From IMG/VR virus record IMGVR_UViG_3300042391_000580: a stretch of 64,000 nucleotides of DNA. The stretch is one strand, 5' to 3'. Shown in pieces: positions 1-64,000 of the stretch. The notes beneath the pieces were generated by a model. That model did no database searches. It had not been told where the DNA came from and saw nothing but the letters and a program-made list of their open reading frames with translations. A program made the translations under genes and the position numbers. How positions within the stretch are numbered: position 1 is the stretch's first letter; each line of letters opens with the position of its first letter. The DNA comes from a virus (lineage: Duplodnaviria; Heunggongvirae; Uroviricota; Caudoviricetes).

Positions 1-17
1 TATATAGAAATTTAATT

Positions 18-239
18 ATGAATACAATAGAACAAGCAAAACAAGTATTAAGAGACAACGGATATTACGTTGATAATCTTTGGAGTGTAGAAGACGTAGT
101 AAGTAACTATAATTGTACAGACGAGGAGGCACAAGAGGTGCTAGATGGGGCATTACAAAATAATGCTACAATGGAACAAATTTGGTATGCTATTAATTAC
201 CATGCAGAAGAAATAGGGTTAACTAAAATAGAGCAGTAA
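18..239 (+). CDS. hypothetical protein (73 aa)
   Basis: ORF track; tightly packed with downstream ORFs; no recognisable motif. Confidence 0.45.
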   Translation: MNTIEQAKQVLRDNGYYVDNLWSVEDVVSNYNCTDEEAQEVLDGALQNNATMEQIWYAINYHAEEIGLTKIEQ

Positions 240-424
240 TGATGTTAGCAATAGCAATTATACTAGGTATCGCTATGATACTTAATATTGTAGAGACAAA
301 TGGTAACTATAATGTATTAATGGCATCAGCATTAGTAATATCTTTGTGGGGGTTAAGTCTTACACTTGCAATAATAGTGTTAGTAGTTTTGATTTTGATC
401 GGTATAAGCTGTTTAATGAAATAG
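239..424 (+). CDS. small hydrophobic membrane protein (61 aa, two predicted TM helices)
   Basis: ORF track; sequence almost entirely hydrophobic (ILGIAMILNIV..., LVISLWGLSLTLAIIVLVVLILIGI). Confidence 0.45.
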   Translation: MMLAIAIILGIAMILNIVETNGNYNVLMASALVISLWGLSLTLAIIVLVVLILIGISCLMK

Positions 425-426
425 TA

Positions 427-591
427 ATGACTTATATTGTATTCGAGTATAACTTGAAGTCAAACACCTTTGGCAAAGTAGTAAAGAAAGGTTTAACAAA
501 AGAGAAAGCCAAGTCCCTAGTTACAGAGCTAGGGGTTGGTTATTCTTATGGGGAAACAAATAGAATGTTAGAAGATTTTAAACTAAAATAA
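427..591 (+). CDS. hypothetical protein (54 aa; internal ATG of track ORF 346..591, starts just after stop of the 239..424 ORF)
   Basis: ATG at 427 follows TAG 422-424; the longer 346 start would overlap the membrane-protein ORF by 79 nt. Confidence 0.35.
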   Translation: MTYIVFEYNLKSNTFGKVVKKGLTKEKAKSLVTELGVGYSYGETNRMLEDFKLK

Positions 592-595
592 TATT

Positions 596-820
596 ATGGA
601 CATTAGAATAAATATAGTAGAAGTAGCTACAATACTTGCAGATAGAGACCTAATAACTTCATTTGGAGATGAGGGAGGTAAGCATAGATTTCCAAATGGT
701 ATCATACTAGACCTAGATGATGAGACTTCTCACACAGAAGAGGCACAAGACTATGTTAATGCAAGATACGATTATTGGTATGACTTTTTGTGGGACTTAA
801 AAAGAGCAGAGTATGAATAA
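596..820 (+). CDS. hypothetical protein
   Basis: ORF track; 4-nt gaps/overlaps with neighbours typical of phage early operon. Confidence 0.45.
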   Translation: MDIRINIVEVATILADRDLITSFGDEGGKHRFPNGIILDLDDETSHTEEAQDYVNARYDYWYDFLWDLKRAEYE

Positions 821-1037
821 GGATAACTTACTTCTCAACATAACAGATGTTAATGATTTTCTGTTAGACGACACAAGATGCTCTAAAGAGCAGAAAGAAG
901 AGATTATTAGTACTCTATGGGGTATCAATCAAGTAAGGGGCAGAAAGTGGGTTTTTAGCCACGATTGGAAAGAGTACATCATTGATGAGTACAACGAGCA
1001 TAACGACTTCATAAAAACCTATACATTTAAAGTATGA
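813..1037 (+). CDS. hypothetical protein
   Basis: ORF track; start overlaps previous stop. Confidence 0.45.
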   Translation: MNKDNLLLNITDVNDFLLDDTRCSKEQKEEIISTLWGINQVRGRKWVFSHDWKEYIIDEYNEHNDFIKTYTFKV

Positions 1038-1237
1038 ATACAAGAAAAACAAAATTAGTAGAGATAGATATTACCCTAAATACTGGGTTTAATATGTTTT
1101 TGAACCCAAATGTAGTAACTCTAAGATTTGACAAAAAAGTTTTAGACAGTACTCCAAGTAGAGAGGTTAAGTTAGGGCTAGAGACCACGCATAAAACTAG
1201 CATGGCAAAGTCAGCAAAAAACAAAAATAAAAAGTAA
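1034..1237 (+). CDS. hypothetical basic protein (K-rich C-terminus)
   Basis: ORF track; ATGA overlap with upstream ORF. Confidence 0.4.
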   Translation: MNTRKTKLVEIDITLNTGFNMFLNPNVVTLRFDKKVLDSTPSREVKLGLETTHKTSMAKSAKNKNKK

Positions 1238-1240
1238 GAT

Positions 1241-1471
1241 ATGGCAGATACATTTTTAATAAATAATATAGCAGCAAGTATTGTAAGTGAAACGGCTACA
1301 ATCACAGGGAAAGCTTCTCTAAGCCCCAATAAGATGAAAATTCAAATGGACGGAACTCAACTTGAGGACTTTACAAAGGGTATTGCAAATCAAGAGATAC
1401 AATCACAAGCAAACATTGACTTTATAAAAGGGTTAGTGTTAGAGGTGTTGGCAGAACAAAATTTGATATAG
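1241..1471 (+). CDS. hypothetical protein
   Basis: ORF track. Confidence 0.4.
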   Translation: MADTFLINNIAASIVSETATITGKASLSPNKMKIQMDGTQLEDFTKGIANQEIQSQANIDFIKGLVLEVLAEQNLI

Positions 1472-1607
1472 TATGATAGCATGGTTAATTTTGTTAATAT
1501 TGGCAATGTATTGGTTAAATAGTTTAAAAAGATTTTAGTATGCCCTTAATAGTAGTAGTAATAATAGTGTTTATTTATATATATTCAAACACATCAAGAT
1601 AAATGAT

Positions 1608-1841
1608 ATGAAAACAATAATCCACGTAAATCAACATGTAATTCGATCAAATAGTAAGAATGGAGAAGAAAAGCCGGTGCTTACTTGTAAGACTTACAAA
1701 GAAAACAAATATGCCAAGGAAGTAGAAATACTAGATGTTGAGGGGAGAGTTGTAGCAAAAGTTATTTATAGCCCAAACAAGCCCCTATCATGTGGGGCTA
1801 AAGTTTGGATAGAGACAGAAAACAAAGTAAATATAATATAA
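1608..1841 (+). CDS. hypothetical protein
   Basis: ORF track. Confidence 0.4.
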   Translation: MKTIIHVNQHVIRSNSKNGEEKPVLTCKTYKENKYAKEVEILDVEGRVVAKVIYSPNKPLSCGAKVWIETENKVNII

Positions 1842-1956
1842 TCTCCAAATTCAGTTGAAATCCTTACAAACCTTGTAATGTTGGTCGTTGTTATGTTCGT
1901 GTCGCTGTACTTTGAATTTAGGAGAGAAAATCATAATGGTACAAATAACAATATAG

Positions 1957-2580
1957 GTGACAATCTGGAAAGACAGATTTAATTTTAAATTAACTAATAT
2001 GAAACTAATAAGAGATTTTAAATATTTTATACGAGAGTTTGATTTTTTAAGAGCTTATAACTCTCCGTTCAAAGCACCAAAATTAAGGTGGTATTGCGGA
2101 AAGATAGCTTTAGGCACACCTTACTTCTACCCTAGAAAGTGGGTAAAATTCACTCCACAAGATGCTGTTGATAAAGCTACAGAGTATGTTAATGATGATA
2201 AGCATATTAAAAAGTCTTTTGAAGAGTGGTACGCTAGTTTTTTAAATTACAGAAAAGCGGTTCCTAGAAAGATAGGCTTTGACTTTGTGCCTCTAGGTTG
2301 GAAGACAAAGTACGATAGTTATAGATTTGAGTGGTCTCCAAGAATAAGTTTTGTATTTATTAAATGGCAGATAGCAGTCACATTTGTAGCAGAACACTCA
2401 GACCAATATTGGGAGAGTTGGCTATACTACACAAGAGAAACTGACAAGACTAAGCCTACAAAAGATAGGATTGCACAATGCAGAAAAGAGGCACGACAAA
2501 CTTGGACTACTCATCACTCAGATGGGACAAAAGAAACAACAAACTACTACAATAAAATATTAAAACGTAAGTGGTTGTAG
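1957..2580 (+). CDS. hypothetical protein (207 aa; true start may be internal MKLIRDF...)
   Basis: ORF track; W/Y-rich, no recognised motif. Confidence 0.45.
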   Translation: MTIWKDRFNFKLTNMKLIRDFKYFIREFDFLRAYNSPFKAPKLRWYCGKIALGTPYFYPRKWVKFTPQDAVDKATEYVNDDKHIKKSFEEWYASFLNYRKAVPRKIGFDFVPLGWKTKYDSYRFEWSPRISFVFIKWQIAVTFVAEHSDQYWESWLYYTRETDKTKPTKDRIAQCRKEARQTWTTHHSDGTKETTNYYNKILKRKWL

Positions 2581-2603
2581 ATAAAAAATAATTTAAAAAA
2601 ATG

Positions 2604-2634
2604 TTGTATGATTAAAAAATTAATCTTACCTTTG
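2604..2634 (+). promoter_or_regulatory. sigma-A-like promoter TTG-N20-TACCTTTG
   Basis: matches Bacteroidetes -33 TTG / -7 TAnnTTTG with the same 23-nt register as the other copies; 21 nt before ATG 2655. Confidence 0.5.
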
Positions 2635-2654
2635 CAAAAAATATTAGTAAAACT

Positions 2655-3017
2655 ATGAAACTATTTAAAAAAGAATTAGTACTAACTCAACAAGAAGAGG
2701 GTATAGTAAATGTAATTAAGAGCATGACTTTTAGGAAAGATTGCCTTATTGAAATAAACCCCGAAACTATGGACTATTTACTATCCATAGAGGACTTGCA
2801 GTATTTTATATTGATAGATTCAGAGGGTGTACAAATATCAAACCATAGCTTTTTTATAACACGAAGATTAAGGTCTAATGTTGTAGATAGTATAAAGAGT
2901 ATAGTAAAAGCTGAAACCTCTGCTAGAAGACAATTAAAAGCAGATAGTATTTTTAACAACGAACTAGAATTATTAACAAAAATAAATAAAGCAATAAATA
3001 ATGGCAGAAGTAAATAG
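2655..3017 (+). CDS. hypothetical protein
   Basis: ORF track; promoter motif TACCTTTG 21 nt upstream. Confidence 0.5.
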   Translation: MKLFKKELVLTQQEEGIVNVIKSMTFRKDCLIEINPETMDYLLSIEDLQYFILIDSEGVQISNHSFFITRRLRSNVVDSIKSIVKAETSARRQLKADSIFNNELELLTKINKAINNGRSK

Positions 3018-3495
3018 TGTGCTTAAAGTATCTGACTTAGTAAAGTTCAGCGAGAAAGATTACCTAGAGACAAAGAAAACTCTAGCTGTAATGGACGAAA
3101 TGGTTCGAGAGTATGTAAAAGGCACAGAGAGCCTAGATGCACTAGAAGACCTAAAGAGAAGATTTAATGGTTACTTAGTTTACCTAGCCGGTTATTATAG
3201 TAAGGTTAGATGCTTTCGTGAGAACTTCGAGTTCTTGGAGGCACAGAGAAAGCGTATAAAGAGTGAGGCGATAGAGGACTTAATAAGACATAGTGAAGAG
3301 AAAATCTCTCAATCTGCTGCTGAAAAAGTAGTATATTCACACCCTTATTACATTGAGCGTATTACCTTGTTAGAGCAGTTGAAACGTTTCTTCTACCTAG
3401 TGGACTTATCTTATCAAAACTATCAAGATGTACAAAGAAGTATCTATCAATCAATCTCTGTCTTAGCAAAAGAAAGGCACTCAACAATATCGTAG
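3001..3495 (+). CDS. hypothetical protein (164 aa)
   Basis: ORF track. Confidence 0.5.
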   Translation: MAEVNSVLKVSDLVKFSEKDYLETKKTLAVMDEMVREYVKGTESLDALEDLKRRFNGYLVYLAGYYSKVRCFRENFEFLEAQRKRIKSEAIEDLIRHSEEKISQSAAEKVVYSHPYYIERITLLEQLKRFFYLVDLSYQNYQDVQRSIYQSISVLAKERHSTIS

Positions 3496-3496
3496 T

Positions 3497-3925
3497 ATGG
3501 GAAGTGTAATAGATTTTATAGAATGTCCACGATGTAAAAGCGAAGATTGTTTCGATGATTACTACTACAAAACCGGAGAAGAGTATATAAGCTGTCCGGA
3601 TTGTGGCTATAATAGGTCTTCTTTTATCAAAAGAGATGATGAGGGTAATATGTTTAAAATAGATGAAGATAAAGACTTTGCTATTGATAATGTAGTAAGA
3701 GAAGAAACTTTGTTAGAAGAGCCTTATTGTGCCTTTATGATAAGGTACGAGGATGGTGTAGGTTCGGGGGGAGCGATCCCAACAAAAGAGGAGTATGATA
3801 TTTTTGTATCAGATATTGTGTCAATTACAAATCAGCCAGACCACAAAATGGAAGAGGTAACAATCAGTAGGTTTGTTGATGGGGAGATTAAGAAAGAAAC
3901 AATTTGGGGACAGACAAAAAAATAA
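3497..3925 (+). CDS. zinc-ribbon protein (CPRC...CPDC)
   Basis: N-terminal CxxC-X18-CxxC pair in translation. Confidence 0.5.
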   Translation: MGSVIDFIECPRCKSEDCFDDYYYKTGEEYISCPDCGYNRSSFIKRDDEGNMFKIDEDKDFAIDNVVREETLLEEPYCAFMIRYEDGVGSGGAIPTKEEYDIFVSDIVSITNQPDHKMEEVTISRFVDGEIKKETIWGQTKK

Positions 3926-3928
3926 GCT

Positions 3929-4291
3929 ATGACTTTAGAAAGACAATATAATAATTTCTTACACGAAAACCCAAACTCAAAGTTTTCGTTTAATGAATGG
4001 AAAGAGTGGCATGGTAATCAAATCAAGCAACAATTAGTTAGTATGATGAGAGCAGATGAAGAGTTAGGTCTATATGAGGAAGTACATGAAGATAACACTG
4101 AGAAGTGGAGAAATAACCCATTACTTATTGATGAAATGGGGCAATATAATTTTCCAAGACGTAGAATGTATAGTGAAGAAGAGTTTAAAGAGTTAGTATA
4201 TCACATGGTTGGTGCATTAGCTAACGCTAATAATATGACATTTAACGGAGCTATACTTGATGAATTTTTTAACAAATTTAAAAAGAAATAA
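3929..4291 (+). CDS. hypothetical protein
   Basis: ORF track. Confidence 0.5.
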   Translation: MTLERQYNNFLHENPNSKFSFNEWKEWHGNQIKQQLVSMMRADEELGLYEEVHEDNTEKWRNNPLLIDEMGQYNFPRRRMYSEEEFKELVYHMVGALANANNMTFNGAILDEFFNKFKKK

Positions 4292-4296
4292 GATTA

Positions 4297-4434
4297 TGAA
4301 AGTAGTTTATATGGAACAGACACTAAAGATGATTGCTAAATTAGAAGGTGTTGCAGAGGCAAAAAAGTTAGAGGCAGAAGGAGAGATAAAGTATGTAGGA
4401 GATACTCCTTATTTATTAATTATAAAAGAATAGT
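4297..4434 (+). CDS. small hypothetical protein (45 aa, MKVVYMEQTLKMIAKLEG...)
   Basis: own translation; fills otherwise empty gap between packed genes; below track cutoff. Confidence 0.3.
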
Positions 4435-4437
4435 AGT

Positions 4438-4704
4438 ATGATACTAGTAGATGGAAGACATGAGTACGATTACTCTTTAGAAGATGATAACGTACATATA
4501 TTAAGATATTCTGATAACGGCTCTTGGACATACCCTAAAGAGGTAGCTATGCAAGTTACAGACGATGGTAATGGACTAATAATAAAGCTCAGTGAAAAAG
4601 GAAGGATTGATTACTCAGAGGCAGAGATGTTACTGATACTTTTAAAATTAATTAATACAGAAAAAACTACTTACGAGGTAGTAACACAAAAAGAAAAACT
4701 ATGA
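4438..4704 (+). CDS. hypothetical protein
   Basis: ORF track; ATGA overlap with next ORF. Confidence 0.45.
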   Translation: MILVDGRHEYDYSLEDDNVHILRYSDNGSWTYPKEVAMQVTDDGNGLIIKLSEKGRIDYSEAEMLLILLKLINTEKTTYEVVTQKEKL

Positions 4705-5084
4705 AAAAGATTTTAATAGCATTATTATTAGTACTTGCAGTATCAACCGGATACTCACAGACACAATTTAGAGAAATTTATTCTCAAACAGCCTTGGTGG
4801 ACAAAGATAATAAATTAACAAGAAAGGTTGGAGAAAATATCTTTATATTTAATTATGGAAGTGAGCCAGTAATCAAACTTTACATGTATGATGGAAGTGT
4901 CAGAATGTTCGATCAAATAACAGACAGACAGTATGGTAAGACAGTGGGGGGGATGACATTCCACTACGCTAGATATGAAGAGAGGTCACAACATTTTACT
5001 GTAACCGTACAACTATTTGATGATAAACAATATGGAGTTAGGCTAGTATTTACAGATGGTCAAACAATTCAGTTTATACATTAG
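4701..5084 (+). CDS. secreted protein with N-terminal signal peptide
   Basis: MKKILIALLLVLAVSTGYSQ signal-peptide-like N-terminus. Confidence 0.5.
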   Translation: MKKILIALLLVLAVSTGYSQTQFREIYSQTALVDKDNKLTRKVGENIFIFNYGSEPVIKLYMYDGSVRMFDQITDRQYGKTVGGMTFHYARYEERSQHFTVTVQLFDDKQYGVRLVFTDGQTIQFIH

Positions 5085-5104
5085 TAAAAAATATTAAAAA
5101 AATA

Positions 5105-5135
5105 TTGCAAGATTAAAAAATAAGTTATATCTTTG
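5105..5135 (+). promoter_or_regulatory. promoter TTGCAAGATTAAAA...TATCTTTGCA
   Basis: TTG 5105-5107, TATCTTTG 5128-5135. Confidence 0.55.
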
Positions 5136-5160
5136 CAGAGAATTTAAAAACAAATAAAAT

Positions 5161-5340
5161 ATGACAATAGAAAAAAAGATTTTAGAAGAAAAAAAAGAGT
5201 TTGCTATGGATTTTGGAGATTGGTTACAATCTATGTGTAAGGATGTAGGAAATGGTAATTGGGAATACAGGATGGATAAAGAATTATATTCTACTTATGA
5301 AATAATAGATATTTTTTTAGAGGGAAGAGAGAACATTTAA
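5161..5340 (+). CDS. small hypothetical protein (59 aa, MTIEKKILEEKKEFAMDFGDWLQSMCK...)
   Basis: own translation; follows promoter 5105-5135; shares identical 21-nt leader with next gene. Confidence 0.35.
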   Translation: MTIEKKILEEKKEFAMDFGDWLQSMCKDVGNGNWEYRMDKELYSTYEIIDIFLEGRENI

Positions 5341-5353
5341 AAACAAATAAAAT

Positions 5354-6445
5354 ATGAAATTATTAAGAGACATCCCTACTAAACATTTTGTAGGCATTGA
5401 CATTGAAACAGTCCGTATTGTAGAAAAGTATGAAGACTTATCTCCGGAGTGGCAATCAGCATGGGAGTACAAGAACAAGCAATCGGGAGAGGTACCTTTC
5501 TTCGAGGAGTTAGCAGACTCTTGGGAAAAGACATCATCTTTGTATGCGGAGTTCAGTAAAGTTTGTGCTGTGAGTATTGTATTTATGATCGGGGAAGACA
5601 AAGCTAAGTACAAAGAGTTCTATGGAGAAGACGAGGCAGTATTACTTACAGACCTTAGAAATTTCTTACAAAGAATGTCAGATGGTGCCGATGGTAAAAA
5701 CTACAGATTGTTAGGGCATGCCGCTAAGTATTTTGATTACCCTTTCTTATGCAAAAGATTTGTAATCAACAGCATTCAAATACCGGTATTGTTAGATACA
5801 GCACACCAAAAACCTTGGGAGAGCAGAAACATGTGTACTAACCAAGACATTTGGAAGATGGGTGGCTCTGGTGCCGGTAGTTCATTACAAGCGTTGTGTA
5901 CTGCACTTAACATACCTATCAGTAAGGTAGACTTAGTAGGGGATGAAGTAGGTAGTGCTTATTACAGAGGAGAGGTAGAAAGAATTGCTCAGTATTGTAC
6001 ATTAGATACGATAGCTACTTTCAATGTAGTTCGTAGAATCAAGGGAGAAAAAGTATTTCAGTTTGATGAAGTTACTCCGGTAAAAGAAAGCACTCAGAAA
6101 GAAGAGTTAAAGTTAGTACCTAAGAAATCGACTATTGCTAAAGCAGTAAACAAAGTAGAAGTACCTAAGAAAGTTGAGGCTGTTGATACAAGAGAGCCGG
6201 AAGATGTACTTTTTGAGAAACTGCCAATATTACATAAGTTAGTAAACGCAACAGAAATTCTACCGGAGACTAGACAAGAACTTACAGAGTTGTTAAAGAA
6301 GAAAAAGATGACTAAGAAAGACAGAGTTATTGTAGAAGACATCTTAGTTAATTTGTATATCAATACAGAGATGTTCAAGTCAGATACATTAATACTACAA
6401 GAAGTAAAAAAAGCAGAAATTCAAGAACTATTAAATAAGATATAA
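5354..6445 (+). CDS. DnaQ-like DEDDy 3'-5' exonuclease with K/E-rich C-terminal extension
   Basis: Exo I VGIDIETV, Exo II GHAAKYFDYPFL, Exo III YCTLDT motifs in translation. Confidence 0.65.
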   Translation: MKLLRDIPTKHFVGIDIETVRIVEKYEDLSPEWQSAWEYKNKQSGEVPFFEELADSWEKTSSLYAEFSKVCAVSIVFMIGEDKAKYKEFYGEDEAVLLTDLRNFLQRMSDGADGKNYRLLGHAAKYFDYPFLCKRFVINSIQIPVLLDTAHQKPWESRNMCTNQDIWKMGGSGAGSSLQALCTALNIPISKVDLVGDEVGSAYYRGEVERIAQYCTLDTIATFNVVRRIKGEKVFQFDEVTPVKESTQKEELKLVPKKSTIAKAVNKVEVPKKVEAVDTREPEDVLFEKLPILHKLVNATEILPETRQELTELLKKKKMTKKDRVIVEDILVNLYINTEMFKSDTLILQEVKKAEIQELLNKI

Positions 6446-7125
6446 TGTTAGACTTACCAAAAGTATATGAGAATGAAGGGGGTAAATACCCCCAACATGT
6501 TGGGAAACCAAAACTTAGTTATTCTGCTTACAACTCCTTTAATGAGGAAGCATACAAAGGGGAGTTTTTTGCTAACTACTTCTTAGGAATCCGAGGAGAG
6601 GGTAACATCTTTACAGACTTTGGTGGAAAGTGTGGGGTATTGTTTGAAACAGACTCTGAGACCTCCGATCTTTCTGATTCTGATGTAGAGGTTATCAAAG
6701 GTGTAGAGAGACCTGCAAATGCTTTGTATGAGGTTGAGATAGTAGTAGACAGAGGTACATATGTTATCCAAGGGTTTATAGATAGAGAATACCTAGATGT
6801 TGAGGGTAATCTTGTTATTGATGATTTAAAGACCGGTGCTATAAAAAGCAAGAAGGCTTTCTACGGAGGCGATGAGTACCAACAGACAACTTTGTATGCT
6901 TATCAGAGAGAATTAGAGGGGGAGCATATTGCTTATTCGGGAGTTATTTTGTTAGATAGAAAAGGTAATGGTCAAGAAAAGCATCCACTAAGATTAACCG
7001 GAGAAATTGAGCGTATACCTACACCTTATTCTAAGAAAAGAGCAGAGGCTTTCCTGAAGTCTTTTGACAAGACTGCAAAAAAGATTGAGGAGTACCATAA
7101 AGTTTATAAAAAATATTTTGCGTAA
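6445..7125 (+). CDS. PD-(D/E)XK family nuclease (RecB/Cas4-like fold)
   Basis: GFIDREYLDVEGNLVIDDLKTG matches the GxIDRxD...IxDYKTG core of RecB-type nucleases; ATGA overlap with exonuclease gene. Confidence 0.55.
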   Translation: MLDLPKVYENEGGKYPQHVGKPKLSYSAYNSFNEEAYKGEFFANYFLGIRGEGNIFTDFGGKCGVLFETDSETSDLSDSDVEVIKGVERPANALYEVEIVVDRGTYVIQGFIDREYLDVEGNLVIDDLKTGAIKSKKAFYGGDEYQQTTLYAYQRELEGEHIAYSGVILLDRKGNGQEKHPLRLTGEIERIPTPYSKKRAEAFLKSFDKTAKKIEEYHKVYKKYFA

Positions 7126-7128
7126 TAC

Positions 7129-7159
7129 TTGCGAGATTAAAATATAGGTTGTATCTTTG
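7129..7159 (+). promoter_or_regulatory. promoter TTGCGAGATTAAAA...TATCTTTGCA
   Basis: TTG 7129-7131, TATCTTTG 7152-7159. Confidence 0.55.
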
Positions 7160-7362
7160 CAGAAGAAATAATAACACATAGAAAGACAAACAAGTAATTA
7201 GATGTAGAGGTATGAGTACACAGAGACTCTCTAGTTACAACACTACAAGAAGTGTTATGTTTGTTGAGTATGATAAGGATAGAAATAATCCCAATAGTAG
7301 ATGTCTCTTTGAAGAATCCGTTTGGTGTAAATACTAAACTATCTTTATCCCAATCTTGATGG

Positions 7363-7545
7363 ATGTGTTATTTTAATAAATTAAAAAGTATGGTAAATAA
7401 AGTAGCAGGAGTAATTCTCCTAGTTTTCGGATGGTTATTCGGAACATTTTGGATTTTTAATCACATCAATGCTTGGGCTGGAATTGCAGTTGGTGTGTTA
7501 GGTTTAATAATTTCAGCAAATCAAATTAGTAAAAAATTAAAGTAA
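7363..7545 (+). CDS. small two-TM membrane protein (holin-like topology)
   Basis: two hydrophobic helices and charged C-terminus KKLK. Confidence 0.4.
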   Translation: MCYFNKLKSMVNKVAGVILLVFGWLFGTFWIFNHINAWAGIAVGVLGLIISANQISKKLK

Positions 7546-7550
7546 GAAAA

Positions 7551-8363
7551 ATGAAAAAAGTTTTAGCAGTATTTTTAGTGTTAGTAGTAGCAGTGGGTTT
7601 TACCTCTTGCGAAAGAGTTGCTCCAAACTATTATGGAGTGTTGATGGAAAATTATGGTAAGGATGGCAAGGATGACTATTCTAAACAACAAGGTAGAGTA
7701 TCTACAATTTCTCCGGGGACAGAGTTATTTCAAGTACCGGCATGGGAACAACGTGGTAAGTTTACTAATGATGAGGGACAAGACAGAACTTTACAAGTAA
7801 AAGCAGCAGATAACACAGCCTTTACATCTAAGCCGTTATATTCATATAAAGTAATTCAAACTAAAGTTGTAGATGTAGTATTCCAAAATTCTAGGTTAGG
7901 TTCTGGAGATGATTTTATGAATGCCTTACAAGACAATGTATTGGAGCCAAGAATCTATGATATTATAAAAGAAGCATCAAGAAGTTATACAACAGAGCAA
8001 TTAATGGCTAATGGTGGTTCATTAAGATTTGAGCAATACGTTCAAGATATAGTTACAAAAGAGTTTGAGAAAGCCGGTTTAGAATTAATTAGTTTCAGTT
8101 TAAACTTAGACTTCTCTAATAAAGTAAAAGCTAAGATTGACTCAAGAAACGAGGTAAATACAAATATCTCTGTTTTGGATCAGCAAATTGCAGAACAAAG
8201 AAAACGTAATGAATTGGAAGTTTTAAGAACTGAGCAAAATAAAATTAGAAGTGCCGGTATTACTCCACAAATATTACAAGAACAAGCAATTCGTAAGTGG
8301 AATGGTCATTTACCAACTACTTATGCAGGAGGTGGCTTACCATTTGTTAAGGCAGTAAACTAA
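7551..8363 (+). CDS. lipoprotein (270 aa) with C-terminal coiled-coil; possible SPFH-like
   Basis: lipobox VGFTSC after signal peptide MKKVLAVFLVLVVA. Confidence 0.5.
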   Translation: MKKVLAVFLVLVVAVGFTSCERVAPNYYGVLMENYGKDGKDDYSKQQGRVSTISPGTELFQVPAWEQRGKFTNDEGQDRTLQVKAADNTAFTSKPLYSYKVIQTKVVDVVFQNSRLGSGDDFMNALQDNVLEPRIYDIIKEASRSYTTEQLMANGGSLRFEQYVQDIVTKEFEKAGLELISFSLNLDFSNKVKAKIDSRNEVNTNISVLDQQIAEQRKRNELEVLRTEQNKIRSAGITPQILQEQAIRKWNGHLPTTYAGGGLPFVKAVN

Positions 8364-8901
8364 TAAAAAATAACCTGTACCCCCGAAAAACTCGTATTTA
8401 AAGATAAGCAGGTTAGCTCTTATATAAAGGGGTATTAGAATAAGAGCAAAGGTGGTGTACCCAACCCGAAATGGGTGCTATTGGTCTCTGAAGAAAAGGG
8501 AACGCTTGTGAGTGGCAGTACATAACTCTCAAAAATAGCTAAGCTGTGTAAAGCACCAGATCTGATAAACTGTGTGAAGCTATGGGTTAAACATTGAATA
8601 CCTTTGTAAGAGAACCGTTATCTGCACCTTTTAGGTAGTAGAGAGCATACGTCATACTTCCATAAAGATACTATCAGTAATGGTAGATGTGTTGTTCCCT
8701 TGAGAAAGGAATGGTTAATAAAGAGATTAGACTTAATTGTTTGCTATCTACAACACAAATGAGTTCTCAGCAAGTAGTTATGAGATTCGAGCCTGCAAAG
8801 TTCTTTGAAGTAACTATGTGACCCTACTCTTGGTCCGGCTACGTAAGCTGATGCCGCTTACATGAAAGAGGGTGCTAAATTTTAATTAAAATAAATATAA
8901 A

Positions 8902-9075
8902 ATGAAAAAGATTTTCTTTTTAATGGCTATTATTTTAGCCTTTAGCGTAACAAGTTGTAAACAAGCTAGTGAAGTAAATTCAGATGCAACAACAGATTCA
9001 ACAGCAGTTCAAGTTGATTCAAATGGTGTAGACACAACAAGTGTTGATACTACTGCTTTAGATACAGTTAAATAG
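8902..9075 (+). CDS. small secreted lipoprotein (57 aa, T/D/V-rich) embedded in RNA island
   Basis: MKKIFFLMAIILAFSVTSC lipobox; below track cutoff; own translation. Confidence 0.35.
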   Translation: MKKIFFLMAIILAFSVTSCKQASEVNSDATTDSTAVQVDSNGVDTTSVDTTALDTVK

Positions 9076-9248
9076 TATTTAAGGATCGAGGCTTCTTCCT
9101 TTGAATGAAGCTACGCTACCGAAATGATAAGTGCCCTCACACGAGGGATTTTTAAAGAATGTTTTGGGTATGTTGGAAGGGGAAACAAGCACTGTGATCA
9201 GTGTGGCATAGAGTTGAGAGTCCGGATGTCAAAACTCTTTTAAGTCCT

Positions 9249-9341
9249 TGAGGGTTCGAGTCCCTCTACCTAATCGAAATAGTTTGTTGATGTATTATTG
9301 AATTTTGTTTGGACGGGAGTTCGATTCTCCCCACCTCCACA
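9249..9341 (+). ncRNA. ssrA: candidate tmRNA acceptor piece (T-arm GGGAG-TTCGATT-CTCCC + 3' acceptor strand CACCTCC-A) of a permuted two-piece ssrA
   Basis: close to E. coli tmRNA 3' end (UUUCGGACGCGGGUUCAACUCCCGCCAGCUCCACCA vs UUUGGACGGGAGUUCGAUUCUCCCCACCUCCA); pairs with GGGGGUG at 9437 with G3-U70. Confidence 0.4.
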
Positions 9342-9436
9342 AGAGTTTCCTTGAACTATAAACAAGGTGGTGGAGTCGCTGAGAAATCAGAGACCTAACA
9401 GTTTGAGGGAGCGTTCTGTTTAAAAACGTAACAATA

Positions 9437-9576
9437 GGGGGTGACTGGTTTTGACAGCAATCTAGTAGGTAGTAAGTAGAACTAATTTCAAATTTAAACG
9501 ACAACGTTTACCAACTTGGTGGGGTGCAAAGAATTGCAGCTTAACCACGCCTAGGGAGAGCGACATCTCCCTAACT
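9437..9576 (+). ncRNA. ssrA: candidate tmRNA coding piece: 5' tRNA-like strand GGGGGUGACUGGUUUUGAC, tag-like ORF ending GCA GCU UAA (..RIAA-stop) at 9542-9544, post-stop hairpin TAGGGAGA/TCTCCCTA
   Basis: 5' end resembles tmRNA consensus GGGGNUGAUUCUGGAUUCGAC; tag region shares AAACGAC...GCAGCUUAA with E. coli ANDENYALAA coding sequence; lies downstream of its own T-arm, implying permutation. Confidence 0.4.
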
Positions 9577-9650
9577 GGTCCTATAGCTCATTCGGTTAGA
9601 GCAACTGACTCATAATCAGTAGGTGCTTGGTTCGATTCCAAGTGGGACCA
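9577..9650 (+). tRNA. tRNA-Met (anticodon CAU; elongator type, could alternatively be tRNA-Ile2/lysidine)
   Basis: hand-folded cloverleaf: acceptor GGTCCTA/TGGGACC (one G-U), D-stem GCTC/GAGC, anticodon stem ACTGA/TCAGT with loop CTCATAA, T-stem CTTGG/CCAAG loop TTCGATT, discriminator A; CCA not encoded. Confidence 0.85.
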
Positions 9651-9913
9651 CTTAGCAAGGCATAAACGATAAGGAATACTCGTCACAGGTTTATGTTGAG
9701 TTGCAGACGGGCCGAAATGCTTACGGTTAACAAGGCTTAACTCATAAAGTCTAGAGAGCAAAATCTAACGAGTGACTGATGGAAAGACATCAACATGGGA
9801 AAGTAGCAGATAAGGTCGCCCCTGAACTGTGAGTGGGACTAATGTGACGGTCAATCGTAAAGGCTCAAGGTACGTAACAAGTAGTAGTTGGTTGGAGTAA
9901 GTGACTTAGCATC

Positions 9914-9937
9914 GGGGGTTCGATTCCCCCCTTTTTT
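9914..9937 (+). terminator. terminator closing the RNA island; hairpin mimics a tRNA T-arm
   Basis: GGGGG-TTCGATT-CCCCC followed by C TTTTTT. Confidence 0.5.
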
Positions 9938-9958
9938 ACAAACTAAAAATTATATAAA

Positions 9959-10156
9959 ATGTCAGTATTTAAAGTGTCTTTTATGGGAACTCGAATAGGA
10001 GAACATAATGGTAAGCCTAGTAAAATAAGATTTAAAGTGCAGGATGAAGAAGGTGAAGATTATTACAGTTCAGGGGGAGAACAAAAAATAGAATTTGATA
10101 TAGACTTAGAGTACAAGGATGTAACCAATTTAAAAATAACAGAAGTTTATGAATAA
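9959..10156 (+). CDS. hypothetical protein
   Basis: ORF track. Confidence 0.45.
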   Translation: MSVFKVSFMGTRIGEHNGKPSKIRFKVQDEEGEDYYSSGGEQKIEFDIDLEYKDVTNLKITEVYE

Positions 10157-10179
10157 AGTAAAAACAAAATTAATATAAG

Positions 10180-10485
10180 ATGAACGAACTATTTAAAAAA
10201 ACAAAAACAGACAGATTTCAGTTAGATGAAAACTACTTCCTAGAGTCAGATGGCTACCATGGGCTAACACTATTGTTTGAACAAGCTAGGATGAAGAAGA
10301 AAAAAGATGGTAGTGGGGAAGAAGAATACCTTTATGTAGACAAATGGTACTACCCTAAAGTATCAATGGTTCTCCATAAGTACTTAGAACTTGTAACAAA
10401 AGATACAAAATCTATAGAAGAATTAAGAGAAGTTGTGTTAAGGGTAGAAACAAAAATTGACTCCATTCGAGAGTCATGGAAATAG
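10180..10485 (+). CDS. hypothetical protein
   Basis: ORF track. Confidence 0.45.
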   Translation: MNELFKKTKTDRFQLDENYFLESDGYHGLTLLFEQARMKKKKDGSGEEEYLYVDKWYYPKVSMVLHKYLELVTKDTKSIEELREVVLRVETKIDSIRESWK

Positions 10486-10495
10486 TTTAACTAAT

Positions 10496-10526
10496 TTGCA
10501 AAAATAATTCTATTTTTGTATCTTTG
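10496..10526 (+). promoter_or_regulatory. promoter TTGCAAAAATAA...TATCTTTG upstream of nrdBA
   Basis: TTG 10496-10498, TATCTTTG 10519-10526. Confidence 0.5.
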
Positions 10527-10540
10527 TACCTTAATATCGG

Positions 10541-10572
10541 AGTACCTCTTTTAATTAGGAGGTACTTTTTTT
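10541..10572 (+). terminator. intrinsic terminator-like hairpin between promoter 10496-10526 and nrdB start
   Basis: AGTACCTC (10541-48) / GAGGTACT (10559-66) 8-bp stem, 10-nt loop, then T7. Confidence 0.5.
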
Positions 10573-10600
10573 ACCTTAATTTTTAAAATAATAAAAACCA

Positions 10601-11578
10601 ATGAGCATCTTCACAGAAAGAAAAAACTACAAGCCGTTTGAGTACAGCGGTATTACAGACCCCTTAATTAATGCAATGTGGGCCGGACACTGGACTCATA
10701 ATGAGTTCAATTTTTTGAATGACATTCAAGATTACAAAACAAAATTAACAGTAGAAGAACAAGGAGTAGTCAAAAGAGCTATACTACTAACTTCACAAGT
10801 AGAAGTTGCTGTAAAATCTTATTGGTCTAACATTGGGAAGTTACTCCCTAAGCCTGAGATAGCTGACATGGGGGCAGTATTCGGAGGGGTAGAAGTTGTC
10901 CACTCAAAAGCATATGCAGAGATACTATCAAAACTTGGATTGGAAGATCAATTTGAAGATTTGTTCTCAGAGCCGGTTGTTGTTGGGAGAGTGAATTATT
11001 TAACAAAGTATATCAACAAGATATACAAAAATGACCATAAGAATATTTGCTATTCTTTAGTTTTATTTACATTATTCACAGAATATACTGCTTTATTTTC
11101 ACAATTCTATACTATTCTAGGATTTAATAGGTTCAGAGGAGTGCTTAAAGATGTAGCAAATGTAGTGCAATATACTTCGAAAGAGGAAAACTTACATGCA
11201 GAAGGTGGTATTGCCTTACTTAACCAAATTAGAGCAGAGCACCCAGAATTATTTGATGCAGAGTTTGTTGAGAAGATTAGACAAGAAGTACTAGAGGCTT
11301 ACAAAGCTGAGGCAGATTTGATTGACTGGATTCTAGAGGGTTATGAAAATGAGTTTTTATCCCCTAAGATTTTAAAAGGTTATGTACAAATTAGATTAAA
11401 CGATGCCCTAGAGAAAATTGGTATGGGAACTTCTTTTGAGATTGATCCTCAGATTAGGGAAGAAACTCTTTGGATGGAAGAAGAAGTTTATGCAAGTGCT
11501 TTGACAGACTTCTTTCACAAAAAACCTATTGATTATAGTAAAAAAATGAAAACGTATAACGAAGAAGATTTATTTTAA
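10601..11578 (+). CDS. nrdB: ribonucleotide reductase class I small (beta) subunit
   Basis: di-iron ligand ExxH motifs VEVVHSKAYAE and SKEENLHAEG; size and adjacency to alpha subunit. Confidence 0.85.
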   Translation: MSIFTERKNYKPFEYSGITDPLINAMWAGHWTHNEFNFLNDIQDYKTKLTVEEQGVVKRAILLTSQVEVAVKSYWSNIGKLLPKPEIADMGAVFGGVEVVHSKAYAEILSKLGLEDQFEDLFSEPVVVGRVNYLTKYINKIYKNDHKNICYSLVLFTLFTEYTALFSQFYTILGFNRFRGVLKDVANVVQYTSKEENLHAEGGIALLNQIRAEHPELFDAEFVEKIRQEVLEAYKAEADLIDWILEGYENEFLSPKILKGYVQIRLNDALEKIGMGTSFEIDPQIREETLWMEEEVYASALTDFFHKKPIDYSKKMKTYNEEDLF

Positions 11579-11579
11579 G

Positions 11580-13226
11580 ATGGAAGATTTTAATTGGTTA
11601 AACAAAGACTCAAGAGCATTTCTTGAAAAAGACTACTTATTAGAGGGGGTTACCCCTGAAGAACGTATCAGACAAATAGCAGATACAGCAGAAAGTGTAC
11701 TAGGTATTGAAGGATTTTCAGATAAATTCTACGGCTACATGGCTAAAGGATTTTATTCATTAGCTACACCGGTTTGGATGAATTTTGGCCTTGATAGAGG
11801 GTTACCTATATCTTGTTATGGAATTGACATTCAAGATGACACAATGGATATTCTGAGAGCAACAGCTGAGATTGGTGCCTTAACTAAAATGGGAGGTGGT
11901 ACTGCCGGTTACTTCGGTAAGTTAAGAGGTAGAGGTGCACCTATTCGTAACAATGGAGTTTCAAACGGAGCTGTTAGTTTCTTACTACCTTTCCAAACAA
12001 CAACAGATGTTATTACACAAGGTCAAGCAAGAAGAGGTTATTTTGCTGCTTACTTACCTGTTGATCACCCAGATATTGAGGAGTTTTTACAATGTAGGAA
12101 TGAAGGTAATGTTATTCAAAATATTGCTCTAGGAGTTTGTATCTCAGATGAATGGATGGAGTCAGCAGAGGCCGGGGATAAAGATAAAAGAAAAATCTTA
12201 GCCAAGATACACCAAAAAAGAGCAGAGTCTGGGTTTCCTTACATCTTCTTTACCGGTAATGTAAACAAGAATAAGCCTAAAGTGTACAAAGATAAAGAGA
12301 TGGATATTAACCACTCTCAGATGTGTACAGAAATCTTAGAATATACAGATGAGCATAAATCATTTGTTTGTTGTTTATCTTCCTTGAACCTTTTACATTG
12401 GGATGAGATGGTTCAAACAGATGCAGTTGAAACTTTGGCTTACTTCTTAGATGCAGTTTATTCTGAGTTTATACAAAAGGCAGATGGTATTCCATTTATG
12501 GAGAAAGCTTTGTTGTTCGCAAAAGAACACAGAAGTATCGGTATTGGAGTTCTTGGATGGCACAGTTTCTTACAATCTAAACTTATTCCTTTTGAGGGCT
12601 TAGAATCTAAGATGTTGAATGCCGAGATTTTTAGAACTATCAACGATAAAAGTTTAATTGCAAGTATGCAGTTAGCAACTATGTTTGGGGAGCCGGAAAT
12701 GCTGAAAGGTTACGGACAAAGATTTACAACTAGACTAGCAATTGCCCCTACAACAAGTTCGTCTTTTATCCTTGGACAAGTTAGTCCAAGTATTGAGCCA
12801 TTACAGTCTAATTACTTTATTAAAGATCTAGCTAAAGGTAAGTTTGTTTATAGAAACCCTTACTTAAAGAAGTTATTGAAAGATAAAGAGCAGGATACTC
12901 CGGAAGTATGGAACAGCATCTTATTAAAAGGTGGTTCAGTACAACATTTAGATATTCTTGACGAAAAAGAAAAATTAGTATTCAAAACATTTGGTGAGAT
13001 AAGCCAATTAGAAATAGTACAACAAGCTGCCCAAAGACAGAGATTTATTGACCAAGGGCAGTCTTTAAACCTAATGATACACCCTGATACTTCCTTGAAA
13101 GAAGTCAATGCGTTGTTCTTTGAGTCTTGGAAGTTAGGTATAAAAACACTTTATTATCAAAGAAGTGTGAATATGGCCCAAGAGGTTAGCCGTAATCTTA
13201 TGGATTGCTCTAGTTGTGAGGGGTAA
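11580..13226 (+). CDS. nrdA: ribonucleotide reductase class I large (alpha) subunit, short form without ATP cone
   Basis: active-site NHSQMCTEI (cf SNLCTEI) and CCLSSLNL, C-terminal CSSCEG redox pair. Confidence 0.85.
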   Translation: MEDFNWLNKDSRAFLEKDYLLEGVTPEERIRQIADTAESVLGIEGFSDKFYGYMAKGFYSLATPVWMNFGLDRGLPISCYGIDIQDDTMDILRATAEIGALTKMGGGTAGYFGKLRGRGAPIRNNGVSNGAVSFLLPFQTTTDVITQGQARRGYFAAYLPVDHPDIEEFLQCRNEGNVIQNIALGVCISDEWMESAEAGDKDKRKILAKIHQKRAESGFPYIFFTGNVNKNKPKVYKDKEMDINHSQMCTEILEYTDEHKSFVCCLSSLNLLHWDEMVQTDAVETLAYFLDAVYSEFIQKADGIPFMEKALLFAKEHRSIGIGVLGWHSFLQSKLIPFEGLESKMLNAEIFRTINDKSLIASMQLATMFGEPEMLKGYGQRFTTRLAIAPTTSSSFILGQVSPSIEPLQSNYFIKDLAKGKFVYRNPYLKKLLKDKEQDTPEVWNSILLKGGSVQHLDILDEKEKLVFKTFGEISQLEIVQQAAQRQRFIDQGQSLNLMIHPDTSLKEVNALFFESWKLGIKTLYYQRSVNMAQEVSRNLMDCSSCEG

Positions 13227-13252
13227 TTAATTTTATTATTTTTTGTTTTTAG

Positions 13253-13276
13253 CCCTCCAGAAATGGGGGGTTTTTT
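13253..13276 (+). terminator. intrinsic terminator after nrdA
   Basis: CCCTCC-AGAAAT-GGGGGG then TTTTTT. Confidence 0.6.
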
Positions 13277-13304
13277 ATTTTATTAAAAAAAGTTTAACTT
13301 TTTC

Positions 13305-13335
13305 TTGCACATGTTAAATATTCTCCATATCTTTG
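13305..13335 (+). promoter_or_regulatory. promoter TTGCACATG...TATCTTTGCA
   Basis: TTG 13305-13307, TATCTTTG 13328-13335. Confidence 0.55.
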
Positions 13336-13362
13336 CAAAGTGAAATTAAAACATTAAAAATT

Positions 13363-13569
13363 ATGAAAAAATTATTATTACTTTTAATAGGGGTTGCTAC
13401 ATTATCTTGCTCCTCAGTAGAACAAAGAATAAAAGAGTATTCTTACACAAACGAGTGGTACTATATGGGTACTGAAAGATACCAAGTTTACAAAACAGAA
13501 AATGGTAGAAGGTATATTGTTGTGTTGAACAACAAACAAACTAATTTTAAACGTAAATATATTAAATAA
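13363..13569 (+). CDS. small lipoprotein (68 aa)
   Basis: ATG at 13363 (track start 13333 is an alternative TTG start codon inside the promoter); MKKLLLLLIGVATLSCSS lipobox. Confidence 0.5.
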   Translation: MKKLLLLLIGVATLSCSSVEQRIKEYSYTNEWYYMGTERYQVYKTENGRRYIVVLNNKQTNFKRKYIK

Positions 13570-13575
13570 TAAGAT

Positions 13576-14112
13576 ATGTATAAATTTAACAAAGACAGCT
13601 TAATTTACGAGAGAGTAAACATTTGGAAGTATGTTGGTATGATTGCCTTTTCTTTATTGATAGTATTCACATTAAGCTCTTTTGTTTTGAAAGAGGTTGT
13701 AATAGTCAACGCAGAAAAAGAAGTTATTTTAAAAACCAATGAGGACTTCTCTAAAGATAAGTTATTATTAGAAGTAGAAAAATACTCCTTTAAGTACCCC
13801 GATATTGTGATGGCCCAGGCTATTCTAGAAAGTGGGCATTTTAAATCTCCGGTATTCAAACAAAACCACAATATGTTTGGTATGAGACAGGCATTACGTA
13901 GAATAAGCACTGCACAGGGCTCAAATCTTAATCATGCGTATTATACTAGTTGGAAGGATTGCGTAGCTGACAGAGCCTTATATGAAGCCCAGTACCTATC
14001 TAAGCTGACAAGAGAACAATACTTTTCTTACTTAGACCAAGTTTATGCTGAGGGTGGAGGTTATAGCAAACTATTAAAGCAGGTAATACAAAAAATGAGC
14101 CATGATAAATAA
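13576..14112 (+). CDS. membrane-anchored peptidoglycan hydrolase, glucosaminidase (FlgJ/mannosyl-glycoprotein endo-beta-N-acetylglucosaminidase) domain
   Basis: N-terminal TM helix then AQAILESGHFKSPVFKQNHNMFGM, classic glucosaminidase-domain motif. Confidence 0.65.
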   Translation: MYKFNKDSLIYERVNIWKYVGMIAFSLLIVFTLSSFVLKEVVIVNAEKEVILKTNEDFSKDKLLLEVEKYSFKYPDIVMAQAILESGHFKSPVFKQNHNMFGMRQALRRISTAQGSNLNHAYYTSWKDCVADRALYEAQYLSKLTREQYFSYLDQVYAEGGGYSKLLKQVIQKMSHDK

Positions 14113-14704
14113 TCTAAATTCAATAAGGCCGTTGCTTAATTACGAAAGTAAAGGAGACTTCTACATGTTGTATATCTTTAAGCGTAAAAAAGACCAACCG
14201 GAAGGAGAAAGAGATAATCATCAATCTGTAAGGACAATCAAGACATACTGTATTGAAAGTATTGAGCACCTAGAAAGACGATATGATGAGATAATTCAAT
14301 TATGTGAGATGTTCAAAGCAAGGGCTTATATTCATGTTCAAAAACAAAACCATTTTGATGTATCATTAAGTATGATGTCTGCTTTGGCACAAAAGATTCA
14401 GAATGGAAACCATAATCAGAAGGGGCTGTTTGATTCAGTTGTAGGGCAAATAAAAACGCAAGAGAAAAGGTGGATTGTTGACGTTGATACTAAAGATCTT
14501 CAAGATTTAGTTGAGGTTGCGGAATTTATCTACAATCTTAGACCTATCGGACATAAGATTATAACCACACTCCCAACTAAAAACGGATTTCATTTAATAA
14601 CAGAGAGGTTTGATGTTAAATCATTTGGTGATAGATACCCAGAAATTGATATACAAAAGAAAAATCCAACACTGCTTTACTATCCAAAAAGCTTAGAAAA
14701 TTAA
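14102..14704 (+). CDS. hypothetical protein (200 aa)
   Basis: ORF track; no confident motif. Confidence 0.45.
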   Translation: MINNLNSIRPLLNYESKGDFYMLYIFKRKKDQPEGERDNHQSVRTIKTYCIESIEHLERRYDEIIQLCEMFKARAYIHVQKQNHFDVSLSMMSALAQKIQNGNHNQKGLFDSVVGQIKTQEKRWIVDVDTKDLQDLVEVAEFIYNLRPIGHKIITTLPTKNGFHLITERFDVKSFGDRYPEIDIQKKNPTLLYYPKSLEN

Positions 14705-14709
14705 AAATT

Positions 14710-15186
14710 ATGAGTACATTTTTTATATCCGACCTACATTTAGGTCATGAAAATATGGCTATCAAAAGAGGGTTCTCTTGTGCAGATGAGATGAACGAGC
14801 ACATCATTAAGTGTTGGAACTCTGTGATAAGTAAAAGAGACTTAGTTTACATACTTGGTGATGTTACAATGGAGAAAGTCAGAGATTATCCTATACTTCT
14901 ACAGCTTAAAGGGGAGAAGACAGTTGTTCTTGGTAACCACGATGAACCTCAGCACGCTAGAGAGCTGCTTAAGTATGTGAACAAAGTTGCAGGAATGATT
15001 GACTATAAAGGTAATTCTATACTTACACATTGCCCTATACACCCTAGTCAATTAGACTATAGATACAGCTATAATATTCATGGGCATGTCCATGAGAACA
15101 GCTTAGACGATCCTAGGTACATAAATGTATCATGTGAGGTAGTTGATTACACACCAGTAGAATATTTAAAATTAATAAATAAATAG
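14710..15186 (+). CDS. small calcineurin-like metallophosphoesterase
   Basis: SDLHLGH, GDV, GNHDE, GHVHE motif series. Confidence 0.7.
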   Translation: MSTFFISDLHLGHENMAIKRGFSCADEMNEHIIKCWNSVISKRDLVYILGDVTMEKVRDYPILLQLKGEKTVVLGNHDEPQHARELLKYVNKVAGMIDYKGNSILTHCPIHPSQLDYRYSYNIHGHVHENSLDDPRYINVSCEVVDYTPVEYLKLINK

Positions 15187-15187
15187 T

Positions 15188-15472
15188 ATGAAAATAGCAA
15201 CTAAAGAATTTGATATTGTAGCACATGATGAGTCTTTCGGTTATTTAATAACAGAGACATATTACATTATGGGGGTATCTATATGGTTACGTTACCATTA
15301 TGCCTCAGAACAATTACAAACACCCTTCGCAAAGATAGAAGAGGCAATCTACGCAATAACTGTGTTAGAAGATGAGTATGAATTAACTAATGTAAATTTT
15401 AAAGAAAACTTAGTGCTGTATGTACTATTAGTAATTTTTGTTCTTCTTATAATAAACAACACTTTTAAATAA
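15188..15472 (+). CDS. hypothetical protein with C-terminal TM anchor
   Basis: ORF track; LVLYVLLVIFVLLII hydrophobic tail. Confidence 0.4.
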   Translation: MKIATKEFDIVAHDESFGYLITETYYIMGVSIWLRYHYASEQLQTPFAKIEEAIYAITVLEDEYELTNVNFKENLVLYVLLVIFVLLIINNTFK

Positions 15473-15512
15473 TAAAAGCAGAAGAGCCAACTGTAAACCG
15501 GCAAAATTAATT

Positions 15513-15719
15513 ATGGAAATATTTGTATGGGCAATGGTAATATTGTCATTTGCAGCATTAATTTACTTTACTGTTAAACCTTATTTTAAAGGTCTTGACT
15601 ACAGTAAATTTAAGCAACCTGATTTTTCTATCGAGGAAGAGGTATTGGAAAAACCGGCTCCTAAGAAAAAGAGATACTACAAAAAAAGAAAGCCTAAAAA
15701 TGATAAAGGCGAAAAATAA
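15513..15719 (+). CDS. small membrane protein, N-terminal TM and basic tail
   Basis: MEIFVWAMVILSFAALIYF then KKKRYYKKRKPK. Confidence 0.4.
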   Translation: MEIFVWAMVILSFAALIYFTVKPYFKGLDYSKFKQPDFSIEEEVLEKPAPKKKRYYKKRKPKNDKGEK

Positions 15720-16236
15720 AGTGTGTATCGAATGTGGTAGAGATGATCAACCTTGGTTCTCAAAAAAGAGATGCCGAGGTTGTTCTATCATCCAGAATGC
15801 AAAGTCATCAATGACAGTAGTCAGAAAAGCTATAAAAAAACAAACAGATAAAAACAAGGAATATCGTAAATCGCAATCAGCAATACGTGACCCCTATTTT
15901 GAATATCACATAGCTAATTGTACAAGCTCTGAGCATAGTGGTGTGAATATATTTTTCCCTACTAGAGCAAATTGCTGTCATCTTTTTGACAAGGCTAGGC
16001 ATCAAAGTGTTCAAGGGAATTTAATAAATTGTGTTTATCTTACCTTAGATGAACATACTAGGTTTGATCAGTTATTGTATAGCCATCAGTTTGATAAACT
16101 ATCTAAAGAGTTCCCAAATGCTTGGGCACATGCTGTAAATAGAATGAAATTGTTATTACCAGAAGTAAAAGAAGAAACAAAATTTAAACATAGATTCGAA
16201 GAATGGATACAATCAAAACAGTCAGAGATAGACTAA
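15700..16236 (+). CDS. Cys-rich zinc-binding protein (CIECG...CRGC); internal ATG of track ORF 15595..16236
   Basis: start chosen to avoid 125-nt overlap with upstream ORF; CxxC pairs. Confidence 0.45.
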   Translation: MIKAKNKVCIECGRDDQPWFSKKRCRGCSIIQNAKSSMTVVRKAIKKQTDKNKEYRKSQSAIRDPYFEYHIANCTSSEHSGVNIFFPTRANCCHLFDKARHQSVQGNLINCVYLTLDEHTRFDQLLYSHQFDKLSKEFPNAWAHAVNRMKLLLPEVKEETKFKHRFEEWIQSKQSEID

Positions 16237-16350
16237 ATCATGTAAAGTCAGATTTGGCTACATTAAAACAGCCAAAGATGGGTAAGAGTCATTTTGATAG
16301 TCTTAGGATATGGGAGTTGGAACAAGAGAAAAAAGTTTTAGAAGAAAAGC

Positions 16351-16381
16351 TTGCAGAATTAAAAAACAATTCATAACTTTG
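16351..16381 (+). promoter_or_regulatory. promoter TTGCAGAATTAAAA...TAACTTTGCA
   Basis: TTG 16351-16353, TAACTTTG 16374-16381. Confidence 0.55.
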
Positions 16382-16412
16382 CAAAAAATTTATTAACAAT
16401 AAAAAAATTAAT

Positions 16413-16682
16413 ATGTATTACAATACTACAAATGAATCAGCAGAACAATTAAAAACGTTCAAAGGTAAAGCAACAAAGCAAGAAAATGAAATTTTGCAGT
16501 TGTTCAAAAGAGATAGTTTTTTGTCACCCTCAGATGTACAAAAAGAATTTCAAAACTACCCCCTAACTTCAGTTAGACGTGCAATTACTAACCTAACAAT
16601 AGCAGGGCTTTTAGAAAAAACTGCTGACAAAAGACCGGGTATCTATGGAAGAAACGAGTGTGTTTGGAAATATAAGTGCTAA
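16413..16682 (+). CDS. putative winged-HTH DNA-binding protein
   Basis: SPSDVQKEF...TSVRRAITNLTIAGLLEK helix-turn-helix-like segment; promoter 16351-16381 upstream. Confidence 0.4.
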   Translation: MYYNTTNESAEQLKTFKGKATKQENEILQLFKRDSFLSPSDVQKEFQNYPLTSVRRAITNLTIAGLLEKTADKRPGIYGRNECVWKYKC

Positions 16683-16903
16683 CAATGAGTAAAGCATACG
16701 AAGAAAGAAAACAATGGTTCTTAGATAGAGTAGGCAAAAGAGTATTTAGAGAATCAAATGGTTGTACCTGTGGGGTATGTGAACATAATCAAAAGAATGG
16801 GATAGTTATTACAAGTGATATGCATGCCTTATATATGCTAGATATGGAGGGTATGAGTAATATACCGGAAGAATCAGACCACCCATTTAAATACAGAGAT
16901 TAA
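16676..16903 (+). CDS. hypothetical protein (CxxC...CxxC)
   Basis: ORF track. Confidence 0.4.
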   Translation: MLTMSKAYEERKQWFLDRVGKRVFRESNGCTCGVCEHNQKNGIVITSDMHALYMLDMEGMSNIPEESDHPFKYRD

Positions 16904-16904
16904 T

Positions 16905-17198
16905 ATGAAAATAGGAATTGGAGAACACTGTTTTGGTTCATACGTTAGTGTAGATGATACTAACTTATGTAATGATGAGTATGTAGACTTAGAACTACAA
17001 AGAGAAGGTAGGATAATAATTTTATCTGAATTAACAAAAAACATAGATAACATACCTGCATACTATTGGAAAGAATTAGCAGAAATGGCTATGTCAAATA
17101 ACGAGAGTTTTGAAGTAGACCAAGAAGAGTCTTTTCATGATACTTGTGAACAATGTGGTAATTGGAATAACCATACAACGTATAACAAAAAACAATAA
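16905..17198 (+). CDS. hypothetical acidic protein
   Basis: ORF track. Confidence 0.4.
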   Translation: MKIGIGEHCFGSYVSVDDTNLCNDEYVDLELQREGRIIILSELTKNIDNIPAYYWKELAEMAMSNNESFEVDQEESFHDTCEQCGNWNNHTTYNKKQ

Positions 17199-17203
17199 AA
17201 GTA

Positions 17204-17449
17204 ATGAGAGGTACAATCAGAAAAGACCAAGACGGTTGGTCAGTAGTATACTTCGTAACAGCTGAGGATTGTGATGCAGTAGCTAGAGTAGAGATGAAGC
17301 TACATAAGGAAGATCATGAGCATGTAAAACATGGAGATTTAGTAGACTTTGAAGCAGTAAAAGTTGGTAAAAAACTTGTAGCTAAGCTAGAAAGAGTGAC
17401 TACTCACAAAAGAGAAATAAACGATCATTTAAAACAAGTAGTACTATGA
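17204..17449 (+). CDS. hypothetical protein
   Basis: ORF track; ATGA overlap with kinase gene. Confidence 0.4.
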   Translation: MRGTIRKDQDGWSVVYFVTAEDCDAVARVEMKLHKEDHEHVKHGDLVDFEAVKVGKKLVAKLERVTTHKREINDHLKQVVL

Positions 17450-18144
17450 TTATAGGTTTGTCAGGCCGTATGGGCAGCGGTAAAGATACCGTTGGTAAAA
17501 TTATACAATATCTTTTATGTAAGAATGTGGGGGATATTAGTCTAGAAGATGTGGTTTCGTGTAATGACCATGATTGGTGGTTAGATGAACAATCTAAATT
17601 TGAAATCAAGAAGTTTGCTGGTAAATTAAAAGCTGTTGGTAGCTTACTTACAGGGATACCTACAGAAAAGTTTGAAGACCAAGAGTTTAAAAAGACAGAC
17701 TTGCCAAATGAGTGGGTTTATATAGAAAATGGGTATGCTGCTAGAAATATGACAGTTCGTGATTTCTTACAGAAACTTGGTACAGAGGCAATGCGTAACG
17801 GCTTACATACAAATGTGTGGGTCAACGCTTTGTTTGCAGATTATAAAGAAGAGCTCGACCCCTATCATTTTAAATCTCATATAAACGAGTCTACATTAAA
17901 ATATCCAAATTGGATTTTGACAGACATGAGGTTTCCAAACGAACTAGAATCTGTTGTAGAAAGAAATGGTATTACTATTAGAGTAACAAGACCGGTTGAA
18001 AAAAGCAAAACAACTGCTAGATTACACCCCTCGGAAACATCTCTTGATAAAGCTGAGTTTGATTATGAGATTGTAAACGATGGCACTATCAAAGAGTTAG
18101 CAGAAAAGGTGCAAATAATTTTAATAAAAGAAGGCATACTATGA
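17446..18144 (+). CDS. deoxynucleoside monophosphate kinase (T4 gp1-like)
   Basis: N-terminus MIIGLSGRMGSGKDTVGKII parallels T4 gp1 MKLIFLSGVKRSGKDTTA P-loop. Confidence 0.6.
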   Translation: MIIGLSGRMGSGKDTVGKIIQYLLCKNVGDISLEDVVSCNDHDWWLDEQSKFEIKKFAGKLKAVGSLLTGIPTEKFEDQEFKKTDLPNEWVYIENGYAARNMTVRDFLQKLGTEAMRNGLHTNVWVNALFADYKEELDPYHFKSHINESTLKYPNWILTDMRFPNELESVVERNGITIRVTRPVEKSKTTARLHPSETSLDKAEFDYEIVNDGTIKELAEKVQIILIKEGIL

Positions 18145-18515
18145 ACCCAAGATTTGAACCAAAACACATATTAGCTATAGATTTCGATCTAACTATATGT
18201 ATGAGTGATTACCCAAAACTTGGCCCAATGAGAAGAGGTGCCAAAGAAGCAATAACAAAGCTTTATAATGATGGGTTTGGTATTGTGATTAACACATGTA
18301 GAGATGGTCACCCTTTGTCTGATGCAATGCATTGGTTAAAAGATAACGACATTCCTTACCATTATGTTAATTGTAATTTTCCACACTTAATCGAGCACTA
18401 CAAAGCTGATTGTCGTAAGATTTCAGCAGATATGTACATAGATGATAAGGGGGTAGAGGACCTACCGTCTTGGACTAAAATTTATAAAATAATAACAAAC
18501 AAATTTAAAATATGA
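18141..18515 (+). CDS. HAD-superfamily small hydrolase (nucleotidase-like)
   Basis: ILAIDFDLTIC (DxD nucleophile motif) and later GIVINTCRD. Confidence 0.5.
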   Translation: MNPRFEPKHILAIDFDLTICMSDYPKLGPMRRGAKEAITKLYNDGFGIVINTCRDGHPLSDAMHWLKDNDIPYHYVNCNFPHLIEHYKADCRKISADMYIDDKGVEDLPSWTKIYKIITNKFKI

Positions 18516-18814
18516 AAAGTTACGGTGAATTAGAGGCTCTTGTTATAGCATGGGCGGCACAAAAAGGCATTTTAGAAAAAGCTACGCCAATGGCTCAAGC
18601 ACTAAAAACATTAGAAGAATGTACAGAATTATGTACAGCAATCAACAATAATGACCGTCCTGAGATCATTGATGCTTTGGGTGACATTCTAGTAACAATC
18701 ATTATCCAAGCAGAGATGCAAGGCATGAGTCTTAGAAACTGTTTAGAGAGTGCATACAATGTAATTTCTCAGCGTACCGGTAGAATGGAGAATGGCCAAT
18801 TTGTAAAAGATTAA
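18512..18814 (+). CDS. MazG-like nucleoside triphosphate pyrophosphohydrolase
   Basis: LEECTELCTAI and DALGDILVTI, the two EExxE/D-type helices of all-alpha NTP-PPases. Confidence 0.6.
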   Translation: MKSYGELEALVIAWAAQKGILEKATPMAQALKTLEECTELCTAINNNDRPEIIDALGDILVTIIIQAEMQGMSLRNCLESAYNVISQRTGRMENGQFVKD

Positions 18815-18832
18815 AATTAAATAAGATTTAAT

Positions 18833-18863
18833 TAGGTTTATTAAGAAATACTTTGTACCTTTG
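18833..18863 (+). promoter_or_regulatory. promoter-like -7 element TACCTTTGCA (weak -33)
   Basis: TACCTTTG 18856-18863; no TTG at -23. Confidence 0.35.
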
Positions 18864-18984
18864 CACAATGATAAAAACTGTAAGAAGATTGGTGTATATT
18901 ATGATGTTAATTACCCCTTATTTATTGATAATAGCCGCTGAGCTTTATCTATTGTTGTTAGTAATAAGTAAACTATTTTAGTAA

Positions 18985-19572
18985 ATGTATATAAACTTTG
19001 AAATCGCAAAGAAGAGAGGATTGTCTCCCACAGATGTTGTAAATCTACAGCTTATCTCACAAAACAAATTAGAGAGTTTGTGGGAGATTATTACAGAAAC
19101 TATAACTCTAGGTACTTTAGATAGATACCAAACTTTAGAGTACATTACCTTAGTAAAAGCAAAGAACAAAAGTGATACTATTCAGAATCGTGTTAGGCTT
19201 ACACCTAAAGGCAATGAGTTACTAGAAGAGCTGCAAGTCCCTATGATAGATGAAGACGACTTAAAGTTATATGACTGGTTAGAGTCTGTATATAAGGCAG
19301 AGAATAAAGAAATAGGTAATAGAAAAAAGACAAAGTTGTTTATAGCTCTATTTAGAGTTAACTCTGGTATTGATAGAAATAAACTAGCTTACTTATGTAA
19401 AGTGTTTATGAATGATGCTAGTCAGTTTGAGTGGTCTAAAGTTTTAGAATACCTTTTCTTTAAGCCGGCCAATCTTTATAGTACCAAGTTCGATATTGAG
19501 CAATCAAGATTGTATAGATACTACTTGAAGTATCAAGATATGTTTGATAATAAATTTAAAACCTTAGAATAA
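18985..19572 (+). CDS. hypothetical protein (195 aa), precedes helicase
   Basis: ORF track. Confidence 0.45.
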   Translation: MYINFEIAKKRGLSPTDVVNLQLISQNKLESLWEIITETITLGTLDRYQTLEYITLVKAKNKSDTIQNRVRLTPKGNELLEELQVPMIDEDDLKLYDWLESVYKAENKEIGNRKKTKLFIALFRVNSGIDRNKLAYLCKVFMNDASQFEWSKVLEYLFFKPANLYSTKFDIEQSRLYRYYLKYQDMFDNKFKTLE

Positions 19573-19573
19573 A

Positions 19574-20719
19574 ATGCAAATACAAAAATTTAGAGACCTT
19601 ACTAAAAAAGCTTTCCAAGAGATTAAGCAGTACCAAATTGGTAACAAAGGTATTATAAAAACAGGACTTCCTTATTTTGATGATGTCTTTCCTGTAGTTA
19701 ATGGCTCAGTAATTGTATTTTCAGCAGGTTCCGGTATTGGTAAAAGTTACACATTGGCCAAAATGGTTGATAATATCTTAAGTAAAGAGTTAAACCCTAC
19801 AGCTGATAACTTTGTAGTACTTAATATATCTTTAGAGATGAGAGTTCTTAGTTTAGTCCTTCGTGGTATGGCTAAGAATATAAAGTCTAAATCTAAAAAA
19901 GAAATCTTATTACAAGAGTTTACAGAAGAAGAGAAGTTACAAGCTAAATCTTACTTTGAATCTTTACAAGATGATAGAGTTAGTATCTCACAAGTTCCGA
20001 CTACACCAAATAAGTTTTATGAAGGTTGTAAAGAGTTCTTAGAGATGAACAAAGATAAAGATTCAGTTATTATTACTGTCGATCACTTAGCATTGATTTC
20101 TGGAGATTCTGGAGAAGGTAGAAATACTATTATTGAAAAGTTTATAGAAAGGGTTAATGATTTAAAGATGGAGTACGAAAATGTTATTTTTATACTGTTG
20201 TCTCAAACAAACTCAGAGATGATTAAAAGAGCTAAAGATAAAGATATTATGGCTCAACCTCAACCCTCAGATTTGTACTACTCTCAGTTTACTTTCCAAG
20301 TTGCAGACTTTGTAGCCGTAATGACTAACCCAACCAGGCTTGGTATCAAAGAATACAGCAAGATTGATCCGGATAGGTATCCAAATTTAGAGAAGTTCTT
20401 CTTGGAAGAGGATCTAAAAGGTAGAGTTTCTTTAGAGCCATTTGGTGTAAATTATGTGCACTTACTAAAATGTAGAGAGGCCGATGGTTTATACTTAGAT
20501 ATTTATGCTGAAGAATTACCTATTCCTGATGTGGAGAATATCAGAAAGAGTAGAAAGAAAGAATCTATTTCAGTAAGTAATCTTAGTGCACCGGTCTTTG
20601 GTAAAACAGAAACTATAGCTGTTGATGCACCCCCACCACCTCCACCATTAGGTAAAATAGAGGATGCATTTGACCCTATAGTTTTAGCAGATGAAGAAGA
20701 CGATGATGCACCATTTTAA
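19574..20719 (+). CDS. SF4 DnaB/T7-gp4-like replicative helicase with poly-Pro linker and acidic C-terminal tail ending in Phe
   Basis: Walker A FSAGSGIGKSY, H2 IITVDHLALI; C-terminus PPPPPPPLG...EEDDDAPF. Confidence 0.65.
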   Translation: MQIQKFRDLTKKAFQEIKQYQIGNKGIIKTGLPYFDDVFPVVNGSVIVFSAGSGIGKSYTLAKMVDNILSKELNPTADNFVVLNISLEMRVLSLVLRGMAKNIKSKSKKEILLQEFTEEEKLQAKSYFESLQDDRVSISQVPTTPNKFYEGCKEFLEMNKDKDSVIITVDHLALISGDSGEGRNTIIEKFIERVNDLKMEYENVIFILLSQTNSEMIKRAKDKDIMAQPQPSDLYYSQFTFQVADFVAVMTNPTRLGIKEYSKIDPDRYPNLEKFFLEEDLKGRVSLEPFGVNYVHLLKCREADGLYLDIYAEELPIPDVENIRKSRKKESISVSNLSAPVFGKTETIAVDAPPPPPPLGKIEDAFDPIVLADEEDDDAPF

Positions 20720-20727
20720 TTAGAACA

Positions 20728-20761
20728 ATCCTGACTATTTATTTAGTTGGGATTTTTTTTT
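20728..20761 (+). terminator. weak terminator-like hairpin + T9 after helicase gene
   Basis: ATCCTGACTA / TAGTTGGGAT (2 mismatches) then T9. Confidence 0.3.
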
Positions 20762-20781
20762 GAAAATAATTTGCAAAAAGC

Positions 20782-20812
20782 TTGCAGGAATAAAATCTTG
20801 TTCGTATCTTTG
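20782..20812 (+). promoter_or_regulatory. promoter GCTTGCAGGAATAAAA...TATCTTTGCA
   Basis: TTG 20782-20784, TATCTTTG 20805-20812. Confidence 0.55.
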
Positions 20813-20839
20813 CATAGAATTTAAAAACAAATAGAAATT

Positions 20840-21421
20840 ATGATTAAAAAAATGTTATTAGGATTGACTATTTTAGTTAGTGTAGGGATGTCAAAATCAC
20901 CACAAAATATGACTATAGTTATACAACCTTTCGAAGGTATGCCTAAAGAAGAAGTAGAGTATGTAACAAGGGAAGTTAAAAAGATATACCCCTATGTAAC
21001 AGTTATGAAAGAAACCCCCTTACAGAAAAAGTTTATGAACTCTACCAAAACTAGGTATAGAGCAGACCTTTTGATAAAGGATCTTAACTTAAAGGCTAAA
21101 GAGGGTACTTGTGTTATAGGGTTAACAAACAAAGATATAAGCACCACTAAAGGTAAATACGCAGATTGGGGTGTTATGGGACTAGGTTATTGCCCAGGAA
21201 ATGCTTGTGTAATATCGAATTACCGAGTCAAGGGCACAGATAGACTAGATAAACTGTATAAACTATCAATACACGAATTAGGGCATACACAAGGACTACC
21301 GCACTGCCCATCAAAAGGTTGCATAATGCAAGATGCTAAGGGTAAAGATAATTTTAGTAAAGAATACGGATTTTGTAAAAAGTGCACTAAACATTTAAGA
21401 AATAGAAATTGGAAAATATGA
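20840..21421 (+). CDS. archaemetzincin-like zinc metalloprotease with signal peptide
   Basis: HELGHTQGLPHCPSKGCIMQ = HExxHxxGxxHC...C motif of archaemetzincins; N-terminal MIKKMLLGLTILVSVGMS. Confidence 0.6.
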   Translation: MIKKMLLGLTILVSVGMSKSPQNMTIVIQPFEGMPKEEVEYVTREVKKIYPYVTVMKETPLQKKFMNSTKTRYRADLLIKDLNLKAKEGTCVIGLTNKDISTTKGKYADWGVMGLGYCPGNACVISNYRVKGTDRLDKLYKLSIHELGHTQGLPHCPSKGCIMQDAKGKDNFSKEYGFCKKCTKHLRNRNWKI

Positions 21422-21690
21422 GACATGAATGCAGAGTTATCCCAAAAGAAGAAATAATGGCAAACAGATGTAGTGCTTATGAGTTTATAGATTTTGATAA
21501 TCTTGGACCAGAGACAGAGGTAAAAAGCGTATTCAACTATTTTAGAAAAGACTTTACAGAAATGTACCCTACAGAGGGTGCCGAAAAAACATTAGTTAGA
21601 CCTACAGATGTGTATTGTAGACTAACTCTAGCTTTAAATAAAAAGCTTGGTATACACAAAATTAATAAATCCTGGAAAAATAAAAAGTGA
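21409..21690 (+). CDS. hypothetical protein
   Basis: ORF track. Confidence 0.4.
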   Translation: MENMRHECRVIPKEEIMANRCSAYEFIDFDNLGPETEVKSVFNYFRKDFTEMYPTEGAEKTLVRPTDVYCRLTLALNKKLGIHKINKSWKNKK

Positions 21691-22058
21691 TGCAGTACAA
21701 AGATATAAACGAAGAAGTAGAGAACTGGAAAAACTCTTGGCAACAAAACCACTACATGGCTAAACTGACAGAAAAGCAAAGGGAAAAAGATTTCAGAGAA
21801 GGTTACATGAGAGGTTTTGAAATAGCTACAAAAATATCGGAAAAGAAAAACCTAGATATGATATTGAAAAGCATAGACACAGGTTTGCTAAATGAAATGG
21901 TTGCCTACGCAGAGAAAGATAAAGCAGAAGTAACACGAGTAGAGGTTATACAACACTCAGAGCCACACAATGGAAGAGCTTATACTAACTATAATGCTAA
22001 AGATGTTGAGGTACAATACCAAGATGGTGGTAAAACATTAAAAATATTTTGTAAGTAA
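21687..22058 (+). CDS. hypothetical protein
   Basis: ORF track; ATGA overlap with polymerase gene. Confidence 0.45.
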   Translation: MMQYKDINEEVENWKNSWQQNHYMAKLTEKQREKDFREGYMRGFEIATKISEKKNLDMILKSIDTGLLNEMVAYAEKDKAEVTRVEVIQHSEPHNGRAYTNYNAKDVEVQYQDGGKTLKIFCK

Positions 22059-24001
22059 TGAATTTAGATAAGATATACGTAATAGATGCAGAGTCAGATG
22101 GACTTGTAGATCAGTCTACAAAGATCTGGTGTATGGGTATAAGTTGGATGGACAAGTCTGGAAAGTGGAAAGTAAAATCTACTATTGACTATGATGATAT
22201 GCGTAACATCTTGACTAACCCTGACAATACATTAGTTTGTCATAACATAGTTAGATTTGACGTACCTTTATATGAAAAAATACTTGGGATAAAGGTTACA
22301 GCAAGTGTTATTGACTCTCTAGGTTTATCTTGGTACTTATACCCGGAAAGGGGCCAAAGAGACCATGGACTAGCTTCTTGGGGGGAAGAGTTTGGAGTAC
22401 CAAAACCAAAGATTGATAACTGGGAAAATCTTTCTATAGAAGAGTACAGAAATAGGGTAGAAGAGGATGTTAAGATTAACACAAACCTATGGGTAAAACA
22501 ATACAAGTATTTAAAAAAGATATATGATGACCCTAGAGATATAGTAAGAATCATAAGCTACTTGAACTTTAAACTAACTTGTCTAAAGATTCAAGAAGAA
22601 GATAAAATTCTGATTGATGTAGAACAATGTCAAAAAAACTTAGATTACTTACAAGGTATCGAGAATGAAAAGAAAGTATTACTAGAGGCTGCTATGCCAA
22701 AGTTACCAATAATAAAAACTTTGACTAAGCCAAAAGTTATGTATAAAAAAGACGGTAGTTTGAGTGTAGCTGGTAATAGATGGTTAGAGTTACTAGAGCA
22801 TAATGGAGTAAGAGAAGACTTTGAAGGAGAATTAAACGTTACTACTGGTTACGATGAGCCAAATGCCGGAAGTCCTACCCAAGTAAAAGACTGGTTGATG
22901 AAACTTGGTTGGAAGCCTTTACTGTTTGAAGAAGGTCGTAATGGTAAGGTGCCGCAAGTTCGTGATAAAGAAAAGATGTTGTGTAAGAGTGTACTGGCTC
23001 TTAGAGATAAGGAGCCGGCTATCGAACACTTAGATGGTTTATCTGTAGTTACTCACAGAGCAGGTTATTTGAAAGGTTTCTTAGAACGTGCTGATGAGAA
23101 TGGTTATGCTGTGGCTTATGCACATGGGTTTACAAAAACTTTAAGATTAAAACATGCAAAGCCATTTGTGAACTTACCTAAACCGACAGCCCCATATGGA
23201 GAGTACATCAGAAGTGTTATAATAGCACCTAAAGGCAGTATCTTGATTGGTTCCGATGTTAGTAGTTTGGAGGATAAAATGAAACAAATCTCTATCTACC
23301 CTTATGATCCTGGGTATGTTGAAGATATGAACAGACCGGGTTGGGATGCTCACCTAGATCTAGGTGTTAGAAGTGGTATTATATCACAAGAAGAGTCTGA
23401 CTTTTTTAGATGGTATAAAACTAAAGATAAAAAGAGAGAAGATTTACCTGAAATATTTAAAGTCTATAAAGACGAAGAATTATCTGAGCAATTTGAAAAG
23501 GTGAGTAAGAAAAGAGCAACTTCTAAAACTGGTAACTATGCTTTGACATATGGTTGTGGTGTACCTAAATTAAAAGAGTCAACAGGTCTTACAACAAAAG
23601 ATGCTAAGACTTTGTTTGATGGATATTGGGGCCGTAATTGGTCTGTTAAGAAGTATGCTGAGGATAGAGCAGTTAGGTTAGTAGATGGTAAGTCTTGGAT
23701 TTGGAACCCTATAACCAACTTTTACTACTTTTTGGCATCTGAGAAAGATAGATTTTCTGCTTGTAATCAGTCTGCCGGTGTTAGGGTGTTTGATGGTTAT
23801 GTTTATGAGATGATTAAACGTGGTGTTAGACCTATTTTTCAGGCTCATGATGAGGTTTTATTAAGAGTTAAAAATGAAGATGTGGATTCTACAATAGCGG
23901 CTCTTAAATCTTCTATAAATAAGGTAAATAAACAATACAATTTCCCAGTTGAAATTGAGATTGATATTCAAACAGGAGAGTCTTATGCAGCAGTGCATTA
24001 A
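22058..24001 (+). CDS. family A DNA polymerase (T7-like) with N-terminal 3'-5' exonuclease motif
   Basis: Exo I YVIDAESDG; motif A GSDVSSLEDKM; motif B RATSKTGNYALTYGCG; motif C QAHDEVLL. Confidence 0.85.
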   Translation: MNLDKIYVIDAESDGLVDQSTKIWCMGISWMDKSGKWKVKSTIDYDDMRNILTNPDNTLVCHNIVRFDVPLYEKILGIKVTASVIDSLGLSWYLYPERGQRDHGLASWGEEFGVPKPKIDNWENLSIEEYRNRVEEDVKINTNLWVKQYKYLKKIYDDPRDIVRIISYLNFKLTCLKIQEEDKILIDVEQCQKNLDYLQGIENEKKVLLEAAMPKLPIIKTLTKPKVMYKKDGSLSVAGNRWLELLEHNGVREDFEGELNVTTGYDEPNAGSPTQVKDWLMKLGWKPLLFEEGRNGKVPQVRDKEKMLCKSVLALRDKEPAIEHLDGLSVVTHRAGYLKGFLERADENGYAVAYAHGFTKTLRLKHAKPFVNLPKPTAPYGEYIRSVIIAPKGSILIGSDVSSLEDKMKQISIYPYDPGYVEDMNRPGWDAHLDLGVRSGIISQEESDFFRWYKTKDKKREDLPEIFKVYKDEELSEQFEKVSKKRATSKTGNYALTYGCGVPKLKESTGLTTKDAKTLFDGYWGRNWSVKKYAEDRAVRLVDGKSWIWNPITNFYYFLASEKDRFSACNQSAGVRVFDGYVYEMIKRGVRPIFQAHDEVLLRVKNEDVDSTIAALKSSINKVNKQYNFPVEIEIDIQTGESYAAVH

Positions 24002-24019
24002 AAATAAATCAGAAAAAGC

Positions 24020-24050
24020 TTGCGGCATTAAAATTAATGTTATATCTTTG
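24020..24050 (+). promoter_or_regulatory. promoter GCTTGCGGCATTAAAA...TATCTTTGCA
   Basis: TTG 24020-24022, TATCTTTG 24043-24050. Confidence 0.55.
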
Positions 24051-24069
24051 CAAAATAAAATTAGAAAAC

Positions 24070-24300
24070 ATGAGAACAGAAGAAATTAATTATTTTGGTG
24101 TAGAGATGACAGTAGAGGGTAATTACCATGCTGGAGAGTCTCAAGTAATGTATGACTCAGATATGGGTGGTCACCCTGGTAGTGGTCCTGAATTTGAATT
24201 GTATGATGTATTTGTTGGAGGTATTTCAATACTAAACTTATTATCGTATGAGCAATTAGCAGAAATTGAGTCTGAAGTAATAGAAAAAATAGAGGGATAA
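24070..24300 (+). CDS. hypothetical protein (76 aa; internal ATG downstream of promoter)
   Basis: track ORF 24037 start lies inside promoter -7 element; ATG 24070 in frame. Confidence 0.4.
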   Translation: MRTEEINYFGVEMTVEGNYHAGESQVMYDSDMGGHPGSGPEFELYDVFVGGISILNLLSYEQLAEIESEVIEKIEG

Positions 24301-24602
24301 TGGTAGCTATAACAAAAGAACAACAGATAATTTGGGATATTTATAGAGACCTATATAAAGCATCTACCCCAAAAGCTAACTTTGATACGTTAGTAGAAGA
24401 GGCTCCTACAAATAGCAGAGGTCAAAAAGATATTGGTTTTATGAACTATGAGATACCTGAGTCTTTGTTTAATGAGATATTAGACAAACATCTGAAGGGC
24501 CGTAGAATAACTAAAATAAAACAGCGTATGTTTCGTACTACAATATTGATGGGTTGCAGCCCTAAATTTAGTAAGAATGAGCCACAAATAGAAAAAAAAT
24601 GA
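24300..24602 (+). CDS. hypothetical protein
   Basis: ORF track. Confidence 0.45.
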   Translation: MVAITKEQQIIWDIYRDLYKASTPKANFDTLVEEAPTNSRGQKDIGFMNYEIPESLFNEILDKHLKGRRITKIKQRMFRTTILMGCSPKFSKNEPQIEKK

Positions 24603-24859
24603 GCTACAAATTAGTAAGAAAATCAGACGGATTGGTTAAAGAGTCTAGAGATGTTATATGGATTGAGTTCCATATAAATGGTACATTTAAAGAATCATTT
24701 GATGGACCAGTAGTTGGTAGGAGCTTATTAATGAGCCCTTTTAATGCCTTTTTTACTTGGCAAACTACGCCAATAACAAAGGTTATAAGAAAGACAAAGT
24801 ATACTGTTACATTTAAAACAGAAAATTCAGAGTATAAACTAACACTAAAAAAAGAATAA
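24599..24859 (+). CDS. hypothetical protein
   Basis: ORF track. Confidence 0.45.
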   Translation: MSYKLVRKSDGLVKESRDVIWIEFHINGTFKESFDGPVVGRSLLMSPFNAFFTWQTTPITKVIRKTKYTVTFKTENSEYKLTLKKE

Positions 24860-25158
24860 TGACAGAAGAAGAATCATTAGCACAAAGTTATTTATTAGAA
24901 GAAGATGACGAAAATGACAACTATAGCCCATATTGTCCAGTTTGTACTGGTTGTGGAGAGTCTGGTTGTTGTAGTCCTACTTATTGCGATCCGGACAATA
25001 TTAATTGTCAATACCCAAAGACGTATACCGAGGACCTTAAATTAGGTTATCGTACATTTGAAAGATTTTGGGATTTATTAGAAGAGAATCAATGGTTTGG
25101 TAAAAAAGAAGAATTTATGAAAATCTATGATGAACAATTAGATATTAGGTTTAAATAA
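24859..25158 (+). CDS. Cys-rich hypothetical protein (CPVCTGCGESGCCSPTYC)
   Basis: ORF track. Confidence 0.45.
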   Translation: MTEEESLAQSYLLEEDDENDNYSPYCPVCTGCGESGCCSPTYCDPDNINCQYPKTYTEDLKLGYRTFERFWDLLEENQWFGKKEEFMKIYDEQLDIRFK

Positions 25159-25159
25159 T

Positions 25160-25573
25160 ATGGAAGATAATAAAATAATAGTTCATAGCCAAGTTACTTG
25201 TCTAGAATGTAAAGAGGTTTTGATTAGTCAACATAGGCATGATTTTAAAACATGTAGTTGCCCAAATGAAACTATGATTGATGGTGGTAGTGCTTATGTA
25301 AGATTTGGTGGAAAAGATTTATCAAAAGTTGAAACTTTTACAGTATTTGATACTGACGACTTTAAATTTGTTCGTAGATATGCTTCTCGTGGTGGTCGTG
25401 GAGTTGATGGTAGAGAGCCCTTGACTTGGACTAAGTTATGTGATATGAATGATGAGTGGTTACAAGCTGTATTAATCTATTATCCTGAAGGTACAGATAA
25501 CGACCATTTAAAACTTATAAGAAAAGAAATTGAATACCGTAAAGAAACTAGACACAATGGAAAAAACGTATAA
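25160..25573 (+). CDS. hypothetical protein with CxxC...C.C motifs
   Basis: ORF track. Confidence 0.45.
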   Translation: MEDNKIIVHSQVTCLECKEVLISQHRHDFKTCSCPNETMIDGGSAYVRFGGKDLSKVETFTVFDTDDFKFVRRYASRGGRGVDGREPLTWTKLCDMNDEWLQAVLIYYPEGTDNDHLKLIRKEIEYRKETRHNGKNV

Positions 25574-26009
25574 AAAAGTAGGTAAAAGATATGTTGAGAT
25601 AGAGCAAAGGGTATCTTTAAATCAAGAGCTTGTATTAGGTTGTGCCTTTAGATATGCACTAGGTAGAGCTACTTATGTAGTTGGGGCCGTTTGTGAAGAA
25701 CTTGTAAGGCTTGAGCCAATTCTAGGTGATAATTTTAAATCTAGGATAGCTAAAGAAATTCAAGAGTATCAAGACGAACATGGTAAGGCCGGTTGGGATT
25801 TTGATAATGATGAATGGAACTATGTAAAATGGTTTTATACCCCTAGCAGAAGATTTATCTTAGAAGCTAACTTTTACAAAACTGATGATTGGGAAGAAGT
25901 TGAGGCTTTTAGGAGTGATGAGTTAACAGAAGATGGAGAGCACATATACTACCCAGTAGGTAATAAAAATGGTTACTACCATACAGTAAGAAACGTAAGA
26001 AATAAATAA
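25557..26009 (+). CDS. hypothetical protein (150 aa; internal ATG of track ORF 25530)
   Basis: MEKTYKKVGK start gives 17-nt overlap instead of 44. Confidence 0.45.
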   Translation: MEKTYKKVGKRYVEIEQRVSLNQELVLGCAFRYALGRATYVVGAVCEELVRLEPILGDNFKSRIAKEIQEYQDEHGKAGWDFDNDEWNYVKWFYTPSRRFILEANFYKTDDWEEVEAFRSDELTEDGEHIYYPVGNKNGYYHTVRNVRNK

Positions 26010-26905
26010 TGACAAACATATCCTTTTTTTATTACCCGGCAGATGTAACAATACCTAAACCTTTAGGTAAAGTAAACTTTAAGCAATTTTTACGAGCTAA
26101 CAAGAACCCAAGTTCTGATATTAGTGGTATTTTTGATTTAATTTCTGCTGCTACTATTGTGGGGGATATGGGGCTAAAACATGAGCTTAAGTCAAAACTC
26201 TATTACTTTACACCTTGTGTACAAACAGATGGTAATGGTCGTTGTTATGCAAATATAACTGGGTTTACTGGGCTAATGGTTCTAGACTTTGATAAGTTAC
26301 CGGATGCACCAGCCTTTAAGCAGTTTTTGTTTGATGCTGTGCCTAGTATAGTTGCAGCTTATTTGTCACCTAGTAAAAAAGGATGTAAGTTTATTGTTAA
26401 AATACCTGTGTGTAAAACTACAGACGAGTTCAAAAGTTACTTCTATGGTATGGCATATTTTTTAGATAAGTATGAAGGCTTTGACCCCTCTACCCAAAAC
26501 TGTATCTTACCTTTGTACTTGTCAATTGACCCTGATTTATTGTATAGAGATAATCCAGAGACTTGGGCTAAAAGAGGTACTAAGATAGATGAATTTAAGC
26601 CTTATGTTGGAGAGATAGAAGTCTTAGAAAATGTTAGCGAAAAAGACAAGAATAAGGTTAAAACTATGTTAACAAGGTCTATGGAAAAAATTGTAGACTC
26701 TGGCCACTATATTGTGAGATCAACAGCTTTATGTGCTGGAGGTTATGTAGCAAGTGGTTATTTAACAAGAGAAGAGGCAGAAGACTTGCTTTTCGGTCTA
26801 ATAGAGGACAACAGTTACTTACAAAAAAATGTAAGAGGTTACAAAATGACCACAAAAGAAATGATAACAAAGGGTATGACAGGCCCATTATATTTAAAAG
26901 AGTAA
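26009..26905 (+). CDS. hypothetical protein (298 aa); possible primase-polymerase-like (LMVLDFDKL DxD)
   Basis: only a DxD motif; a primase is otherwise missing from the replication set. Confidence 0.4.
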   Translation: MTNISFFYYPADVTIPKPLGKVNFKQFLRANKNPSSDISGIFDLISAATIVGDMGLKHELKSKLYYFTPCVQTDGNGRCYANITGFTGLMVLDFDKLPDAPAFKQFLFDAVPSIVAAYLSPSKKGCKFIVKIPVCKTTDEFKSYFYGMAYFLDKYEGFDPSTQNCILPLYLSIDPDLLYRDNPETWAKRGTKIDEFKPYVGEIEVLENVSEKDKNKVKTMLTRSMEKIVDSGHYIVRSTALCAGGYVASGYLTREEAEDLLFGLIEDNSYLQKNVRGYKMTTKEMITKGMTGPLYLKE

Positions 26906-27125
26906 TATATGAGAAAAAATAATTTTATATTTGATTGTTTACTATTTCAAAGCAAAGATAGATTACATATCTTTTTAGGCATTTGGGTATGGTTGCAATT
27001 TATAATTGGGGTGCTTGAAATACTTATAAGCCATGAATAAAAAAGATTTTTACAGAAAAGATTATTTAACATACAAAAAAAAGTACAATCTTTTATGTAA
27101 TATGGAGCCAATAAATTTAATTTGT

Positions 27126-27156
27126 TTGGAAAAACCGAATATTAGTAGTACTTTTG
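27126..27156 (+). promoter_or_regulatory. promoter TTG-N20-TACTTTTGCA
   Basis: TTG 27126-27128, TACTTTTG 27149-27156. Confidence 0.5.
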
Positions 27157-27189
27157 CAAAACAAATAGTAATAACCGAAATAAAAAAGA

Positions 27190-28425
27190 ATGGAAATTAA
27201 CAAAAAAAGATTACAAGAGCTCTATGAGCAAGAACAAAGTAAAACATTAGCCGCTAAGGCTTATTGTGAAGAAGTTGGAATTGTTTATGATGAGACATTT
27301 CGTAAAAAAGCAAATTCTTATATACTTAAATCAGAACGTGGTTTAGATGAAGATTTAGATAATACTACAGATACTGATACAAATCAGTATGAAAAAATAT
27401 CTTCTCTGTCGGCCTTAAAGGAAGACGGTACTATTATGAGTATAAAAGAATATTGTGAATTTTATAAAATCCCTTTTAATGATGTAAGGACTTATAAGTT
27501 AGTTACACACACTGGTAAAGGTGCTTATTATAATATAGCCTCTAATCAAATTGAGGGTGGCCATATGGAGGCTTTCCATAAAAAAATACTAGAGGATATT
27601 GCAAATATCCCTAACAAACCAAAAACAATAAATAGAGTTGGTACAGATGATCTCAAATTAGATGATGAGCATTTATTTGTAATAGATCCAGCAGATGTTC
27701 ACATTGGAAAATTAGCTAAAAGTTTTGAAACAGGAGAAGATTATGATAACCAGATTGCAGTTCAAAGAGTTCGTGAAGGTGTCGAAGGTCTTCTTACTAA
27801 AGCCAAGGGTTTTAGGATTGATAAAATTTTGTTTGTTGGAGGTAATGATATTTTGCATATTGATACACCTAAAAGAACCACTACTTCAGGTACTGACCAA
27901 GATACTGATGGTATGTGGTATACCAACTTTCTGATTGCAAAAGAGCTTTATATTGAGATCTTGAATAGACTTGTTAAAGTTGCAGACGTACATTTTGTAT
28001 TCAATCCTAGTAACCACGATTACACTCATGGCTTCTTTTTAGCTGATGTAATACAAACTTATTTCAAAGACTGTAAGAATATCACTTTTGATTGTTCTAT
28101 CGCTCACAGAAAGTATTATAGATATGGATCTAACTTAATTGGTACCACTCATGGTGACGGTGGTAAAATGGATAACTTGCCTTTAACCATGGCTCATGAA
28201 AGTCCAGATTGGGGTGCTTGTAAACATAGGTATATTTATATACACCATTTTCACCATAAGATCAGTAAAGATTATATGAGTGTATGTGTAGAAGCTTTGA
28301 GAAGCCCATCGGGTACAGACTCCTGGCACCACAGAAATCAATACCAGCACGCCCCAAAGGCGATTGAAGGCTATATACATCACCCATTACATGGTCAGAT
28401 TGCCAGACTAACACATTTATTTTAG
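27190..28425 (+). CDS. metallophosphoesterase-family protein (411 aa; possibly SbcD/Mre11-like nuclease)
   Basis: ordered motifs DPADVH, GGNDILH, PSNHDY, GTTHGDG, HHFHH. Confidence 0.5.
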   Translation: MEINKKRLQELYEQEQSKTLAAKAYCEEVGIVYDETFRKKANSYILKSERGLDEDLDNTTDTDTNQYEKISSLSALKEDGTIMSIKEYCEFYKIPFNDVRTYKLVTHTGKGAYYNIASNQIEGGHMEAFHKKILEDIANIPNKPKTINRVGTDDLKLDDEHLFVIDPADVHIGKLAKSFETGEDYDNQIAVQRVREGVEGLLTKAKGFRIDKILFVGGNDILHIDTPKRTTTSGTDQDTDGMWYTNFLIAKELYIEILNRLVKVADVHFVFNPSNHDYTHGFFLADVIQTYFKDCKNITFDCSIAHRKYYRYGSNLIGTTHGDGGKMDNLPLTMAHESPDWGACKHRYIYIHHFHHKISKDYMSVCVEALRSPSGTDSWHHRNQYQHAPKAIEGYIHHPLHGQIARLTHLF

Positions 28426-28432
28426 TTTATTG

Positions 28433-28475
28433 TAAAAAAATACCCCCTTGGATTTTGTCCTTGGGGGTTTTTTAA
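28433..28475. terminator. bidirectional terminator at the convergent strand switch
   Basis: AAAAAAATA CCCCCTTGGA TTTTG TCCTTGGGGG TTTTTT; A-run one side, T-run other. Confidence 0.6.
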
Positions 28476-28479
28476 TTTA

Positions 28480-31400
28480 TTATTCTTCTTCTGATATTTC
28501 TGCCCAGCCTCCTTCTTTTAGATCATTTTCATCTATAAGGATAGCTATTGGTATTAATGACTCATCTTTATTATAGTAGTCATATGTATCTCTCAAAGAT
28601 TTAAGGTTACCGGCATTCCATAAATCAAATGTAGGTTTTGCTCCAGTAACGTTCTTCAAGAAGTATATTTGTTGTTTTGTCATACCTTTAAACCTACCTC
28701 TATCTTCTACTTCTGTGTCGAATGCTCTGGTGATGTTAAATAAGTTTTCTAATTTTTGTACTCCTACTAGAGGCTCTTTTACAGAACTATAAAATTCACC
28801 AATTACCCCAAACTGTGTTGAAGATGTTTCTGTGGTTACCCTTTCTAACATATAAGCCGCAAATTGTGCTGCCCACATATCTTCTTCATCATCTGCCCAG
28901 TGTCCAACTCCAATTGTTAATAAAAACAATACTGAAAGGAATGCAAAATCAACCATTACTCTCCTGATGTTTTCTCTTTGTACATCATCACCATTTAAGT
29001 ACTGGCTTTTTAGTTCACCTAATGCAGATTTCATACCTCCTTTTTGTAAACCGTTGTTAAAATTTTGTACAAAAAAGTTATAAACTGAGAAGTAAGTACC
29101 CTCTTCCATTTGACCGGTTTGTAGGTTTAAGTGTCTTCTCTTGAACCTATTTGCTGCAGATATAGCTAACCACCCTTTGTGTGTCATTGCAAATCTACCT
29201 AGTACGTCTCTTTGCATAGAGGTTCTTTCCTCGTTGGTAATCATACCATCAATTCTTTCTACAACTTTCTTTAATTTAGTTATAACCCCAATCTCAATGT
29301 TTCTAAAATCTTTTTGAAACTGCTCATCGTTAGTTCTACCCATATCTCTAGCTAAACTATCATAGTCATAAGCTACTGTTCCGTCTTTTGGTGACATGTA
29401 GTTGTACAGGGTTTTATCTCTAAGTAAGTCCCATTGATTTGCCAGGTCTTTTTTAGTAGCTGACGGATTTACTGTTTTATATAAGGATTCAAATTTTTTA
29501 GAATCTACTAATTTACCTTCATATATTCTAAATCCATATAACTGAGAAAGCATTGCTTTAGACAAAGGTGCAAAGTTACCTGCTGTGTGTAGTATATACT
29601 TTGATTTAGCTAATACTCTAGGCCCTTTTGAGTACATAGAGTTTTCAAATTTATTACTTAAATCAAATACACCAAAATATTCTCCATATATAGATAGCTT
29701 AGATTTTGAGTCTATTTCTAAACTTTCCTTCATTGCAGGAAAAGCTATCTTTCTAAACTCTTTTGAAGCTAAATTCATAGATCCAGAATCTACATACTGA
29801 CCAACATATTTTTCTATAATCATAGATGCCTCAGCTGTAAGCCATGAAGTAACTGGTACTACAACATTCAATGCAAGAGAGTTATCTCTAATAAGTTTAT
29901 GCAACATATTTATTATCTTAGTTACATCAATTTGCCCTAGTACTGGTACAGTTACTCTCCAGTTTTTTCTTTCTTTTATACCAAATAAATTATGGTCGTA
30001 GTAAGATTGAAACATTTTGTAAGTGTTTGTAGATGTAGCATCTTTACCTTCTGGATAAGCTCTCTTTAAAACTAAATCATTAAGTGTAGCAAACTCAGAG
30101 AATCTTTCTTTTCTAGCTTTATATAACTGAGATTGTTGTGCAAATAACATAGAGCTATAGAATAAATCTGTAGATACGTCTGTTTCTTCTTCTAATTTTT
30201 TCAAAAAGTACTTCGGTATAATTTTCATGTTTGTTGCTTTTACTAAAGCCTCTCCCTCTACTTCTTCACCAAATGCTTGCTCATCTACTCTAAATCTAAC
30301 AGCATCTCTCCACCACTCTTTTATAGTCCCTCTTTTACCTTTTATTAAATCATTAGCTTTTTCTAGGCCGGTTTTTGAAACTTGTGGTGCTAAGTATAAG
30401 TTGTGTGTACCTAGTTCCCCATAAGATCTTAAACTTTCTCTTTGGAACTCCATGTATTCCTTGTACAAACTAAATAGTTTTTGATTAGTTGTAGCTTGAA
30501 TATTGCCTTCATTATCTAATATAGGGTTATTGTCAGCGTCTAACACAGGTCTAAAAAGGTCTACGAAGTTTTTATTCAAGTACTTACTAAGTTTAGGTTG
30601 TTTAGAACCACCTTCAAAATCCTCTTTGTAATTTGGGTTCTTAAACTTAATTTCCCCCATTTCGTAGTAAGAAAAATTATTACTAACTTTTACATCTCTT
30701 CTTTTGTTTAGCTCTGTTACTAATGTATACACATTCTGATTTCCATTTTTTAATTGGTCGTAAAAGTTTTGTAAACCTACTGGGGCAAATGCTTTATAAT
30801 AAGGTGCTAATTTTGTCTCTGCATATTTTAATTTTGCTGCTGGAATATCATCCTTATTTAATTCAGACAATTCGTTTATCCCCACAGTTCTTAGTATTAA
30901 TGCTTTGTGTCCCTCTGATACTCTTAACCCTTTTAATACATCATCTAAAGCGTCTGAAAATTGTCTTGCTTTCTTAGCATTTTCAACTGTCATATTTTCA
31001 AGAGCAAATTTGTATTTGCCTTCAGCAGTTGTTATTCTTGCGTCAGCTAACATATCGTAGTAAGACTGATTAGGCGTAGACTCAGAAACTCTATTCTCCT
31101 CTGTACCTAGACTAACTTTATCTTTAAATATAGTGTATAGCTCTACGGCCATTCTGTCTATTTCTTCAGATAATTCTATAACTTTACTTCTTTGTTGCGT
31201 TGACATTTCTTCAGCCATCGTGTTAGTAAAGTTTCTAGAGTCTTGGTATTGTTTTAATATAGATTTTCTAGATTGTAGTTTGTCTTTATAAGATTTTATT
31301 TTCTCTATCCAAGCTTGCTCTGAATTTGGGTCTTGGCTATATGAATCTATATAAGTCATCATGCTTTCTGATACATCAAAGTTATTCCAGAAATCATTAG

Positions 31401-34203
31401 AAAAACCTACGCTTGAGTTTAATATAAAAAATTCAACTGCTGCTTCTCTACCTTCTTCTAATTCAATCTTTTGAAGCTCTTCTAGAAATTTAGGTGCAAG
31501 TTTTTCAATATCTATTTTTTGCCCACCAGAAAGTCTTGCCTCTTCTTGCTTCTCAGCTAAAAAAGCTTGGTCTAATTTATTTATTTCAAAAGCTATCTTA
31601 GCCTCCTCACTTACAACTCCTTGAAGTTCATAGTATATTCCAGATACTTCTATAGAGTTTTCAGATGGGTTTTCAACTGGTTTTAGACCTGTTTTAATAT
31701 CCCCAAAACTTTCGAATAAAGATTTTAAACTTTTTCTTTTTAAGTTTATAGCATCTAATTCATACTTATCTTGAGATGTGTACCTTGGTAAACCTTTTTC
31801 ATTTTTAACTCTAGACATAAGACTACCTAAGTCTGTAGACAATAGTCTAAGCTCTGTTTTAGTAGTGTCACTTATTCCAAGTTTTTCATATTTATCATCT
31901 CTATTTTGATAATAATCTTCTGTAAAACTTCTCTCCACTCTTGAATTAACTGCATCATTAACTTCTTTTTCATAAGCTTTTTCTGCTGCCTCATCTGTTA
32001 TTTTTGGTAAGTCGTAGCTTTTTATACCCTTTATTATATCTTCGTCAGACATTGCTGTACCGCTATGAATCTTATAAGCTTGTAACTTTATATCTGTAAT
32101 GTCTTTTTCAAAAGCGTTAAAATCATATAAACTTGTTACATAACCTCCTTTTTCCATAAATTTAGGTAGGTCAGCTTCTGTAAAACCAAGTTTACGAATT
32201 GTATCTTGAAACTGTTTTGCTCTTACTAAATAGCTTTGTTCTGCATCTAGAGTCATATCTGCAATAACACTCCCTAAAATATTAAGTAGTGGATCATGTG
32301 CATGTGTGATTTGACCAAATGCTGAATAAAATAATTGTGTATCTCTAGTAGCAGTAGTAACTGCATCTCTTAGTTTTTGTCTAACTTCGTCATCAAAACT
32401 GTGTCTTATCATTAACCTGTCTATGATTCTGTCTAGTACATCATTTTGTACGTTATCTGCAGCCCCGGTTACAGCTGATACTTTTACAACAACTGCGTTA
32501 ATATCATTTACAATATCTGCTAAATCTGCATCCTCTTTTGATAGGGCTACTAATCTAGATAATACTGGTACAATGTTATCTTTCAAGCCTTGTAATACAA
32601 TACCCTCTTCATTAGATAAAGTCTCACCTCTTCTTTTAGATGTTTCAATAGCTGTAGATACATAGTCTGCTTGTCTTTTTGCTAAAGATATTAAGTCAAG
32701 TATTGAGCTTTTTGTAATAGCTTTATCTAATGCTGAGTTTAACATCTGTATACTAGCTGCAGATCCTCTACCGGCATTTCTAAGACTTCTTTCTTGGTCA
32801 AGTAATGATTTTACCAGTCTTTTTACAATAACATTCTTAGTATCAAGAACCACGTTTCCGCTTGCTTGTTGCTGATACATTCTAAAAGTCTTAGTTTTAG
32901 TTTTGTCTAAGTTTAAATACTTATTTACATCTTTGGTTAATAGCAAGTCCTCTACTTTTACCGTTAGTGCCTCTAAGTCAGTATAGAATGTATCCTTTAC
33001 AACTACAGAATTAAAAAACTTACCTAAAAGCTCAAAAATTCTTTCTATTATTGTTTTGTGTATTTCTGTTTTACCCTCTGTATTAAATCTTTCTTGTATA
33101 GCTTTTGCCAGTTCTTTACCTAATATCTCTCTTCTAACTAAGTTTTCAACTTGTTCAGTAGACATACTTGGGTTTTCTCTTGTGTACAATTCTCTATAAG
33201 ATTGTGAAAATTCTACATAAGAACTGGTTTTGTTTATATTTCTTAATAGGCCCTCTATCTCAGCATCATCCCAAGTTTCAACTATGAAGTGTGAAGTCTC
33301 TTCTGCTAATCCATCAATAGTCATCAGACCATCTTTGAATGCAATTACTTGTCTAGATACATCTAATAATGCTTGAGCTGATGGATCAACACCATTTCTA
33401 ATATTATAGCTATTTATGTAGCTGTTTATAGATGTCACCTTGACACCCATACTGTTTAAAAGATCCAAAAGATTCATTTTTAAAGACTCTTCATTAGTGT
33501 TCAAAGACTCTGTTGAGATACCTGATGGTAATGCATCTTTTACTGCATTGTTTATCATAAGCTCTACAGCTTCATCTTTACTAACAGACTTTTCTAACTC
33601 TCTTAGAGTAGTAGCCCTGAAGTCTTCTAAAGACATTGATTTATTACCTACTTGTACTTTATTCTTGTTGTTCAGTAATTCAATTCTACCGTCTTTGTAG
33701 ATCTTAAAGTTCTTTCTGTTTAGGTTGGTTTTGGCTTCCTCCTTTATGATCTGTTCATTTACTATTTGTAATGGCCCATGGTTACCAGCTGCTTGGTGGT
33801 AAGTTTTTCCATTTTCTATTATTTTTTGATCAGAAAGAATATCACTTTTGATCATGTTGTTTATAAACCCTTCATAGCTAGCCGGGTTTGTGTTTGAAGA
33901 CACTGAAACTAGGTTTTTAAACGTGTTTTCAATACCCATACCTATCTGTATATCCCCTCCTGCTGAGTTCTGTAAAGCTTCTTTGTAAGAATTGAACGTC
34001 ACACCTTTATCAGAAATAAAAGTGATAGGGCTTTGGTCGTTTATTTTTTCTGAATAAACATTTTTAAAAATAGACAAAGCTTCTTCTAAACTTTCTACAT
34101 GTGGAAGTCTAGCTATTTGTTTGAATAGTCTACTTTCTTTACCTTCTAGGTCAAAAACGTTTTTTATACTACCGTTTTTATTATAATTAATCGTACAGCT
34201 CAT
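28480..34203 (-). CDS. giant virion/ejected protein candidate (1907 aa) with C-proximal TM segment
   Basis: single uninterrupted ORF; own promoter; hydrophobic VMVDFAFLSVLFLLTIGVG near C-terminus; no recognised catalytic motif. Confidence 0.6.
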   Translation of the reverse strand: MSCTINYNKNGSIKNVFDLEGKESRLFKQIARLPHVESLEEALSIFKNVYSEKINDQSPITFISDKGVTFNSYKEALQNSAGGDIQIGMGIENTFKNLVSVSSNTNPASYEGFINNMIKSDILSDQKIIENGKTYHQAAGNHGPLQIVNEQIIKEEAKTNLNRKNFKIYKDGRIELLNNKNKVQVGNKSMSLEDFRATTLRELEKSVSKDEAVELMINNAVKDALPSGISTESLNTNEESLKMNLLDLLNSMGVKVTSINSYINSYNIRNGVDPSAQALLDVSRQVIAFKDGLMTIDGLAEETSHFIVETWDDAEIEGLLRNINKTSSYVEFSQSYRELYTRENPSMSTEQVENLVRREILGKELAKAIQERFNTEGKTEIHKTIIERIFELLGKFFNSVVVKDTFYTDLEALTVKVEDLLLTKDVNKYLNLDKTKTKTFRMYQQQASGNVVLDTKNVIVKRLVKSLLDQERSLRNAGRGSAASIQMLNSALDKAITKSSILDLISLAKRQADYVSTAIETSKRRGETLSNEEGIVLQGLKDNIVPVLSRLVALSKEDADLADIVNDINAVVVKVSAVTGAADNVQNDVLDRIIDRLMIRHSFDDEVRQKLRDAVTTATRDTQLFYSAFGQITHAHDPLLNILGSVIADMTLDAEQSYLVRAKQFQDTIRKLGFTEADLPKFMEKGGYVTSLYDFNAFEKDITDIKLQAYKIHSGTAMSDEDIIKGIKSYDLPKITDEAAEKAYEKEVNDAVNSRVERSFTEDYYQNRDDKYEKLGISDTTKTELRLLSTDLGSLMSRVKNEKGLPRYTSQDKYELDAINLKRKSLKSLFESFGDIKTGLKPVENPSENSIEVSGIYYELQGVVSEEAKIAFEINKLDQAFLAEKQEEARLSGGQKIDIEKLAPKFLEELQKIELEEGREAAVEFFILNSSVGFSNDFWNNFDVSESMMTYIDSYSQDPNSEQAWIEKIKSYKDKLQSRKSILKQYQDSRNFTNTMAEEMSTQQRSKVIELSEEIDRMAVELYTIFKDKVSLGTEENRVSESTPNQSYYDMLADARITTAEGKYKFALENMTVENAKKARQFSDALDDVLKGLRVSEGHKALILRTVGINELSELNKDDIPAAKLKYAETKLAPYYKAFAPVGLQNFYDQLKNGNQNVYTLVTELNKRRDVKVSNNFSYYEMGEIKFKNPNYKEDFEGGSKQPKLSKYLNKNFVDLFRPVLDADNNPILDNEGNIQATTNQKLFSLYKEYMEFQRESLRSYGELGTHNLYLAPQVSKTGLEKANDLIKGKRGTIKEWWRDAVRFRVDEQAFGEEVEGEALVKATNMKIIPKYFLKKLEEETDVSTDLFYSSMLFAQQSQLYKARKERFSEFATLNDLVLKRAYPEGKDATSTNTYKMFQSYYDHNLFGIKERKNWRVTVPVLGQIDVTKIINMLHKLIRDNSLALNVVVPVTSWLTAEASMIIEKYVGQYVDSGSMNLASKEFRKIAFPAMKESLEIDSKSKLSIYGEYFGVFDLSNKFENSMYSKGPRVLAKSKYILHTAGNFAPLSKAMLSQLYGFRIYEGKLVDSKKFESLYKTVNPSATKKDLANQWDLLRDKTLYNYMSPKDGTVAYDYDSLARDMGRTNDEQFQKDFRNIEIGVITKLKKVVERIDGMITNEERTSMQRDVLGRFAMTHKGWLAISAANRFKRRHLNLQTGQMEEGTYFSVYNFFVQNFNNGLQKGGMKSALGELKSQYLNGDDVQRENIRRVMVDFAFLSVLFLLTIGVGHWADDEEDMWAAQFAAYMLERVTTETSSTQFGVIGEFYSSVKEPLVGVQKLENLFNITRAFDTEVEDRGRFKGMTKQQIYFLKNVTGAKPTFDLWNAGNLKSLRDTYDYYNKDESLIPIAILIDENDLKEGGWAEISEEE

Positions 34204-34223
34204 ATTTTTTTATTATTATAATG

Positions 34224-34254
34224 CAAAATTAGTATTTTTATTTGTCATATCCAA
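34224..34254 (-). promoter_or_regulatory. minus-strand promoter TTG-N20-TAATTTTGCA for the 1907-aa gene
   Basis: plus-strand CAAAATTA 34224-34231 and CAA 34252-34254; same 23-nt register. Confidence 0.55.
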
Positions 34255-34271
34255 ATACATTAAAAAGTTAA

Positions 34272-34296
34272 GGCTACTTTTCAGCAGCCTTTTCTT
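34272..34296 (-). terminator. terminator after 2469-aa gene (minus strand), GNRA-type loop
   Basis: minus-strand GGCTGCT-GAAA-AGTAGCC then TTAACTTTTT; plus strand also has T-run. Confidence 0.45.
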
Positions 34297-34297
34297 A

Positions 34298-37200
34298 TTA
34301 TTGACAGTTGAAATATTCATCGTCTATCTGTTTTAATTCTTCTTTAGAATAGTAATTTTTTGATGTCTTAAACACCTCTGGGCTATTTTCCAGGTATTGG
34401 TACTTGTTAAAGTTTACATCTGACAAAGGTTTTTCTATACCAGTTAGTTTAAAGTTAGGGTCTACTGAAGGCAGTTTGTTGTAAAACTTAACGTTCCCTG
34501 CTTCGTATATCATTTCAAAAACCCCTTGTGTTGTTCTTACAAATGTATCTGTTTCATTCTTTACAGCTAATACCCCATCTTCTATGTATCTGTAATCTCC
34601 GGATATTTTCTTAGCACTTTCAGGATTATTTGCAAAAAACTCTCTTTGGCTTGTTTGGCTGTCATAGTCTTCAAATACTAACTCTTCTGATGTCATTCCT
34701 AAATTCAAATTCTTAGATATTGCATCGTAGTCTGCCAAGTCTTTTTCAAATTCTAATGGGATAGACATTATTGCTTCCTCTTTAGATAAAGGGTCTTTTT
34801 CTACTAATTCTATTCCTTTTCCTGTAACCTTGAAGTACTTATTGTTTGTCTCTAGTATAAATCTATTGAAGTCTTTTACAAACTCTGTAACCAAATACTC
34901 TGGGCTAGATATTACACTACCTAAACTATCTGTTGATACTTTTATAGGAGTCACTACTAATGGGAAGCCAAAGAACTTTTTATACAAATATATCTTAGCC
35001 AGCTTATCAGGGTCTACTTCGTAATCTGCTACTTCAAGATTTGTTACTTCTTTTTCTACAAAGCTTCTTAAGTCTTCAATATTAGCTACTTCATCTGGTA
35101 ACATTTCAGGATACTCTAGCATTGTATCGTAAAGCTCCTCTAAGCTCTGCTCCTCTGTTTGTCTATAAATATCCCCTTGCTTTTTGACTAAACCAAAATT
35201 ATCAAACATTTGATACTCCGACATATCTGATTCAACAACTGTATCAAATTCATTATCTGTTTCTATTACAGCTGATTCTTCTGTGCTTGTATCAAATAAC
35301 TCTTTATAAATAGTAGAGTAGTTAATTATATTTTCCTCAGTTGGTCCTGTTTCTAGTAGATTTTCCATAGCGTCTAAAAACGCAAGTATATCTTCTCTAC
35401 TATGAGATAACACTTTAGTAGGAATGTCTCTTAGGTCAATACCGTTTGTCATAGCTTTCTTTTTAATAGAGGCTAATAATTTTACTACTGCATTAGGGTT
35501 TTCGTCCCAAACTTCTTCAGAAAACTCTTCGTTTATATATCTAATTTCCTCAGATAATTTAGAATTTTCTTCGTCAATCAATGTATTAGCTACAATGTTT
35601 TCTATGTCTTCTGCCTTATCAACTAACACCCCGTCTTTTGTAACCTTTATATTAACTAATTTATGATTCTTAGCTATATTATCTACTGAAGATTTAAAGT
35701 TAGAGTCTTTTGCATATTTATTGCTAAGATCTGGTAACAAATTATCTGAGATCTCTTCTTCAGAAATACCAGCTATATCTCTAGCTAACTCTGCTTCAAC
35801 TATAAATGGGTTTGCTATTTCTTGTTTTCCAAATATGTTTAAGCTTGTTCCAGTAAGTGTTATAAAGTTTTTATTGTATTCTATCTCAAAAGGTTCTGTA
35901 TTTTTTAATTTTAAATAAGCTTCTTTTATACTTCTTTGTAAGTCTAATGAGCTCATTATTTTTGTTGCCTCATACTTATTAAACACCCCACCTCTTTGTA
36001 AAGATACTAAATTAAAAGATATAATACCAGATTTTGTAATAGCACTTTCTAATTTTTCTAAAAGCTCCGATGAAGAGTTTACTCCAAGTGCCATAGCTGC
36101 ATTTCTTGCAACAACTTGGTCCTCTAATGATAAAGACTCTGTAGAATTATTTTTAAATTGCATCAAATCTTTAATCGAAGGCTCTCCGTTTTCATCATAA
36201 CCATTTGGTGCAAGCTTTCTCGCTGGTCTTTGCATTTCAAAATCAGATGTCTTTTTATACCCAAGTGATGTGTAGAACTTTTCAAGTCCGGCATTAGTAG
36301 TGTTTTTATCTCTACTAGAAATAGTCAATACTGTACTTTTACCTATTGAGTCTGTGTATTTTAAAGCTGTATTAAAAGCTTCTCTTGCTCTACCCTGGCC
36401 TCTAAATTCTTCTGGTGTTTCTACCAATTCCATTTCTATTTTGCCAGTAGGTTTTTCAGTAATTGGGTTTACTTCATTTCTAAAATAAACTTTACTTCCA
36501 TTTACATCTGCAACCATTCTTTCTCCAGCACTTTTTATGTTTAGTTCAGAGACCCAAGAAGGTAATAATCCTACTTTTTGTTCTGCAAAACTCATCATAT
36601 CATATACTTGGTTAGTCAAGATTTTAGCTCCCTCTGTATCACCATTTCTTCTAAGTACTCTAGCTTTATCTCTTAATTCGAAAGCTTTGTCGTTTACTCC
36701 AGAGAAATTAACCCAAGAGTTTTGACCTCTAGTCTCAGTTGTCATGGCAAGTCTAGCTAATGGAGAGTACATTCTAGAGTGTATATTCCATGCGTTTTCT
36801 TCTCCTAATGCACCAAAACCATTTCCAAATTTAGCATGCCCAAAGAAATCGTGTACAAATCTAAATATGTCATTTGCTAATAAAGGCTCCCCATTTACAT
36901 CTTTAAACTTAGTCTTTTGTAAAAGTGGGTTGTCTTTTCTTTGTTGAGCTGTTATAGCCTCATCCCCAAATCCAGACTCCGTTGAGAAAATCTTCATACG
37001 CTTATTACCACGTAAGTCAGCTATCATGTCGGCAGAGTTTTCATACGGCTCCGAATTATTTATCTCTGGTTTGTAACCATAGCTTAGTATTTTTTTATAC
37101 TGGTCTACAGTCTCTTTTACCATAGCTTTGTAAGCCGCTTTTGTTTTAGTATCGTTTGGTGTAGGTTGCATCTTATCAAACTCAGCTGCTATACTTTTGC

Positions 37201-40200
37201 TATTTTCTTTATTTAATTCCTTTATCGGTTCTATTGCATCAATGCTTATACCTTTCTCTAACATGTATTCATCAGCTATTTTTGATGCGTCCTCTAAAGG
37301 TGCATTAAATAACTTATTACCATCTACTATAGAAAAGTTTACATAGCTGTCAGAATCATTAAATCTCTTTTTGGCTTCTTGGCTTTTCTCATATACTTCT
37401 CTAAAGTCTCCAAAATACATATTTTTGACTCTTGCATAAGCACGTATGATATTCATACCACCAAAAGTTCCGGCATCTAAATGCACAGGTTTTCCGTCTT
37501 TTATGCCCCAATTAGCAATATCTCCTAAATCACCATAGATTATGTCGTAGTTTAAATACTCTTCTAATCCATAGTTTTTAAGTACTTCAACCAAGTCTGG
37601 GTTTTTAGTATCAAAGTCTGCTTGACTATATCTGTATAGTTCCATAAGCATTACCTCTGCATCTTCTGTACCATATTGTTCACCATTCACTATGTTGTAT
37701 ATAGGAATTTGATCATTTGGTTCAAGTTGAGTTAACTTTTCAGCTATAACATAATTAAGGCCAGTTTCATAAACTTGTGGAAGGACACCTTTACTTATAA
37801 GCTCTTCATTACCTTCTTGCATGTTTTGAGCTAGTCCTCTGGCATTATTTGCTACTTTTAGCACCTTACCCTCACCTAAATCAAAAACAACTCTGTCAGA
37901 GCCTTGAGATAACTTTACTAAGTTTGGTATATCAAATCTATCTCTTGCTACTTGGTTTACGTCATATTTATACCTAAGATAAGTACTATCTATACCTAGA
38001 TTTTTTTGCATTCTGGATCCAGATAATAATTCAGTGGCAGATGCTGATCCAAACTCTGCTAGTGTCATTGCTGATACTTGTTCAGCTGTGTAGTTTGATA
38101 ACCCAACTGCTGCTTTTATAGCACCCCAAACACTTTTTAACCACTCGCTTAAGCTTCCTTTTTTATTGCTTAACAATAATTTAGCCCCTTGATCACCTAT
38201 TACTTGTGCAAGGACTTCATTATTAAACTCTTCTGAACCTTCTTCTAGATCTGGTTGTGTGTTTTTTACAATATCTATGTATTGTTGAGCTTCTTCTTTA
38301 TTTTTTTCAACAAGAGATAGTCCAGATTTATATATGTCTTCTCTGTTTTCTTTTAGCCAATCTAGATGTAAATGTCCAAATTCATGTATTGGTGTATCTA
38401 ACCCCATTACATCGTTGTTCAAGTACACATCTCCTCTATAAGTAAAACCTGCAGTACTTAGTTTTATACCTTTTTCTAATAACTGTTTGCTAAATTTAAT
38501 ATCTTTGTTTATAGGCTCAACTAAAGTTTTATCTTTTATTGCAAATACAATTTGTCCTTTGTTACCTATATCTTCTCCTTTTATAATTTTTGCATTTTCT
38601 ACTTCTTTTATAAAAGCGTCAAGTTCTTCTTTAGGTAATTCTATTCCTTCTGCTAGTAAAGAGTATCTAATTCTAGTTTTCCACTCTTTTAAATCAGATA
38701 GATTGTCTTGGTGAACTGTTAATAAACCTTGGCCAAAACCTACTTTTTCTACTCCCCATCTTTTATTCCAATTATCTAGGTCTAAAATATCTGGGCTTTT
38801 GATTTTAAATTCTTCTATATTTCTACCAAAAACTCCGGCATATTTTTTTTGTACAGCAAAGTATTGTGTACCTTTATAGTTTGAATCAAACTCTCCATTT
38901 ATGCCTCTGTATACTGCAGGTAAAGATTCTATTTTATATTCTCTTATTAAAGCTGCTGCTTCTTCTTTTACTTCTTGTTCTGTTGAGTTTTCTGATAAGT
39001 ATACCTCTAAATATGAACCATCCACTAAATTAACTTCCCAGAAGTCTTCTTCTGTGTTAAAAAATAAAGAGTCTACATCTTCTTGTGACATAGTTACTTG
39101 CTTAGCTATTTTTGAATCTAAACCAAGGTTTACTAACTTAGCCTCTATCTGAGAGTTAGTCATTTGGAATACATTATTAGCTAACCCACTTAGTTCTAGC
39201 TTAGATATAATCTCTTGTGTTATCTCATTCTTAGAAGTCTCACTCAAGCTTTTAGAAAACATAGGTATAGACGACTTTAACTCAGAACGCATCTTATTTG
39301 TTATCTCAATATAAGGCTGTTCTGCTAAAGTCAGTTTGTCTGCGTTTATTTCTTGTGGTACATATTTTTCAAAATACTTTCTAGCTCCCCCTGCTGTGTT
39401 ATCTAAGTCTGAATTAGATAGTGTTTCTTCATCAACATACTCTACAAATTCTCCATTAACTCTTAAAACAAATCCATCCTCTTCTTCTGTAATTTCTACA
39501 TTAGATTTTTCTGCAAAGTTAACTGTTTCTAATTTAGCATCTTTGTCAAATCTTTGAGCTTCTTTTTGTGCTACTTTTGTTACAATATTGTCATAGAAAG
39601 ATTTCATACCTTCTCCACCTACTTCTAGGTCTAAGCCTGAGTACTCTTTACCTTGACCAGTTGACTTTAAGTCTCTTATTTCATCTAAGTCATTTACTAC
39701 TTTTTTTGCAAACTCTTTCCCAAAAAAAGATTCTAATTCTGCATCATCTCTTACACCTTTTGCACTTAAAATTTTACCGTCTTTTTTTACCTCGGCATTA
39801 TATTTAAACAAACTACTTCCAGCATAGCTTATCTCTATAGCATCTACTTGATTAGATAAACTATACATACTAGAAGATTGCTGTCCTGTAGCAAAAGCTA
39901 CACCACTGTACCCCTCTTGTGCTGCCATTTGTAAAACACGTCTTGTAGCTAAGCCAACCCATTGATCAGTATTTTTATAAGGCATTTCTTGTAAGCCAGA
40001 CTGATCAATATCAATAATATCTCTTTTTGCAGCAGCTATTTGTCTTTCTAAAGGTGTTACTTTTGAGTAGTAGTCTTGTATTACTCTAAAACCTTCTTGT
40101 TCAACACTTGGTAGATCTTCTACCCCAATAGTATTTTCAAGACTTTTTCTAAAATCTAATTCGTTTGCTCTTCTTTCTATAGTTGTATCAGCAACCTCTT

Positions 40201-41707
40201 TAGAGCCATAGTAGTTATTTTGTCCTGATACTTGTCCATCAACATATATTCTATAATCTCCATTGTTCTCTTTTACTGCTTCTACTCCTGTAGAATCACC
40301 TAACTTTTTACCAAAAGAGTTTACAGATTTAGCTATAGTTACATTTCCATACTCATCAATATTTGTAGTATAGCCTTTACCATCATTATAAATAACTCTC
40401 TGATAAGCATCCTTATCTATTTTTTTCTCTTCTTTAATCTTTAAAAGCTCCTCTGTTAAAGCTTTATATTTAGCTAATGCTATATCATTTTTAATTTGTA
40501 ATTTTCTATCAGTAAAACCTATCTTACGACCAGCTTGTGCCCAATCAGATTGTATCTCATTTACTACCAAAACTTTATCACCATTTGGTAAACCTTTCTC
40601 GTTTAACCTTATGTGAGCCAAAATATTACCTTCATCCCAATGAGATGATTTATACTCTTCCTTAATATAAGGTGTTAAGTTATTTCCGATAGCTACTTTA
40701 TCTCCAAAAATCTGGTTTATTTTTTCTATTTCTGTTCTTATTCTTGCATGTTCTTCTCTTTGTTCCTGGGTTGGTGCCTGCCCAAAGGGTATACTTAGTA
40801 TAAGTTTTTTTTCAGATATTTTTATTGATTTATATTGCTCAATTGCAGAATTTAATTTAGTGTCTGGCATCGTCAATAATATCTCTCTATAGTTTTCTCC
40901 CCCCTTTAGTTGATAACCTTGGTATTTTACATCTCCATCTTCTCTGTCTAATACTTCTTCAATTGCTGCTTTTTTTGCATTTTCTTGTGCACTATAATAA
41001 TCAAAGTTTTCATCAAAAGTATCTTCATCTGTTAAACCTATTTGGTCTAGTGTTATATAAGGCATAATTAAATTACCTTGGCCGGAGTACTTTATGTTAA
41101 ACCCATTACCGTCAAACTCTGCGTCTAAGTCATTAATGTCTATTTCAGGCTTACCCTTACTAACATCAACAATGCTAATTTGATTTGATTTAATATAATC
41201 TTCTACAACAGAAGCTGGTATGTTACCTGCTCTAGTATTGTTTTCTGCTACATAGCTGTTTAAATAATCTGCAAGTCCTATCCACTCAAGTTCTTGATTT
41301 ACATTTTTTACTCCACCATTCTTTTGTGTGTCTGTAAGCTGTTTTAACCAACCTTGTGTGTTTTTGGGATTTAAGTCAGTCAAATTGTTGATAGCAGACA
41401 AAGCATTTGAAAAGTAAGTACTATCTGGAGCTATTCTACTAAACTTTACAGCGTCTAGATTTGTTGCTAAATCTTTTTCAGATTTAACTAAATTGTTTAC
41501 TCTATTTTTTATAGATGTAACTTTTGCTTTCACCATATCCTTGAAGTCTTCAACTTCAGTCAAGGCATAAAGATTTAAGGCGGTCTTTTTATTACCGCCT
41601 GTTATATTCACTAATGTATCAAATAATTTACTTCTACTGCCATTTGCAGCTTCCACAAAATCAATATCCCCATTCTCGTCTTTATAAATTCTACATTTTA
41701 AGCTCAT
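34298..41707 (-). CDS. giant multidomain (polyvalent-like) protein (2469 aa): zincin HEFGH, protein-kinase-like segment, GNAT acetyltransferase motif
   Basis: HEFGHLH at 38372-38386; FDLGEGKVLKV...YGDLGDIANWG...HLDAGTFGG at ~37447-37930; RGQGRAREAFNTAL at 36377-36406. Confidence 0.6.
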   Translation of the reverse strand: MSLKCRIYKDENGDIDFVEAANGSRSKLFDTLVNITGGNKKTALNLYALTEVEDFKDMVKAKVTSIKNRVNNLVKSEKDLATNLDAVKFSRIAPDSTYFSNALSAINNLTDLNPKNTQGWLKQLTDTQKNGGVKNVNQELEWIGLADYLNSYVAENNTRAGNIPASVVEDYIKSNQISIVDVSKGKPEIDINDLDAEFDGNGFNIKYSGQGNLIMPYITLDQIGLTDEDTFDENFDYYSAQENAKKAAIEEVLDREDGDVKYQGYQLKGGENYREILLTMPDTKLNSAIEQYKSIKISEKKLILSIPFGQAPTQEQREEHARIRTEIEKINQIFGDKVAIGNNLTPYIKEEYKSSHWDEGNILAHIRLNEKGLPNGDKVLVVNEIQSDWAQAGRKIGFTDRKLQIKNDIALAKYKALTEELLKIKEEKKIDKDAYQRVIYNDGKGYTTNIDEYGNVTIAKSVNSFGKKLGDSTGVEAVKENNGDYRIYVDGQVSGQNNYYGSKEVADTTIERRANELDFRKSLENTIGVEDLPSVEQEGFRVIQDYYSKVTPLERQIAAAKRDIIDIDQSGLQEMPYKNTDQWVGLATRRVLQMAAQEGYSGVAFATGQQSSSMYSLSNQVDAIEISYAGSSLFKYNAEVKKDGKILSAKGVRDDAELESFFGKEFAKKVVNDLDEIRDLKSTGQGKEYSGLDLEVGGEGMKSFYDNIVTKVAQKEAQRFDKDAKLETVNFAEKSNVEITEEEDGFVLRVNGEFVEYVDEETLSNSDLDNTAGGARKYFEKYVPQEINADKLTLAEQPYIEITNKMRSELKSSIPMFSKSLSETSKNEITQEIISKLELSGLANNVFQMTNSQIEAKLVNLGLDSKIAKQVTMSQEDVDSLFFNTEEDFWEVNLVDGSYLEVYLSENSTEQEVKEEAAALIREYKIESLPAVYRGINGEFDSNYKGTQYFAVQKKYAGVFGRNIEEFKIKSPDILDLDNWNKRWGVEKVGFGQGLLTVHQDNLSDLKEWKTRIRYSLLAEGIELPKEELDAFIKEVENAKIIKGEDIGNKGQIVFAIKDKTLVEPINKDIKFSKQLLEKGIKLSTAGFTYRGDVYLNNDVMGLDTPIHEFGHLHLDWLKENREDIYKSGLSLVEKNKEEAQQYIDIVKNTQPDLEEGSEEFNNEVLAQVIGDQGAKLLLSNKKGSLSEWLKSVWGAIKAAVGLSNYTAEQVSAMTLAEFGSASATELLSGSRMQKNLGIDSTYLRYKYDVNQVARDRFDIPNLVKLSQGSDRVVFDLGEGKVLKVANNARGLAQNMQEGNEELISKGVLPQVYETGLNYVIAEKLTQLEPNDQIPIYNIVNGEQYGTEDAEVMLMELYRYSQADFDTKNPDLVEVLKNYGLEEYLNYDIIYGDLGDIANWGIKDGKPVHLDAGTFGGMNIIRAYARVKNMYFGDFREVYEKSQEAKKRFNDSDSYVNFSIVDGNKLFNAPLEDASKIADEYMLEKGISIDAIEPIKELNKENSKSIAAEFDKMQPTPNDTKTKAAYKAMVKETVDQYKKILSYGYKPEINNSEPYENSADMIADLRGNKRMKIFSTESGFGDEAITAQQRKDNPLLQKTKFKDVNGEPLLANDIFRFVHDFFGHAKFGNGFGALGEENAWNIHSRMYSPLARLAMTTETRGQNSWVNFSGVNDKAFELRDKARVLRRNGDTEGAKILTNQVYDMMSFAEQKVGLLPSWVSELNIKSAGERMVADVNGSKVYFRNEVNPITEKPTGKIEMELVETPEEFRGQGRAREAFNTALKYTDSIGKSTVLTISSRDKNTTNAGLEKFYTSLGYKKTSDFEMQRPARKLAPNGYDENGEPSIKDLMQFKNNSTESLSLEDQVVARNAAMALGVNSSSELLEKLESAITKSGIISFNLVSLQRGGVFNKYEATKIMSSLDLQRSIKEAYLKLKNTEPFEIEYNKNFITLTGTSLNIFGKQEIANPFIVEAELARDIAGISEEEISDNLLPDLSNKYAKDSNFKSSVDNIAKNHKLVNIKVTKDGVLVDKAEDIENIVANTLIDEENSKLSEEIRYINEEFSEEVWDENPNAVVKLLASIKKKAMTNGIDLRDIPTKVLSHSREDILAFLDAMENLLETGPTEENIINYSTIYKELFDTSTEESAVIETDNEFDTVVESDMSEYQMFDNFGLVKKQGDIYRQTEEQSLEELYDTMLEYPEMLPDEVANIEDLRSFVEKEVTNLEVADYEVDPDKLAKIYLYKKFFGFPLVVTPIKVSTDSLGSVISSPEYLVTEFVKDFNRFILETNNKYFKVTGKGIELVEKDPLSKEEAIMSIPLEFEKDLADYDAISKNLNLGMTSEELVFEDYDSQTSQREFFANNPESAKKISGDYRYIEDGVLAVKNETDTFVRTTQGVFEMIYEAGNVKFYNKLPSVDPNFKLTGIEKPLSDVNFNKYQYLENSPEVFKTSKNYYSKEELKQIDDEYFNCQ

Positions 41708-41727
41708 TTTTCTTAGTTTATTTTATG

Positions 41728-41758
41728 CAAAATTAGTACTTTTTTTTGTAAAAACCAA
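41728..41758 (-). promoter_or_regulatory. minus-strand promoter TTG-N20-TAATTTTGCA for the 2469-aa gene
   Basis: plus-strand CAAAATTA 41728-41735 and CAA 41756-41758. Confidence 0.55.
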
Positions 41759-41776
41759 ATTTGTTAACTATTTTTA

Positions 41777-44700
41777 TTAACAAGGTTCATTTTTAGCATC
41801 ATCAACATCAGATTGTTGATCTGTATTTAGTCTAAAATACTCATCTATTAAGGATTGTACTAAAGGGTGATCTGATAAATCAGACTCTTGTGTTGTAAGA
41901 GCTTCATCAAGTAACATCATCTTATTAAAGATCTCTGTTGCTTTTTCTAAGCTTAGGTTTCCAGTAGCTATAGCATCTGAGTACCAATCCCTTTTTATTT
42001 CTACCATTTTGTCTAAGTTTATGATTGGCTTAGGTGAAGATAGTGGATTGTTTTCTATGTCTATCGCTAAAGAAGCTTCTGATACTAAATTCTCTTTTGT
42101 GTGTTCTGTTGACATCCATGTAGATACATCTACTGTTTGTTTTACTTTATTTAGGTCACTTATTGCTCTTAGTAACGGTTCAGAAAAATTCCCATTCATG
42201 TCAACTAAAGTCTGTGCGTCTTCTCCAACATGGTATAAATTATAAGAGGCTGGAGATAGTCCATTTACTGCTAAAGTTTGATTGAACTCTAAAACTGCAG
42301 ATCCTAAATTTTCAGTCTCCATTAACTTTTGTACTGCTGTGTCCCCTGCATTTGATGCCAACTCTTTTAATTGTATTGGGAAAGCTACTAAGTATTTACC
42401 TTGATTAAATATAATTACTGGTAACCCAGTTTTGTTAAGGTGATTACTTATGTAATCTTTTCTTACATTTTTAGTGTTACCTTTAAGTACTAATTTTCCA
42501 TCTTGTATATAACCGTAGTCAACAACAGCTTTTGGAGAAATATCAAAATACTTTATAGTACCACCTTCCATATTAAAGTTTGGTACACCTAAAAAGACAT
42601 GTTTAATAAAACTTTCTTTTGGTAATTGTATGTCTATATCTGCTTCAGTTCCTAATCCTTTCTCTTTTACTATTTTTAAAGCCTCTTCTCTAATAAGTAA
42701 GAACTCTGAGCTTTGGCTAGTATTGTAGTTAGCTTTTAGATCACCAAATTTTCTACCTCTAACATCTGATACGTTAATCTTAAGTTGGTCTGATAATAAT
42801 TTTTCTATCTTTAGAACTTCCGGAGACATTTTACCATCTTGGTCTATCATTACATCTCTGTCTTCAAGATCTTGTATAGCCTCTTGGTATTCTAGAATTA
42901 TCTTTTGATTATACTCATCGGTCAAATCTAGACTAAAGGTTACAGTGTCTCCAGGTACCATGTTGTAAAGCTCCATAGGTGAATAATCACTAGAGTCTTT
43001 AAAGTCTGTCTCCATTATCTCCCCCGTTTCATTGCTATAAACTGGCGAATACCCTGAATCTTTAGTAAAAGAGTTTTCCATGTAACCCATGTTAGCCTCT
43101 CTTAATACTTGCTCAACCTCTGATCCTTTTTTTATAGTTAGGCTTCCACCTTTATCTATAATTATAGTAGCTGTATTACCGTCTCTGAATGTTAAGACAA
43201 ATGTAGCACCGTACTTAACATTTTCAGCAACTTCTTGTATTGATATGTCTTTTGCTGTGTTTGGTACAGTTACTGTTTTATTATTAACAACTTCTGTTTG
43301 TACAAAAGCTACTGTATCTGCTAAATCCACTCTTGACAATAAGCCAGGAAGTGTCAAATGAGATATTGTAGTTCCAAATTTATTTCTGTTTATAAATACA
43401 TTTTGGTAAACTTGTAATACTTCTTCATTTCTAATAGCTTCCCCTGAATCGGTTTCTTTTGGCTCTTTCTTGGATATATTTACAATCTCTGTTTCAGTAA
43501 GTTCACTATTTATCTTAGGGTCTACAAACTGATTTACTATAATATCTTGTAATAACATATCACTTATAGATATACCAGTATCATTAGCTACATTTTCTAG
43601 TAACCTCCAATTAGCTAATCTTTCGTTAAGCTCTTGTAATCTTTTTATCTCTGCTTTTTTCAAAGAAGGTCTTGTAGTTGGTGTTAGCCTATTCCAAGTA
43701 TAAGGGCTTTTAAAAGATATTGTTTTATTGTCAATCTTAGGGTCTGCTAAAGCTCTTATTGCTAAGTCTTCGTACTCATCTAACTCTTCCTCTGTCATCA
43801 TAACAGGTACATCTGTACCATAATAGTCTAAAAGGTATGGACTGTTTTTGATCATGTCTACAACAGTTTCTTTTATAGTCTTCTTTCGAACTTCTTTTTT
43901 GGTTGTCTGACCATTTTTAGGTGCATATTTCTTTTCAATAGCGTCTAACTTAGCTTTTCTTTCTTTTTCAAGGCTTTCTGTACTATTAGAACTATTTCCA
44001 CCAACAAGATTCATCCTACCGTTTGAGAAAGTAGCTAAATTAAATGATGGTGGTATTCTTATACCTGCATCATTTGGGCTAACTGCCATTATATGTTCCA
44101 TCACAATATCTCCAAAATACTTATTTATATTAAGATTTTGAGTATTTATACTATTTGGGAAACCCATTATTACTAACTTGGTAGCTCCTCTATGATTTAT
44201 TTTACCGTCTATTAAAGCCTCTATTGAATTATATAAACCCTCTTTTGTAGTATTTACATTTGTGGTCCCTTCTGCCGAAGGTCCTGTATTAAGACCTGTT
44301 TTAAGTATCCCTTCTAGTGTTACTTCAGATGTTGTAAGATGTGATAAAAAGAAGAAGTCGTCTGGTAAACTTTCGATTCTATCTTTTAATTCTTTCTTGA
44401 GATTATCTTTTTCTTCTTTTGATAACTTGTTAAAGTCTTCTATATTTTGTATAGATGTACTTGGGGTATCAGAGTTTGATATTTTAGAATCATACTCATC
44501 ATTTACTTTTTGTATTTCTGCTTGTTTTTTAGCTTCTTTTTCTTCTATTGTAGGCTTATTTATTTTAGCACCTTTTTCGTTATCAATAACTTCTTTTACT
44601 GGTTCTAAATTCTCTAACCCTTGTACTATTGTATCTTCTGCTCTTTCTATAGAGCTTTCTGATAGCCCTCTTAAAAATTCTACAGTTATGTCGGTAGAGT

Positions 44701-47356
44701 TCTTGCCTCTTCCTAGTTCTGATACAATGTTTCTTCTTCCTCTAGCTCCTAATGTTGTATCAGAAAGTTGTCTAGATAAGTCTGCGTATCTTTTAAAGGC
44801 AGTTATTGACTTACCGTACTCGCTTATTAATTTTTGTAATTGGGCCCCTTTTTGTGGGTCTACTTCACTAAATGATGCGGCTAGTTCTCTTACTTGTTTT
44901 AAAGTTCTTTCTCTATTTCTTATACTTTGTGCACTAATCAAAACATCATCAACATTCTTACCAAATGGGTTTTTCATGTTGGCTGTTTTTATCAGCATTG
45001 TATATTCTTTTGTTAAGGACTCTATGTTTTTATCTATCTCAGATATTCTAGATCTTATACCATCAGCTTTTGATAAAAATTCTTTTTTGGCATCTGTATC
45101 CACTGTTCCAAAAAGTGTCTTCTCTACTTCTTTATATTCTCTTTCTAGAGTTTCTTTTTCTCTATCTAGAACTTTTAATTCTTTCTCTTTCTTTGTAGCT
45201 TCTTTTTTAGTATCCTTACTGGCTTTTAAAAGAATATCTTCTATGTTAAGAGTGTCAGACATCTCTTGACCTAAAATAGTCTCTCCAGTCTTCTGTTTTA
45301 TAGCTGTTAATAAGTCGTTAGAAAAGTCATGTACTTTTTCTCCAAGAGTTAATTCATAAGCAACAGCATCTTTTACTTGGCTCATATTAAGACCTAAGTC
45401 TTTGAACTCTTCTTTTTCATTTTTTGTAAAATCTTTACCTAATATATACTCGGTATAATTTCTATTTTTCTCGTAAGATTTAGCTGTAGATTTATACTCC
45501 TTTACTAACTTTTCTTTTATATCTTCTGCCCCTTTTTCATCAACTCCGTACTCTTTCATAAGAACATCATTACCAATATTTCTAATACCAGTTTCTGTTC
45601 TTTCCATACTTTCATCTAGATAATCTAGGTTAAGTGCATGCGAGGCTTGAGCGATAATTGCTGATTGTCTAGCTAATTCCCCTCCTGTAAAATCTCCTTT
45701 TTTTGCAGCTTTGTCTGCACTTTGGTTAGCAGCTTGTACTCTACCAGAGTAGGCTAATGTTTCAGCCATGTTGTTAGGTGAATAGTACTTATCATAAAAG
45801 TCTACTACTTGGTTTGCTTTTATTTCTTCCCCTTTTAATTCACCTTTTAAACTACCATAAGTTTTCATATTAATACCAGTACCTGTAAGTAAACCTACAA
45901 TCATACCGATACCAACTTCTTTCATCCCCTCTTTGGTACCATAAGTGTCAGATAACCCTTGTGTAAAAGCATCTCCAACATCCATAGTTGTACCTAAATA
46001 CTTAGGGTCATATGTAGAGTTTATCCAATTTTTAGCAGTATTTGTTCCAACAGATTGCATACCTTCTTCCCATACTCCTTCTATAAGTGGACTTTTACCA
46101 ATACCCCAAGAGTATTTGGCTACATTTTGTAATTTGCTAGCTGTTTTTGCTACCATTTTACCTGCTGACTCTTCTACCCCTATTCCAAAAAGCTTAGAAT
46201 TAGCCCATTTAGATGAGGCTGAAAGTGGGCTTTTCATATCAAAAAGTCTACCTATAGTCATAAAATTACTTGAGCCTACAATTGCTAAGTTGAATCCGTA
46301 CAAAGAGTTAGCAGAAGATGTTAAATTATTGTTGAAATCTTGTAACTCTTCTTCACTAGGCTTTCTTCCGTTTTTTGTTTCAAAACTTTCTTCAAAGTTA
46401 TCCTTCATTTCTCGTATATAATTACGAGCTTCCATACCTGCTTCAAATCCTGCAGATGTATATGTAAACCTAGCTACGTTAGCAAACTCTCCTGCTTTAC
46501 CAAAAGCCGTTGCCATTTTTGTAGGTAATTTTGCATTTAGGTAAGTTTTTAATATTGGCTGTGATGCTAAAGCTTTAGCTTTAGACATTTCCCCATATGC
46601 TTTTAATCCTTTAGCTATTTTTGCCTCTGCTCCTAAAATTCTAGTAACTTTTGGAGCTAATCTAGCAGCAGCTGTCCCTAAAGACATACCTCCTGTGGCC
46701 CAAGCCCATATAGCCTCTGAACCTATCGCTGATACTGTAAAAGCAGCACCACCTAATACGTCCTTGGCCCAAAAATTTGCTGTACCCATTGACTCAAAAA
46801 ACCCCATATCTCTCTCTTCTTGAGAAACATAGTTTGGTAATTTGTAGTCTAATTTTTCATTTAAGTCATCTAAGTAGTTTGAAAAATCATTATCATAAGT
46901 TGCTCTAAAGCTTCCTTCTTTTATACCTTCATAAATACCGTCTACTACTCCTATTGTACCTCCTACTATTCCTGTACCTACTTGTCCAGCAAATTTAGTT
47001 ATACCATTTAACCATTTCTCACTTGTACTTTGATTAGCTGCTGCATATTCTGCATTATCTCTTCCTGCTTTATATGTTGGAAATCTTGCTATGTAGCTTC
47101 CATCTCCTAATTTACCATAAGCTTCCTCTACGTTATAGTTCTTTTCTTCCAGAGAACCTCTATAATCAGAACGCATACCAGTGTTACCCCAAAGACCGTT
47201 GTCTGGGGTAAACCATTCTGGATTTTGCGTAAACTTTTTGCCAGTAGTATAAGAGGTTCTTATACTGTCCATTACTTGATTAATTTGAGGATCTTGGCTT
47301 TTTCCTAAAGAGGATTCAACTGCTTGTCTCCCTAATTCTGCTGGGTTAAAATCCAT
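41777..47356 (-). CDS. giant virion protein (1859 aa) with N-terminal Gly-zipper hydrophobic segments and central coiled-coil
   Basis: FAGQVGTGIVGGTIGVV and GGAAFTVSAIGSEAIWAWATGG glycine-rich helices; K/E-rich coiled-coil ~residues 700-900. Confidence 0.6.
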   Translation of the reverse strand: MDFNPAELGRQAVESSLGKSQDPQINQVMDSIRTSYTTGKKFTQNPEWFTPDNGLWGNTGMRSDYRGSLEEKNYNVEEAYGKLGDGSYIARFPTYKAGRDNAEYAAANQSTSEKWLNGITKFAGQVGTGIVGGTIGVVDGIYEGIKEGSFRATYDNDFSNYLDDLNEKLDYKLPNYVSQEERDMGFFESMGTANFWAKDVLGGAAFTVSAIGSEAIWAWATGGMSLGTAAARLAPKVTRILGAEAKIAKGLKAYGEMSKAKALASQPILKTYLNAKLPTKMATAFGKAGEFANVARFTYTSAGFEAGMEARNYIREMKDNFEESFETKNGRKPSEEELQDFNNNLTSSANSLYGFNLAIVGSSNFMTIGRLFDMKSPLSASSKWANSKLFGIGVEESAGKMVAKTASKLQNVAKYSWGIGKSPLIEGVWEEGMQSVGTNTAKNWINSTYDPKYLGTTMDVGDAFTQGLSDTYGTKEGMKEVGIGMIVGLLTGTGINMKTYGSLKGELKGEEIKANQVVDFYDKYYSPNNMAETLAYSGRVQAANQSADKAAKKGDFTGGELARQSAIIAQASHALNLDYLDESMERTETGIRNIGNDVLMKEYGVDEKGAEDIKEKLVKEYKSTAKSYEKNRNYTEYILGKDFTKNEKEEFKDLGLNMSQVKDAVAYELTLGEKVHDFSNDLLTAIKQKTGETILGQEMSDTLNIEDILLKASKDTKKEATKKEKELKVLDREKETLEREYKEVEKTLFGTVDTDAKKEFLSKADGIRSRISEIDKNIESLTKEYTMLIKTANMKNPFGKNVDDVLISAQSIRNRERTLKQVRELAASFSEVDPQKGAQLQKLISEYGKSITAFKRYADLSRQLSDTTLGARGRRNIVSELGRGKNSTDITVEFLRGLSESSIERAEDTIVQGLENLEPVKEVIDNEKGAKINKPTIEEKEAKKQAEIQKVNDEYDSKISNSDTPSTSIQNIEDFNKLSKEEKDNLKKELKDRIESLPDDFFFLSHLTTSEVTLEGILKTGLNTGPSAEGTTNVNTTKEGLYNSIEALIDGKINHRGATKLVIMGFPNSINTQNLNINKYFGDIVMEHIMAVSPNDAGIRIPPSFNLATFSNGRMNLVGGNSSNSTESLEKERKAKLDAIEKKYAPKNGQTTKKEVRKKTIKETVVDMIKNSPYLLDYYGTDVPVMMTEEELDEYEDLAIRALADPKIDNKTISFKSPYTWNRLTPTTRPSLKKAEIKRLQELNERLANWRLLENVANDTGISISDMLLQDIIVNQFVDPKINSELTETEIVNISKKEPKETDSGEAIRNEEVLQVYQNVFINRNKFGTTISHLTLPGLLSRVDLADTVAFVQTEVVNNKTVTVPNTAKDISIQEVAENVKYGATFVLTFRDGNTATIIIDKGGSLTIKKGSEVEQVLREANMGYMENSFTKDSGYSPVYSNETGEIMETDFKDSSDYSPMELYNMVPGDTVTFSLDLTDEYNQKIILEYQEAIQDLEDRDVMIDQDGKMSPEVLKIEKLLSDQLKINVSDVRGRKFGDLKANYNTSQSSEFLLIREEALKIVKEKGLGTEADIDIQLPKESFIKHVFLGVPNFNMEGGTIKYFDISPKAVVDYGYIQDGKLVLKGNTKNVRKDYISNHLNKTGLPVIIFNQGKYLVAFPIQLKELASNAGDTAVQKLMETENLGSAVLEFNQTLAVNGLSPASYNLYHVGEDAQTLVDMNGNFSEPLLRAISDLNKVKQTVDVSTWMSTEHTKENLVSEASLAIDIENNPLSSPKPIINLDKMVEIKRDWYSDAIATGNLSLEKATEIFNKMMLLDEALTTQESDLSDHPLVQSLIDEYFRLNTDQQSDVDDAKNEPC

Positions 47357-47357
47357 A

Positions 47358-49982
47358 TTACTGCATTAATTTTATGTACTTATCTATGTTTTTTGGCTCG
47401 TATTTTATACTCTTTAAAAGAGCATCCGATATAAATATCTGAGGTTGGTATCTTATTAGATAAGATGTATCTTCTTCTAAATATCTCATACCTAAATCTT
47501 TTTCCCAAACTACTCCTCCATTTTTATCTTTTACTGTAGTTGTCCATCCACCATCTTGTGAGCTGGCTTCTACTGTAAAATCATCTAAGTTTTTACTTAA
47601 TAATTCTGTAAATGAGTCTATTTTTTCTTCTGGTATTTGCTTGTATAAAGTACCTTTGAAAACATCCTCTACACCTTTTTTTGTTATGTAGTTTATAGGA
47701 GGTACTTCAAAACCTCTTTGTGTATTAGCAGGCATGTTGTTTATAGTAGTACCTATCTTATTTATAGTAGTTCTCTTTGACATCTCTATAAACTGAGGTT
47801 TTGTAAAAGGTTTTACTTTTACATTAGTGTTTTCTGCATCTACTCTATCGCTGCTATTGATATATTTTGATAACTCTATGTATGCTGCATCTTTAGAATC
47901 TACTATAACTGTTGGTTTCTTTTTGAAGTATCCTCCTTCTTTATTATCTGAAAAACCTGCATTTTGAGTAATAGTTATACTGTTATCTTTATTTTTATAA
48001 AAAGATATAGGTTTTTCTTTATCAAAAATATTACCTTCCTCTGTTTGTGGTATCTTATTCAAAACACTTTCAACAGCCGCTTTTCCTGATATTGTGCTTA
48101 CATTTGGTGTTTTAAAATATGAAGAGCTGCCTTTTATATCTGCATTAGCTTTTTCTAAAGAGTCCTTTTTTAAATCTTGTCTTATAAAATTGGTAGTAAG
48201 AGTGTATACGTTTTGAGTTGTTAGCCCGTTTAATACGTTAGCAAACTCCTCTAGTTTTTTACTGTCCTTTGCTAGTACCGATTTTATATTTTTTATACCC
48301 CCATTGGCTTTTAAGAATTTATCTGCTTTCTGGTAAGCTGCCCATCTTTCTGCTGCATGATCTTCAAATAAATCAGATTGTCCGTCTCTACCTGCTGTTG
48401 ACATTTCGTCTTCTAATGAAGTAATATACTTGTCTGGGTCTTCATTAAATACAGAAGTTAGACTTTTAGTTTTTGTACTATTGTACTCTTTTGAGTACTC
48501 ACTTCTTTTTATATCTAAATTGGCAACTTTTTTAGCTATCTCTGGGTGTATGTTAGCCATACCTGAGTTATTAAAAGCTGATTGCATAGATGCAGACAAT
48601 GAGTTTTTAGCTGCTAAGTCTTTGTTAATAACTTGACCTTTAGCATTGTAACCTCTTTTCTTCATCTCCTCAGCATAATGATTTTTAGCATCAATAGGTG
48701 TCTTATCACTATTAACAGCACTACTTATCGTAGTGTTAAATTCTTTATTTGTATTTTCATATAACTTTTTTAAGTTATCAAAAGGATCAAAGTCTTCAGC
48801 TAGATCACCTTCCATAGGTGACTCAGAGTAAGCCGCCATATTTGCTGCACCGGGTTGTCCAGGTGTACTGGCCCCATACTCTTTTTGCATTTTTGCTCTA
48901 TGTTCTTCGTCTTCTCTTTGGTTCTTTTGTATGTCTAAATCTAAGTCTTGTTTTGCGAAATAATATTCGTCTTTTTTAGTTTCTATAGACCACTTAGCTT
49001 GTGCCATATCAGCTATACCTCTTTTCCAAGACTCTCTTTCTAAAAAATATCCTAGGCTCTCTGGGTCGTCTTTTTTTAGACCTGAAAATGTAGAGTCCAT
49101 AATTTTTCTTTGTTCTTGATAAGCATCGTATCTAGCTTTTGCTTCGGATCTATCTGATTCTGATAAAGCTGTATTGTCTTTAGCTATACCTTCTGCTTTT
49201 ATATTCGCATCAATATCCTTATAAGAGGCTTCTTTGTACATATCTACAGATTTATTTGCCTCTTCTATATTATCTTTATACTTTGCCCAGCCGTTTATTT
49301 TTAGCTGTTCGTTTTCTTTAGATGTTAGTATATTAGGCATGTACTTGAATATCTCTTCTTGTGTCAAACCTTTGATTGTTCTTTCTATTAACTGACCAGG
49401 ATTATTTGGATCTGGCATAGATAATTTTTGCTCTCCTCTTAGATCCTTTAACTCTTTGATTTTATCCAAAGCTGTTTTTGTTACGTCTGTATATGGAGAG
49501 TAGCTTAGGCTACCTAAGTTATCTGTACCCCCTGCCATATAAGCATCAAAACCCCCTTTGCTTAAAGCATAAGCATGGTTTGCTGCATTGTAACTTTCAG
49601 GCTTTTTCTCTTTTACTTCTTTTATTTCAGAGTTAAACTGATATATTGATTGTGAGTTTGCTATTTGTTGTCTTACTTTTCCATCAATAGCTGATCCTAT
49701 ATAAGATGTTATCTGTCTAGCTACCACATTATCTGTTAAGTCTACGTTTGCATTAGCATCAACCATAGCAAGTAACCCCTGGAGTTTTTCTCCAAGGTAT
49801 TTTTTATCTTCGGGTCTTACCAGAGGTACGCTAGTTATTTTTGCAACAAGCTCGTCCATTTTAGCTAAGTTTATATCAAACTTCTGTTGCATGCTACTTT
49901 GTATAGCTCCTAAATACTTTATTGTGTTCCCTATTGGTATAGGTGAACCATAATTAATAGGTGTTGAATATGCGTTTGCCAT
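47358..49982 (-). CDS. large structural protein (874 aa)
   Basis: ORF; stop 1 nt before start of 1859-aa gene (translational coupling); promoter motif upstream. Confidence 0.55.
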   Translation of the reverse strand: MANAYSTPINYGSPIPIGNTIKYLGAIQSSMQQKFDINLAKMDELVAKITSVPLVRPEDKKYLGEKLQGLLAMVDANANVDLTDNVVARQITSYIGSAIDGKVRQQIANSQSIYQFNSEIKEVKEKKPESYNAANHAYALSKGGFDAYMAGGTDNLGSLSYSPYTDVTKTALDKIKELKDLRGEQKLSMPDPNNPGQLIERTIKGLTQEEIFKYMPNILTSKENEQLKINGWAKYKDNIEEANKSVDMYKEASYKDIDANIKAEGIAKDNTALSESDRSEAKARYDAYQEQRKIMDSTFSGLKKDDPESLGYFLERESWKRGIADMAQAKWSIETKKDEYYFAKQDLDLDIQKNQREDEEHRAKMQKEYGASTPGQPGAANMAAYSESPMEGDLAEDFDPFDNLKKLYENTNKEFNTTISSAVNSDKTPIDAKNHYAEEMKKRGYNAKGQVINKDLAAKNSLSASMQSAFNNSGMANIHPEIAKKVANLDIKRSEYSKEYNSTKTKSLTSVFNEDPDKYITSLEDEMSTAGRDGQSDLFEDHAAERWAAYQKADKFLKANGGIKNIKSVLAKDSKKLEEFANVLNGLTTQNVYTLTTNFIRQDLKKDSLEKANADIKGSSSYFKTPNVSTISGKAAVESVLNKIPQTEEGNIFDKEKPISFYKNKDNSITITQNAGFSDNKEGGYFKKKPTVIVDSKDAAYIELSKYINSSDRVDAENTNVKVKPFTKPQFIEMSKRTTINKIGTTINNMPANTQRGFEVPPINYITKKGVEDVFKGTLYKQIPEEKIDSFTELLSKNLDDFTVEASSQDGGWTTTVKDKNGGVVWEKDLGMRYLEEDTSYLIRYQPQIFISDALLKSIKYEPKNIDKYIKLMQ

Positions 49983-50002
49983 CTTTATCTTTATAATTTA
50001 TG

Positions 50003-50033
50003 CAAAATTACAAATTTTATTTGTATCCTGCAA
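50003..50033 (-). promoter_or_regulatory. minus-strand promoter TTG-N20-TAATTTTGCA for the 874-aa/1859-aa operon
   Basis: plus-strand CAAAATTA 50003-50010 and CAA 50031-50033. Confidence 0.55.
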
Positions 50034-50043
50034 ATTAATTAAA

Positions 50044-52152
50044 TTATTTTTTCTTCTTAAATCTACCACCAAACTTACCTACAGTAGTTTTTTCTTTAGC
50101 TTTTTTCTCTGCCTCCGTAGCATTTACGTTAGTTATACCATATGGATTTATTAAGCTATCTACTTGTCCTGCATAATCTTTTTGCGTTTCCGGTTTATAA
50201 TTTATCCTGTATGTACCATCGCCTTGTAGCTGTACTTGTTTGTTTAATGCGTTTTGTGCATTTGCACTAGCTACTGCGTCCCAATTAGTATACTGATCAT
50301 TAAACCTAGTGTTTCTAAGATTTTGCCAATCGTTTTCATAATTAGCTAAACCTTTGTATGTTCTAGCTTCATAACTCAATGCATTTTGGTTTTCTGCCAT
50401 TTGTTCAGCATCACCTATCTTAGCATTGTAAATATCTGCTGTATTTTGTGCTTGATTATTGAATCTATTTGCCTCTGTTATTGCACTTCCTGCAGCTGCA
50501 CCTTGATTTGCTGTTAGGCCTATATTTGCTGCTGCTCTTTGTGCGTCAGACATTCCAGATAAATTCTGTTGTGCTGCTACTACTGCTCTATCTGTCTCCA
50601 TTATTTTTTGTGTTGGAGATATATAGTTAGGTTCTATTCTATTTAACCTAGTAGCAACTTTTAAAGCTGGATTTAATGTAGGTGTTTGGTAGATTCTTTG
50701 TGGTAAACTAAGAAAATCATAGTTCACAGTTCTACTTAAATCTAAACCTGGTGGATCTTTTGGTGTTTCTTTAATTGGTTCTTGTTTAACATTAAACTGA
50801 TTAATTGCATAATCTGCGTTAGTTTCCCCAACTTGTTTTTCTACATCTGTAACATTCTTTAAACTCTCTGTTGACAATTTATCTCTTAGAGGTGATGTTT
50901 TTAATTGTCTTAATGTAAATATACCGTTATCATTTAAGAACTTCTTATCTTCAGGTGTTACTAGATTCATACCCATAGAGTATCTACCTGATGTAAATTG
51001 TCCAAGTTTTGAATCAAATCCTCTAGCTATTTCTTTTTCATTAAATGTTTGATTAGTCAAGTAATCTTGTGCTTGTTTTACAGCATCCTCTCCATAAACA
51101 CTTGCGTTACTTATTATGTTTTGTGCAGAAGCCGCCATTCTATCATTCATTTTTGATTGAAGTGAGCCTATTACTTTTTGTTGAGTGTTTAACTTAACAT
51201 TATTTTTGAACTTTAGATTACCTCTATTATCAATCTCTACATTCTCTTTAAGAGTGTCGTCTGAGTAAACTAAATCTGGGAAGTTTCTATAAAGTTGTTG
51301 TAATGCTTCTTGTGCACTTTCTACATCTCCATAAGCTTCTACTCCTGTTTTTTGTTTCTCTCTTTTTCTAGTACTAAATTTATTTTCTCCTAGTGCAGTT
51401 TTTTTCTCTCCTGTTATTGTTTTTTTGAACTTTCCTGCAGTTTGGTATTTAGGTAAGTCTTTTAATAATTTAGCTGCTTTTTCTTCGCTTATGCCATACT
51501 TATTTGCTAATTCAACAATACCTCCATTTTCCATTTTATAATCTGTAGAGTCTTTTTCTTTACTCTCTTCTTGTATTTGGAACATTATATTAAACATCAT
51601 TTCTCTATCTTTTTCGATAGGTTTTTTACTTTGTGCTTGTTTATATAATTGTTTTGATAAGTAGTCTGAATTAAGGTCAGAAGTCTTTTTATCTTTAATT
51701 TTTAACTTTTGGTCTTTCATCATGCCCATTAGTTTTTCTAATTCTGCATTTATTTTATCAAGACCTGTTTTTGAATTAAATCTATCTAGTATTTTGGCGT
51801 AAGTGTCTGTAGCTTTTGCTGGTAACCCTAGCTCTTTATTTACTTTTCTAGCAACATCTGCTCCAATTTTTAAATGGTCACTTAATATTCTAGTACCGTC
51901 CTCTAGTGCTACTGGCATACCTCCTTTTTCGTGAGTTTTACCTTGGGCTTTTCTTATACCTTGTGAATCAAATATGTATTCTCCACCTTCAATTTCAGCG
52001 TTTGGTTCTACCATAGGTTTCTTACTATCTAAGGCAAACTGGTATTCCCCAGTAAGTGCCTTGAACAAATCTTTCTTCTGGCCACCTTCTGCAAAGAATA
52101 GGTTTTCAAAAACTTCTTTTGGTATTGATATTTTATTCGAACTCGACATCAT
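50044..52152 (-). CDS. virion protein (702 aa), K-rich C-terminus
   Basis: ORF overlaps end of upstream 950-aa gene by 20 nt. Confidence 0.55.
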   Translation of the reverse strand: MMSSSNKISIPKEVFENLFFAEGGQKKDLFKALTGEYQFALDSKKPMVEPNAEIEGGEYIFDSQGIRKAQGKTHEKGGMPVALEDGTRILSDHLKIGADVARKVNKELGLPAKATDTYAKILDRFNSKTGLDKINAELEKLMGMMKDQKLKIKDKKTSDLNSDYLSKQLYKQAQSKKPIEKDREMMFNIMFQIQEESKEKDSTDYKMENGGIVELANKYGISEEKAAKLLKDLPKYQTAGKFKKTITGEKKTALGENKFSTRKREKQKTGVEAYGDVESAQEALQQLYRNFPDLVYSDDTLKENVEIDNRGNLKFKNNVKLNTQQKVIGSLQSKMNDRMAASAQNIISNASVYGEDAVKQAQDYLTNQTFNEKEIARGFDSKLGQFTSGRYSMGMNLVTPEDKKFLNDNGIFTLRQLKTSPLRDKLSTESLKNVTDVEKQVGETNADYAINQFNVKQEPIKETPKDPPGLDLSRTVNYDFLSLPQRIYQTPTLNPALKVATRLNRIEPNYISPTQKIMETDRAVVAAQQNLSGMSDAQRAAANIGLTANQGAAAGSAITEANRFNNQAQNTADIYNAKIGDAEQMAENQNALSYEARTYKGLANYENDWQNLRNTRFNDQYTNWDAVASANAQNALNKQVQLQGDGTYRINYKPETQKDYAGQVDSLINPYGITNVNATEAEKKAKEKTTVGKFGGRFKKKK

Positions 52153-54985
52153 AGTTTCCTGTTTTTTTATTGTATGTATAGTTTTTTATTGTCTTACCTT
52201 TCATCATAGATAAATACTCTCCACCATTTTTCATCATTGGCTGACCTTCTTCTGGACCTTCCATTTCTGTTTCTCCTCCTTGTATCTCTTGTAATAACTC
52301 TTGTATCATCTGTATTGCCTGTTCTTCTGGCATACCCATTTGTACTAATTGTTGTAAGATTTGCTTAGGATCAGCTCCTTGTTTCAAAGCTTGTTCTACT
52401 TGTGATTCAATTTGTTCCATGTTTGGAGTTTCTCCTTCTGCACCTTCATTTTCACCTTCCATTTGTTCATCCATCATCTCTCCACCTTCTTGGTAACTTC
52501 CTTGGTACCCTAGTTGCATACCTGCTTTGTTATTTTCATACCAGTTTGGTTTTTTATTTTGAACCATTCTAGACATAGTGGCTAAGTTCCCAGATCCTAC
52601 ATTAGCTAAGTTTGAACTGTATTTTTTATTTTGTTGTTCTTTAAAAAGTTGATCCATAGCGGATAGGTTTCCAGAGCCCACTTTAGCTAAGTTTGCAGCG
52701 TATTGTGAATCTTTCATATCTTGATTATCTTTTTCAGCTTTGGCTATAGCCTCTCTGTAATCTCCACCTTCTTGGTAGTAACCGCCTTTCCTTAGCTGTG
52801 GTGTTCCTTGTGGTGCTTCTTGTTGACCACCTTGCATTTGCTCCATAACCATTTGGATTACTTGCGTAGCTTGCTCTTCTGGAATACCTGCTTGTACTAA
52901 TTGTTGTAGTATTTCTTGAGGGTCTGCCCCTTGTTGTAACATACCTGCAACTTGTTGTACTATAGCTTGCATTTGATCTCCTCCTGCTTGCTCTTCTTGT
53001 GGATTACCCATCATCATTTGCCCTCCTTCTATTTCTGGTTGCATACCTCCGTCTTGGTAACCTAACATTTTAGGAGCAGCTTGCCCTAATCTTTGTGTTC
53101 CTTGAGTGATAAAACCTGCGGCTCTAGGTGCAGCAGCTTCTCCAATACCTATAGGCATTGCTTCAAATGTTGTGTAAGGAGATGCAGATAATACTGCAGC
53201 AGCATTAAGTGTAGCTTTAGGTACTAGCTTTAATCCCATCTTAGTTTTATTTTTTAATTTTTCAGATGCAGATAATGTAGGATTGTACCTATTAGCCATT
53301 ACTTGTTTTCTGTATCCTTCAGATGTTTCACTTTCTGGAGTATTTGGATTAAGCCATGCTTTAAAATCTCCGAAAGCTTTGCTAGGATTAGCCATGTAAT
53401 ATAAAGGTAGTTCAAGACCTAATTGATCATCATATTCTGCTTGAGATCTCTTAGCATCTAATTCTCTTTGGTAGCTACCTCTTGTGTCTTGTTTAAGCTC
53501 TGGACCTTTAGGTCTTTTAGACATATCATATCCTTTAGACTTCCAAAAATCTTCAAGTGTCATTGATTTTTCAGCAGGTGCTACTTTTGCTTTTGCTTTA
53601 GGTGTAGCTTTACGCTGTACCGGTTTAGGTGTTGTAGCAACTGGTGCCTTTCTTAAATTCTCTTTTTTAAACTTCTCACTTTTTAGTTCTGATAAAAGTT
53701 TTGTATTATCTTTTGATGATCCATCTGTATAACCTAATCTCTTAGCTTCAGACCATGGCATACCTGTTTTTTCTACCCAAGTATCTCTGGCTGAACCTTC
53801 ATCATACGATGTCTTAGCTGCACTTTCAGTTTTTGGTACAGATTTGTATCCTTCAGCTTCAAGTTGATTTTTAAACCCGTAGTATGTGTCTTTGTCCATA
53901 CCTTCTTCATACCAATCTGTGGCAACTTTTGGCTCTTCCTGTGGACCAAATACTGGGTTTCTAGCTGCTATTTCTGCTTCTACTCTAGCTGAATTTGGGT
54001 ACTTGTTGATCATATCATCTTCGTAACCCATTTCCTCTTCCCCACCTTCTTGGTAATAACCACCATACCTATTCATTTCAAGCGGTCTATCTTCCCCTGT
54101 CATGTTTTTTCTTTGCTCTTCAGCATAATCCTTCATGACTTGATTTTGTCTTTTTTGAGCACCCATTCCTTGTAAGAAAGATTTTGTACCTTTCAATAAA
54201 GAGAGTGCTGCACCCCCAACAGTGGCTCCTATATTTCCATTGGCTGCACTCTTACCAGTAAAAGTAAGTGCATCATCTAAGCCCACGTCTCCATAAGGGT
54301 TTACAAATTGAGTTGTACCCATTCCTGGAGTTTCTACTTTTTTTCTAGCTGCAGCTCCTCCATCGTCAGTTGGTTTTAGTTGCTCATCTTCTGTAGACAT
54401 ACCCATGTACATTTTATTGTAATCAGGTTTGTCAGTACCTAAAGCGTTACTTTGTGCTTCTTGTGTCGGAGATTGTCCAAAATTAGTTTGCATCCCAGCT
54501 GGATTATTCTGATACCAGTTAGGTGTAGGTGTTGGTGAAGCTTTAGGCAATGGTTGGCCATATTGATCTAACTCTGCAGTTCCTGCAAATTGATATTTTG
54601 GTAATTGCGTACCACCCATTTCATGCTTTTGGTTCCACATAGAGTAAGCAATTGCTATTGCCTGTTTTTGTGGACGGCCCTCTTTCATCAAGATTCCTAT
54701 TTTTTCACTAATCCAATCTTGTTTCATACCACCATCTTTATAAGCTTTAGTTTCCGCTACATAGCTTGCCCCTCCAAATTTGTAGTCTTGGCCTGGCTCC
54801 ATATATGTAGGTTCATCCATTGCCATACCATTCTGGTCTAATGGTTGACCATATAATGGATATGGTGTGTTTCTCATTGTTATGTCTTCACTAGGTATAT
54901 AGTTTATTGGATTACTTTCAGAAGCATATCCAGGAGTATAACCTGTGTTGTTTATAAGCTTAGATGTTTTTTTGTATTTTCTCAT
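52133..54985 (-). CDS. Q/M/E/G-rich internal virion protein (950 aa) with internal duplications
   Basis: duplicated ADPxxILQQLVQxGxPEEQAxQxIQ (52273-52408, 52825-52960), GGYYQEGG x3, shares 44-aa motif with next gene. Confidence 0.55.
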   Translation of the reverse strand: MRKYKKTSKLINNTGYTPGYASESNPINYIPSEDITMRNTPYPLYGQPLDQNGMAMDEPTYMEPGQDYKFGGASYVAETKAYKDGGMKQDWISEKIGILMKEGRPQKQAIAIAYSMWNQKHEMGGTQLPKYQFAGTAELDQYGQPLPKASPTPTPNWYQNNPAGMQTNFGQSPTQEAQSNALGTDKPDYNKMYMGMSTEDEQLKPTDDGGAAARKKVETPGMGTTQFVNPYGDVGLDDALTFTGKSAANGNIGATVGGAALSLLKGTKSFLQGMGAQKRQNQVMKDYAEEQRKNMTGEDRPLEMNRYGGYYQEGGEEEMGYEDDMINKYPNSARVEAEIAARNPVFGPQEEPKVATDWYEEGMDKDTYYGFKNQLEAEGYKSVPKTESAAKTSYDEGSARDTWVEKTGMPWSEAKRLGYTDGSSKDNTKLLSELKSEKFKKENLRKAPVATTPKPVQRKATPKAKAKVAPAEKSMTLEDFWKSKGYDMSKRPKGPELKQDTRGSYQRELDAKRSQAEYDDQLGLELPLYYMANPSKAFGDFKAWLNPNTPESETSEGYRKQVMANRYNPTLSASEKLKNKTKMGLKLVPKATLNAAAVLSASPYTTFEAMPIGIGEAAAPRAAGFITQGTQRLGQAAPKMLGYQDGGMQPEIEGGQMMMGNPQEEQAGGDQMQAIVQQVAGMLQQGADPQEILQQLVQAGIPEEQATQVIQMVMEQMQGGQQEAPQGTPQLRKGGYYQEGGDYREAIAKAEKDNQDMKDSQYAANLAKVGSGNLSAMDQLFKEQQNKKYSSNLANVGSGNLATMSRMVQNKKPNWYENNKAGMQLGYQGSYQEGGEMMDEQMEGENEGAEGETPNMEQIESQVEQALKQGADPKQILQQLVQMGMPEEQAIQMIQELLQEIQGGETEMEGPEEGQPMMKNGGEYLSMMKGKTIKNYTYNKKTGNYDVEFE
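52273..52960 (-). repeat. two ~135-bp diverged direct repeats within the 950-aa gene
   Basis: plus-strand ctggcatacccatttgtactaattgttgtaagat (52310s) vs ctggaatacctgcttgtactaattgttgtagtat (52870s). Confidence 0.55.
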
Positions 54986-55001
54986 TATATTTTTATTAAT
55001 T

Positions 55002-57200
55002 TTATTTTCTACTAAATAACTTTCTTCCTAAAAACTCTGCATCTTTTCTATTTTTTGAGTCTATAACTATAGTTGTATCTCCTTTTTTAAACCTATCTGT
55101 TAAATAATTAATATCCGGTTTTCTACAGTTAACACAGCCATAGCTAGCATATCTATTTTTTGCCTCTTGTGAGTATAGTGGATTTCTGTTCTTAAAATCA
55201 TATGTTACATGCAATGCTACGTCTTTTGATTTTGGTGCTGGTTGTCCAAAAGCTGGTATAGGGTTTATCCTAAAACCTGGTTCTCCATATATATCAGCTT
55301 TAGGGTCCATTACATATGCACCTACAGGTGTTCCCCTAGATTCTGGGTGTGTTTCTAAATAGTGAACGCCCCTATTATTAACGTTTTGATCCGGGTTTAA
55401 GGCTGTTAATACTGGAAATGTTCTTGTCACTACTCCATCTTCTACTACATAACTAGTATTACTTCTCTTATCTGTAATAACTCCATTTTGTAGGTTTTGA
55501 GTGTTCCCAATATTACCTGTTATAAAATCATTAAATATATCTAACCCACTTCTATTTGATAAAGGACTCCTGTTTTCTTTATTTAATTTGTTAACTGTTT
55601 TGGTATCATTTTTAGCCTTTCTTATAGGTGCAGCAACAGATTTTTTAGTTACAGGTGGTTTTCTATCCCATAGTGGGTTAATAGGCACTTGAGGAAAAAA
55701 CTCATTAGTATTTTCTGTATCCATTTTTTTATTACTTTTTATTTTAAAATTTTTGTCTTTTAGTTGGCTTAGTAACTCTATATTAGAATCTCTTGAGCCG
55801 TCTGTATAACCTAATCTCTTAGCTTCAGACCAAGGGAGTCCTGTTTTTTCTACCCAGTTATCTCTTGCTGAGTTATGGTCAAAATTACCCCCTTCTTGGA
55901 ATTGTTCTTGAGGAAACATTATGTTTTGTTTTTTTTCCACTGCTGGATGTCTTGTAGTTCTTTCCCATTCATCTGCTTCTTGCCATGTTTTAAAAGGGCC
56001 TCCTAAGTGCTCTCCTGTTTTTTTAAATTCTTCAATAGGATCTGCTAATGGTTTACCATATTTAAAACTAGGAATCAAATAAGCTGGTTCTCCATTTTCT
56101 CCACCTATAGACATAGCTAATTCAGAACTAGGTTCAGCATAAGGTATTCTATACCCTTCTGGTAACTTTTCGCTAGTTGGTTGTAAGAAAGTTAGACTTC
56201 TGCCGCCAGTTTGGTATTTTGACACCTTGGTTACACTTTTGCCTGTACTTTGTCCACCACATTTATGGCAGTTATACATATCTTTTTCCGTAGATTCAGA
56301 TTTGTCCCATGACCAACCACAGTTAGTACACTCTACTTCTCCTTCTATCTCTCCCCCATCTTTGTAAGCTGGCTCTTGTGGTATTTGGTTTTGGAGTTGC
56401 TCGTATTGTATAGCTTCGTAATTAGGTAATTCTATCTGTGGTACTTGGTAAAACGATGAGTCTAATCCGCTATCTTGTTGTTGTTGTTGTTGAATTTGCT
56501 GTTGTTGCTCTTCTTGTTTTTGTCTTAAGGCTGTAGCTTGGTTTTGTTTAGTTTGTAATTCTGCTAAAAAATCTTTTTCTTTTTGTTTTTGTAATAGCTC
56601 TGCCTTTGCTTGCTGTGCTTCTATTTCTTCTTTAGTAGTACCTATCTCTGGAGCTGTTATGTTTGCTCCTGGATCTGTAAATAAATTCATTGACATATCT
56701 GATTCATCCTCGTAATCATAGTTTTCAGATGCAGATGGTTTTAGACTCATTTTTTTAGATAGCCAATTTTTTACAAAACCTACGCTTTTACCTTGTACAA
56801 AAGGATTATCATGTATTGCTCTAGTTGACATTACATCTGAAATTGGTCTGTTATCTGCTGTTTTATACAATTTTTTATAACCAACAGCCCCTAAAAAATG
56901 AGCCCCATACAAATCTGCATGGGTTGGCTCTATACCTAAGTTTTTTTTAAGGTAGCTTATATTACTATTAGTAAATCTAACAGCTGCTTCTTGCTGTAGT
57001 TTTGTATTAAATCTGTCTTTCCAGTCATAGCCTAAGCCTGTCCATGTATCCTTTGTAAACTGGTAAAGTCCAGATGCACTTCCAAATGGGTTTTCTGCAT
57101 ACTTCTTCCCTGCACTTTCTGAACCCCTTACTTTTGCAAAGTAGTTTGTCAAATCGTTTTCAAGTTTTTTTACTTTCCCTGTTTTATCTTCTATGTACAT
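55002..57200 (-). CDS. virion-associated cell-wall hydrolase candidate (732 aa): SLT-like N-terminus, poly-Q, zinc ribbon, C-terminal L,D-transpeptidase-like Cys motif
   Basis: ENPFGSASGLYQFTKDTW; QQQQIQQQQQQ; CTNCGWSW...CHKCGG; H...ASYGCVNC. Confidence 0.5.
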   Translation of the reverse strand: MYIEDKTGKVKKLENDLTNYFAKVRGSESAGKKYAENPFGSASGLYQFTKDTWTGLGYDWKDRFNTKLQQEAAVRFTNSNISYLKKNLGIEPTHADLYGAHFLGAVGYKKLYKTADNRPISDVMSTRAIHDNPFVQGKSVGFVKNWLSKKMSLKPSASENYDYEDESDMSMNLFTDPGANITAPEIGTTKEEIEAQQAKAELLQKQKEKDFLAELQTKQNQATALRQKQEEQQQQIQQQQQQDSGLDSSFYQVPQIELPNYEAIQYEQLQNQIPQEPAYKDGGEIEGEVECTNCGWSWDKSESTEKDMYNCHKCGGQSTGKSVTKVSKYQTGGRSLTFLQPTSEKLPEGYRIPYAEPSSELAMSIGGENGEPAYLIPSFKYGKPLADPIEEFKKTGEHLGGPFKTWQEADEWERTTRHPAVEKKQNIMFPQEQFQEGGNFDHNSARDNWVEKTGLPWSEAKRLGYTDGSRDSNIELLSQLKDKNFKIKSNKKMDTENTNEFFPQVPINPLWDRKPPVTKKSVAAPIRKAKNDTKTVNKLNKENRSPLSNRSGLDIFNDFITGNIGNTQNLQNGVITDKRSNTSYVVEDGVVTRTFPVLTALNPDQNVNNRGVHYLETHPESRGTPVGAYVMDPKADIYGEPGFRINPIPAFGQPAPKSKDVALHVTYDFKNRNPLYSQEAKNRYASYGCVNCRKPDINYLTDRFKKGDTTIVIDSKNRKDAEFLGRKLFSRK
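56475..56492 (-). repeat. (TTG)6 microsatellite, encodes poly-Gln on minus strand
   Basis: ttgttgttgttgttgttg read directly. Confidence 0.8.
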
Positions 57201-57235
57201 GTATTTATATAAATCTATTCTAGTTATATTAGTGG

Positions 57236-57265
57236 CAAAATTAAGAAAAATTATTTAATTTACAA
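57236..57265 (-). promoter_or_regulatory. minus-strand promoter-like TAATTTTGCC (22-nt register) for the 732-aa operon
   Basis: plus-strand CAAAATTA 57236-57243; TTG one position off the usual register. Confidence 0.4.
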
Positions 57266-57271
57266 AATTAG

Positions 57272-58204
57272 TTAAATATCTGACTCATTGAGAGTGAACT
57301 TTAAAGCTATGCTATATCTACTATCTTTGTCGTATGTAATTCTGTTTAAGAACCAATCCCCTACCATTCTTTCAAGAAGTGCTTTTCCTTTAAAGCTTAC
57401 AGCATTTGTGTTTACAAACTTATCTATTTGATTTTTGTCCTGTAATAAAAATGGAATGTTATTAGTATTGCTCTTTACTCTATTGTAGAAGTAGTCGTAG
57501 TTCCATTTAAAACCATCTGGGTTAGTTATCATAATATCCTGTGTACCGTTTGTGTTAGTTTTAGGATAGTTTCTTGAATTAGCCGTTTTTGTTTTCTCCG
57601 GTATTAGGTTAATATTTCCTGAACATACAATATTATTGTATATCATAGACTTATTAAATGTTAATCCTATACTAGTAGCATAATCATACTCATTGTGGTA
57701 TCTTTTTGCCTCTGTCCATATTTGGACATTGTTCAATGTCTTAGTTACAAATTCTTCTTTTATTGGGTACTCTACTGTAAATGGTTGTTTTTTACCGTAG
57801 AATACTTGGTAAGATTTGTTTGTTAATAAGTGAGACCATAGACCAAATTCTGAGTAGTCTGGGGTTACATTCATACCTGTTTGGAAGTACTTATTATGAT
57901 TTATATAATAGTTTGGCTCAAATCCATAAAAACTCATCCAGGAACCTAATACTGGAGAGTAAGCAATTGTCCAAGATACATCCTCAAAATCTGTTGGGTT
58001 TACCTCTACTGGTACTACTATATTAGTTATTATTGGATCCACTACATCCAGACAGTTGCAGTGTGCGTTCCCGTTTTGTGTTAATACAAGTGTGCACCCT
58101 TCAGGGCACTGAATATCTGTTAGTACAGTTATCTTTGTGCATTCCTGAAATGGAAACGCTTGTATTGGTGTTAATTCATATCCTTCTGGGCAAGTACAAT
58201 TCAT
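57272..58204 (-). CDS. tail fiber/adhesin-like protein (310 aa) with N-terminal CPEGYEL Cys-rich module
   Basis: N-terminus MNCTCPEGYEL...CPEGC shared with the next two genes. Confidence 0.5.
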   Translation of the reverse strand: MNCTCPEGYELTPIQAFPFQECTKITVLTDIQCPEGCTLVLTQNGNAHCNCLDVVDPIITNIVVPVEVNPTDFEDVSWTIAYSPVLGSWMSFYGFEPNYYINHNKYFQTGMNVTPDYSEFGLWSHLLTNKSYQVFYGKKQPFTVEYPIKEEFVTKTLNNVQIWTEAKRYHNEYDYATSIGLTFNKSMIYNNIVCSGNINLIPEKTKTANSRNYPKTNTNGTQDIMITNPDGFKWNYDYFYNRVKSNTNNIPFLLQDKNQIDKFVNTNAVSFKGKALLERMVGDWFLNRITYDKDSRYSIALKFTLNESDI

Positions 58205-58215
58205 TTTCTATATTT

Positions 58216-60123
58216 TTATGTTGTTACTGCTGTAAAACTTAATGGTACCATACTTCCAGATGATATATCTGGTGTAAAGGTATGTGTGCCTGCTGCTAGT
58301 GGTGTGCCTAATGCTGTAAGTGTAATTGTTTGTACACCGGTTCCTGCAAATACTCCTGTGCCTCTAAATGTTACTCCATTCGCACTTGCAATAATATCAT
58401 ATGAACCTACACTTAAACCTGTTCCTAAACTTGTTACAGTTACTGTAAGAGATTTTGTTACACCGGTTGTTATTGCTACTCCTGCTGACATAGTTCCTGT
58501 TTGTGCCCCCCAAATTAGTGCTGAAGCAATAGTACTCTTACCTCCAGTTGATGGTTGTAGTACTCTTGGTGCTGCTGATGGATTACATGGATTAATTTCA
58601 AGGATCTTATCTCCAATAATACCTTGATATACACGAGTTGTCCCTACAAAAAATTCTAATCCTACTACACCTGAGTGTTGGTCATAATATTGATTTGGGG
58701 CAGTCCCTAATACATTTGTTCCTCTTAACCTAATTTTTAAAGTCCCTACCCCAGAAGGTAATCCATTACCTATTGCTAATATTTCAGCAGCACTATATGT
58801 TATAGAAGATTGTCTTGCACCTGCTGCTGCCATATGTGTTGAGGGATCATCCCAATTAGCTATTGGTATAGGGCCACCGCCAGCATTATTCATATTTGCT
58901 ATACCTACTGGTATACCGTTTGTCATAAATTCAAACCTTGCTCTGTTACAAGTATGTCCTGATGCAGAACTTAGTGCCCATTGTGGGTTTAGTGTGCCTC
59001 CAGGAACTGTGACAACTCCTATTAAACTACCGTCTAATCTTTGAAAAGTAGGAGTTGATAAAGCTCCAGCTGTTCTTGTCATATTTATTATATTAGCAGA
59101 ACTTGTGACTGTTATTCCAAGACTTAATAGTCCTGCAGAATGTGTAGTAACAAAAGTTGCAGCTGTTTGTGTTAAGTCTACATTAAACTCTATAAAGTAG
59201 ATATGTGATTCATCATATCTAACTTCTGCTGATCCATCTGTCCCTGATAAAGTTATTGAGTGGTTAGTTGTTGCATTTGTATACTGCGAGCCTATTCCAT
59301 CGTAAACTACTCTAGCTGTAAGTGCTGCTAAACATGTAGTTACTGTTGCTCCTACATTCACTACGTAGTTAAGGTTAGTTGTACAACCGTTTGGTGCAGT
59401 TGCTTGTATGTGGTATGTTACTACTCCTGCTACTGATGCTGTCAATGTGTTTGATATTGTTGTACCTGAACCAGCTATTGCACCAGTTATTGTGCCAGGA
59501 GATGTTACAGTCCATGTAAATGTTGTCCCTGGTAATCCACTGCTAATAGCTATATTTACTGTAGCTCCACTTGCTATTGCTTGTGGTGAGCTAGGTGTTA
59601 CTATTATATCTGGGACTGTATTTACTGTGACTATTACTTCAACTGGCTGCCCTTGGCATTGGCTAGATATTTCAAAAGGTGTTATAGTATAAGTTACTGT
59701 ACCTAATCCTGTTAATGTTTGTGCTATTACGCTACTATTACCTGATGAAGCCCCCATTACTCCTGATTGAACAGCGGTCCATGTGTAAGCAATCCCAGAT
59801 TCTGTACTTGCTAATGCTATATTTGTTGCAGATCCACTACAAATAGTTTGCGGACTTGCAAATACGTCTGCTGTACATACACAAGTTGCTGCTACAATTT
59901 CTATAAGTGTACATGTGTCAAGATTTGGGTCATACGTATATCCATCTGGGCATAAGTCTAGGCCCTGTGTAATTATTTGACAATACCCACCAACTAACTC
60001 ATACCCATCTGGACAGGTTGTTATTGTGCATGACGGGTATATTGAGTCTATGTATTCACAAAAATATTCTCCTCCTATTTGTACTAGAGTTCTTCCCTCT
60101 AAGCATGTGCATGATTCTGCCAT
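58216..60123 (-). CDS. Thr/Gly/Val-rich fiber-like protein (635 aa) with N-terminal CPDGYEL module
   Basis: CPDGYELVGGYC...CPDGYTYD; long T/G/V/S beta-rich repeats. Confidence 0.5.
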   Translation of the reverse strand: MAESCTCLEGRTLVQIGGEYFCEYIDSIYPSCTITTCPDGYELVGGYCQIITQGLDLCPDGYTYDPNLDTCTLIEIVAATCVCTADVFASPQTICSGSATNIALASTESGIAYTWTAVQSGVMGASSGNSSVIAQTLTGLGTVTYTITPFEISSQCQGQPVEVIVTVNTVPDIIVTPSSPQAIASGATVNIAISSGLPGTTFTWTVTSPGTITGAIAGSGTTISNTLTASVAGVVTYHIQATAPNGCTTNLNYVVNVGATVTTCLAALTARVVYDGIGSQYTNATTNHSITLSGTDGSAEVRYDESHIYFIEFNVDLTQTAATFVTTHSAGLLSLGITVTSSANIINMTRTAGALSTPTFQRLDGSLIGVVTVPGGTLNPQWALSSASGHTCNRARFEFMTNGIPVGIANMNNAGGGPIPIANWDDPSTHMAAAGARQSSITYSAAEILAIGNGLPSGVGTLKIRLRGTNVLGTAPNQYYDQHSGVVGLEFFVGTTRVYQGIIGDKILEINPCNPSAAPRVLQPSTGGKSTIASALIWGAQTGTMSAGVAITTGVTKSLTVTVTSLGTGLSVGSYDIIASANGVTFRGTGVFAGTGVQTITLTALGTPLAAGTHTFTPDISSGSMVPLSFTAVTT

Positions 60124-60134
60124 TTTTTATTCTT

Positions 60135-63100
60135 TTAAAAATTTCTTATTGCTCTTACTCTACTTCCATTTCCTCCTTGACCGTTTGGTTGTTGTGGTCT
60201 TAGAGACCCTGCTGGTGTAGTATTGTAGTTATAAAATTGTATATTATAAGCTAAAGTGCTAGATGGAACTCTGCTTGAAGTCCAATAGTGAGATCTTCTT
60301 GTATCTCCATCTGTTGCAAAGTTTCCTATTACTGCCATATTTTGCCAAACTTTATATAATTCATCTGCACTTGGTAAATACCAGTCCGTATAACCCCCAC
60401 CTGTATAGTCTACACAAAGTTGTGCTGCGTAGTCTGTTGAAGTTGTAGATGTTGTGTAGCCAAAAGTTGAAAATAACAAATTTGTATTTGCTAATCCTGA
60501 ACCAAAAGTGGTAGGTAGAGGAGATGGTAATGGGACTGTTGGAGAAAATGTTGTCATACCTAAGCCTGCTGTTAATCCTGGCACTCCTATTGTTGGTAAA
60601 TCAAATTCTGTGACTACTAATCCATGGCATCCTGAACTATCTAGGTGAAAGATAATTCCTCCTTGATGACTATCTCCAATTGCTAAGGTACATACTTCTG
60701 CTAATACTTGAAAGCTTACAGTAGCTGTGTCACAATTTGTTAGGTTTAAATTTTCACATACTTGGTATGTTAAACTATGTGCTCCTATTGGTACTCCTAC
60801 AGAAACAACTACATCATTTCCTGATAGTGTAATTCCAGTGTCGGTTGATGATACAAAACTTACTGTTACATTTGCAGGTATTACTGCTGCTCCATTTAAG
60901 GTGTCATTTGTAAGTACATTTGTAAATGTTGTACCTCCTATTGCATCTGTTATATTTATTCCTGTTTCATCATTTGCTACTATTGGTGCACTATTTACTA
61001 CTGCAGTTGCTACTGCAGTATCACAGTTTGTTGGATTAGCTATCTCACAAATTCCGTATGTTAATGTGTACGATCCTGGAGGTGTTCCAGCAGCTACCAA
61101 TACGCTATTTCCAACAAGTGTTACGCCAGGATTGGTAGAAGATACAAAACTAGTTGTTACTTGTGCTCCTGTAACTGGTAATCCATTAAGAGTATCGTTT
61201 ACTAATACATTTGGTACTGATGTTCCTCCAGCTGCTACCGTTAATGGTACTCCTGTATTATCATTTGCTACTATTGGCACACTGTTTACTAATACTGAAA
61301 CTGTTCCTATATCACAATTTGATGGGTTTGCTACTTCACATATTCTATATGTTAATATGTATGATCCTGGAAGTGTCCCTGGAGCTACTACAACACTATT
61401 TCCAACAAGTGTTACACCAGGATTGGTAGAAGACACAAAACTAGTTGTTACTTGTCCTGATGATATTGCTACTCCATTTAGTGTGTCGTTTATCAATACA
61501 TTTGCAAATGCTGTTCCACCTGATATACTAGTTAGTGGTGTTCCTATATCGTCATTTGCTAAAATTACTGCATTATTAACTAATATATTGACATTAGCAG
61601 TATCACAGTTTGTTGGATTAGCTATCTCACATATTCTATATGTTAACGTGTACAATCCAGACGGTGTTCCTGGAGCTACTACAACGCTATTTCCAACAAG
61701 TGTTACGCCAGGATTGGTAGAAGACACAATTGTTGTGTTTACTTGTGTAGAAACTACAGGTAACCCCTCTAATGTGTCATTTACTAGAACATTTGCTACA
61801 GATGTTCCACCAGATATTGAAACTACTGGTGTACCTGTATCATTTGTTGCAATTATTTCTGGTAATGGACAATTTGCTGGTACTCTAACTAATTTGTCGC
61901 ACATAGAAGTTTCTATATTGTATGTATATCCAGGTGGACAATTTGTAGTTGTTTCTGGGTCACAGCATTTTGTTACGTTGTAAACAAATCCTTGTCCTTC
62001 AATATACTCTATACATGGGTTTTTAGGGATATAATCTTTCTTAGTTATAAAAACTCTTCTGTATCTACTATCCCACCCCATTGTAAGCCCAAGGCCATTA
62101 TATGGATTGTCTATATCTACATTTGGTAGGTAGTTTAACATTTTGAATGGTAGGTGTTCTTTAAACCAGTTTCTCATTCCACTAGCTTTGTCTCCTGCCA
62201 TAGCAGATATTTCTATCATACCTTCGCCATTTGATGGTACCATCAATACTTGCCCTCTTTTTGCATCTGCGAAAAAGTGTCCAAATTCATTTGAAACAAA
62301 AGTGGAATTTTGCGTTCCTCCATAGCCTAACCTAGTGTTATGGAAAGATGTAGATCTTCTTTGGAAGAAGGAGTTTCCTCCAAGTAATGACATTACTGGA
62401 CTAGATCCATCATCTACTTTGCTATCTACTTTGTTATATAATACAGATGTATTTGCAAATCTAGCTAAAATAGCTTGACCTTCAATATCAATTATATCTT
62501 TTAATTTTCCATAATTTGAAGGAAACTCAAAAATATCCAATGGTCTATATATTAACCATGGATCGTATAAAGAGTTCTCTGTACTATCTGGTAAGCTAGC
62601 TATTATACCATTTGGCATATCTTGAGTACACTCATTAAATGATCTTTCGTAAGTATCTGTAAGTGTTCTTCTTCTAGTCAAAGATATTTGTTTTGAATAC
62701 TCTGAGTTATATAAGAACACATTAGGCTCTCTTATAGATACTTTTTCTTCTTGTGTCCAATCTCCTAAATCTCCTACTAGTGGATAAAACTTTCTATTTG
62801 ATTCTTTTCCTGCATATCTGTAATTAGTATTTATTCTAGTTTCAGATAAAAAATTAGTTATACCATAGTAGTATAAATAGAATTTAGAGGGGCTTGTAAT
62901 ATAATTTCCTGAAGATGCAAGATTATCAAATATGTAGTCGCTATCAATGTCTGGAAAATTTGAGCCAGCATTAGAAAAATCTTTATTTTGCTCATAGCTG
63001 CAATAGAATTGAGGATTTCTGCCTATGTTACTATAAAAAAAGTAATTGTAAGGTGTTAAATCTGCTTGTTTCATTGCAGTAACTAAAAATAGTGGCATTT

Positions 63101-64000
63101 TTCTTTTTAGGGTGTGCCTTGAGATATAAGTATCCCCACCAAATATTGGTAAACATCCTGAAGTTGCATTTCTAAGATTTCCTACATATCCTGTAGATAG
63201 CCATTTTATAGAGCTTATAGTTCCATATTGAGTAGGTAAATAATTTTTTATTGCAACATATGGTGATGCTATATTTCTTACTATCTCTGGGCTTCTCCCT
63301 GCTCCACCAAATCCGGATGCTGATTGATAAGTAATACTTGCATCCGCACCTTTATCATATATTCTATAATTATTAATACTAGCAGTAGGATAAGTAATAG
63401 GCATATCTCCAAAGGATAGCAATACAGATCTTTCTCTATCAATATTATTAACATTTAATCTTTCTCCGGTTACTTCATTTGTTGTAACAAGTCTTCCGTC
63501 ATTCAAGTATTTTGCAATATGCAGTCCTCTTAATTTATTCCCATTTAACCCAGGATCTAGCATGTAGTTATAGTAACCATCTGCATAATAATAGTATGCA
63601 AAATTCTGTGGGCTACCAAAATCTCTAAATATTTTTAACCATTGGTATCTATATTCAGCATGTTTATAGATTAATGCTTCTGCTGTGCCAAATATAGCAA
63701 CGATTCCTGCTGATATGAATGCTGGAAGTCCTATACTAGTACCTACAACAAATCCACCCATAAACCAAACTTGTGCATTAGATGTAATCTCAGCTACTTT
63801 TATTAGTATTTCTCCTGCTACTTCTATTGTAGCTAAAAAGTTTGCAAGACTTCTTGCTGCAGGTGATAAGATTACCCATTTAGGGTGTCCCTGGACTTCA
63901 TCAAAATGACCTCTTGAGTTTCCAAACATGTAACCTTGAATACTAAGCTCTGAGGGTAGTCCTTGTCTATAGTAGTCTGTCTCTGGTGAATGAAATGTGT
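60135..64000 (-). CDS. large adhesin/tail fiber (>=1288 aa, N-terminus outside window): 4 cadherin-like tandem repeats + DUF1566-like C-terminal domain
   Basis: reading frame stays open upstream of ATG 63929 to the window edge; repeats with NVLVNDTLNG motifs; C-terminus GGIIFHLD...DWYLPSADELYKVW...RVRAIRNF. Confidence 0.6.
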   Translation of the reverse strand, partial: TFHSPETDYYRQGLPSELSIQGYMFGNSRGHFDEVQGHPKWVILSPAARSLANFLATIEVAGEILIKVAEITSNAQVWFMGGFVVGTSIGLPAFISAGIVAIFGTAEALIYKHAEYRYQWLKIFRDFGSPQNFAYYYYADGYYNYMLDPGLNGNKLRGLHIAKYLNDGRLVTTNEVTGERLNVNNIDRERSVLLSFGDMPITYPTASINNYRIYDKGADASITYQSASGFGGAGRSPEIVRNIASPYVAIKNYLPTQYGTISSIKWLSTGYVGNLRNATSGCLPIFGGDTYISRHTLKRKMPLFLVTAMKQADLTPYNYFFYSNIGRNPQFYCSYEQNKDFSNAGSNFPDIDSDYIFDNLASSGNYITSPSKFYLYYYGITNFLSETRINTNYRYAGKESNRKFYPLVGDLGDWTQEEKVSIREPNVFLYNSEYSKQISLTRRRTLTDTYERSFNECTQDMPNGIIASLPDSTENSLYDPWLIYRPLDIFEFPSNYGKLKDIIDIEGQAILARFANTSVLYNKVDSKVDDGSSPVMSLLGGNSFFQRRSTSFHNTRLGYGGTQNSTFVSNEFGHFFADAKRGQVLMVPSNGEGMIEISAMAGDKASGMRNWFKEHLPFKMLNYLPNVDIDNPYNGLGLTMGWDSRYRRVFITKKDYIPKNPCIEYIEGQGFVYNVTKCCDPETTTNCPPGYTYNIETSMCDKLVRVPANCPLPEIIATNDTGTPVVSISGGTSVANVLVNDTLEGLPVVSTQVNTTIVSSTNPGVTLVGNSVVVAPGTPSGLYTLTYRICEIANPTNCDTANVNILVNNAVILANDDIGTPLTSISGGTAFANVLINDTLNGVAISSGQVTTSFVSSTNPGVTLVGNSVVVAPGTLPGSYILTYRICEVANPSNCDIGTVSVLVNSVPIVANDNTGVPLTVAAGGTSVPNVLVNDTLNGLPVTGAQVTTSFVSSTNPGVTLVGNSVLVAAGTPPGSYTLTYGICEIANPTNCDTAVATAVVNSAPIVANDETGINITDAIGGTTFTNVLTNDTLNGAAVIPANVTVSFVSSTDTGITLSGNDVVVSVGVPIGAHSLTYQVCENLNLTNCDTATVSFQVLAEVCTLAIGDSHQGGIIFHLDSSGCHGLVVTEFDLPTIGVPGLTAGLGMTTFSPTVPLPSPLPTTFGSGLANTNLLFSTFGYTTSTTSTDYAAQLCVDYTGGGYTDWYLPSADELYKVWQNMAVIGNFATDGDTRRSHYWTSSRVPSSTLAYNIQFYNYNTTPAGSLRPQQPNGQGGNGSRVRAIRNF
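60660..61850 (-). repeat. four tandem ~291-bp (97-aa) cadherin-like repeats inside the 1288+-aa fiber gene
   Basis: protein repeats NDxGxP...GGT...NVLVNDTLNG...VSSTNPGVTLVGNSVVVAPGT.PGSYTLTYRICE.ANP.NCD; plus-strand shadow ORF 60727..61983 repeats LFPTSVTPGLVEDTKLVVTC x3. Confidence 0.7.

Follow-up and report, generated by a model that had tools for sequence, protein, structure and literature searches.

A conserved promoter-then-terminator module before the nrdBA operon of a predicted Bacteroidota phage has the features of a sensor-less attenuator

The window, a stretch of 64,000 nucleotides of phage DNA with a G+C content of 33%, carries replication genes on the plus strand (1-28.4 kb) and structural genes on the minus strand. 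The two gene blocks converge near a terminator at 28445. The RNR genes nrdB and nrdA lie on the plus strand behind a short leader, and the features of this locus are collected in Table 1. Pfam gave no match to an ATP-cone domain in the 548-aa NrdA. Other nucleotide-metabolism genes of the window, a dNMP kinase at 17446 and MazG at 18512, stand without a promoter-terminator leader. The closest matches from cultured phages were 47% identical for NrdB and 43% identical for the DNA polymerase, and a megablast search for a close cultured relative with transcript data returned no match. With respect to a crAss-like virion RNAP context, the giant ORFs matched only PHROG entries of unknown function.

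Table 1. Features at the nrdBA locus, in window coordinates.
Feature	Position	Strand	Remarks
Motif TTTAACTAA, directly 5' of the -33 element	10486-10494	+	conserved in relatives
-33 element TTTGCA of P1	10495-10500	+	aligned with TTGCA/TTGTA/TTGCG in relatives
Second, overlapping box TATTTTTG	10511-10518	+	
-7 box TATCTTTG (TAnnTTTG) of P1	10519-10526	+	class-A pattern and conservation
Predicted transcription start region	10531-10534	+	-12..-5 rule; A residues at 10533-10534
Terminator hairpin (predicted)	10539-10568	+	core arms 10541-10548/10559-10566, loop 10549-10558, outer G·U and A-U pairs
T7 run (U-tract)	10566-10572	+	first T closes the core stem
ACC immediately 3' of the U-tract	10573-10575	+	conserved
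A/T-rich unstructured leader up to the ATG	10573-10600	+	
nrdB, RNR small subunit, 325 aa	10601-11578	+	PF00268, E = 2e-46
nrdA, RNR large subunit, 548 aa	11580-13226	+	PF02867 (4e-92) and PF00317
Terminator closing the nrdBA unit (predicted)	13251-13276	+	G-rich stem, 4-nt loop, then T-run
Next class-A promoter	13305-13335	+	usual terminator-then-promoter order; internal contrast

The promoter of the leader, P1, is intergenic, lies on the same strand as nrdB and reads TTGCA-N18-TATCTTTG (10496-10526). A promoter had been proposed at these positions in a first-pass annotation, and the proposal was borne out by an exact match to the 31-nt pattern TTGYR-N18-TANCTTTG (class A). This pattern occurs eight times in the window against 0.10 expected, and none of 100 shuffles reached eight. 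All eight class-A sites are intergenic and on the plus strand (2604, 5105, 7129, 10496, 13305, 16351, 20782 and 24020); at the other seven, 19-31 nt separate the -7 box from the ATG, with nothing between. A second promoter class, TTTG-N19-20-TAATTTTGCA, stands before the minus-strand structural genes. The 12-mer TTTAACTAATTT at P1 recurs before a minus-strand promoter (57265-57276).

The sigmaA promoter motif of the Bacteroidota is defined by a -33 TTTG/TTG element and a -7 TAnnTTTG box about 19-20 bp apart (PMC7366714, PMC9723704). P1 agrees with it, with TTTG at 10495-10498, a 20-nt spacer and TATCTTTG at 10519-10526. The Bacteroidota pattern TTTG-N18-22-TAnnTTTG was enriched in the window (11 matches vs. 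3.55 expected), and a scan of the window for E. coli-type promoters gave matches at or below chance. These results suggest that P1 is most likely a genuine promoter of the host-sigmaA (Bacteroidota) type; from the same promoter pattern, we infer a member of the Bacteroidota as the host. A scan of genome_contigs gave two matches in total, among them the relative L118 on a 136-kb contig of a Flavobacteriaceae MAG. This contig might itself be phage DNA, and a host-derived origin of the leader was rejected.

Between P1 and nrdB lies a hairpin whose core pairs AGTACCTC (10541-10548) with GAGGTACT (10559-10566). The core has 8 bp, four of them G-C, and a 10-nt loop, and the hairpin reaches 12 pairs over 10539-10568 when the G·U and A-U pairs are counted. 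Its folding energy was -15.7 kcal/mol, between the extremes for the other intergenic terminators of this phage (-12.3 and -17.0 kcal/mol), and the minimum-energy and centroid structures were both this hairpin. The z-score was -4.1 for 10533-10580, with one of 200 shuffles as good, and -2.9 for 10527-10603. A consensus scan also listed the site as terminator-like. The T-run is one-sided, the minus strand having none after the hairpin. The 8-bp hairpin and T7 run at 10541-10572 noted earlier were thereby confirmed. The spacings reported with them held to within one base: the -7 box is 14 nt, not 15, from the core stem, and the T-run is 28 nt, not 29, from the nrdB ATG (10601).

We gathered relatives of NrdB from IMG/VR, JGI metagenomes and GTDB genomes; the contigs of related phages include IMGVR_UViG_3300047272_000350, _3300042524_000214, _3300010885_017276 and _3300017754_002544. 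In some lineages, such as L047 and L053-L055, nrdB has no such module. The order of -7 box, hairpin, T6-8 and first gene of the nrd operon was shared by 13 distinct leaders (the window, L001, L038, L003, L002/L031, L105, L004, L043, L035, L039, L041, L005 and L033), whose NrdB proteins are 76-96% identical. Covariation was counted on an alignment of the 11 alignable leaders (A2), from which L005 and L033 were left out; a MAFFT alignment that included these two (A1) was rejected because it misaligned their stems. In A2, 96.6% of the cells in the 8-pair core were paired, compared with 34-58% in slid registers, and none of 500 shuffles reached the observed covariation score. Three of the eight core pairs are altered on both sides (U-A to C-G, C-G to U-A and C-G to A-U), and the C-G to U-A change has a U·G intermediate in L002. 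The stem of L005 and L033 is unrelated to the others and has a compensatory change between the two leaders (CCGAC/GUCGG vs. CCGGC/GCCGG). The G·U pairs, together with the one-sided T-run, indicate selection on the plus-strand RNA rather than on a DNA palindrome. A G-C stem-loop, a U-tract on one strand and pairing kept in evolution are the sequence-level criteria of an intrinsic terminator, and all of them are found here; the element at 10539-10572 is predicted to be, most likely, a genuine one.

The promoter is conserved along with the hairpin. Positions T1, A2, T5, T6, T7 and G8 of the -7 box are invariant in the 11 sequences of A2, and the box is TATCTTTA in L005 and L033. The motif TTTAACTAA, which in the window adjoins the stop codon (10483-10485) of a 101-aa upstream ORF, is kept in the window, L001, L002, L003, L035, L038 and L105 while the promoter spacer diverges, and variant forms occur in L004, L039 and L041. 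The upstream gene varies by locus while the module stays with the nrd operon: the neighbour is the 101-aa ORF in the window, L001 and L039, an RNA gene in L031 and unrelated ORFs in L003, L004, L105, L005 and L033. At every locus, the upstream stop codon adjoins the promoter. The T-run lies 19-34 nt from the ATG in relatives with nrdB directly next and 71 nt in L041. In the latter, the terminator and nrdB are separated by an inserted HNH/NUMOD4 homing-endonuclease ORF, and the module still heads the operon. Five distant relatives (L118, L046, L051, L052 and L006; NrdB 70-78% identical) have a hairpin and T-run 20-55 nt before the nrd operon. None of the five has a recognisable box directly before the hairpin, and in L118 the promoter is about 80 nt upstream of it. 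A pattern search of IMG/VR for the promoter plus the stem family at other genes gave only five contigs, which were known from the nrdB search.

The order of promoter and terminator at this locus is exceptional in the window. When a stem of six or more pairs, three or more of them G-C, and a run of five or more T were required, five intergenic terminators were found (10539, 13251, 20727, 34291 on the minus strand, and 28445). Only the one at 10539 forms a promoter-then-terminator junction. The other three same-strand junctions are terminator-then-promoter, with about 40-55 nt between the two (13251/13328, 20727/20805 and 34291/34255). This usual order is conserved 3' of nrdA in the relatives, and the post-nrdA terminator is kept in L001, L003, L004, L035, L005 and L033. 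The nrdBA unit is thus bracketed by predicted terminators, with its promoter outside the 5' bracket. Since the stem and T-run criterion gave no further plus-strand terminator between the window start and 10539, the hairpin would also be the first stop for the units starting from 2604, 5105 and 7129. The first-pass annotation had offered, as an alternative, that the hairpin terminates the upstream operon; this is supported, as no second terminator was found between the upstream ORF and the promoter at any locus examined.

We then considered what a transcript from P1 would contain. In Flavobacterium psychrophilum, the sigmaA box TAnnTTTG sits at -12..-5 (PMC9723704). Applied to P1, this position predicts +1 at about 10531, a hairpin at about +9 to +38 and a U-run that ends at about +42. 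By the same rule, the core stem would start at +9 to +12 in 11 of the 13 leaders and the U-run would end at +41..+45; in L005 and L033, the predicted values are about -1 and +31/+32, respectively, and 7-8 of the 11 stem pairs remain in the predicted transcript. With the box at -12..-5, RNA from P1 is predicted to hold the complete terminator, and the earlier view that P1 transcripts meet a terminator before the RNR genes holds under this published box position (PMC9723704).

The predicted start sites leave about 8-11 nt of RNA before the stem in 11 of 13 leaders and none in L005 and L033. A length of 0-11 nt offers no space for an aptamer, an antiterminator or a leader peptide. In all 13 leaders, folded from the predicted start site, the probability of the terminator helix was 0.96-1.0; when 60-200 nt of upstream RNA was included, it dropped in two folds only (L002 at -200, 0.58; L041 at -120, 0.02). 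Rfam, whose scan takes in the 2'-dG and cobalamin riboswitch families, gave nothing at the leader in an E-value scan of 9000-12000, a gathering scan of the whole window and a scan of six relatives. No ATG occurs between the predicted start (about 10531) and the nrdB ATG at 10601. Attenuation had been suggested for this leader, with a 2'-dG riboswitch as one candidate; a riboswitch or an antiterminator in cis was therefore rejected on the short RNA before the stem, the lack of a stable alternative fold or leader ORF and the lack of an Rfam match. Leader-peptide attenuation was rejected for want of space and of an ATG in the leader. An NrdR box had been suggested as well. NrdR boxes are 16-bp palindromes that often occur in pairs. 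A scan with the consensus ACACWATATWTWGTGT gave 10 matches with up to 3 mismatches vs. 10.3 expected; none fell in 7600-17500, and hence none is near the leader.

Other elements within the leader were considered and rejected. Copies of TACCTTAAT at 10527-10535 and 10573-10581 could form an antiterminator, but the upstream copy is not kept even in L001, and adding 60-200 nt of upstream RNA leaves the helix probability at about 1 in both the window and L001. A -7-like TACTTTTT in the 3' arm and U-run, considered as a sigma-pause or promoter element, is missing from the AGCACC and L005/L033 clades.

The leader can be compared with known attenuators. The trp and his leaders, the T-box and the 2'-dG and cobalamin riboswitches also place a terminator between the promoter and the first gene. 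However, classical attenuators and riboswitches require leader RNA for a sensor and a competing antiterminator, whereas the phage leader has 0-11 nt before the stem. In the pyrG leader of Bacillus subtilis, CTP-sensitive reiterative transcription antiterminates a promoter-proximal terminator. This leader is closer to the phage leader in that it is very short, has the terminator near the start, precedes a nucleotide-metabolism gene and uses no protein or aptamer sensor. Nevertheless, pyrG depends on a run of G at its start site that can pair with the pyrimidine-rich 5' arm; the window start TTAATATC has no homopolymer run and the relatives have no G-run, and reiterative transcription of the pyrG type was rejected.

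Judged from its sequence, the element is real, conserved and nrd-specific, and it would work like a sensor-less promoter-proximal attenuator, which is a known kind. We tentatively propose, as a reading that falls a little short of an even chance, that the terminator is a shared valve which ends the upstream unit and attenuates P1, with the read-through fraction making nrdBA. RNAP arriving from upstream and RNAP from P1 (about 10531) would both transcribe the whole hairpin and U-run. Most complexes would be released at the U-run, where the upstream mRNA would end and a P1 RNA of about 42 nt would be set free, and only the read-through fraction would transcribe nrdB-nrdA up to the strong predicted terminator at 13251-13276. 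Thus nrdBA would probably be made only by polymerases that pass the stop. Without an RNA switch in cis, the read-through fraction would be set by the terminator's own partial efficiency, and the outcome would be an insulated, low, fixed-ratio expression of RNR. We infer the start-site position, termination in vivo and partial efficiency, all three.

Partial efficiency would be in keeping with the shape of the hairpins. The loops of the leader hairpins are mostly 6-12 nt (14 in L041, and 4 only in L118) and those of the post-nrdA terminators 4-6 nt; the stem bases are A-U/G-C/U-A/A-U in the former and G-rich in the latter. The large loop and the A-U/G-C/U-A/A-U stem base are consistent with an incomplete stop. 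In the 38-bp T7A1-tR2 unit, an intrinsic terminator stops 33-38% of E. coli RNAP in vitro (PMC6978380). The geometry of this unit is like the 42 nt or so predicted here, but it is artificial and was used with E. coli RNAP in vitro (PMC6978380). If read-through is constitutive, the module would be a natural promoter plus leaky-terminator dosage part for Bacteroidota synthetic biology. In phage T4, early and middle units have terminators before downstream genes, the nrd region included, which are passed by read-through. T4 resembles the present case in that nucleotide-metabolism genes are expressed partly via read-through, as we propose here, and in the homing endonuclease beside nrd, as in L041. 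The host, promoter type and distances differ, and there is no sequence relationship.

Some observations speak against the shared valve. The same dosage could be had at lower cost from a terminator-then-promoter order, or simply from a promoter of less strength. Since such cheaper designs exist, the conserved promoter-then-terminator order may point to an additional role, for instance control in trans. In addition, the predicted start in L005 and L033 falls at stem nucleotide 2 or 3, so the stem may be shortened there. Finally, the model leaves the conserved (A)CC after the U-tract unaccounted for.

Given that no switch in cis is possible, any regulation must act in trans. The main rival of the shared valve is that the terminator is efficient and that a phage or host factor makes RNAP terminator-resistant, which would time nrdBA. 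We regard this as unlikely, though it has several observations on its side. The promoter-then-terminator order is kept at the nrd operon across 24% NrdB divergence while the other junctions are terminator-then-promoter, and the nrd order would be sensible if P1 must be gated too. One possible loading site is the TTTAACTAA/-33 region, whose motif 5' of the -33 element is retained even as the spacer drifts; the nascent hairpin is another. On the other hand, stems that differ among clades would force any RNA binder with sequence specificity to co-evolve with them. Furthermore, Pfam gave no antiterminator-, sigma- or NusG-like domain among 30 plus-strand ORFs, most of them unannotated, in the 64-kb window of a genome of about 105-130 kb.

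A factor in trans would recall phage lambda, in which the antiterminator Q acts at PR'-tR' and N at tL1/tR1. The PR'-tR' unit likewise consists of a promoter, a near intrinsic terminator and then the operon; the default product is a short RNA, and the genes need read-through. This logic of a short terminated transcript resembles the predicted one at P1. The lambda terminator lies farther downstream, at about 194 nt, against about 42 nt here. Also unlike lambda, the half-genome window yielded no Q-like protein, Q-binding element or sigma-dependent pause site, and the host RNAP here would be of the Bacteroidota sigmaA type.

Another explanation is that the hairpin stops the upstream transcription, whereas P1 transcription would largely read through and yield nrdBA mRNA with the hairpin near its 5' end, as a shield against 5'-end-dependent decay. 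The hairpin is the upstream unit's only terminator, and it lies 0-11 nt from the predicted 5' end in 13 of 13 leaders, at the very end in L005 and L033. Nevertheless, we know of no mechanism that lets a polymerase initiated at P1 ignore a terminator which stops the upstream polymerase. In 11 of 13 leaders, 8-11 nt would stay unpaired 5' of the stem, which by the E. coli rule is long for a protective 5' hairpin, and the perfectly conserved U-run is unneeded for stabilisation. Moreover, an intrinsic terminator has been seen to function when only about 38 nt separate it from the start (PMC6978380). We therefore consider a stabilising role rather improbable.

The (A)CC raises a more specific version of the valve. 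A CC within 4 nt after the T-run, as (A)(A)CC, was found in 14 of 16 distinct leader terminators, which belong to seven lineages and have unrelated stems; of 15 other terminator-like hairpins in these phages, none has it. The (A)CC might adjust how readily RNAP leaves the U-tract, either via ATP/CTP addition or via the stability of the downstream duplex, or it might mark a processing site. A sensor-less RNR valve in which read-through is set by a promoter-loaded Bacteroidota-phage antiterminator, or kinetically by NTP pools, is in our estimate quite improbable. In the kinetic version, RNAP would need ATP/CTP addition at the (A)CC to get past the terminator; if true, RNR synthesis would be coupled to ribonucleotide supply without an aptamer. 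Regulated read-through, if true, would point to NTP-kinetic control or to an antitermination factor of a new kind, in a phylum whose transcription apparatus is unusual. Next to nothing is known of gene timing and dosage in Bacteroidota phages, and the module offers a clean, compact and conserved case, some 80 bp long. In either event, the analysis provides rules for the promoters and terminators of a phage lineage that is uncultured.

It is very improbable that the true start of nrdB lies 3' of the hairpin, at a second promoter with the -7 box TACCTTAA (10572-10579), with P1 making a short RNA or being irrelevant. In the close relatives L001, L002, L003, L038 and L105, TACCTTTA does stand 26-35 nt before the ATG, which is the usual distance. 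The window copy, however, deviates from TAnnTTTG at two key positions, the candidate -33 position is TTTT within the hairpin loop, and the box is missing in the AGCACC clade (L004, L043, L035, L039 and L041) and in L005 and L033. A conserved second promoter also does not account for the (A)CC.

The remaining explanations fare worse. Promoter plus terminator is also how an sRNA gene is laid out (PMC7366714), and P1 and the terminator could encode a tiny RNA (about 42 nt) that has a function of its own. This has very little to recommend it, as the structure is kept and not the sequence, with four stem sequences across the clades, contrary to a base-pairing RNA, and the module is always at the start of the nrd operon. 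That the inverted repeat is a DNA operator bound by a dimeric repressor just 3' of the promoter is barely credible: the palindrome does occupy about +9 to +38, where roadblocks typically sit, but the G·U (T·G) pairs of several sequences break the DNA palindrome while they keep the plus-strand RNA pairing, and the stem sequences are not conserved, the downstream T-run being the invariant feature.

The spacing between the leader terminator's U-run and the downstream nrdB gene begins with a short recurrent motif. We compared the sequences directly 3' of the U-run among the related uncultured-phage nrd loci collected by NrdB similarity, and found (A)(A)CC at 14 of 16 leader terminators. Another 15 terminator-like hairpins in these phages all lacked it. 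The motif is conserved across leader stems that are themselves unrelated.

In L118, a contig from a Flavobacteriaceae MAG, a promoter (TTTG-N20-TATATTTG) precedes the leader terminator by approximately 80 nt, and the RNA between the two folds strongly (dG -38.8 kcal/mol, z = -4.8). An Rfam search gave no match for this structured RNA. The L118 leader RNA, which is known from a single sequence, could be a true riboregulator. In L041, a homing-endonuclease ORF (HNH_3 + NUMOD4 + HTH) has been inserted between the leader terminator and nrdB, with only 5 nt separating its end from the nrdB ATG; the same insertion is present in another relative, L042. Within nrdB of the window, 90 nt into the gene, the sequence TGGACTCATAATGAGTTCA also forms a hairpin that resembles a terminator, with ATTTTTT after it. 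It is kept in L001 and may be a coincidence of the coding sequence.

The window has two distinct classes of sigmaA-type promoter. Class A (TTGYR-N18-TANCTTTGCA, whose spacer often contains ATTAAAA) is found ahead of replication genes, and class B (TTTG-N19-20-TAATTTTGCA) ahead of structural genes. The two are probably temporal classes. A 12-mer, TTTAACTAATTT, lies upstream of the nrd promoter, and its exact second copy precedes the class-B promoter that serves ORF 55002-57200. Overall, matches to the 12-mer with one mismatch showed no enrichment (32 vs. 23.7 expected).

Upstream of the nrd region is a 1.6-kb ORF-free stretch of higher G+C. Searching it against Rfam yielded hits at two segments. 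The stretch contains a permuted (two-piece) tmRNA match (RF04321, 64 bits vs. a gathering score of 47) and a tRNA-Met(CAT), and a T-arm-like GGGGGTTCGATTCCCCC followed by T6 was noted. ARAGORN predicted permuted tmRNAs in the relatives L001, L003 and L004, with the ssrA-like tags DNVYQLGGVQRRFAA*, GDVYQLGGVQLRAVA* and DNVYQLGGVQLRAVA*. The stretch looks like a phage-encoded tmRNA-like gene that is kept across the lineage.

Coordinates of the features in the window and in related nrd loci (L-handles)
Feature	Window	Relatives
sigmaA-type promoters, both classes	2604, 5105, 7129, 13305, 16351, 20782, 24020 (+); 34255, 41759, 50034, 57266 (-); 27125 (+)	
12-mer	10486-10497 (+); 57265-57276 (-)	
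(A)(A)CC after U-run	10573-10575	equivalents in L001-L005, L033, L035, L038, L039, L046, L052, L105, L118
L118 promoter and structured leader RNA		L118 1318-1503
Homing-endonuclease ORF		L041 954-1499
Intra-nrdB hairpin	10691-10709 (+)	L001 3091-3109
ORF-free stretch	8364-9958	L001 1420-1825; L003 2172-2611; L004 516-975 (corresponding region)
Rfam matches	9282-9544; 9577-9650	
T-arm-like sequence + T6	9914-9936	
Giant ORFs	28480-47356 (-)	
291-nt tandem repeat	60960-61817	

The window also carries three giant ORFs of 1907, 2469 and 1859 aa. The 2469-aa ORF (34298-41707), the one scanned, had PHROG matches of unknown function only. A 291-nt tandem repeat (approximately 2.7 copies, 75-78% matching) lies inside a 1264-aa ORF of the structural region, 60135-63929 (-), and probably encodes repeated protein domains.

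Follow-up and report, generated by a model that had tools for sequence, protein, structure and literature searches.

A Three-Gene Block Related to crAss-Like Virion Cargo Carries a Candidate Polyvalent Effector in the Virion RNA Polymerase Slot

Organization of the Three-Gene Block

The window analyzed here (i.e., the whole stretch of DNA, 64 kb of a ~128-kb contig) contains three consecutive open reading frames (ORFs) on the minus strand, hereafter A, B, and C, that together account for 18,877 nt, or 29.5% of its length. The coordinates and sizes of these giant ORFs (1859, 2469, and 1907 aa) reproduce those reported in a first-pass annotation of the sequence. The TAA of an upstream ORF that encodes an 874-aa protein lies 1 nt ahead of the ATG of A (47356), which makes A the downstream member of a pair of genes forming one unit. 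In order of transcription, the genes are as follows:

47358-49982, minus strand: ORF of 874 aa; first gene of the unit containing A
41777-47356, minus strand: gene A, ORF of 1859 aa; gp47-like, putative cargo/ejection protein
34298-41707, minus strand: gene B, ORF of 2469 aa; putative polyvalent effector protein with a leader tag, occupying the virion RNA polymerase (vRNAP) slot
28480-34203, minus strand: gene C, ORF of 1907 aa; gp49/gp65-like, putative cargo protein

The 874-aa protein is homologous to gp039 of Cellulophaga phage phi4:1, a virion structural protein (BLASTP, 5e-43; PHROG 32131 at 1.4e-39). Neither the three giant proteins nor the 874-aa protein matched a significant family in Pfam, NCBIfam, or PADLOC, and comparison of the giant proteins with PDB sequences, whether by single sequence or by profile, returned nothing meaningful. 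The first-pass annotation had named similarity to tape-measure or baseplate-hub proteins as the observation that would speak against its interpretation; searches of Pfam, PHROGs, NCBIfam, and the PDB detected no such match for any of the three. At the nucleotide level, megablast of the whole block against 50,697 phage records yielded zero matches. Nearby tail genes in the structural arm encode a transglycosylase/YkuD tail protein and a muzzle-like protein.

Promoter-Like Elements and Transcription Units

Exactly three copies of the motif TTG-N20-TAATTTTGCA were identified in the window, all on the minus strand, where none was expected based on shuffled sequences. These, and a terminator-like element, are located as follows:

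50001-50033, minus strand: promoter-like motif TTG-N20-TAATTTTGCA; would serve the 874-aa gene and A, not A alone
41726-41758, minus strand: promoter-like motif TTG-N20-TAATTTTGCA; upstream of B
34222-34254, minus strand: promoter-like motif TTG-N20-TAATTTTGCA; upstream of C
34270-34291, minus strand: terminator-like hairpin with T-rich tail; directly after the stop of B, separating B from C

The TAnnTTTG core of each copy ends 21 nt before an ATG, namely those of B, C, and the 874-aa ORF (ATG at 49982). All three exact copies listed in the first-pass annotation are real, but their low-end coordinates had been placed 2 nt off. The accompanying claim that each giant gene has its own promoter holds for B and C only, since the copy at 50001-50033 precedes the 874-aa ORF, with which A shares it.

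The TAATTTTGCA motif represents one sub-class of a more general element, TTG-N20-TAnnTTTG, that was detected 14 times in both genome arms against an expectation of 2.05. All but one of these matches (13 of 14) were co-oriented with the genes of their arm, 12 of these 13 being intergenic, and in the minus arm the distance from the end of the core to an ATG was 21 nt at three sites and 36 nt at one. Because the element is enriched and strand-consistent, it likely marks ordinary transcription-unit starts throughout the phage rather than special treatment of the giant genes. The earlier suggestion of strong individual expression is thus replaced by a phage-wide promoter of host type, which A moreover shares with the 874-aa gene. 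In L005, a distant relative, the homologs of these genes lie directly against one another with no such motifs.

Promoters recognized by the primary sigma factor of Bacteroidota have the consensus -33 TTTG / -7 TAnnTTTG. The spacing, intergenic siting, co-orientation, and enrichment of the elements in the window fit this pattern. Sigma-70 promoters (TTGACA/TATAAT) were rejected as the relevant type since they showed no enrichment (60 sites versus 63 expected). Both genome arms may therefore be transcribed by the host RNA polymerase from Bacteroidota-type TTG-N20-TAnnTTTG promoters, with the three motif copies belonging to this set. Transcripts would be predicted to begin about 7 nt beyond the TAnnTTTG core and thus to have 5' leaders of about 12-15 nt. 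Use of the host enzyme at these predicted promoters would also be expected because no vRNAP appears to be delivered, as discussed below.

Genes A and C Are Related to crAss-Like Cargo Proteins

Gene A, which is located in the structural arm immediately upstream of the vRNAP-slot gene, was assigned to PHROG 32390. Residues 118-495 of its product aligned with residues 101-516 of crAss001 gp47 (BLASTP, 6e-16), so that the similarity is confined to the first ~400 aa; with gp47 as the tblastn query, the window was matched at 1.6e-10. BLASTP also recovered phi4:1 gp038 (2e-97) and csAssE-Sib 85400 (2e-48), and no direct match was detected between A and phi14:2 gp67. A coverage map built from 120 relatives delineated a conserved N-terminal domain (aa 75-950), a variable cassette (aa 960-1130), and a conserved C-terminal domain (aa 1150-1800). 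The membrane-active helices and coiled coil attributed to this protein in the first-pass annotation have their counterparts in Gly/Ala-rich hydrophobic segments around aa 132 and 484 and in a KE-rich, coiled-coil-like stretch at ~aa 700-950 that was recognized by inspection of the sequence.

Gene C exhibited 29% identity to phi4:1 gp035 over 99% coverage (tblastn) and matched PHROG 37651 at 3.5e-206. A hidden Markov model (HMM) of the C family matched crAss001 gp49 at 2e-70 in two blocks (gp49 aa 77-670 and 688-1335) and phi14:2 gp65 (aa 941-1404) at 1e-29. Judged from these alignments, C is an ortholog of gp49 and gp65, although it comprises about 500 more residues than gp49. Its N-terminal leader spans aa 1-56, and a single strong transmembrane-like segment was predicted at aa 1746-1771, in agreement with the C-proximal transmembrane helix that had been proposed. 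A zincin-like HExxH metallopeptidase motif has been described for phi14:2 gp65; this motif is absent from C, phi4:1 gp035, csAssE-Sib 103830, and crAss001 gp49. Members of the C family instead have an invariant EETxHFxxE (aa 301-309 of C) in place of the HEIMH of gp65, an equivalence that was aligned by eye only.

The order A-B-C is that of g067-g066 (vRNAP)-g065 in phi14:2, and is also maintained in the distant relative L005 (132.7-kb contig). Virions of crAss001 contain gp47, gp49, and gp50; the density resolved for capsid and tail does not include these proteins, which were attributed to a capsid cargo zone and proposed to be stored and ejected as cargo (PMC10172136). These three proteins and their phi14:2 counterparts (gp67, gp66, and gp65) are virion-packaged and have been proposed to be ejected partly unfolded, and the window encodes a gp47-like protein (A) and a gp49/gp65-like protein (C). 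The statement in the first-pass annotation that the giant genes do not look crAss-like is therefore not upheld: homologs of two of the three cargo proteins are present in the same order, and what is missing is the catalytic polymerase. Accordingly, the block is the crAss-like ‘transcription/cargo’ block minus its catalytic polymerase.

The same gene order is found in phi4:1 and phi17:2 (Lightbulbvirus; gp038-gp035 in phi4:1). Specifically, C corresponds to gp035, A to gp038, the 874-aa protein to gp039, a 702-aa protein to gp040, and the C-terminal 510-630 aa of B to gp037. Each of these phi4:1 proteins (gp035, gp037, gp038, gp039, and gp040) is annotated as structural ‘based on experimental MS/MS’. 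The two systems differ in that phi4:1 encodes only a 517-aa gp037 and has the beginning of the corresponding module fused to the end of gp038, whereas B in the window additionally carries a leader and polyvalent modules totaling ~1770 aa; the nucleotide sequences show no similarity. These observations place the phage among relatives of phi4:1 and phi17:2 and of the ‘Epsilon’ crAss-like group.

Gene B Encodes a Mosaic of Polyvalent Modules

The product of gene B comprises a ~55-aa N-terminal leader, ~1770 aa of polyvalent modules, and a C-terminal carrier module, denoted as Bc:

41528-41707, minus strand: B leader, aa 1-60; M-S-x-K-C-x-I ... G..S-x-LF, common to C
39233-41431, minus strand: module M1, aa 93-825; pair of conserved lobes, variable insert at aa 400-566
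37853-38515, minus strand: module M2, aa 1065-1285; HEFGH at aa 1116-1120, putative zincin-type metallopeptidase
36548-37330, minus strand: module M3, aa 1460-1720; VHDFFGH, GEENAW, and TETRGQNSWVNF; PHROG 3170
36221-36538, minus strand: predicted mini-GNAT acetyltransferase domain, aa about 1724-1829; R-G-Q-G-R-A acetyl-CoA loop motif
34301-36202, minus strand: carrier module Bc, aa 1836-2469; homolog of phi4:1 gp037 and of a csAssE-Sib 752-aa protein

None of the modules of B itself reached the Pfam threshold, and among four close relatives only LPD23 was detected, in one. Many of the 578 homologs of B carry polyvalent-protein Pfam domains, and ART-PolyVal, LPD23, LPD38, InPase, GGDEF, and SLT domains occur among the homologs. 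Among these polyvalent proteins, M1 is the core module found most widely; it has the invariant motifs GGENYRE, SSHWDE, NEIQSDW, and VGGEGMK, with no match in Pfam, NCBIfam, or the PDB. M2, which directly follows M1 in many other polyvalent proteins, retains HExxH in nearly all of the homologs listed (one has EEAGH); this motif, in the absence of a family or fold match, is the basis on which M2 is considered a putative zincin-type metallopeptidase. The structural model that covers M1 and M2 was of moderate confidence (pLDDT 70.6). M3 is likewise widespread among phage polyvalent proteins, with 60 homologous segments; tblastn recovered it from genes of cyanophage, mycobacteriophage, and other phage annotated as ‘lysin / large polyvalent protein’. 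Its model was mostly of high confidence (per-block pLDDT of about 72-96), and no PDB match was present among the matches listed.

The structural model indicates that residues from about 1724 to 1829 adopt a GNAT fold that is closest to AcrVA5, and GNAT matches filled the top lists of the structure searches conducted with B. Identity to AcrVA5 (an anti-CRISPR GNAT; PDB 6IUF) and to the tRNA-acetylating toxins TacT and AtaT is only 17%, and the resemblance may reflect just minimal GNAT cores. Two further assignments made by eye, a reduced protein kinase at aa 1290-1440 (GEGKVLKVA ... GDLGDIANWG ... HLDAG) and a possibly ART-like region at aa 880-1060, found no support in any search, fall in regions that the models cover poorly, and serve as leads only.

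Close relatives of B (67-89% identity) differ by swaps of whole segments at aa 400-566, 871-1066, and 1288-1460, and the module array either precedes or follows Bc among relatives, a pattern that is characteristic of mosaicism. B thus carries at least two effector-type domains, as is required of a polyvalent protein (a GNAT by fold and HExxH by motif), along with three further conserved modules common to proteins with ART-PolyVal, InPase, and LPD38, and is encoded among virion and packaging genes. Polyvalent proteins are, like B, giant, domain-shuffled, multi-module effectors encoded beside virion genes (Iyer, Burroughs, Anand, de Souza, and Aravind, 2017; PMC5512222), and the same study names GNAT, zincin, and modified-kinase modules among those typical of the class. 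In the phage examples of that study, which does not mention crAss-like or Cellulophaga phages, the packaging handle is a fusion to MuF or portal protein; the handle of B, in contrast, appears to be a crAss-type leader plus Bc in the vRNAP slot.

No Catalytic Virion RNA Polymerase Detected in the Window

B occupies the slot between the gp47-like and gp49-like genes that belongs to the vRNAP in other Crassvirales, in which that enzyme has a DFDxD motif and two DPBB domains. The motif occurs as DFDID at position 1361 in gp66 and as DFDVD at position 1483 in gp50, and gp66 orthologs throughout the crAss-like phages retain it. Consistent with the first-pass annotation, which reported no RNA polymerase catalytic motif, DxDxD is absent from A, B, and C; it is also absent from phi4:1 gp037 and csAssE-Sib 92650. 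No match to gp66 or gp50 was detected by tblastn in the 64-kb window (E at least 0.76), and profile searches of B against PDB sequences (6VR4 included) recovered no RNA polymerase. The core of gp66 matched 145 phage records, and those of phi4:1, phi17:2, and csAssE-Sib were not among them, in keeping with the observation that the Epsilon group is devoid of the transcription block (Yutin 2021; PMC7886860).

Bc itself is homologous to phi4:1 gp037 (BLASTP, 2e-25; jackhmmer, 9e-104) and to csAssE-Sib (BLASTP, 6e-9; jackhmmer, 1e-134). The csAssE-Sib homolog, a 752-aa protein of the Epsilon group annotated as ‘DNA-dependent RNA polymerase’ (PMC11054128), is encoded directly after the homolog of A and is homologous to both the leader of B (1.5e-12) and Bc, which are contiguous in this protein and lack an effector array. 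That Bc represents a remnant RNA polymerase was considered and rejected: in addition to the tblastn results, its HMM scored below zero against gp66 and gp50, and hhalign against a gp66/gp50 template profile of only two sequences, a weaker comparison than full HHpred, returned a probability of 0.1%.

A Leader Common to B-Type and C-Type Proteins

A jackhmmer search with the leader recruited the N-termini of 55 B-family and 96 C-family proteins, with invariant C, S, and F residues in the alignments. The leader matched 729 cluster representatives and, among 150 matches listed, all but about six start within the first few residues. An MxxC-I pattern was also observed at the N-termini of gp49, gp50, gp65, and gp66. 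When joined to the start of Bc, the leader of B resembled the contiguous N-terminus of gp49 with a z of 8.7 (3.4 for the leader alone), and the first ~90 aa of the csAssE-Sib protein resembled the N-terminus of gp66 with a z of 12.3 (0 of 500 shuffles). Three architectures were identified: leader-Bc with no insert (csAssE-Sib 92650), leader-array-Bc (B and its relatives P0428, P0467, P0473, and P0482, in which Bc starts between residues 648 and 2073), and leader-Bc-array (P0035 and six others).

The position and distribution of this domain suggest that it may serve as a virion-loading or ejection tag of B and C. Counting against such a role, A has no leader, although its homologs are virion proteins. 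A broader reading, which we regard as possible though not probable, is that a Cys-containing N-terminal domain of ~55-90 aa is a general loading/ejection tag of crAss-like phages and that the vRNAP slot acts as a ‘cargo bay’ for arbitrary effector arrays mounted on a chassis of leader plus Bc. Under this reading, the tag extends to the N-terminus of the phi14:2 vRNAP by way of the csAssE-Sib protein and gp49. Lineages without the polymerase would then have arrays inserted between the leader and Bc or appended after Bc.

Proposed Function and Alternative Explanations

We consider it likely that A, B, and C are the packaged and ejected cargo of a crAss-like Bacteroidota podophage that lacks a vRNAP, where A and C represent a conserved scaffold and B an effector payload. 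Packaging and ejection are inferred because homologs with 23-34% identity are virion proteins. The products of the block and of the upstream 874-aa and 702-aa genes would be packaged in the virion and ejected into the cell either before the DNA or along with it, and A (through its Gly-rich hydrophobic helices) and C (through its transmembrane-like helix) may help to build or traverse a conduit across the envelope. The array of B (in order, M1, a variable segment, the HExxH peptidase-like module, a variable segment, M3, and the GNAT, followed by Bc) could, once delivered, act on host proteins by modification or cleavage and so contribute to takeover or anti-defense. The first-pass annotation had drawn a similar picture of ejected internal or polyvalent proteins, which is close to the explanation favored by the homology to crAss-like cargo. 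Its description of a novel apparatus was overstated, however, since the phi4:1 and phi17:2 orthologs are virion proteins by MS/MS and ejection of the crAss001 cargo has already been proposed (PMC10172136).

Ejection proteins of other podoviruses and the injected effectors of phages are internal virion proteins expelled before the DNA, with some forming an envelope-spanning conduit and others acting as enzymes in the cell; the comparison with crAss-like cargo is drawn in PMC10172136. T7 gp14/15/16, P22 gp7/16/20, N4 gp50-52, T4 Alt, and P1 DarB are functional analogs in this sense, with no sequence or family relationship detected; A, B, and C are far larger.

It is improbable that A, B, and C are instead external parts of the tail, such as fibers, a hub, or a tape-measure-like ruler. 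Their genes adjoin those of the transglycosylase/YkuD and muzzle-like tail proteins, the phi4:1 homologs carry only a ‘structural protein’ annotation, and giant phage proteins are frequently fibers. Yet tape-measure, hub, and fiber families returned no match in Pfam, PHROGs, or NCBIfam, the crAss001 homologs are placed in an internal zone and are not seen in the density resolved for capsid and tail, and B is built from enzyme-type modules typical of injected polyvalent proteins. To our knowledge, the podovirus-type tails of crAss-like phages have no tape measure, which also counts against an external location. We attach an equally low probability to B being a non-packaged, intracellular multi-enzyme protein (e.g., a late replication or defense-evasion factor) that lies among cargo genes incidentally. 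Such a role would accommodate the fact that the N-terminal 1830 residues of B have no homolog with a demonstrated virion location, given that phi4:1 has only the Bc part (gp037), but it would leave unexplained why B shares its leader with C, why it ends in a module whose phi4:1 counterpart is MS-positive in virions, and why the slot and leader are conserved across relatives with differing arrays.

Slightly less probable still is that B, by virtue of Bc, is a highly diverged but functional vRNAP and that the block is a normal crAss-like transcription block. B sits exactly in the vRNAP slot, crAss-like RNA polymerases are known for extreme divergence, and Babkin et al. matched the csAssE-Sib 752-aa protein, a clear homolog of Bc, to phi14:2 gp66 with an HHpred probability of 95% and an E of 3e-3 (PMC11054128). 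The similarity between the csAssE-Sib and gp66 N-termini points in the same direction; the reproducible part of it, however, is limited to the leader region, which is also found in gp49-type proteins that are not polymerases. Moreover, B, gp037, and csAssE-Sib 92650 lack a motif that gp66 orthologs conserve, the HMM and hhalign comparisons of Bc with gp66 and gp50 were negative, and Bc comprises ~630 aa versus the 2180 aa of the gp66 enzyme. Packaged and ejected cargo, with B as its effector component, hence remains the preferred interpretation.

Implications for crAss-Like Phages

Phages of the crAss-like type, which rank with the most abundant viruses of Bacteroidota, load and eject internal protein amounting to megadaltons, and the block bears on how they do so. 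That two of the three giant proteins regarded as ‘RNAP-associated’ persist in a lineage without the polymerase suggests that the core role of A- and C-type proteins is probably ejection rather than transcription, and the polymerase slot can evidently hold a shuffled multi-enzyme effector instead. The leader common to B-type and C-type cargo is a concrete and testable candidate for a packaging signal; if it is one, it would provide a handle for loading foreign proteins into virions and a means of finding injected effectors in metagenomes. M1 and M3 recur in a great many polyvalent proteins of phages, and both are candidate host-modifying enzymes of a new kind. Should the slot indeed function as a bay for interchangeable effector arrays, these phages would represent a natural, programmable protein-injection system, and M1 and M3, which match no known fold, would represent new families of injected enzymes.

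Phage Affiliation and Gene Order

The window is organized in two arms, as in crAss-like phages, with genes for a DnaB-like helicase, a family A DNA polymerase, and an exonuclease on the plus arm and structural genes on the minus arm. No nucleotide-level relative was detected among 50,697 phage records; a public contig of 128,227 bp carries the window's own proteins verbatim. At the protein level, phi4:1 and phi17:2 of Cellulophaga (145 kb) are the closest cultured relatives, and csAssE-Sib, an 'Epsilon' crAss-like phage from the human gut, comes next. The three consecutive giant open reading frames described in the first-pass annotation are present and cover a total of 18.9 kb (29.5% of the window):

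41777-47356, minus strand: A, 1859 aa
34298-41707, minus strand: B, 2469 aa
28480-34203, minus strand: C, 1907 aa

Gene order of the block is identical in the window and phi4:1, where gp040, gp039, gp038, gp037, and gp035 are homologs of a 702-aa protein, an 874-aa protein, A, the C-terminal part of B, and C, respectively. All five phi4:1 proteins are annotated as virion proteins on the basis of MS/MS.

Several other features of the window were recorded. A permuted tmRNA at 9282-9650 on the plus strand (Rfam RF04321, 64 bits versus a gathering score of 47), directly followed by tRNA-Met, sits in an ORF-poor, higher-GC stretch of the replication arm (8363-10180). A 732-aa tail protein (55002-57200, minus strand) is transglycosylase-like at its N-terminus (PHROG 4067) and carries a YkuD L,D-transpeptidase domain (Pfam 6e-10) at its C-terminus, which is an uncommon combination in a tail enzyme breaching the cell wall. 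At 57272-63929 (minus strand), a giant structural protein like phi4:1 gp042 (2289 aa), whose positional counterpart in csAssE-Sib is noted as 'Muzzle protein', appears split: a 1264-aa ORF matches profile positions 1099-1739 and a 310-aa ORF matches 2050-2286, with a 635-aa ORF containing a PKD domain between them.

Putative Promoters of the Block

The sequence TTG-N20-TAATTTTGCA occurs exactly three times, always on the minus strand, where shuffles expect none. Each giant gene had been assigned its own copy as a promoter. This assignment holds for B and C, whose ATG codons each follow the end of a TAnnTTTG core by 21 nt. It fails for A; the copy at 50001-50033 is located 21 nt before the 874-aa ORF (47358-49982), and a single base separates the TAA of that ORF from the ATG of A. 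A hairpin with a T-rich tail (34291-34270) is located between B and C. The general element TTG-N20-TAnnTTTG has 14 matches versus 2.05 expected; 13 are co-oriented with the genes of their arm, and 12 are intergenic. Two strand-specific sub-classes were distinguished, and these may represent temporal classes:

2604-27156, plus strand (replication arm): TTGCAnGATTAAAA...TATCTTTG, about 9 sites
34224-57265, minus strand (structural arm): ...ACAAAnAAAA...TAATTTTGCA, 4 sites

The fourth minus-arm copy (57236-57265) has looser spacing and lies upstream of the 310-aa gene. Primary sigma factors of the Bacteroidota have a -33/-7 promoter consensus, and the element is consistent with it; the E. coli-type consensus showed no enrichment in the window. 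As a generally enriched element that fits this consensus, the motif would therefore mark ordinary transcription-unit starts rather than special treatment of giant genes. Plus-strand antisense ORFs of up to 335 aa within A, B, and C (e.g., 44262-45269) are probably by-products of strong strand composition skew.

Homology of A and C to Virion Cargo Proteins

Residues 118-495 of A match the N-terminal part of crAss001 gp47 (BLASTP 6e-16; tblastn 1.6e-10). A profile built from the C family aligns with nearly all of crAss001 gp49 (2e-70) and, in phi14:2 gp65, with the C-terminal third (1e-29). These matches place A and C among the 'RNAP-associated' cargo proteins of crAss-like phages and overturn, for both, the earlier statement that the proteins do not look crAss-like. 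In phi14:2, the gene order is g067, g066 (the catalytic virion RNA polymerase, vRNAP), and g065. In crAss001, mass spectrometry detected gp47, gp49, and gp50 in virions. The cryo-EM map does not resolve them, and they were placed in an internal cargo zone of the capsid, from which they would be ejected partly unfolded (PMC10172136).

The hydrophobic features noted previously were recovered, namely Gly-rich hydrophobic segments in A and one strong TM-like helix in C (aa 1746-1771). A comprises the following parts:

aa 75-950: N-domain, conserved, containing a KE-rich stretch as well as several hydrophobic helices rich in Gly/Ala
aa 960-1130 (window 43967-44479, minus strand): central cassette, poorly conserved
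aa 1150-1800: C-domain, conserved

Only 19-49 of 120 relatives align across the cassette, and in its place close relatives have inserts of some 350-400 aa. Additional LPD23, ART, GNAT, or DUF3293 domains are present in many homologs of the C family. Given the variability of the A cassette, the three giants all resemble scaffolds into which exchangeable segments are inserted. C lacks the HExxH motif known from phi14:2 gp65, whereas the C family has an invariant EETxHFxxE (EEFAHFAIE in crAss001 gp49), a candidate active variant site.

Modular Architecture of B

Mapping of 120 homologs onto B delineated the following parts:

aa 1-60: leader, common to C
aa 93-825: module M1, two conserved lobes flanking a variable insert (aa 400-566)
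aa 826-1064: variable segment
aa 1065-1285: module M2, with a conserved HEFGH motif
aa 1286-1445: variable segment, PHROG 4301
aa 1460-1720: module M3, PHROG 3170
aa 1724-1829 (approximate): GNAT domain
aa 1836-2469: Bc, the C-terminal carrier module, homolog of phi4:1 gp037

No module scored above threshold against Pfam, NCBIfam, or PADLOC. AlphaFold models had a pLDDT of 84 for aa 1440-2469 and 71 for aa 90-1289, and a Foldseek search of the M1 and M2 model against the PDB returned no match. Homologs of M1, M2, and M3 sit in giant proteins that also contain ART-PolyVal, LPD23, LPD38, InPase, GGDEF, or SLT domains, and these belong to the polyvalent-protein class (Iyer et al., 2017; PMC5512222). 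Relatives of B that are 67-89% identical elsewhere have wholly different sequence at aa 400-566, 871-1066, and 1288-1460, a cassette-like turnover such as conflict proteins would be expected to show.

The leader of B and C (about 55 aa; M-[SA]-x-C-x-I ... G..S-x-LF ...) contains invariant Cys, Ser, and Phe, and searches with it retrieved 55 N-termini of B type and 96 of C type; A lacks it. Searching 1.84 billion representatives with the leader profile yielded 729 clusters; of the 150 matches listed, all except a handful begin at the N-terminus or just a few residues into the protein. Among the best matches were 57 long proteins, including 51 C-type and four Bc-type proteins (1337-2807 aa) without M1. 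In csAssE-Sib, a 752-aa protein has leader and Bc directly joined; in B and the four Bc-type proteins an array of widely differing length separates them (Bc starts at residue 648 to 2073). Seven other proteins have the order leader-Bc-array, including one (P0035) that occupies the slot, the vRNAP gene position between gp47-like and gp49-like genes, flanked by A-like and C-like genes on the 132.7-kb contig of a distant relative (Logan SRR32683780). On this contig (positions 1-26480), the order is a 956-aa gene, an A-like gene, the slot gene, a 130-aa gene, and a C-like gene. The slot protein there is leader-Bc-M1-M2-ART, so that the array follows the carrier. Neighboring genes directly adjoin one another, with promoter-like motifs limited to two places, upstream of the 956-aa gene and close to where the slot gene ends.

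When joined to the first Bc residues (DENGEPSIKDL), the B leader resembles the contiguous N-terminus of crAss001 gp49 (z 8.7; leader alone, z 3.4), and the first ~90 residues of the csAssE-Sib protein resemble the N-terminus of phi14:2 gp66 (z 12.3). We infer that this N-terminal domain is common to cargo proteins of the slot and its neighbor and is a candidate loading or ejection tag. In phi4:1, the last 84 residues of gp038 (18229-24102) correspond to the opening portion of the Bc profile, whose match then continues in gp037 (16692-18245); the carrier module is therefore split across this gene boundary, where the genes overlap by 17 nt. Either a real fusion or a frameshift could explain this split, as could an artefact of sequencing or annotation.

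Absence of the Virion RNA Polymerase

crAss001 gp50 carries DFDVD and phi14:2 gp66 carries DFDID. The absence of an RNA polymerase motif was borne out: DxDxD is lacking in A, B, and C, and no DFDVD/DFDID-like motif in comparable context was found in these proteins, phi4:1 gp035-gp043, or the csAssE-Sib homologs. A tblastn search of gp66 and gp50 against the window returned nothing. The gp66 catalytic core finds 145 phage records, with phi4:1, phi17:2, and csAssE-Sib not among them, in agreement with the report that the Epsilon group is without the transcription gene block (Yutin et al., 2021; PMC7886860). Our comparisons refine that report, in that two of the three block members are present and only the catalytic one is absent.

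A homolog of Bc in csAssE-Sib has been annotated as a virion RNA polymerase (HHpred 95%; Babkin et al., PMC11054128), which would place the polymerase within B itself. We reproduced similarity of that protein to gp66, but only in its N-terminal ~90 residues, and GNAT matches filled the structure-search lists, leaving room for a weak RNAP fold relation. However, the Bc profile scored neither gp66 nor gp50, the hhalign probability for Bc versus RNAP was 0.1%, Bc lacks DxDxD, and it comprises 630 aa compared to 2180 aa in gp66. It is thus very improbable that Bc is the polymerase. Host-type promoter motifs also occur on the replication arm, which is consistent with transcription by the host RNAP from the start; the early genes of phi14:2, in contrast, are read by the injected enzyme and lack such a motif.

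Implications

Collectively, the block is real and largely accounted for; it most probably encodes the virion cargo and ejection proteins of a crAss-like lineage that is related to phi4:1 and the Epsilon group, is RNAP-less, and would transcribe the block from host-type promoters. The function first proposed (ejected, polyvalent proteins of host takeover) is close to the present reading of B and is a reasonable one for A and C, with packaging, ejection, and enzyme activities predicted from homologs at 23-34% identity. A literature search identified no paper combining Crassvirales, cargo protein, and polyvalent. Relative to the literature compared, it is new that gp47-like and gp49-like proteins persist without the polymerase, that the polymerase slot holds a leader-tagged, shuffled polyvalent effector, and that an N-terminal leader is common to B-type and C-type proteins.

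What the first reader, a model, noticed from the sequence alone, without database searches (positions are those of the whole stretch)
34298..41707. 2469-aa protein combines zincin, kinase-like and GNAT motifs (polyvalent-protein signature)
Three enzyme-like signatures appear in order along the protein. HEFGHLH is a zincin metallopeptidase HExxH motif, at residues 1108-1114 (38372-38386). Residues ~1260-1420 (37447-37930) carry a protein-kinase or aminoglycoside-phosphotransferase-like pattern. It reads FDLGEGKVLKV (Gly loop plus Lys), YVIAEKL, YGDLGDIANWG (cf HGDLHPGN) and VHLDAGTFGG (cf DFG). RGQGRAREAFNTAL...LGYKK is GNAT acetyltransferase motif A, at 36377-36406. Two further conserved-looking blocks are HWDEGNILAHIRLNE...VLVVNEIQSDWAQ near 40540-40650 and FVHDFFGHAKFGNGFGALGEENAW near 36800-36900. 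Fusion of several effector enzymes in one giant phage protein is the signature of virion-delivered polyvalent proteins that modify host targets or counter defence systems.
Basis: partly seen in the sequence, partly recalled or inferred. Interest (0 to 1): 0.8.

Follow-up and report, generated by a model that had tools for sequence, protein, structure and literature searches.

The report
Virion-borne multi-enzyme phage effector protein
This giant phage gene strings several enzyme-like modules (a likely metalloprotease, a stripped-down protein kinase, an anti-CRISPR-like acetyltransferase and an unknown enzyme-like domain) onto a protein whose relative is found in virus particles; it is a new example of a known class, the "polyvalent proteins" thought to be injected to disarm the host.

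Summary
It is a phage polyvalent protein. Its 584 homologues reuse its modules in shuffled order beside ART-PolyVal, Kinase-PolyVal, LPD23, LPD38 and InPase domains.

- **Mini-GNAT (about 1750-1830).** Its best solved relative is the anti-CRISPR acetyltransferase AcrVA5 (profile E 4e-6).
- **Zincin motif.** HEFGH (1108-1112) and Glu1164 are conserved in divergent homologues, but the zincin fold was not verified.
- **FVHDFFGH domain.** This ~260-aa domain has 33 invariant columns, about 2000 homologues, a confident model and no PDB structural match.
- **Virion link.** The last ~515 residues correspond to a free-standing virion protein detected by MS/MS (phi4:1 gp037) in the same syntenic slot.
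- **Cassette exchange.** Sister phages swap the kinase or the N-terminal modules for unrelated cassettes at sharp DNA breakpoints.

This is a new member of a known kind, and it contains one possibly new enzyme fold. Packaging of the enzyme array, injection and all enzyme activities are inferred, not shown.

The parts
34298..41707 (-). Whole gene: 2469-aa polyvalent protein. No predicted transmembrane segment.
41408..41707 (-). D1, residues 1-100. N-terminal frame kept in all orthologues, about 92% DNA identity to sister phages. Function unknown.
40478..41425 (-). D2, residues 95-410.
   Evidence: no PDB sequence match; no Pfam
39203..40045 (-). D3, residues 555-835. Conserved module of unknown function (P..TDQWVG..R, TG.QS..Y.L, GGEGMK.FY..I..KV..KEA.R.DK). 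It travels with D2 and D4 in many other giant proteins.
38003..38545 (-). D4, residues 1055-1235. Candidate gluzincin-type metallopeptidase module.
   Evidence: No peptidase profile or PDB match.
38372..38386 (-). HEFGH, residues 1108-1112. H1108 is nearly invariant; E1109 and H1112 are invariant in 18 homologues at 26-69% identity.
38216..38218 (-). Glu1164, invariant, in the segment NNEVLAQVIGD. Candidate third zinc ligand.
37322..38002 (-). D5, residues 1236-1462. Protein-kinase-like domain lacking most of the C-lobe. Key residues: G1269/S1270 loop, K1284 (strand 3), D1393...N1399 (catalytic loop), D1411-A-G (DFG equivalent). It is an exchangeable cassette.
36533..37321 (-). D6, residues 1463-1725. 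Widespread enzyme-like domain of unknown function with no structural match in the PDB. 33 invariant columns, including N1612, D1613, R1616, H1619, D1620, H1624, E1636, N1638, E1658, T1659, R1660, Q1662, N1663, Q1710 and K1711.
36203..36505 (-). D7, residues 1735-1835. Mini-GNAT acetyltransferase-like domain, closest to AcrVA5. Motif A is R1769-G-Q-G1772-R-A1774.
34301..35842 (-). D8, residues 1956-2469. Virion module, an end-to-end homologue of the free-standing 517-aa virion protein gp038 of Cellulophaga phage phi17:2 (= gp037 of phi4:1, MS/MS-detected).
28480..34203 (-). Context: downstream 1907-aa gene. Homologue of virion protein phi4:1 gp035 / phi17:2 gp036. Its C-terminal third resembles crAss001 Gp49, annotated 'putative RNA-polymerase subunit'.
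41777..47356 (-). Context: upstream 1859-aa gene. Homologue of virion protein phi4:1 gp038 / phi17:2 gp039.

Best explanation
The gene encodes a phage polyvalent protein: one soluble 2469-aa polypeptide made among the virion genes. Its C-terminal ~515 residues are a conserved virion protein module. About 1950 residues of exchangeable enzyme modules are attached in front of it.

The proposed course of events is as follows. The C-terminal module takes the whole chain into the particle, next to the two neighbouring giant virion proteins. At infection it is expelled with the DNA. The HExxH module then cuts the chain into separate units. The freed units act at once on host proteins. The truncated kinase-like domain would phosphorylate targets. 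The AcrVA5-like mini-GNAT would acetylate targets, possibly a defence nuclease. The D6 domain would carry out an as yet unknown reaction using a His/Asp/Glu/Arg site.

Sister phages exchange individual modules, which fits an arms race with host defences.

Shown here: the domain identities (kinase-like fold, GNAT-like core, conserved HExxH...E), the homology of the C-terminus to a virion protein detected by MS/MS, the synteny, and the cassette exchange.

Inferred: packaging of the full-length chain, ejection, self-cleavage, catalytic activity and the targets.
For: **Membership of the polyvalent-protein network**
- The protein has 584 homologues. Many are 2000-4000 aa long and carry the same modules in different orders, together with LPD23, ART-PolyVal, Kinase-PolyVal, InPase, LPD38, DUF7178, SLT and GGDEF domains.
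- Structural relatives of D6 in BFVD sit in proteins labelled ART-PolyVal-like, LPD, NAT_SF or head-morphogenesis.
- D6 also lies inside a 2772-aa 'large polyvalent protein' and inside a 2986-aa protein between a lysozyme and a tailspike.

**Kinase-like domain (D5)**
- The model has pLDDT 93.9.
- K1284, D1393, N1399 and D1411 are conserved among the 26 aligned sequences (invariant or at least 90%), drawn from 1721 cluster representatives found. They sit where kinase topology expects them.
- The only weak PDB sequence hit is the glycine-loop/lysine region of the effector kinase SteC.

**Mini-GNAT (D7)**
- The profile hits AcrVA5 (6IUF) at E 4.3e-6, followed by about 40 GNATs.
- Sub-threshold hits to eight GNAT Pfam families are seen.
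- AcrVA5-like mini-GNATs from Bacteroidota phages do inhibit Cas12a (PMC10799925).

**Zincin motif (D4)**
- E1109, H1112 and E1164 are invariant and H1108 is nearly invariant.
- 0.007 HExxH motifs are expected by chance.
- Zincin peptidases are the commonest hub domain of polyvalent proteins and were proposed to process them (PMC5512222).

**Virion link**
- Residues 1956-2468 align end to end with phi17:2 gp038 (E 2e-28).
- Its phi4:1 orthologue gp037 and both flanking giants are annotated from experimental MS/MS of virions.
- The gene order is conserved.

**Cassette exchange**
- Against a sister phage the gene is 90-92% identical in DNA up to residue 1235. There is no similarity across 1236-1462. 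Identity is 80% from 1463 to the end.
- In another sister phage, residues 76-841 are replaced.

**Precedent for importance**
- A 2198-aa putative polyvalent protein is a fitness gene in phage PTXU04 (PMC11879866).
Against: - There is no direct evidence that this protein, or its N-terminal 1950 residues, is in the virion. The MS/MS-detected homologue lacks the enzyme array.
- None of D4, D5 or D7 reaches a curated family threshold.
- The zincin fold of D4 was not modelled. D4 shows no profile similarity to peptidases or to a SprT-like region beyond HExxH.
- D5 does not match Pfam Kinase-PolyVal. It lacks an obvious helix-C glutamate and the His of HRD. The Asp-to-Asn spacing is 6 rather than 5. 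It could therefore be atypical, use another substrate class, or be inactive.
- D7 is only about 95 residues long, the size of AcrVA5. Similarity to AcrVA5 says nothing about its target.
- D2, D3 and D6, more than a third of the chain, have no assignable function.
- No cleavage sites were identified.
Confidence: 0.7

Rival explanations
1. It is an envelope-penetration or ejectosome protein. In this reading the enzyme-like modules act on the cell wall or membrane during DNA entry, as a peptidase or lysin, rather than on cytoplasmic host proteins.
For: - Homologues of D6 are annotated 'lysin', 'glycosylase' or 'structural protein' in phage records.
- One D6-bearing giant protein lies between a lysozyme and a tailspike.
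- The gene lies in the virion block, which also holds a transglycosylase-bearing ORF.
- Polyvalent proteins can include wall-degrading domains such as SLT and glucosaminidase in homologues.
Against: - No lysozyme, amidase or wall-peptidase family or fold matches any part of the protein.
- A kinase-like domain and a GNAT need ATP and acetyl-CoA, which are cytoplasmic.
- There is no transmembrane segment.
- The 'lysin/crystallin' names are unsupported annotations.
Confidence: 0.12
2. It is a late protein that works inside the producing cell or inside the capsid on phage components. Examples would be a maturation protease, or phosphorylation or acetylation of virion proteins. In this reading it is not an injected anti-host effector.
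For: - It is encoded with structural genes.
- Zincin domains in phage P1 DdrB and N4 vRNAP have been linked to processing and encapsidation (PMC5512222).
- The conserved D1 and D7-D8 frame could serve assembly.
Against: - Rapid cassette replacement between phages that are about 90% identical is hard to explain for housekeeping assembly functions. It is typical of conflict proteins.
- The closest GNAT relative is an anti-CRISPR.
- The domains also occur as stand-alone genes and in many unrelated giant proteins.
Confidence: 0.1
3. The enzyme-like modules are inactive relics or binding decoys (pseudoenzymes) carried by a structural protein.
For: - D5 lacks a clear helix-C Glu and the HRD His.
- None of the domains passes curated thresholds.
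Against: Catalytic-type residues are invariant across very divergent homologues, including stand-alone versions:
- K1284, D1393, N1399 and D1411 in D5
- H/E/H/E in D4
- the motif A glycines in D7
- 33 invariant columns in D6

Confidence: 0.05

Closest known systems
Polyvalent proteins of phages and conjugative elements (Iyer, Burroughs, Anand, de Souza, Aravind 2017, PMC5512222)
   Same: It is a giant single polypeptide with several unrelated enzyme domains: a zincin-type peptidase, a C-lobe-less protein kinase and a GNAT. It is encoded next to virion genes. Its modules are shared with proteins carrying ART-PolyVal, LPD and InPase domains. Modules are shuffled.
   Different: The kinase-like, HExxH and GNAT modules here do not match the Pfam models built from that work (Kinase-PolyVal PF18762 was tested and not met). 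The virion-linked module is a C-terminal Lightbulbvirus gp037-type virion protein; no MuF, portal or N4-vRNAP-type module was detected. D2, D3 and D6 match no Pfam family.
AcrVA5 (PDB 6IUF) and AcrVA5Bsp of Bacteroidota phages
   Same: D7 is a mini-GNAT of about 95 residues with the acetyl-CoA motif. It is the best solved relative by profile (E 4.3e-6). It occurs in phages of the same host phylum.
   Different: AcrVA5 is a free 92-aa protein. D7 is an internal domain of a 2469-aa protein linked by homology to the virion. Its target is unknown and Cas12a inhibition is untested.
Cellulophaga phage phi4:1 gp037 / phi17:2 gp038 (517-aa virion structural protein)
   Same: End-to-end homology with residues 1956-2468 (25% identity, E 2e-28). 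It occupies the same position between homologues of the two flanking giant virion proteins.
   Different: The Cellulophaga protein is only the virion module. It carries no enzyme array.
Minimal bacterial effector kinases NleH1 / OspG / SteC, RIO kinases, and the phage T7 protein kinase as a functional precedent
   Different: There is no significant sequence similarity beyond the glycine-loop/lysine stretch. D5 has an inserted beta-hairpin and extra helices, a 6-residue Asp-Asn spacing, and a conserved GLxQN helix instead of a clear helix-C Glu.
Virion-packaged enzymes: N4 vRNAP, P1 DarB/DdrB, T4 Alt
   Same: The concept is the same: large enzymes packed in the capsid and expelled with the DNA to act before any phage gene is expressed.
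   Different: No sequence relationship was detected. No polymerase, methylase-helicase or ADP-ribosyltransferase domain is present in this protein.

Membership tests
Polyvalent proteins (Iyer et al. 2017) | Two or more unrelated catalytic or effector domains in one polypeptide of a phage or conjugative element | tested here: met
   Kinase-like fold, GNAT-like core, conserved HExxH...E, plus three further conserved modules
Polyvalent proteins (Iyer et al. 2017) | Domains shared with the polyvalent-protein domain network | tested here: met
   Homologues combine D2-D3-D4, D6 and D7 with LPD23, ART-PolyVal, Kinase-PolyVal, InPase, LPD38, RadC and SLT
Polyvalent proteins (Iyer et al. 2017) | Phage versions are encoded among late/virion genes | tested here: met
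   Flanked by homologues of MS/MS-verified virion proteins. The whole 28-64 kb minus-strand block is made of virion-protein families
Polyvalent proteins (Iyer et al. 2017) | Packaged in the virion and delivered into the host with the DNA | not testable with these tools
   Only indirect: the C-terminal module is homologous to virion protein phi4:1 gp037
Zincin-like metallopeptidase (MPTase of polyvalent proteins) | HExxH with a downstream Glu as third metal ligand, conserved in the family | tested here: met
   H1108 nearly invariant; E1109, H1112 and E1164 invariant in 18 homologues at 26-69% identity. 0.007 HExxH expected by chance
Zincin-like metallopeptidase (MPTase of polyvalent proteins) | Zincin fold, or a match to a peptidase profile or structure | tested here: inconclusive
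   No Pfam or PDB profile match. hhalign against a SprT-like region aligns only the HExxH.
Protein kinase-like superfamily | Protein-kinase-like fold | tested here: met
Protein kinase-like superfamily | Strand-3 Lys, catalytic-loop Asp and Asn, and metal-binding Asp (DFG) conserved in the right order | tested here: met
   K1284 is invariant; D1393, N1399 and D1411 are conserved in at least 90% of sequences. N1399 directly precedes the strand 7-8 hairpin and D1411 follows it. A helix-C Glu is not evident.
Pfam Kinase-PolyVal (PF18762) | Match to the family model, or profile similarity to a member | tested here: not met
   No hit in the query or in 26 family members at E<=0.1. hhalign against the PF18762 region of P0032 gave probability 0.5%.
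GNAT acetyltransferase superfamily | Acetyl-CoA motif A (Q/R-x-x-G-x-G/A) and the strand4-helix3-strand5-helix4 core recognised by profiles | tested here: met
   In R1769-G-Q-G1772-R-A1774, G1770, G1772 and A1774 are at least 90% conserved. About 40 of 50 PDB profile hits are GNATs aligned on this core. Eight GNAT Pfam families hit at sub-threshold level.
GNAT acetyltransferase superfamily | Score above Pfam's curated gathering threshold | tested here: not met
   Acetyltransf_1 scores 17.3 bits against a 20.7 cut-off for the query segment. Nothing is found on the whole protein.
AcrVA5-type anti-CRISPR acetyltransferase | Sequence relationship to AcrVA5 | tested here: met
   Profile of 14 D7 sequences against 6iuf_A: E 4.3e-6, covering 69 of its 96 residues. 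6IUF is confirmed as AcrVA5 in PMC11021501.
AcrVA5-type anti-CRISPR acetyltransferase | Acetylates and inactivates Cas12a | not testable with these tools
The precedent in Bacteroidota phages comes from PMC10799925.
Lightbulbvirus gp037-type virion protein | Full-length homology and conserved gene position | tested here: met
   Residues 1956-2468 against residues 21-516 of the 517-aa gp038 of phi17:2, E 2e-28. Same slot between homologues of gp036 and gp039.
Phage lysin (as some D6 homologues are annotated) | Match to a muralytic enzyme family or fold | tested here: not met

The most novel reading that the evidence does not exclude

Together with an AcrVA5-like acetyltransferase and a new family of C-lobe-less kinases, D6 would form a pre-made anti-defence kit. 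This kit would be fused to a virion protein in a phage lineage distantly related to crAss-like phages. It would be kept polymorphic by cassette exchange, so that inhibitors are present at the instant of DNA entry.
Probability: 0.3. Interest if true: 0.75.

Novelty: new member of a known kind. Interest (0 to 1): 0.5.

Why it matters
Polyvalent proteins are predicted to be the first phage weapons to reach the host, yet almost none has been tested.

This example is unusually tractable for four reasons:
- Its domain borders are marked by natural recombination breakpoints.
- Its virion module has a free-standing, MS/MS-verified counterpart.
- Two of its domains have clear biochemical predictions, ATP-dependent phosphorylation and acetyl-CoA-dependent acetylation. 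The acetyltransferase is related to a proven anti-CRISPR.
- D6 is a widespread phage domain that has no family name and no structural relative among solved structures.

Natural alleles in which the kinase is swapped for other cassettes give ready-made comparisons for asking which host defences each module overcomes.

Tried and rejected
- **Family scans of the whole protein.** Pfam and NCBIfam gave only noise. PHROG gave only two unknown-function families.
- **Nucleotide search against phages.** No match.
- **Word-indexed homologue search with D5 alone.** It returned nothing although close homologues exist. This is a tool limitation and cost one search.
- **D5 as a member of Pfam Kinase-PolyVal.** Rejected.
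- **D4 compared with a SprT-like zincin region.** Only the HExxH aligns.
- **PDB sequence-profile searches.** D2, D3 and D4 gave nothing. D6 gave only designed helical proteins, which I judged spurious.
- **D6 as a lysin, glycosylase, beta/gamma-crystallin or RelA/SpoT domain,** as annotated in some phage records. Rejected for lack of any family or fold support.
- **AFDB50 fold search.** The library was unavailable.
- **Alternative cassettes of sister alleles.** No Pfam assignment except LPD23.
- **The 1907-aa neighbour as a crAss-type virion RNA polymerase.** It is homologous to crAss001 Gp49, annotated 'putative RNA-polymerase subunit', at only 23% identity. It has no DxDxD motif and no PDB match, so this stays open.
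- **Transmembrane segments in the protein.** None found.
Full report
**Observation.** The window carries a 2469-codon ORF on the minus strand at 34298..41707. It sits in a 36-kb block of large minus-strand ORFs that starts at a strand switch near 28.4 kb. The nucleotide range given for the GNAT motif is off by about 15 nt. The range given for HEFGHLH covers HEFGH only. The protein contains only 13 histidines, so 0.007 HExxH motifs are expected by chance. The identical protein is called on three other public contigs.

**First pass.** The whole protein gives nothing in Pfam or NCBIfam. PHROGs gives two unknown-function families, at residues 1250-1429 and 1519-1670. No phage record is similar at the DNA level. 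Translated searches and a protein search found 584 homologues. BLAST coverage splits the chain into modules:
- D1: residues 1-100
- D2: 95-410
- D3: 555-835
- D4: 1055-1235
- D5: 1236-1462
- D6: 1463-1725
- D7: about 1735-1835
- D8: to the C-terminus

Homologues 2000-4000 aa long carry these modules in other orders. They sit beside LPD23, ART-PolyVal, Kinase-PolyVal, InPase, LPD38, DUF7178, RadC, SLT and GGDEF domains. These are the domain families defined for 'polyvalent proteins' by Iyer et al. 2017 (PMC5512222).

**Kinase-like module (D5).** An exhaustive profile search found 1721 cluster representatives (E<=1e-3), both inside giant proteins and as stand-alone proteins of 180-450 aa.
- Across 26 of them, G1269, R1272, K1284, G1291, L1292, Q1294, P1310 and G1316 are invariant. 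S1270, D1393, N1399, W1400, G1401, D1411 and G1413 are at least 90% conserved.
- No member hits any Pfam family. The only PDB sequence hit is the glycine-loop/lysine stretch of the effector kinase SteC (E 0.014).
- An AlphaFold model built with this alignment has pLDDT 93.9.
- In the model K1284 lies in strand 3. D1393...N1399 precede a two-strand hairpin. D1411-A-G follows that hairpin. This is the kinase order of catalytic loop, strands 7-8 and DFG.
- The domain lacks most of the C-lobe, as Iyer et al. described for polyvalent-protein kinases. It is not detectably a member of Pfam Kinase-PolyVal.
- A helix-C glutamate and the HRD histidine are not evident, so activity is plausible but unproven.

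**GNAT module (D7).**
- A profile of 14 sequences at 23-72% identity hits PDB 6IUF chain A at E 4.3e-6. It then hits about 40 GNAT acetyltransferases, all aligned on the motif A/B core.
- 6IUF is AcrVA5 (PMC11021501). AcrVA5 is the anti-CRISPR that inactivates Cas12a by acetylation (abstract of 10.1101/2021.11.16.468554).
- The query segment alone gives sub-threshold hits to Acetyltransf_1, _7, _10 and _CG. Six of the 14 members hit GNAT families.
- R1769-G-Q-G1772-R-A1774 fits the acetyl-CoA motif, and G1770, G1772 and A1774 are at least 90% conserved.
- AcrVA5-like mini-GNATs from Bacteroidota phages inhibit Cas12a in vitro (PMC10799925).

**HExxH module (D4).**
- In 18 homologues at 26-69% identity, G1087, F1088, E1109, H1112, V1147 and E1164 are invariant, and H1108 is nearly so.
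- This is the HExxH-plus-distal-Glu pattern of gluzincins, and of the polyvalent-protein metallopeptidases described in PMC5512222.
I hold the zincin call at roughly 0.7.

**FVHDFFGH module (D6).**
- A profile search found 1961 homologues. Many are stand-alone proteins of 224-480 aa. None has a Pfam domain or an informative name.
- Forty-two sequences share 33 invariant columns. These include N1612, D1613, R1616, H1619, D1620, H1624, E1636, N1638, E1658, T1659, R1660, Q1662, N1663, Q1710 and K1711.
- The model is confident (pLDDT 91.4, pTM 0.89): a helical domain with a small four-stranded sheet.
- In sequenced phages D6 lies inside a 2772-aa 'large polyvalent protein' and inside a 2986-aa protein between a lysozyme and a tailspike. 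The 'lysin/crystallin/glycosylase' labels have no support.

**D2 and D3.** They have no Pfam or PDB relative. D2, D3 and D4 travel together in many other giant proteins.

**Virion link and context.**
- Residues 1956-2468 align with residues 21-516 of the 517-aa gp038 of Cellulophaga phage phi17:2 (25% identity, E 2e-28).
- In phi17:2 and phi4:1 that gene lies between homologues of the window's 1907-aa and 1859-aa neighbours. Homologues of the next window ORFs follow.
- In phi4:1 all three are annotated 'virion structural protein, based on experimental MS/MS proteomics'.
- The protein is therefore a virion protein with about 1950 residues of enzyme modules added at its N-terminus.
- The C-terminal third of the 1907-aa neighbour also resembles crAss001 Gp49, which places the phage near crAss-like and Lightbulbvirus phages of Bacteroidota.

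**Cassette exchange.**
- Orthologues in the same genomic slot keep D1 and D7-D8 but differ inside.
- Against the P0003 allele, DNA identity is 90-92% for residues 1-184 and 260-1235. There is none for 1236-1462. It is 80% from 1463 to the end.
- Against the P0014 allele, only residues 1-75 and 842 to the end are similar.
- The replacement cassettes have no Pfam assignment except LPD23. By eye, one contains another HExxH (HELIH) and one a possible methyltransferase motif. I did not verify either.

**Mechanism.**
- Shown: the domain identities, conservation, synteny, homology to a virion protein, and modular exchange.
- Inferred from the polyvalent-protein model (PMC5512222) and from precedents (N4 vRNAP, P1 Dar proteins, T4 Alt; my own knowledge): the chain is packaged through its C-terminal module, expelled with the DNA and processed by D4. 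Its kinase-like, GNAT and D6 units then modify host targets immediately on entry.
- A putative polyvalent protein of similar size is a fitness gene in phage PTXU04 (PMC11879866).
- Rival readings are less well supported, for the reasons given under rival explanations. They are an envelope-penetration enzyme, an assembly enzyme and a pseudoenzyme scaffold.

**Verdict.** The protein is a new member of a known kind. The parts worth following up are D6 (no structural match in the PDB, very widespread), the AcrVA5-like domain carried by a protein whose C-terminal homologue is a virion component, and the natural cassette polymorphism.

Noticed in passing
window 28480-34203 (-): The 1907-aa ORF directly downstream is a homologue of the MS/MS-verified virion protein phi4:1 gp035. 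Its C-terminal ~690 aa resemble crAss001 Gp49, annotated 'putative RNA-polymerase subunit' (about 23% identity). It has no DxDxD motif, no PDB sequence match and one hydrophobic segment at residues 1746-1764. Whether it is a virion RNA polymerase is open.
   Followed up: partly
window 41777-47356 (-): The 1859-aa ORF directly upstream is a homologue of phi17:2 gp039 / phi4:1 gp038, a structural protein detected by MS/MS. Identity is 34% over the first ~650 aa and weaker further on. It has no Pfam or PDB match.
   Followed up: partly
window 57272-63929 (-): Two separate ORFs match different parts of one 2289-position PHROG (phrog_37948, the family of phi17:2 gp043). The 1264-aa ORF (60135-63929) matches profile positions 1099-1739. 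The 310-aa ORF (57272-58204) matches positions 2050-2286. A 635-aa ORF with no family (58216-60123) lies between them. The gene appears split or rearranged relative to the Cellulophaga phages.
   Followed up: no
window 55002-57200 (-): A 732-aa ORF whose N-terminal ~230 aa match a transglycosylase PHROG (phrog_4067). It is a likely wall-degrading virion protein, separate from the polyvalent gene.
   Followed up: no
window ~28400: GC skew and AT skew change sign exactly where the plus-strand block meets the minus-strand virion block. The plus-strand block holds replication and nucleotide-metabolism genes: ribonucleotide reductase at 11580-13226, DNA polymerase at 22058-24001 and an exonuclease at 27190-28425.
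   Followed up: no
L005:10001-17569 and L007:10001-16513 versus window 34298-41707: Sister phages carry alleles of the gene with sharp recombination breakpoints. The kinase cassette (residues 1236-1462) or residues 76-841 are replaced by unrelated sequence, while the flanks stay 80-92% identical in DNA. A short segment (residues 185-259) is also replaced in L005.
   Followed up: yes
P0001 residues 1234-1517; P0017 residues 1238-1796: The cassette that replaces the kinase in several alleles contains another HExxH (LRHELIHEM). Another replacement contains a VYDIGGSEGG stretch that looks like methyltransferase motif I. Neither has a Pfam match.
   Followed up: partly
window 34298-41707 (-): Histidine is very scarce: 13 in 2469 residues. 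At least nine of them lie in the conserved blocks (H356, H365, H1108, H1112, H1114, H1409, H1619, H1624, H1643).
   Followed up: partly
window 44262-45269 (+) and 60727-61983 (+): Long plus-strand ORFs (335 and 418 aa, GTG starts) lie antisense inside the giant minus-strand genes. They are probably by-products of the strongly skewed composition of the coding strand rather than genes.
   Followed up: no
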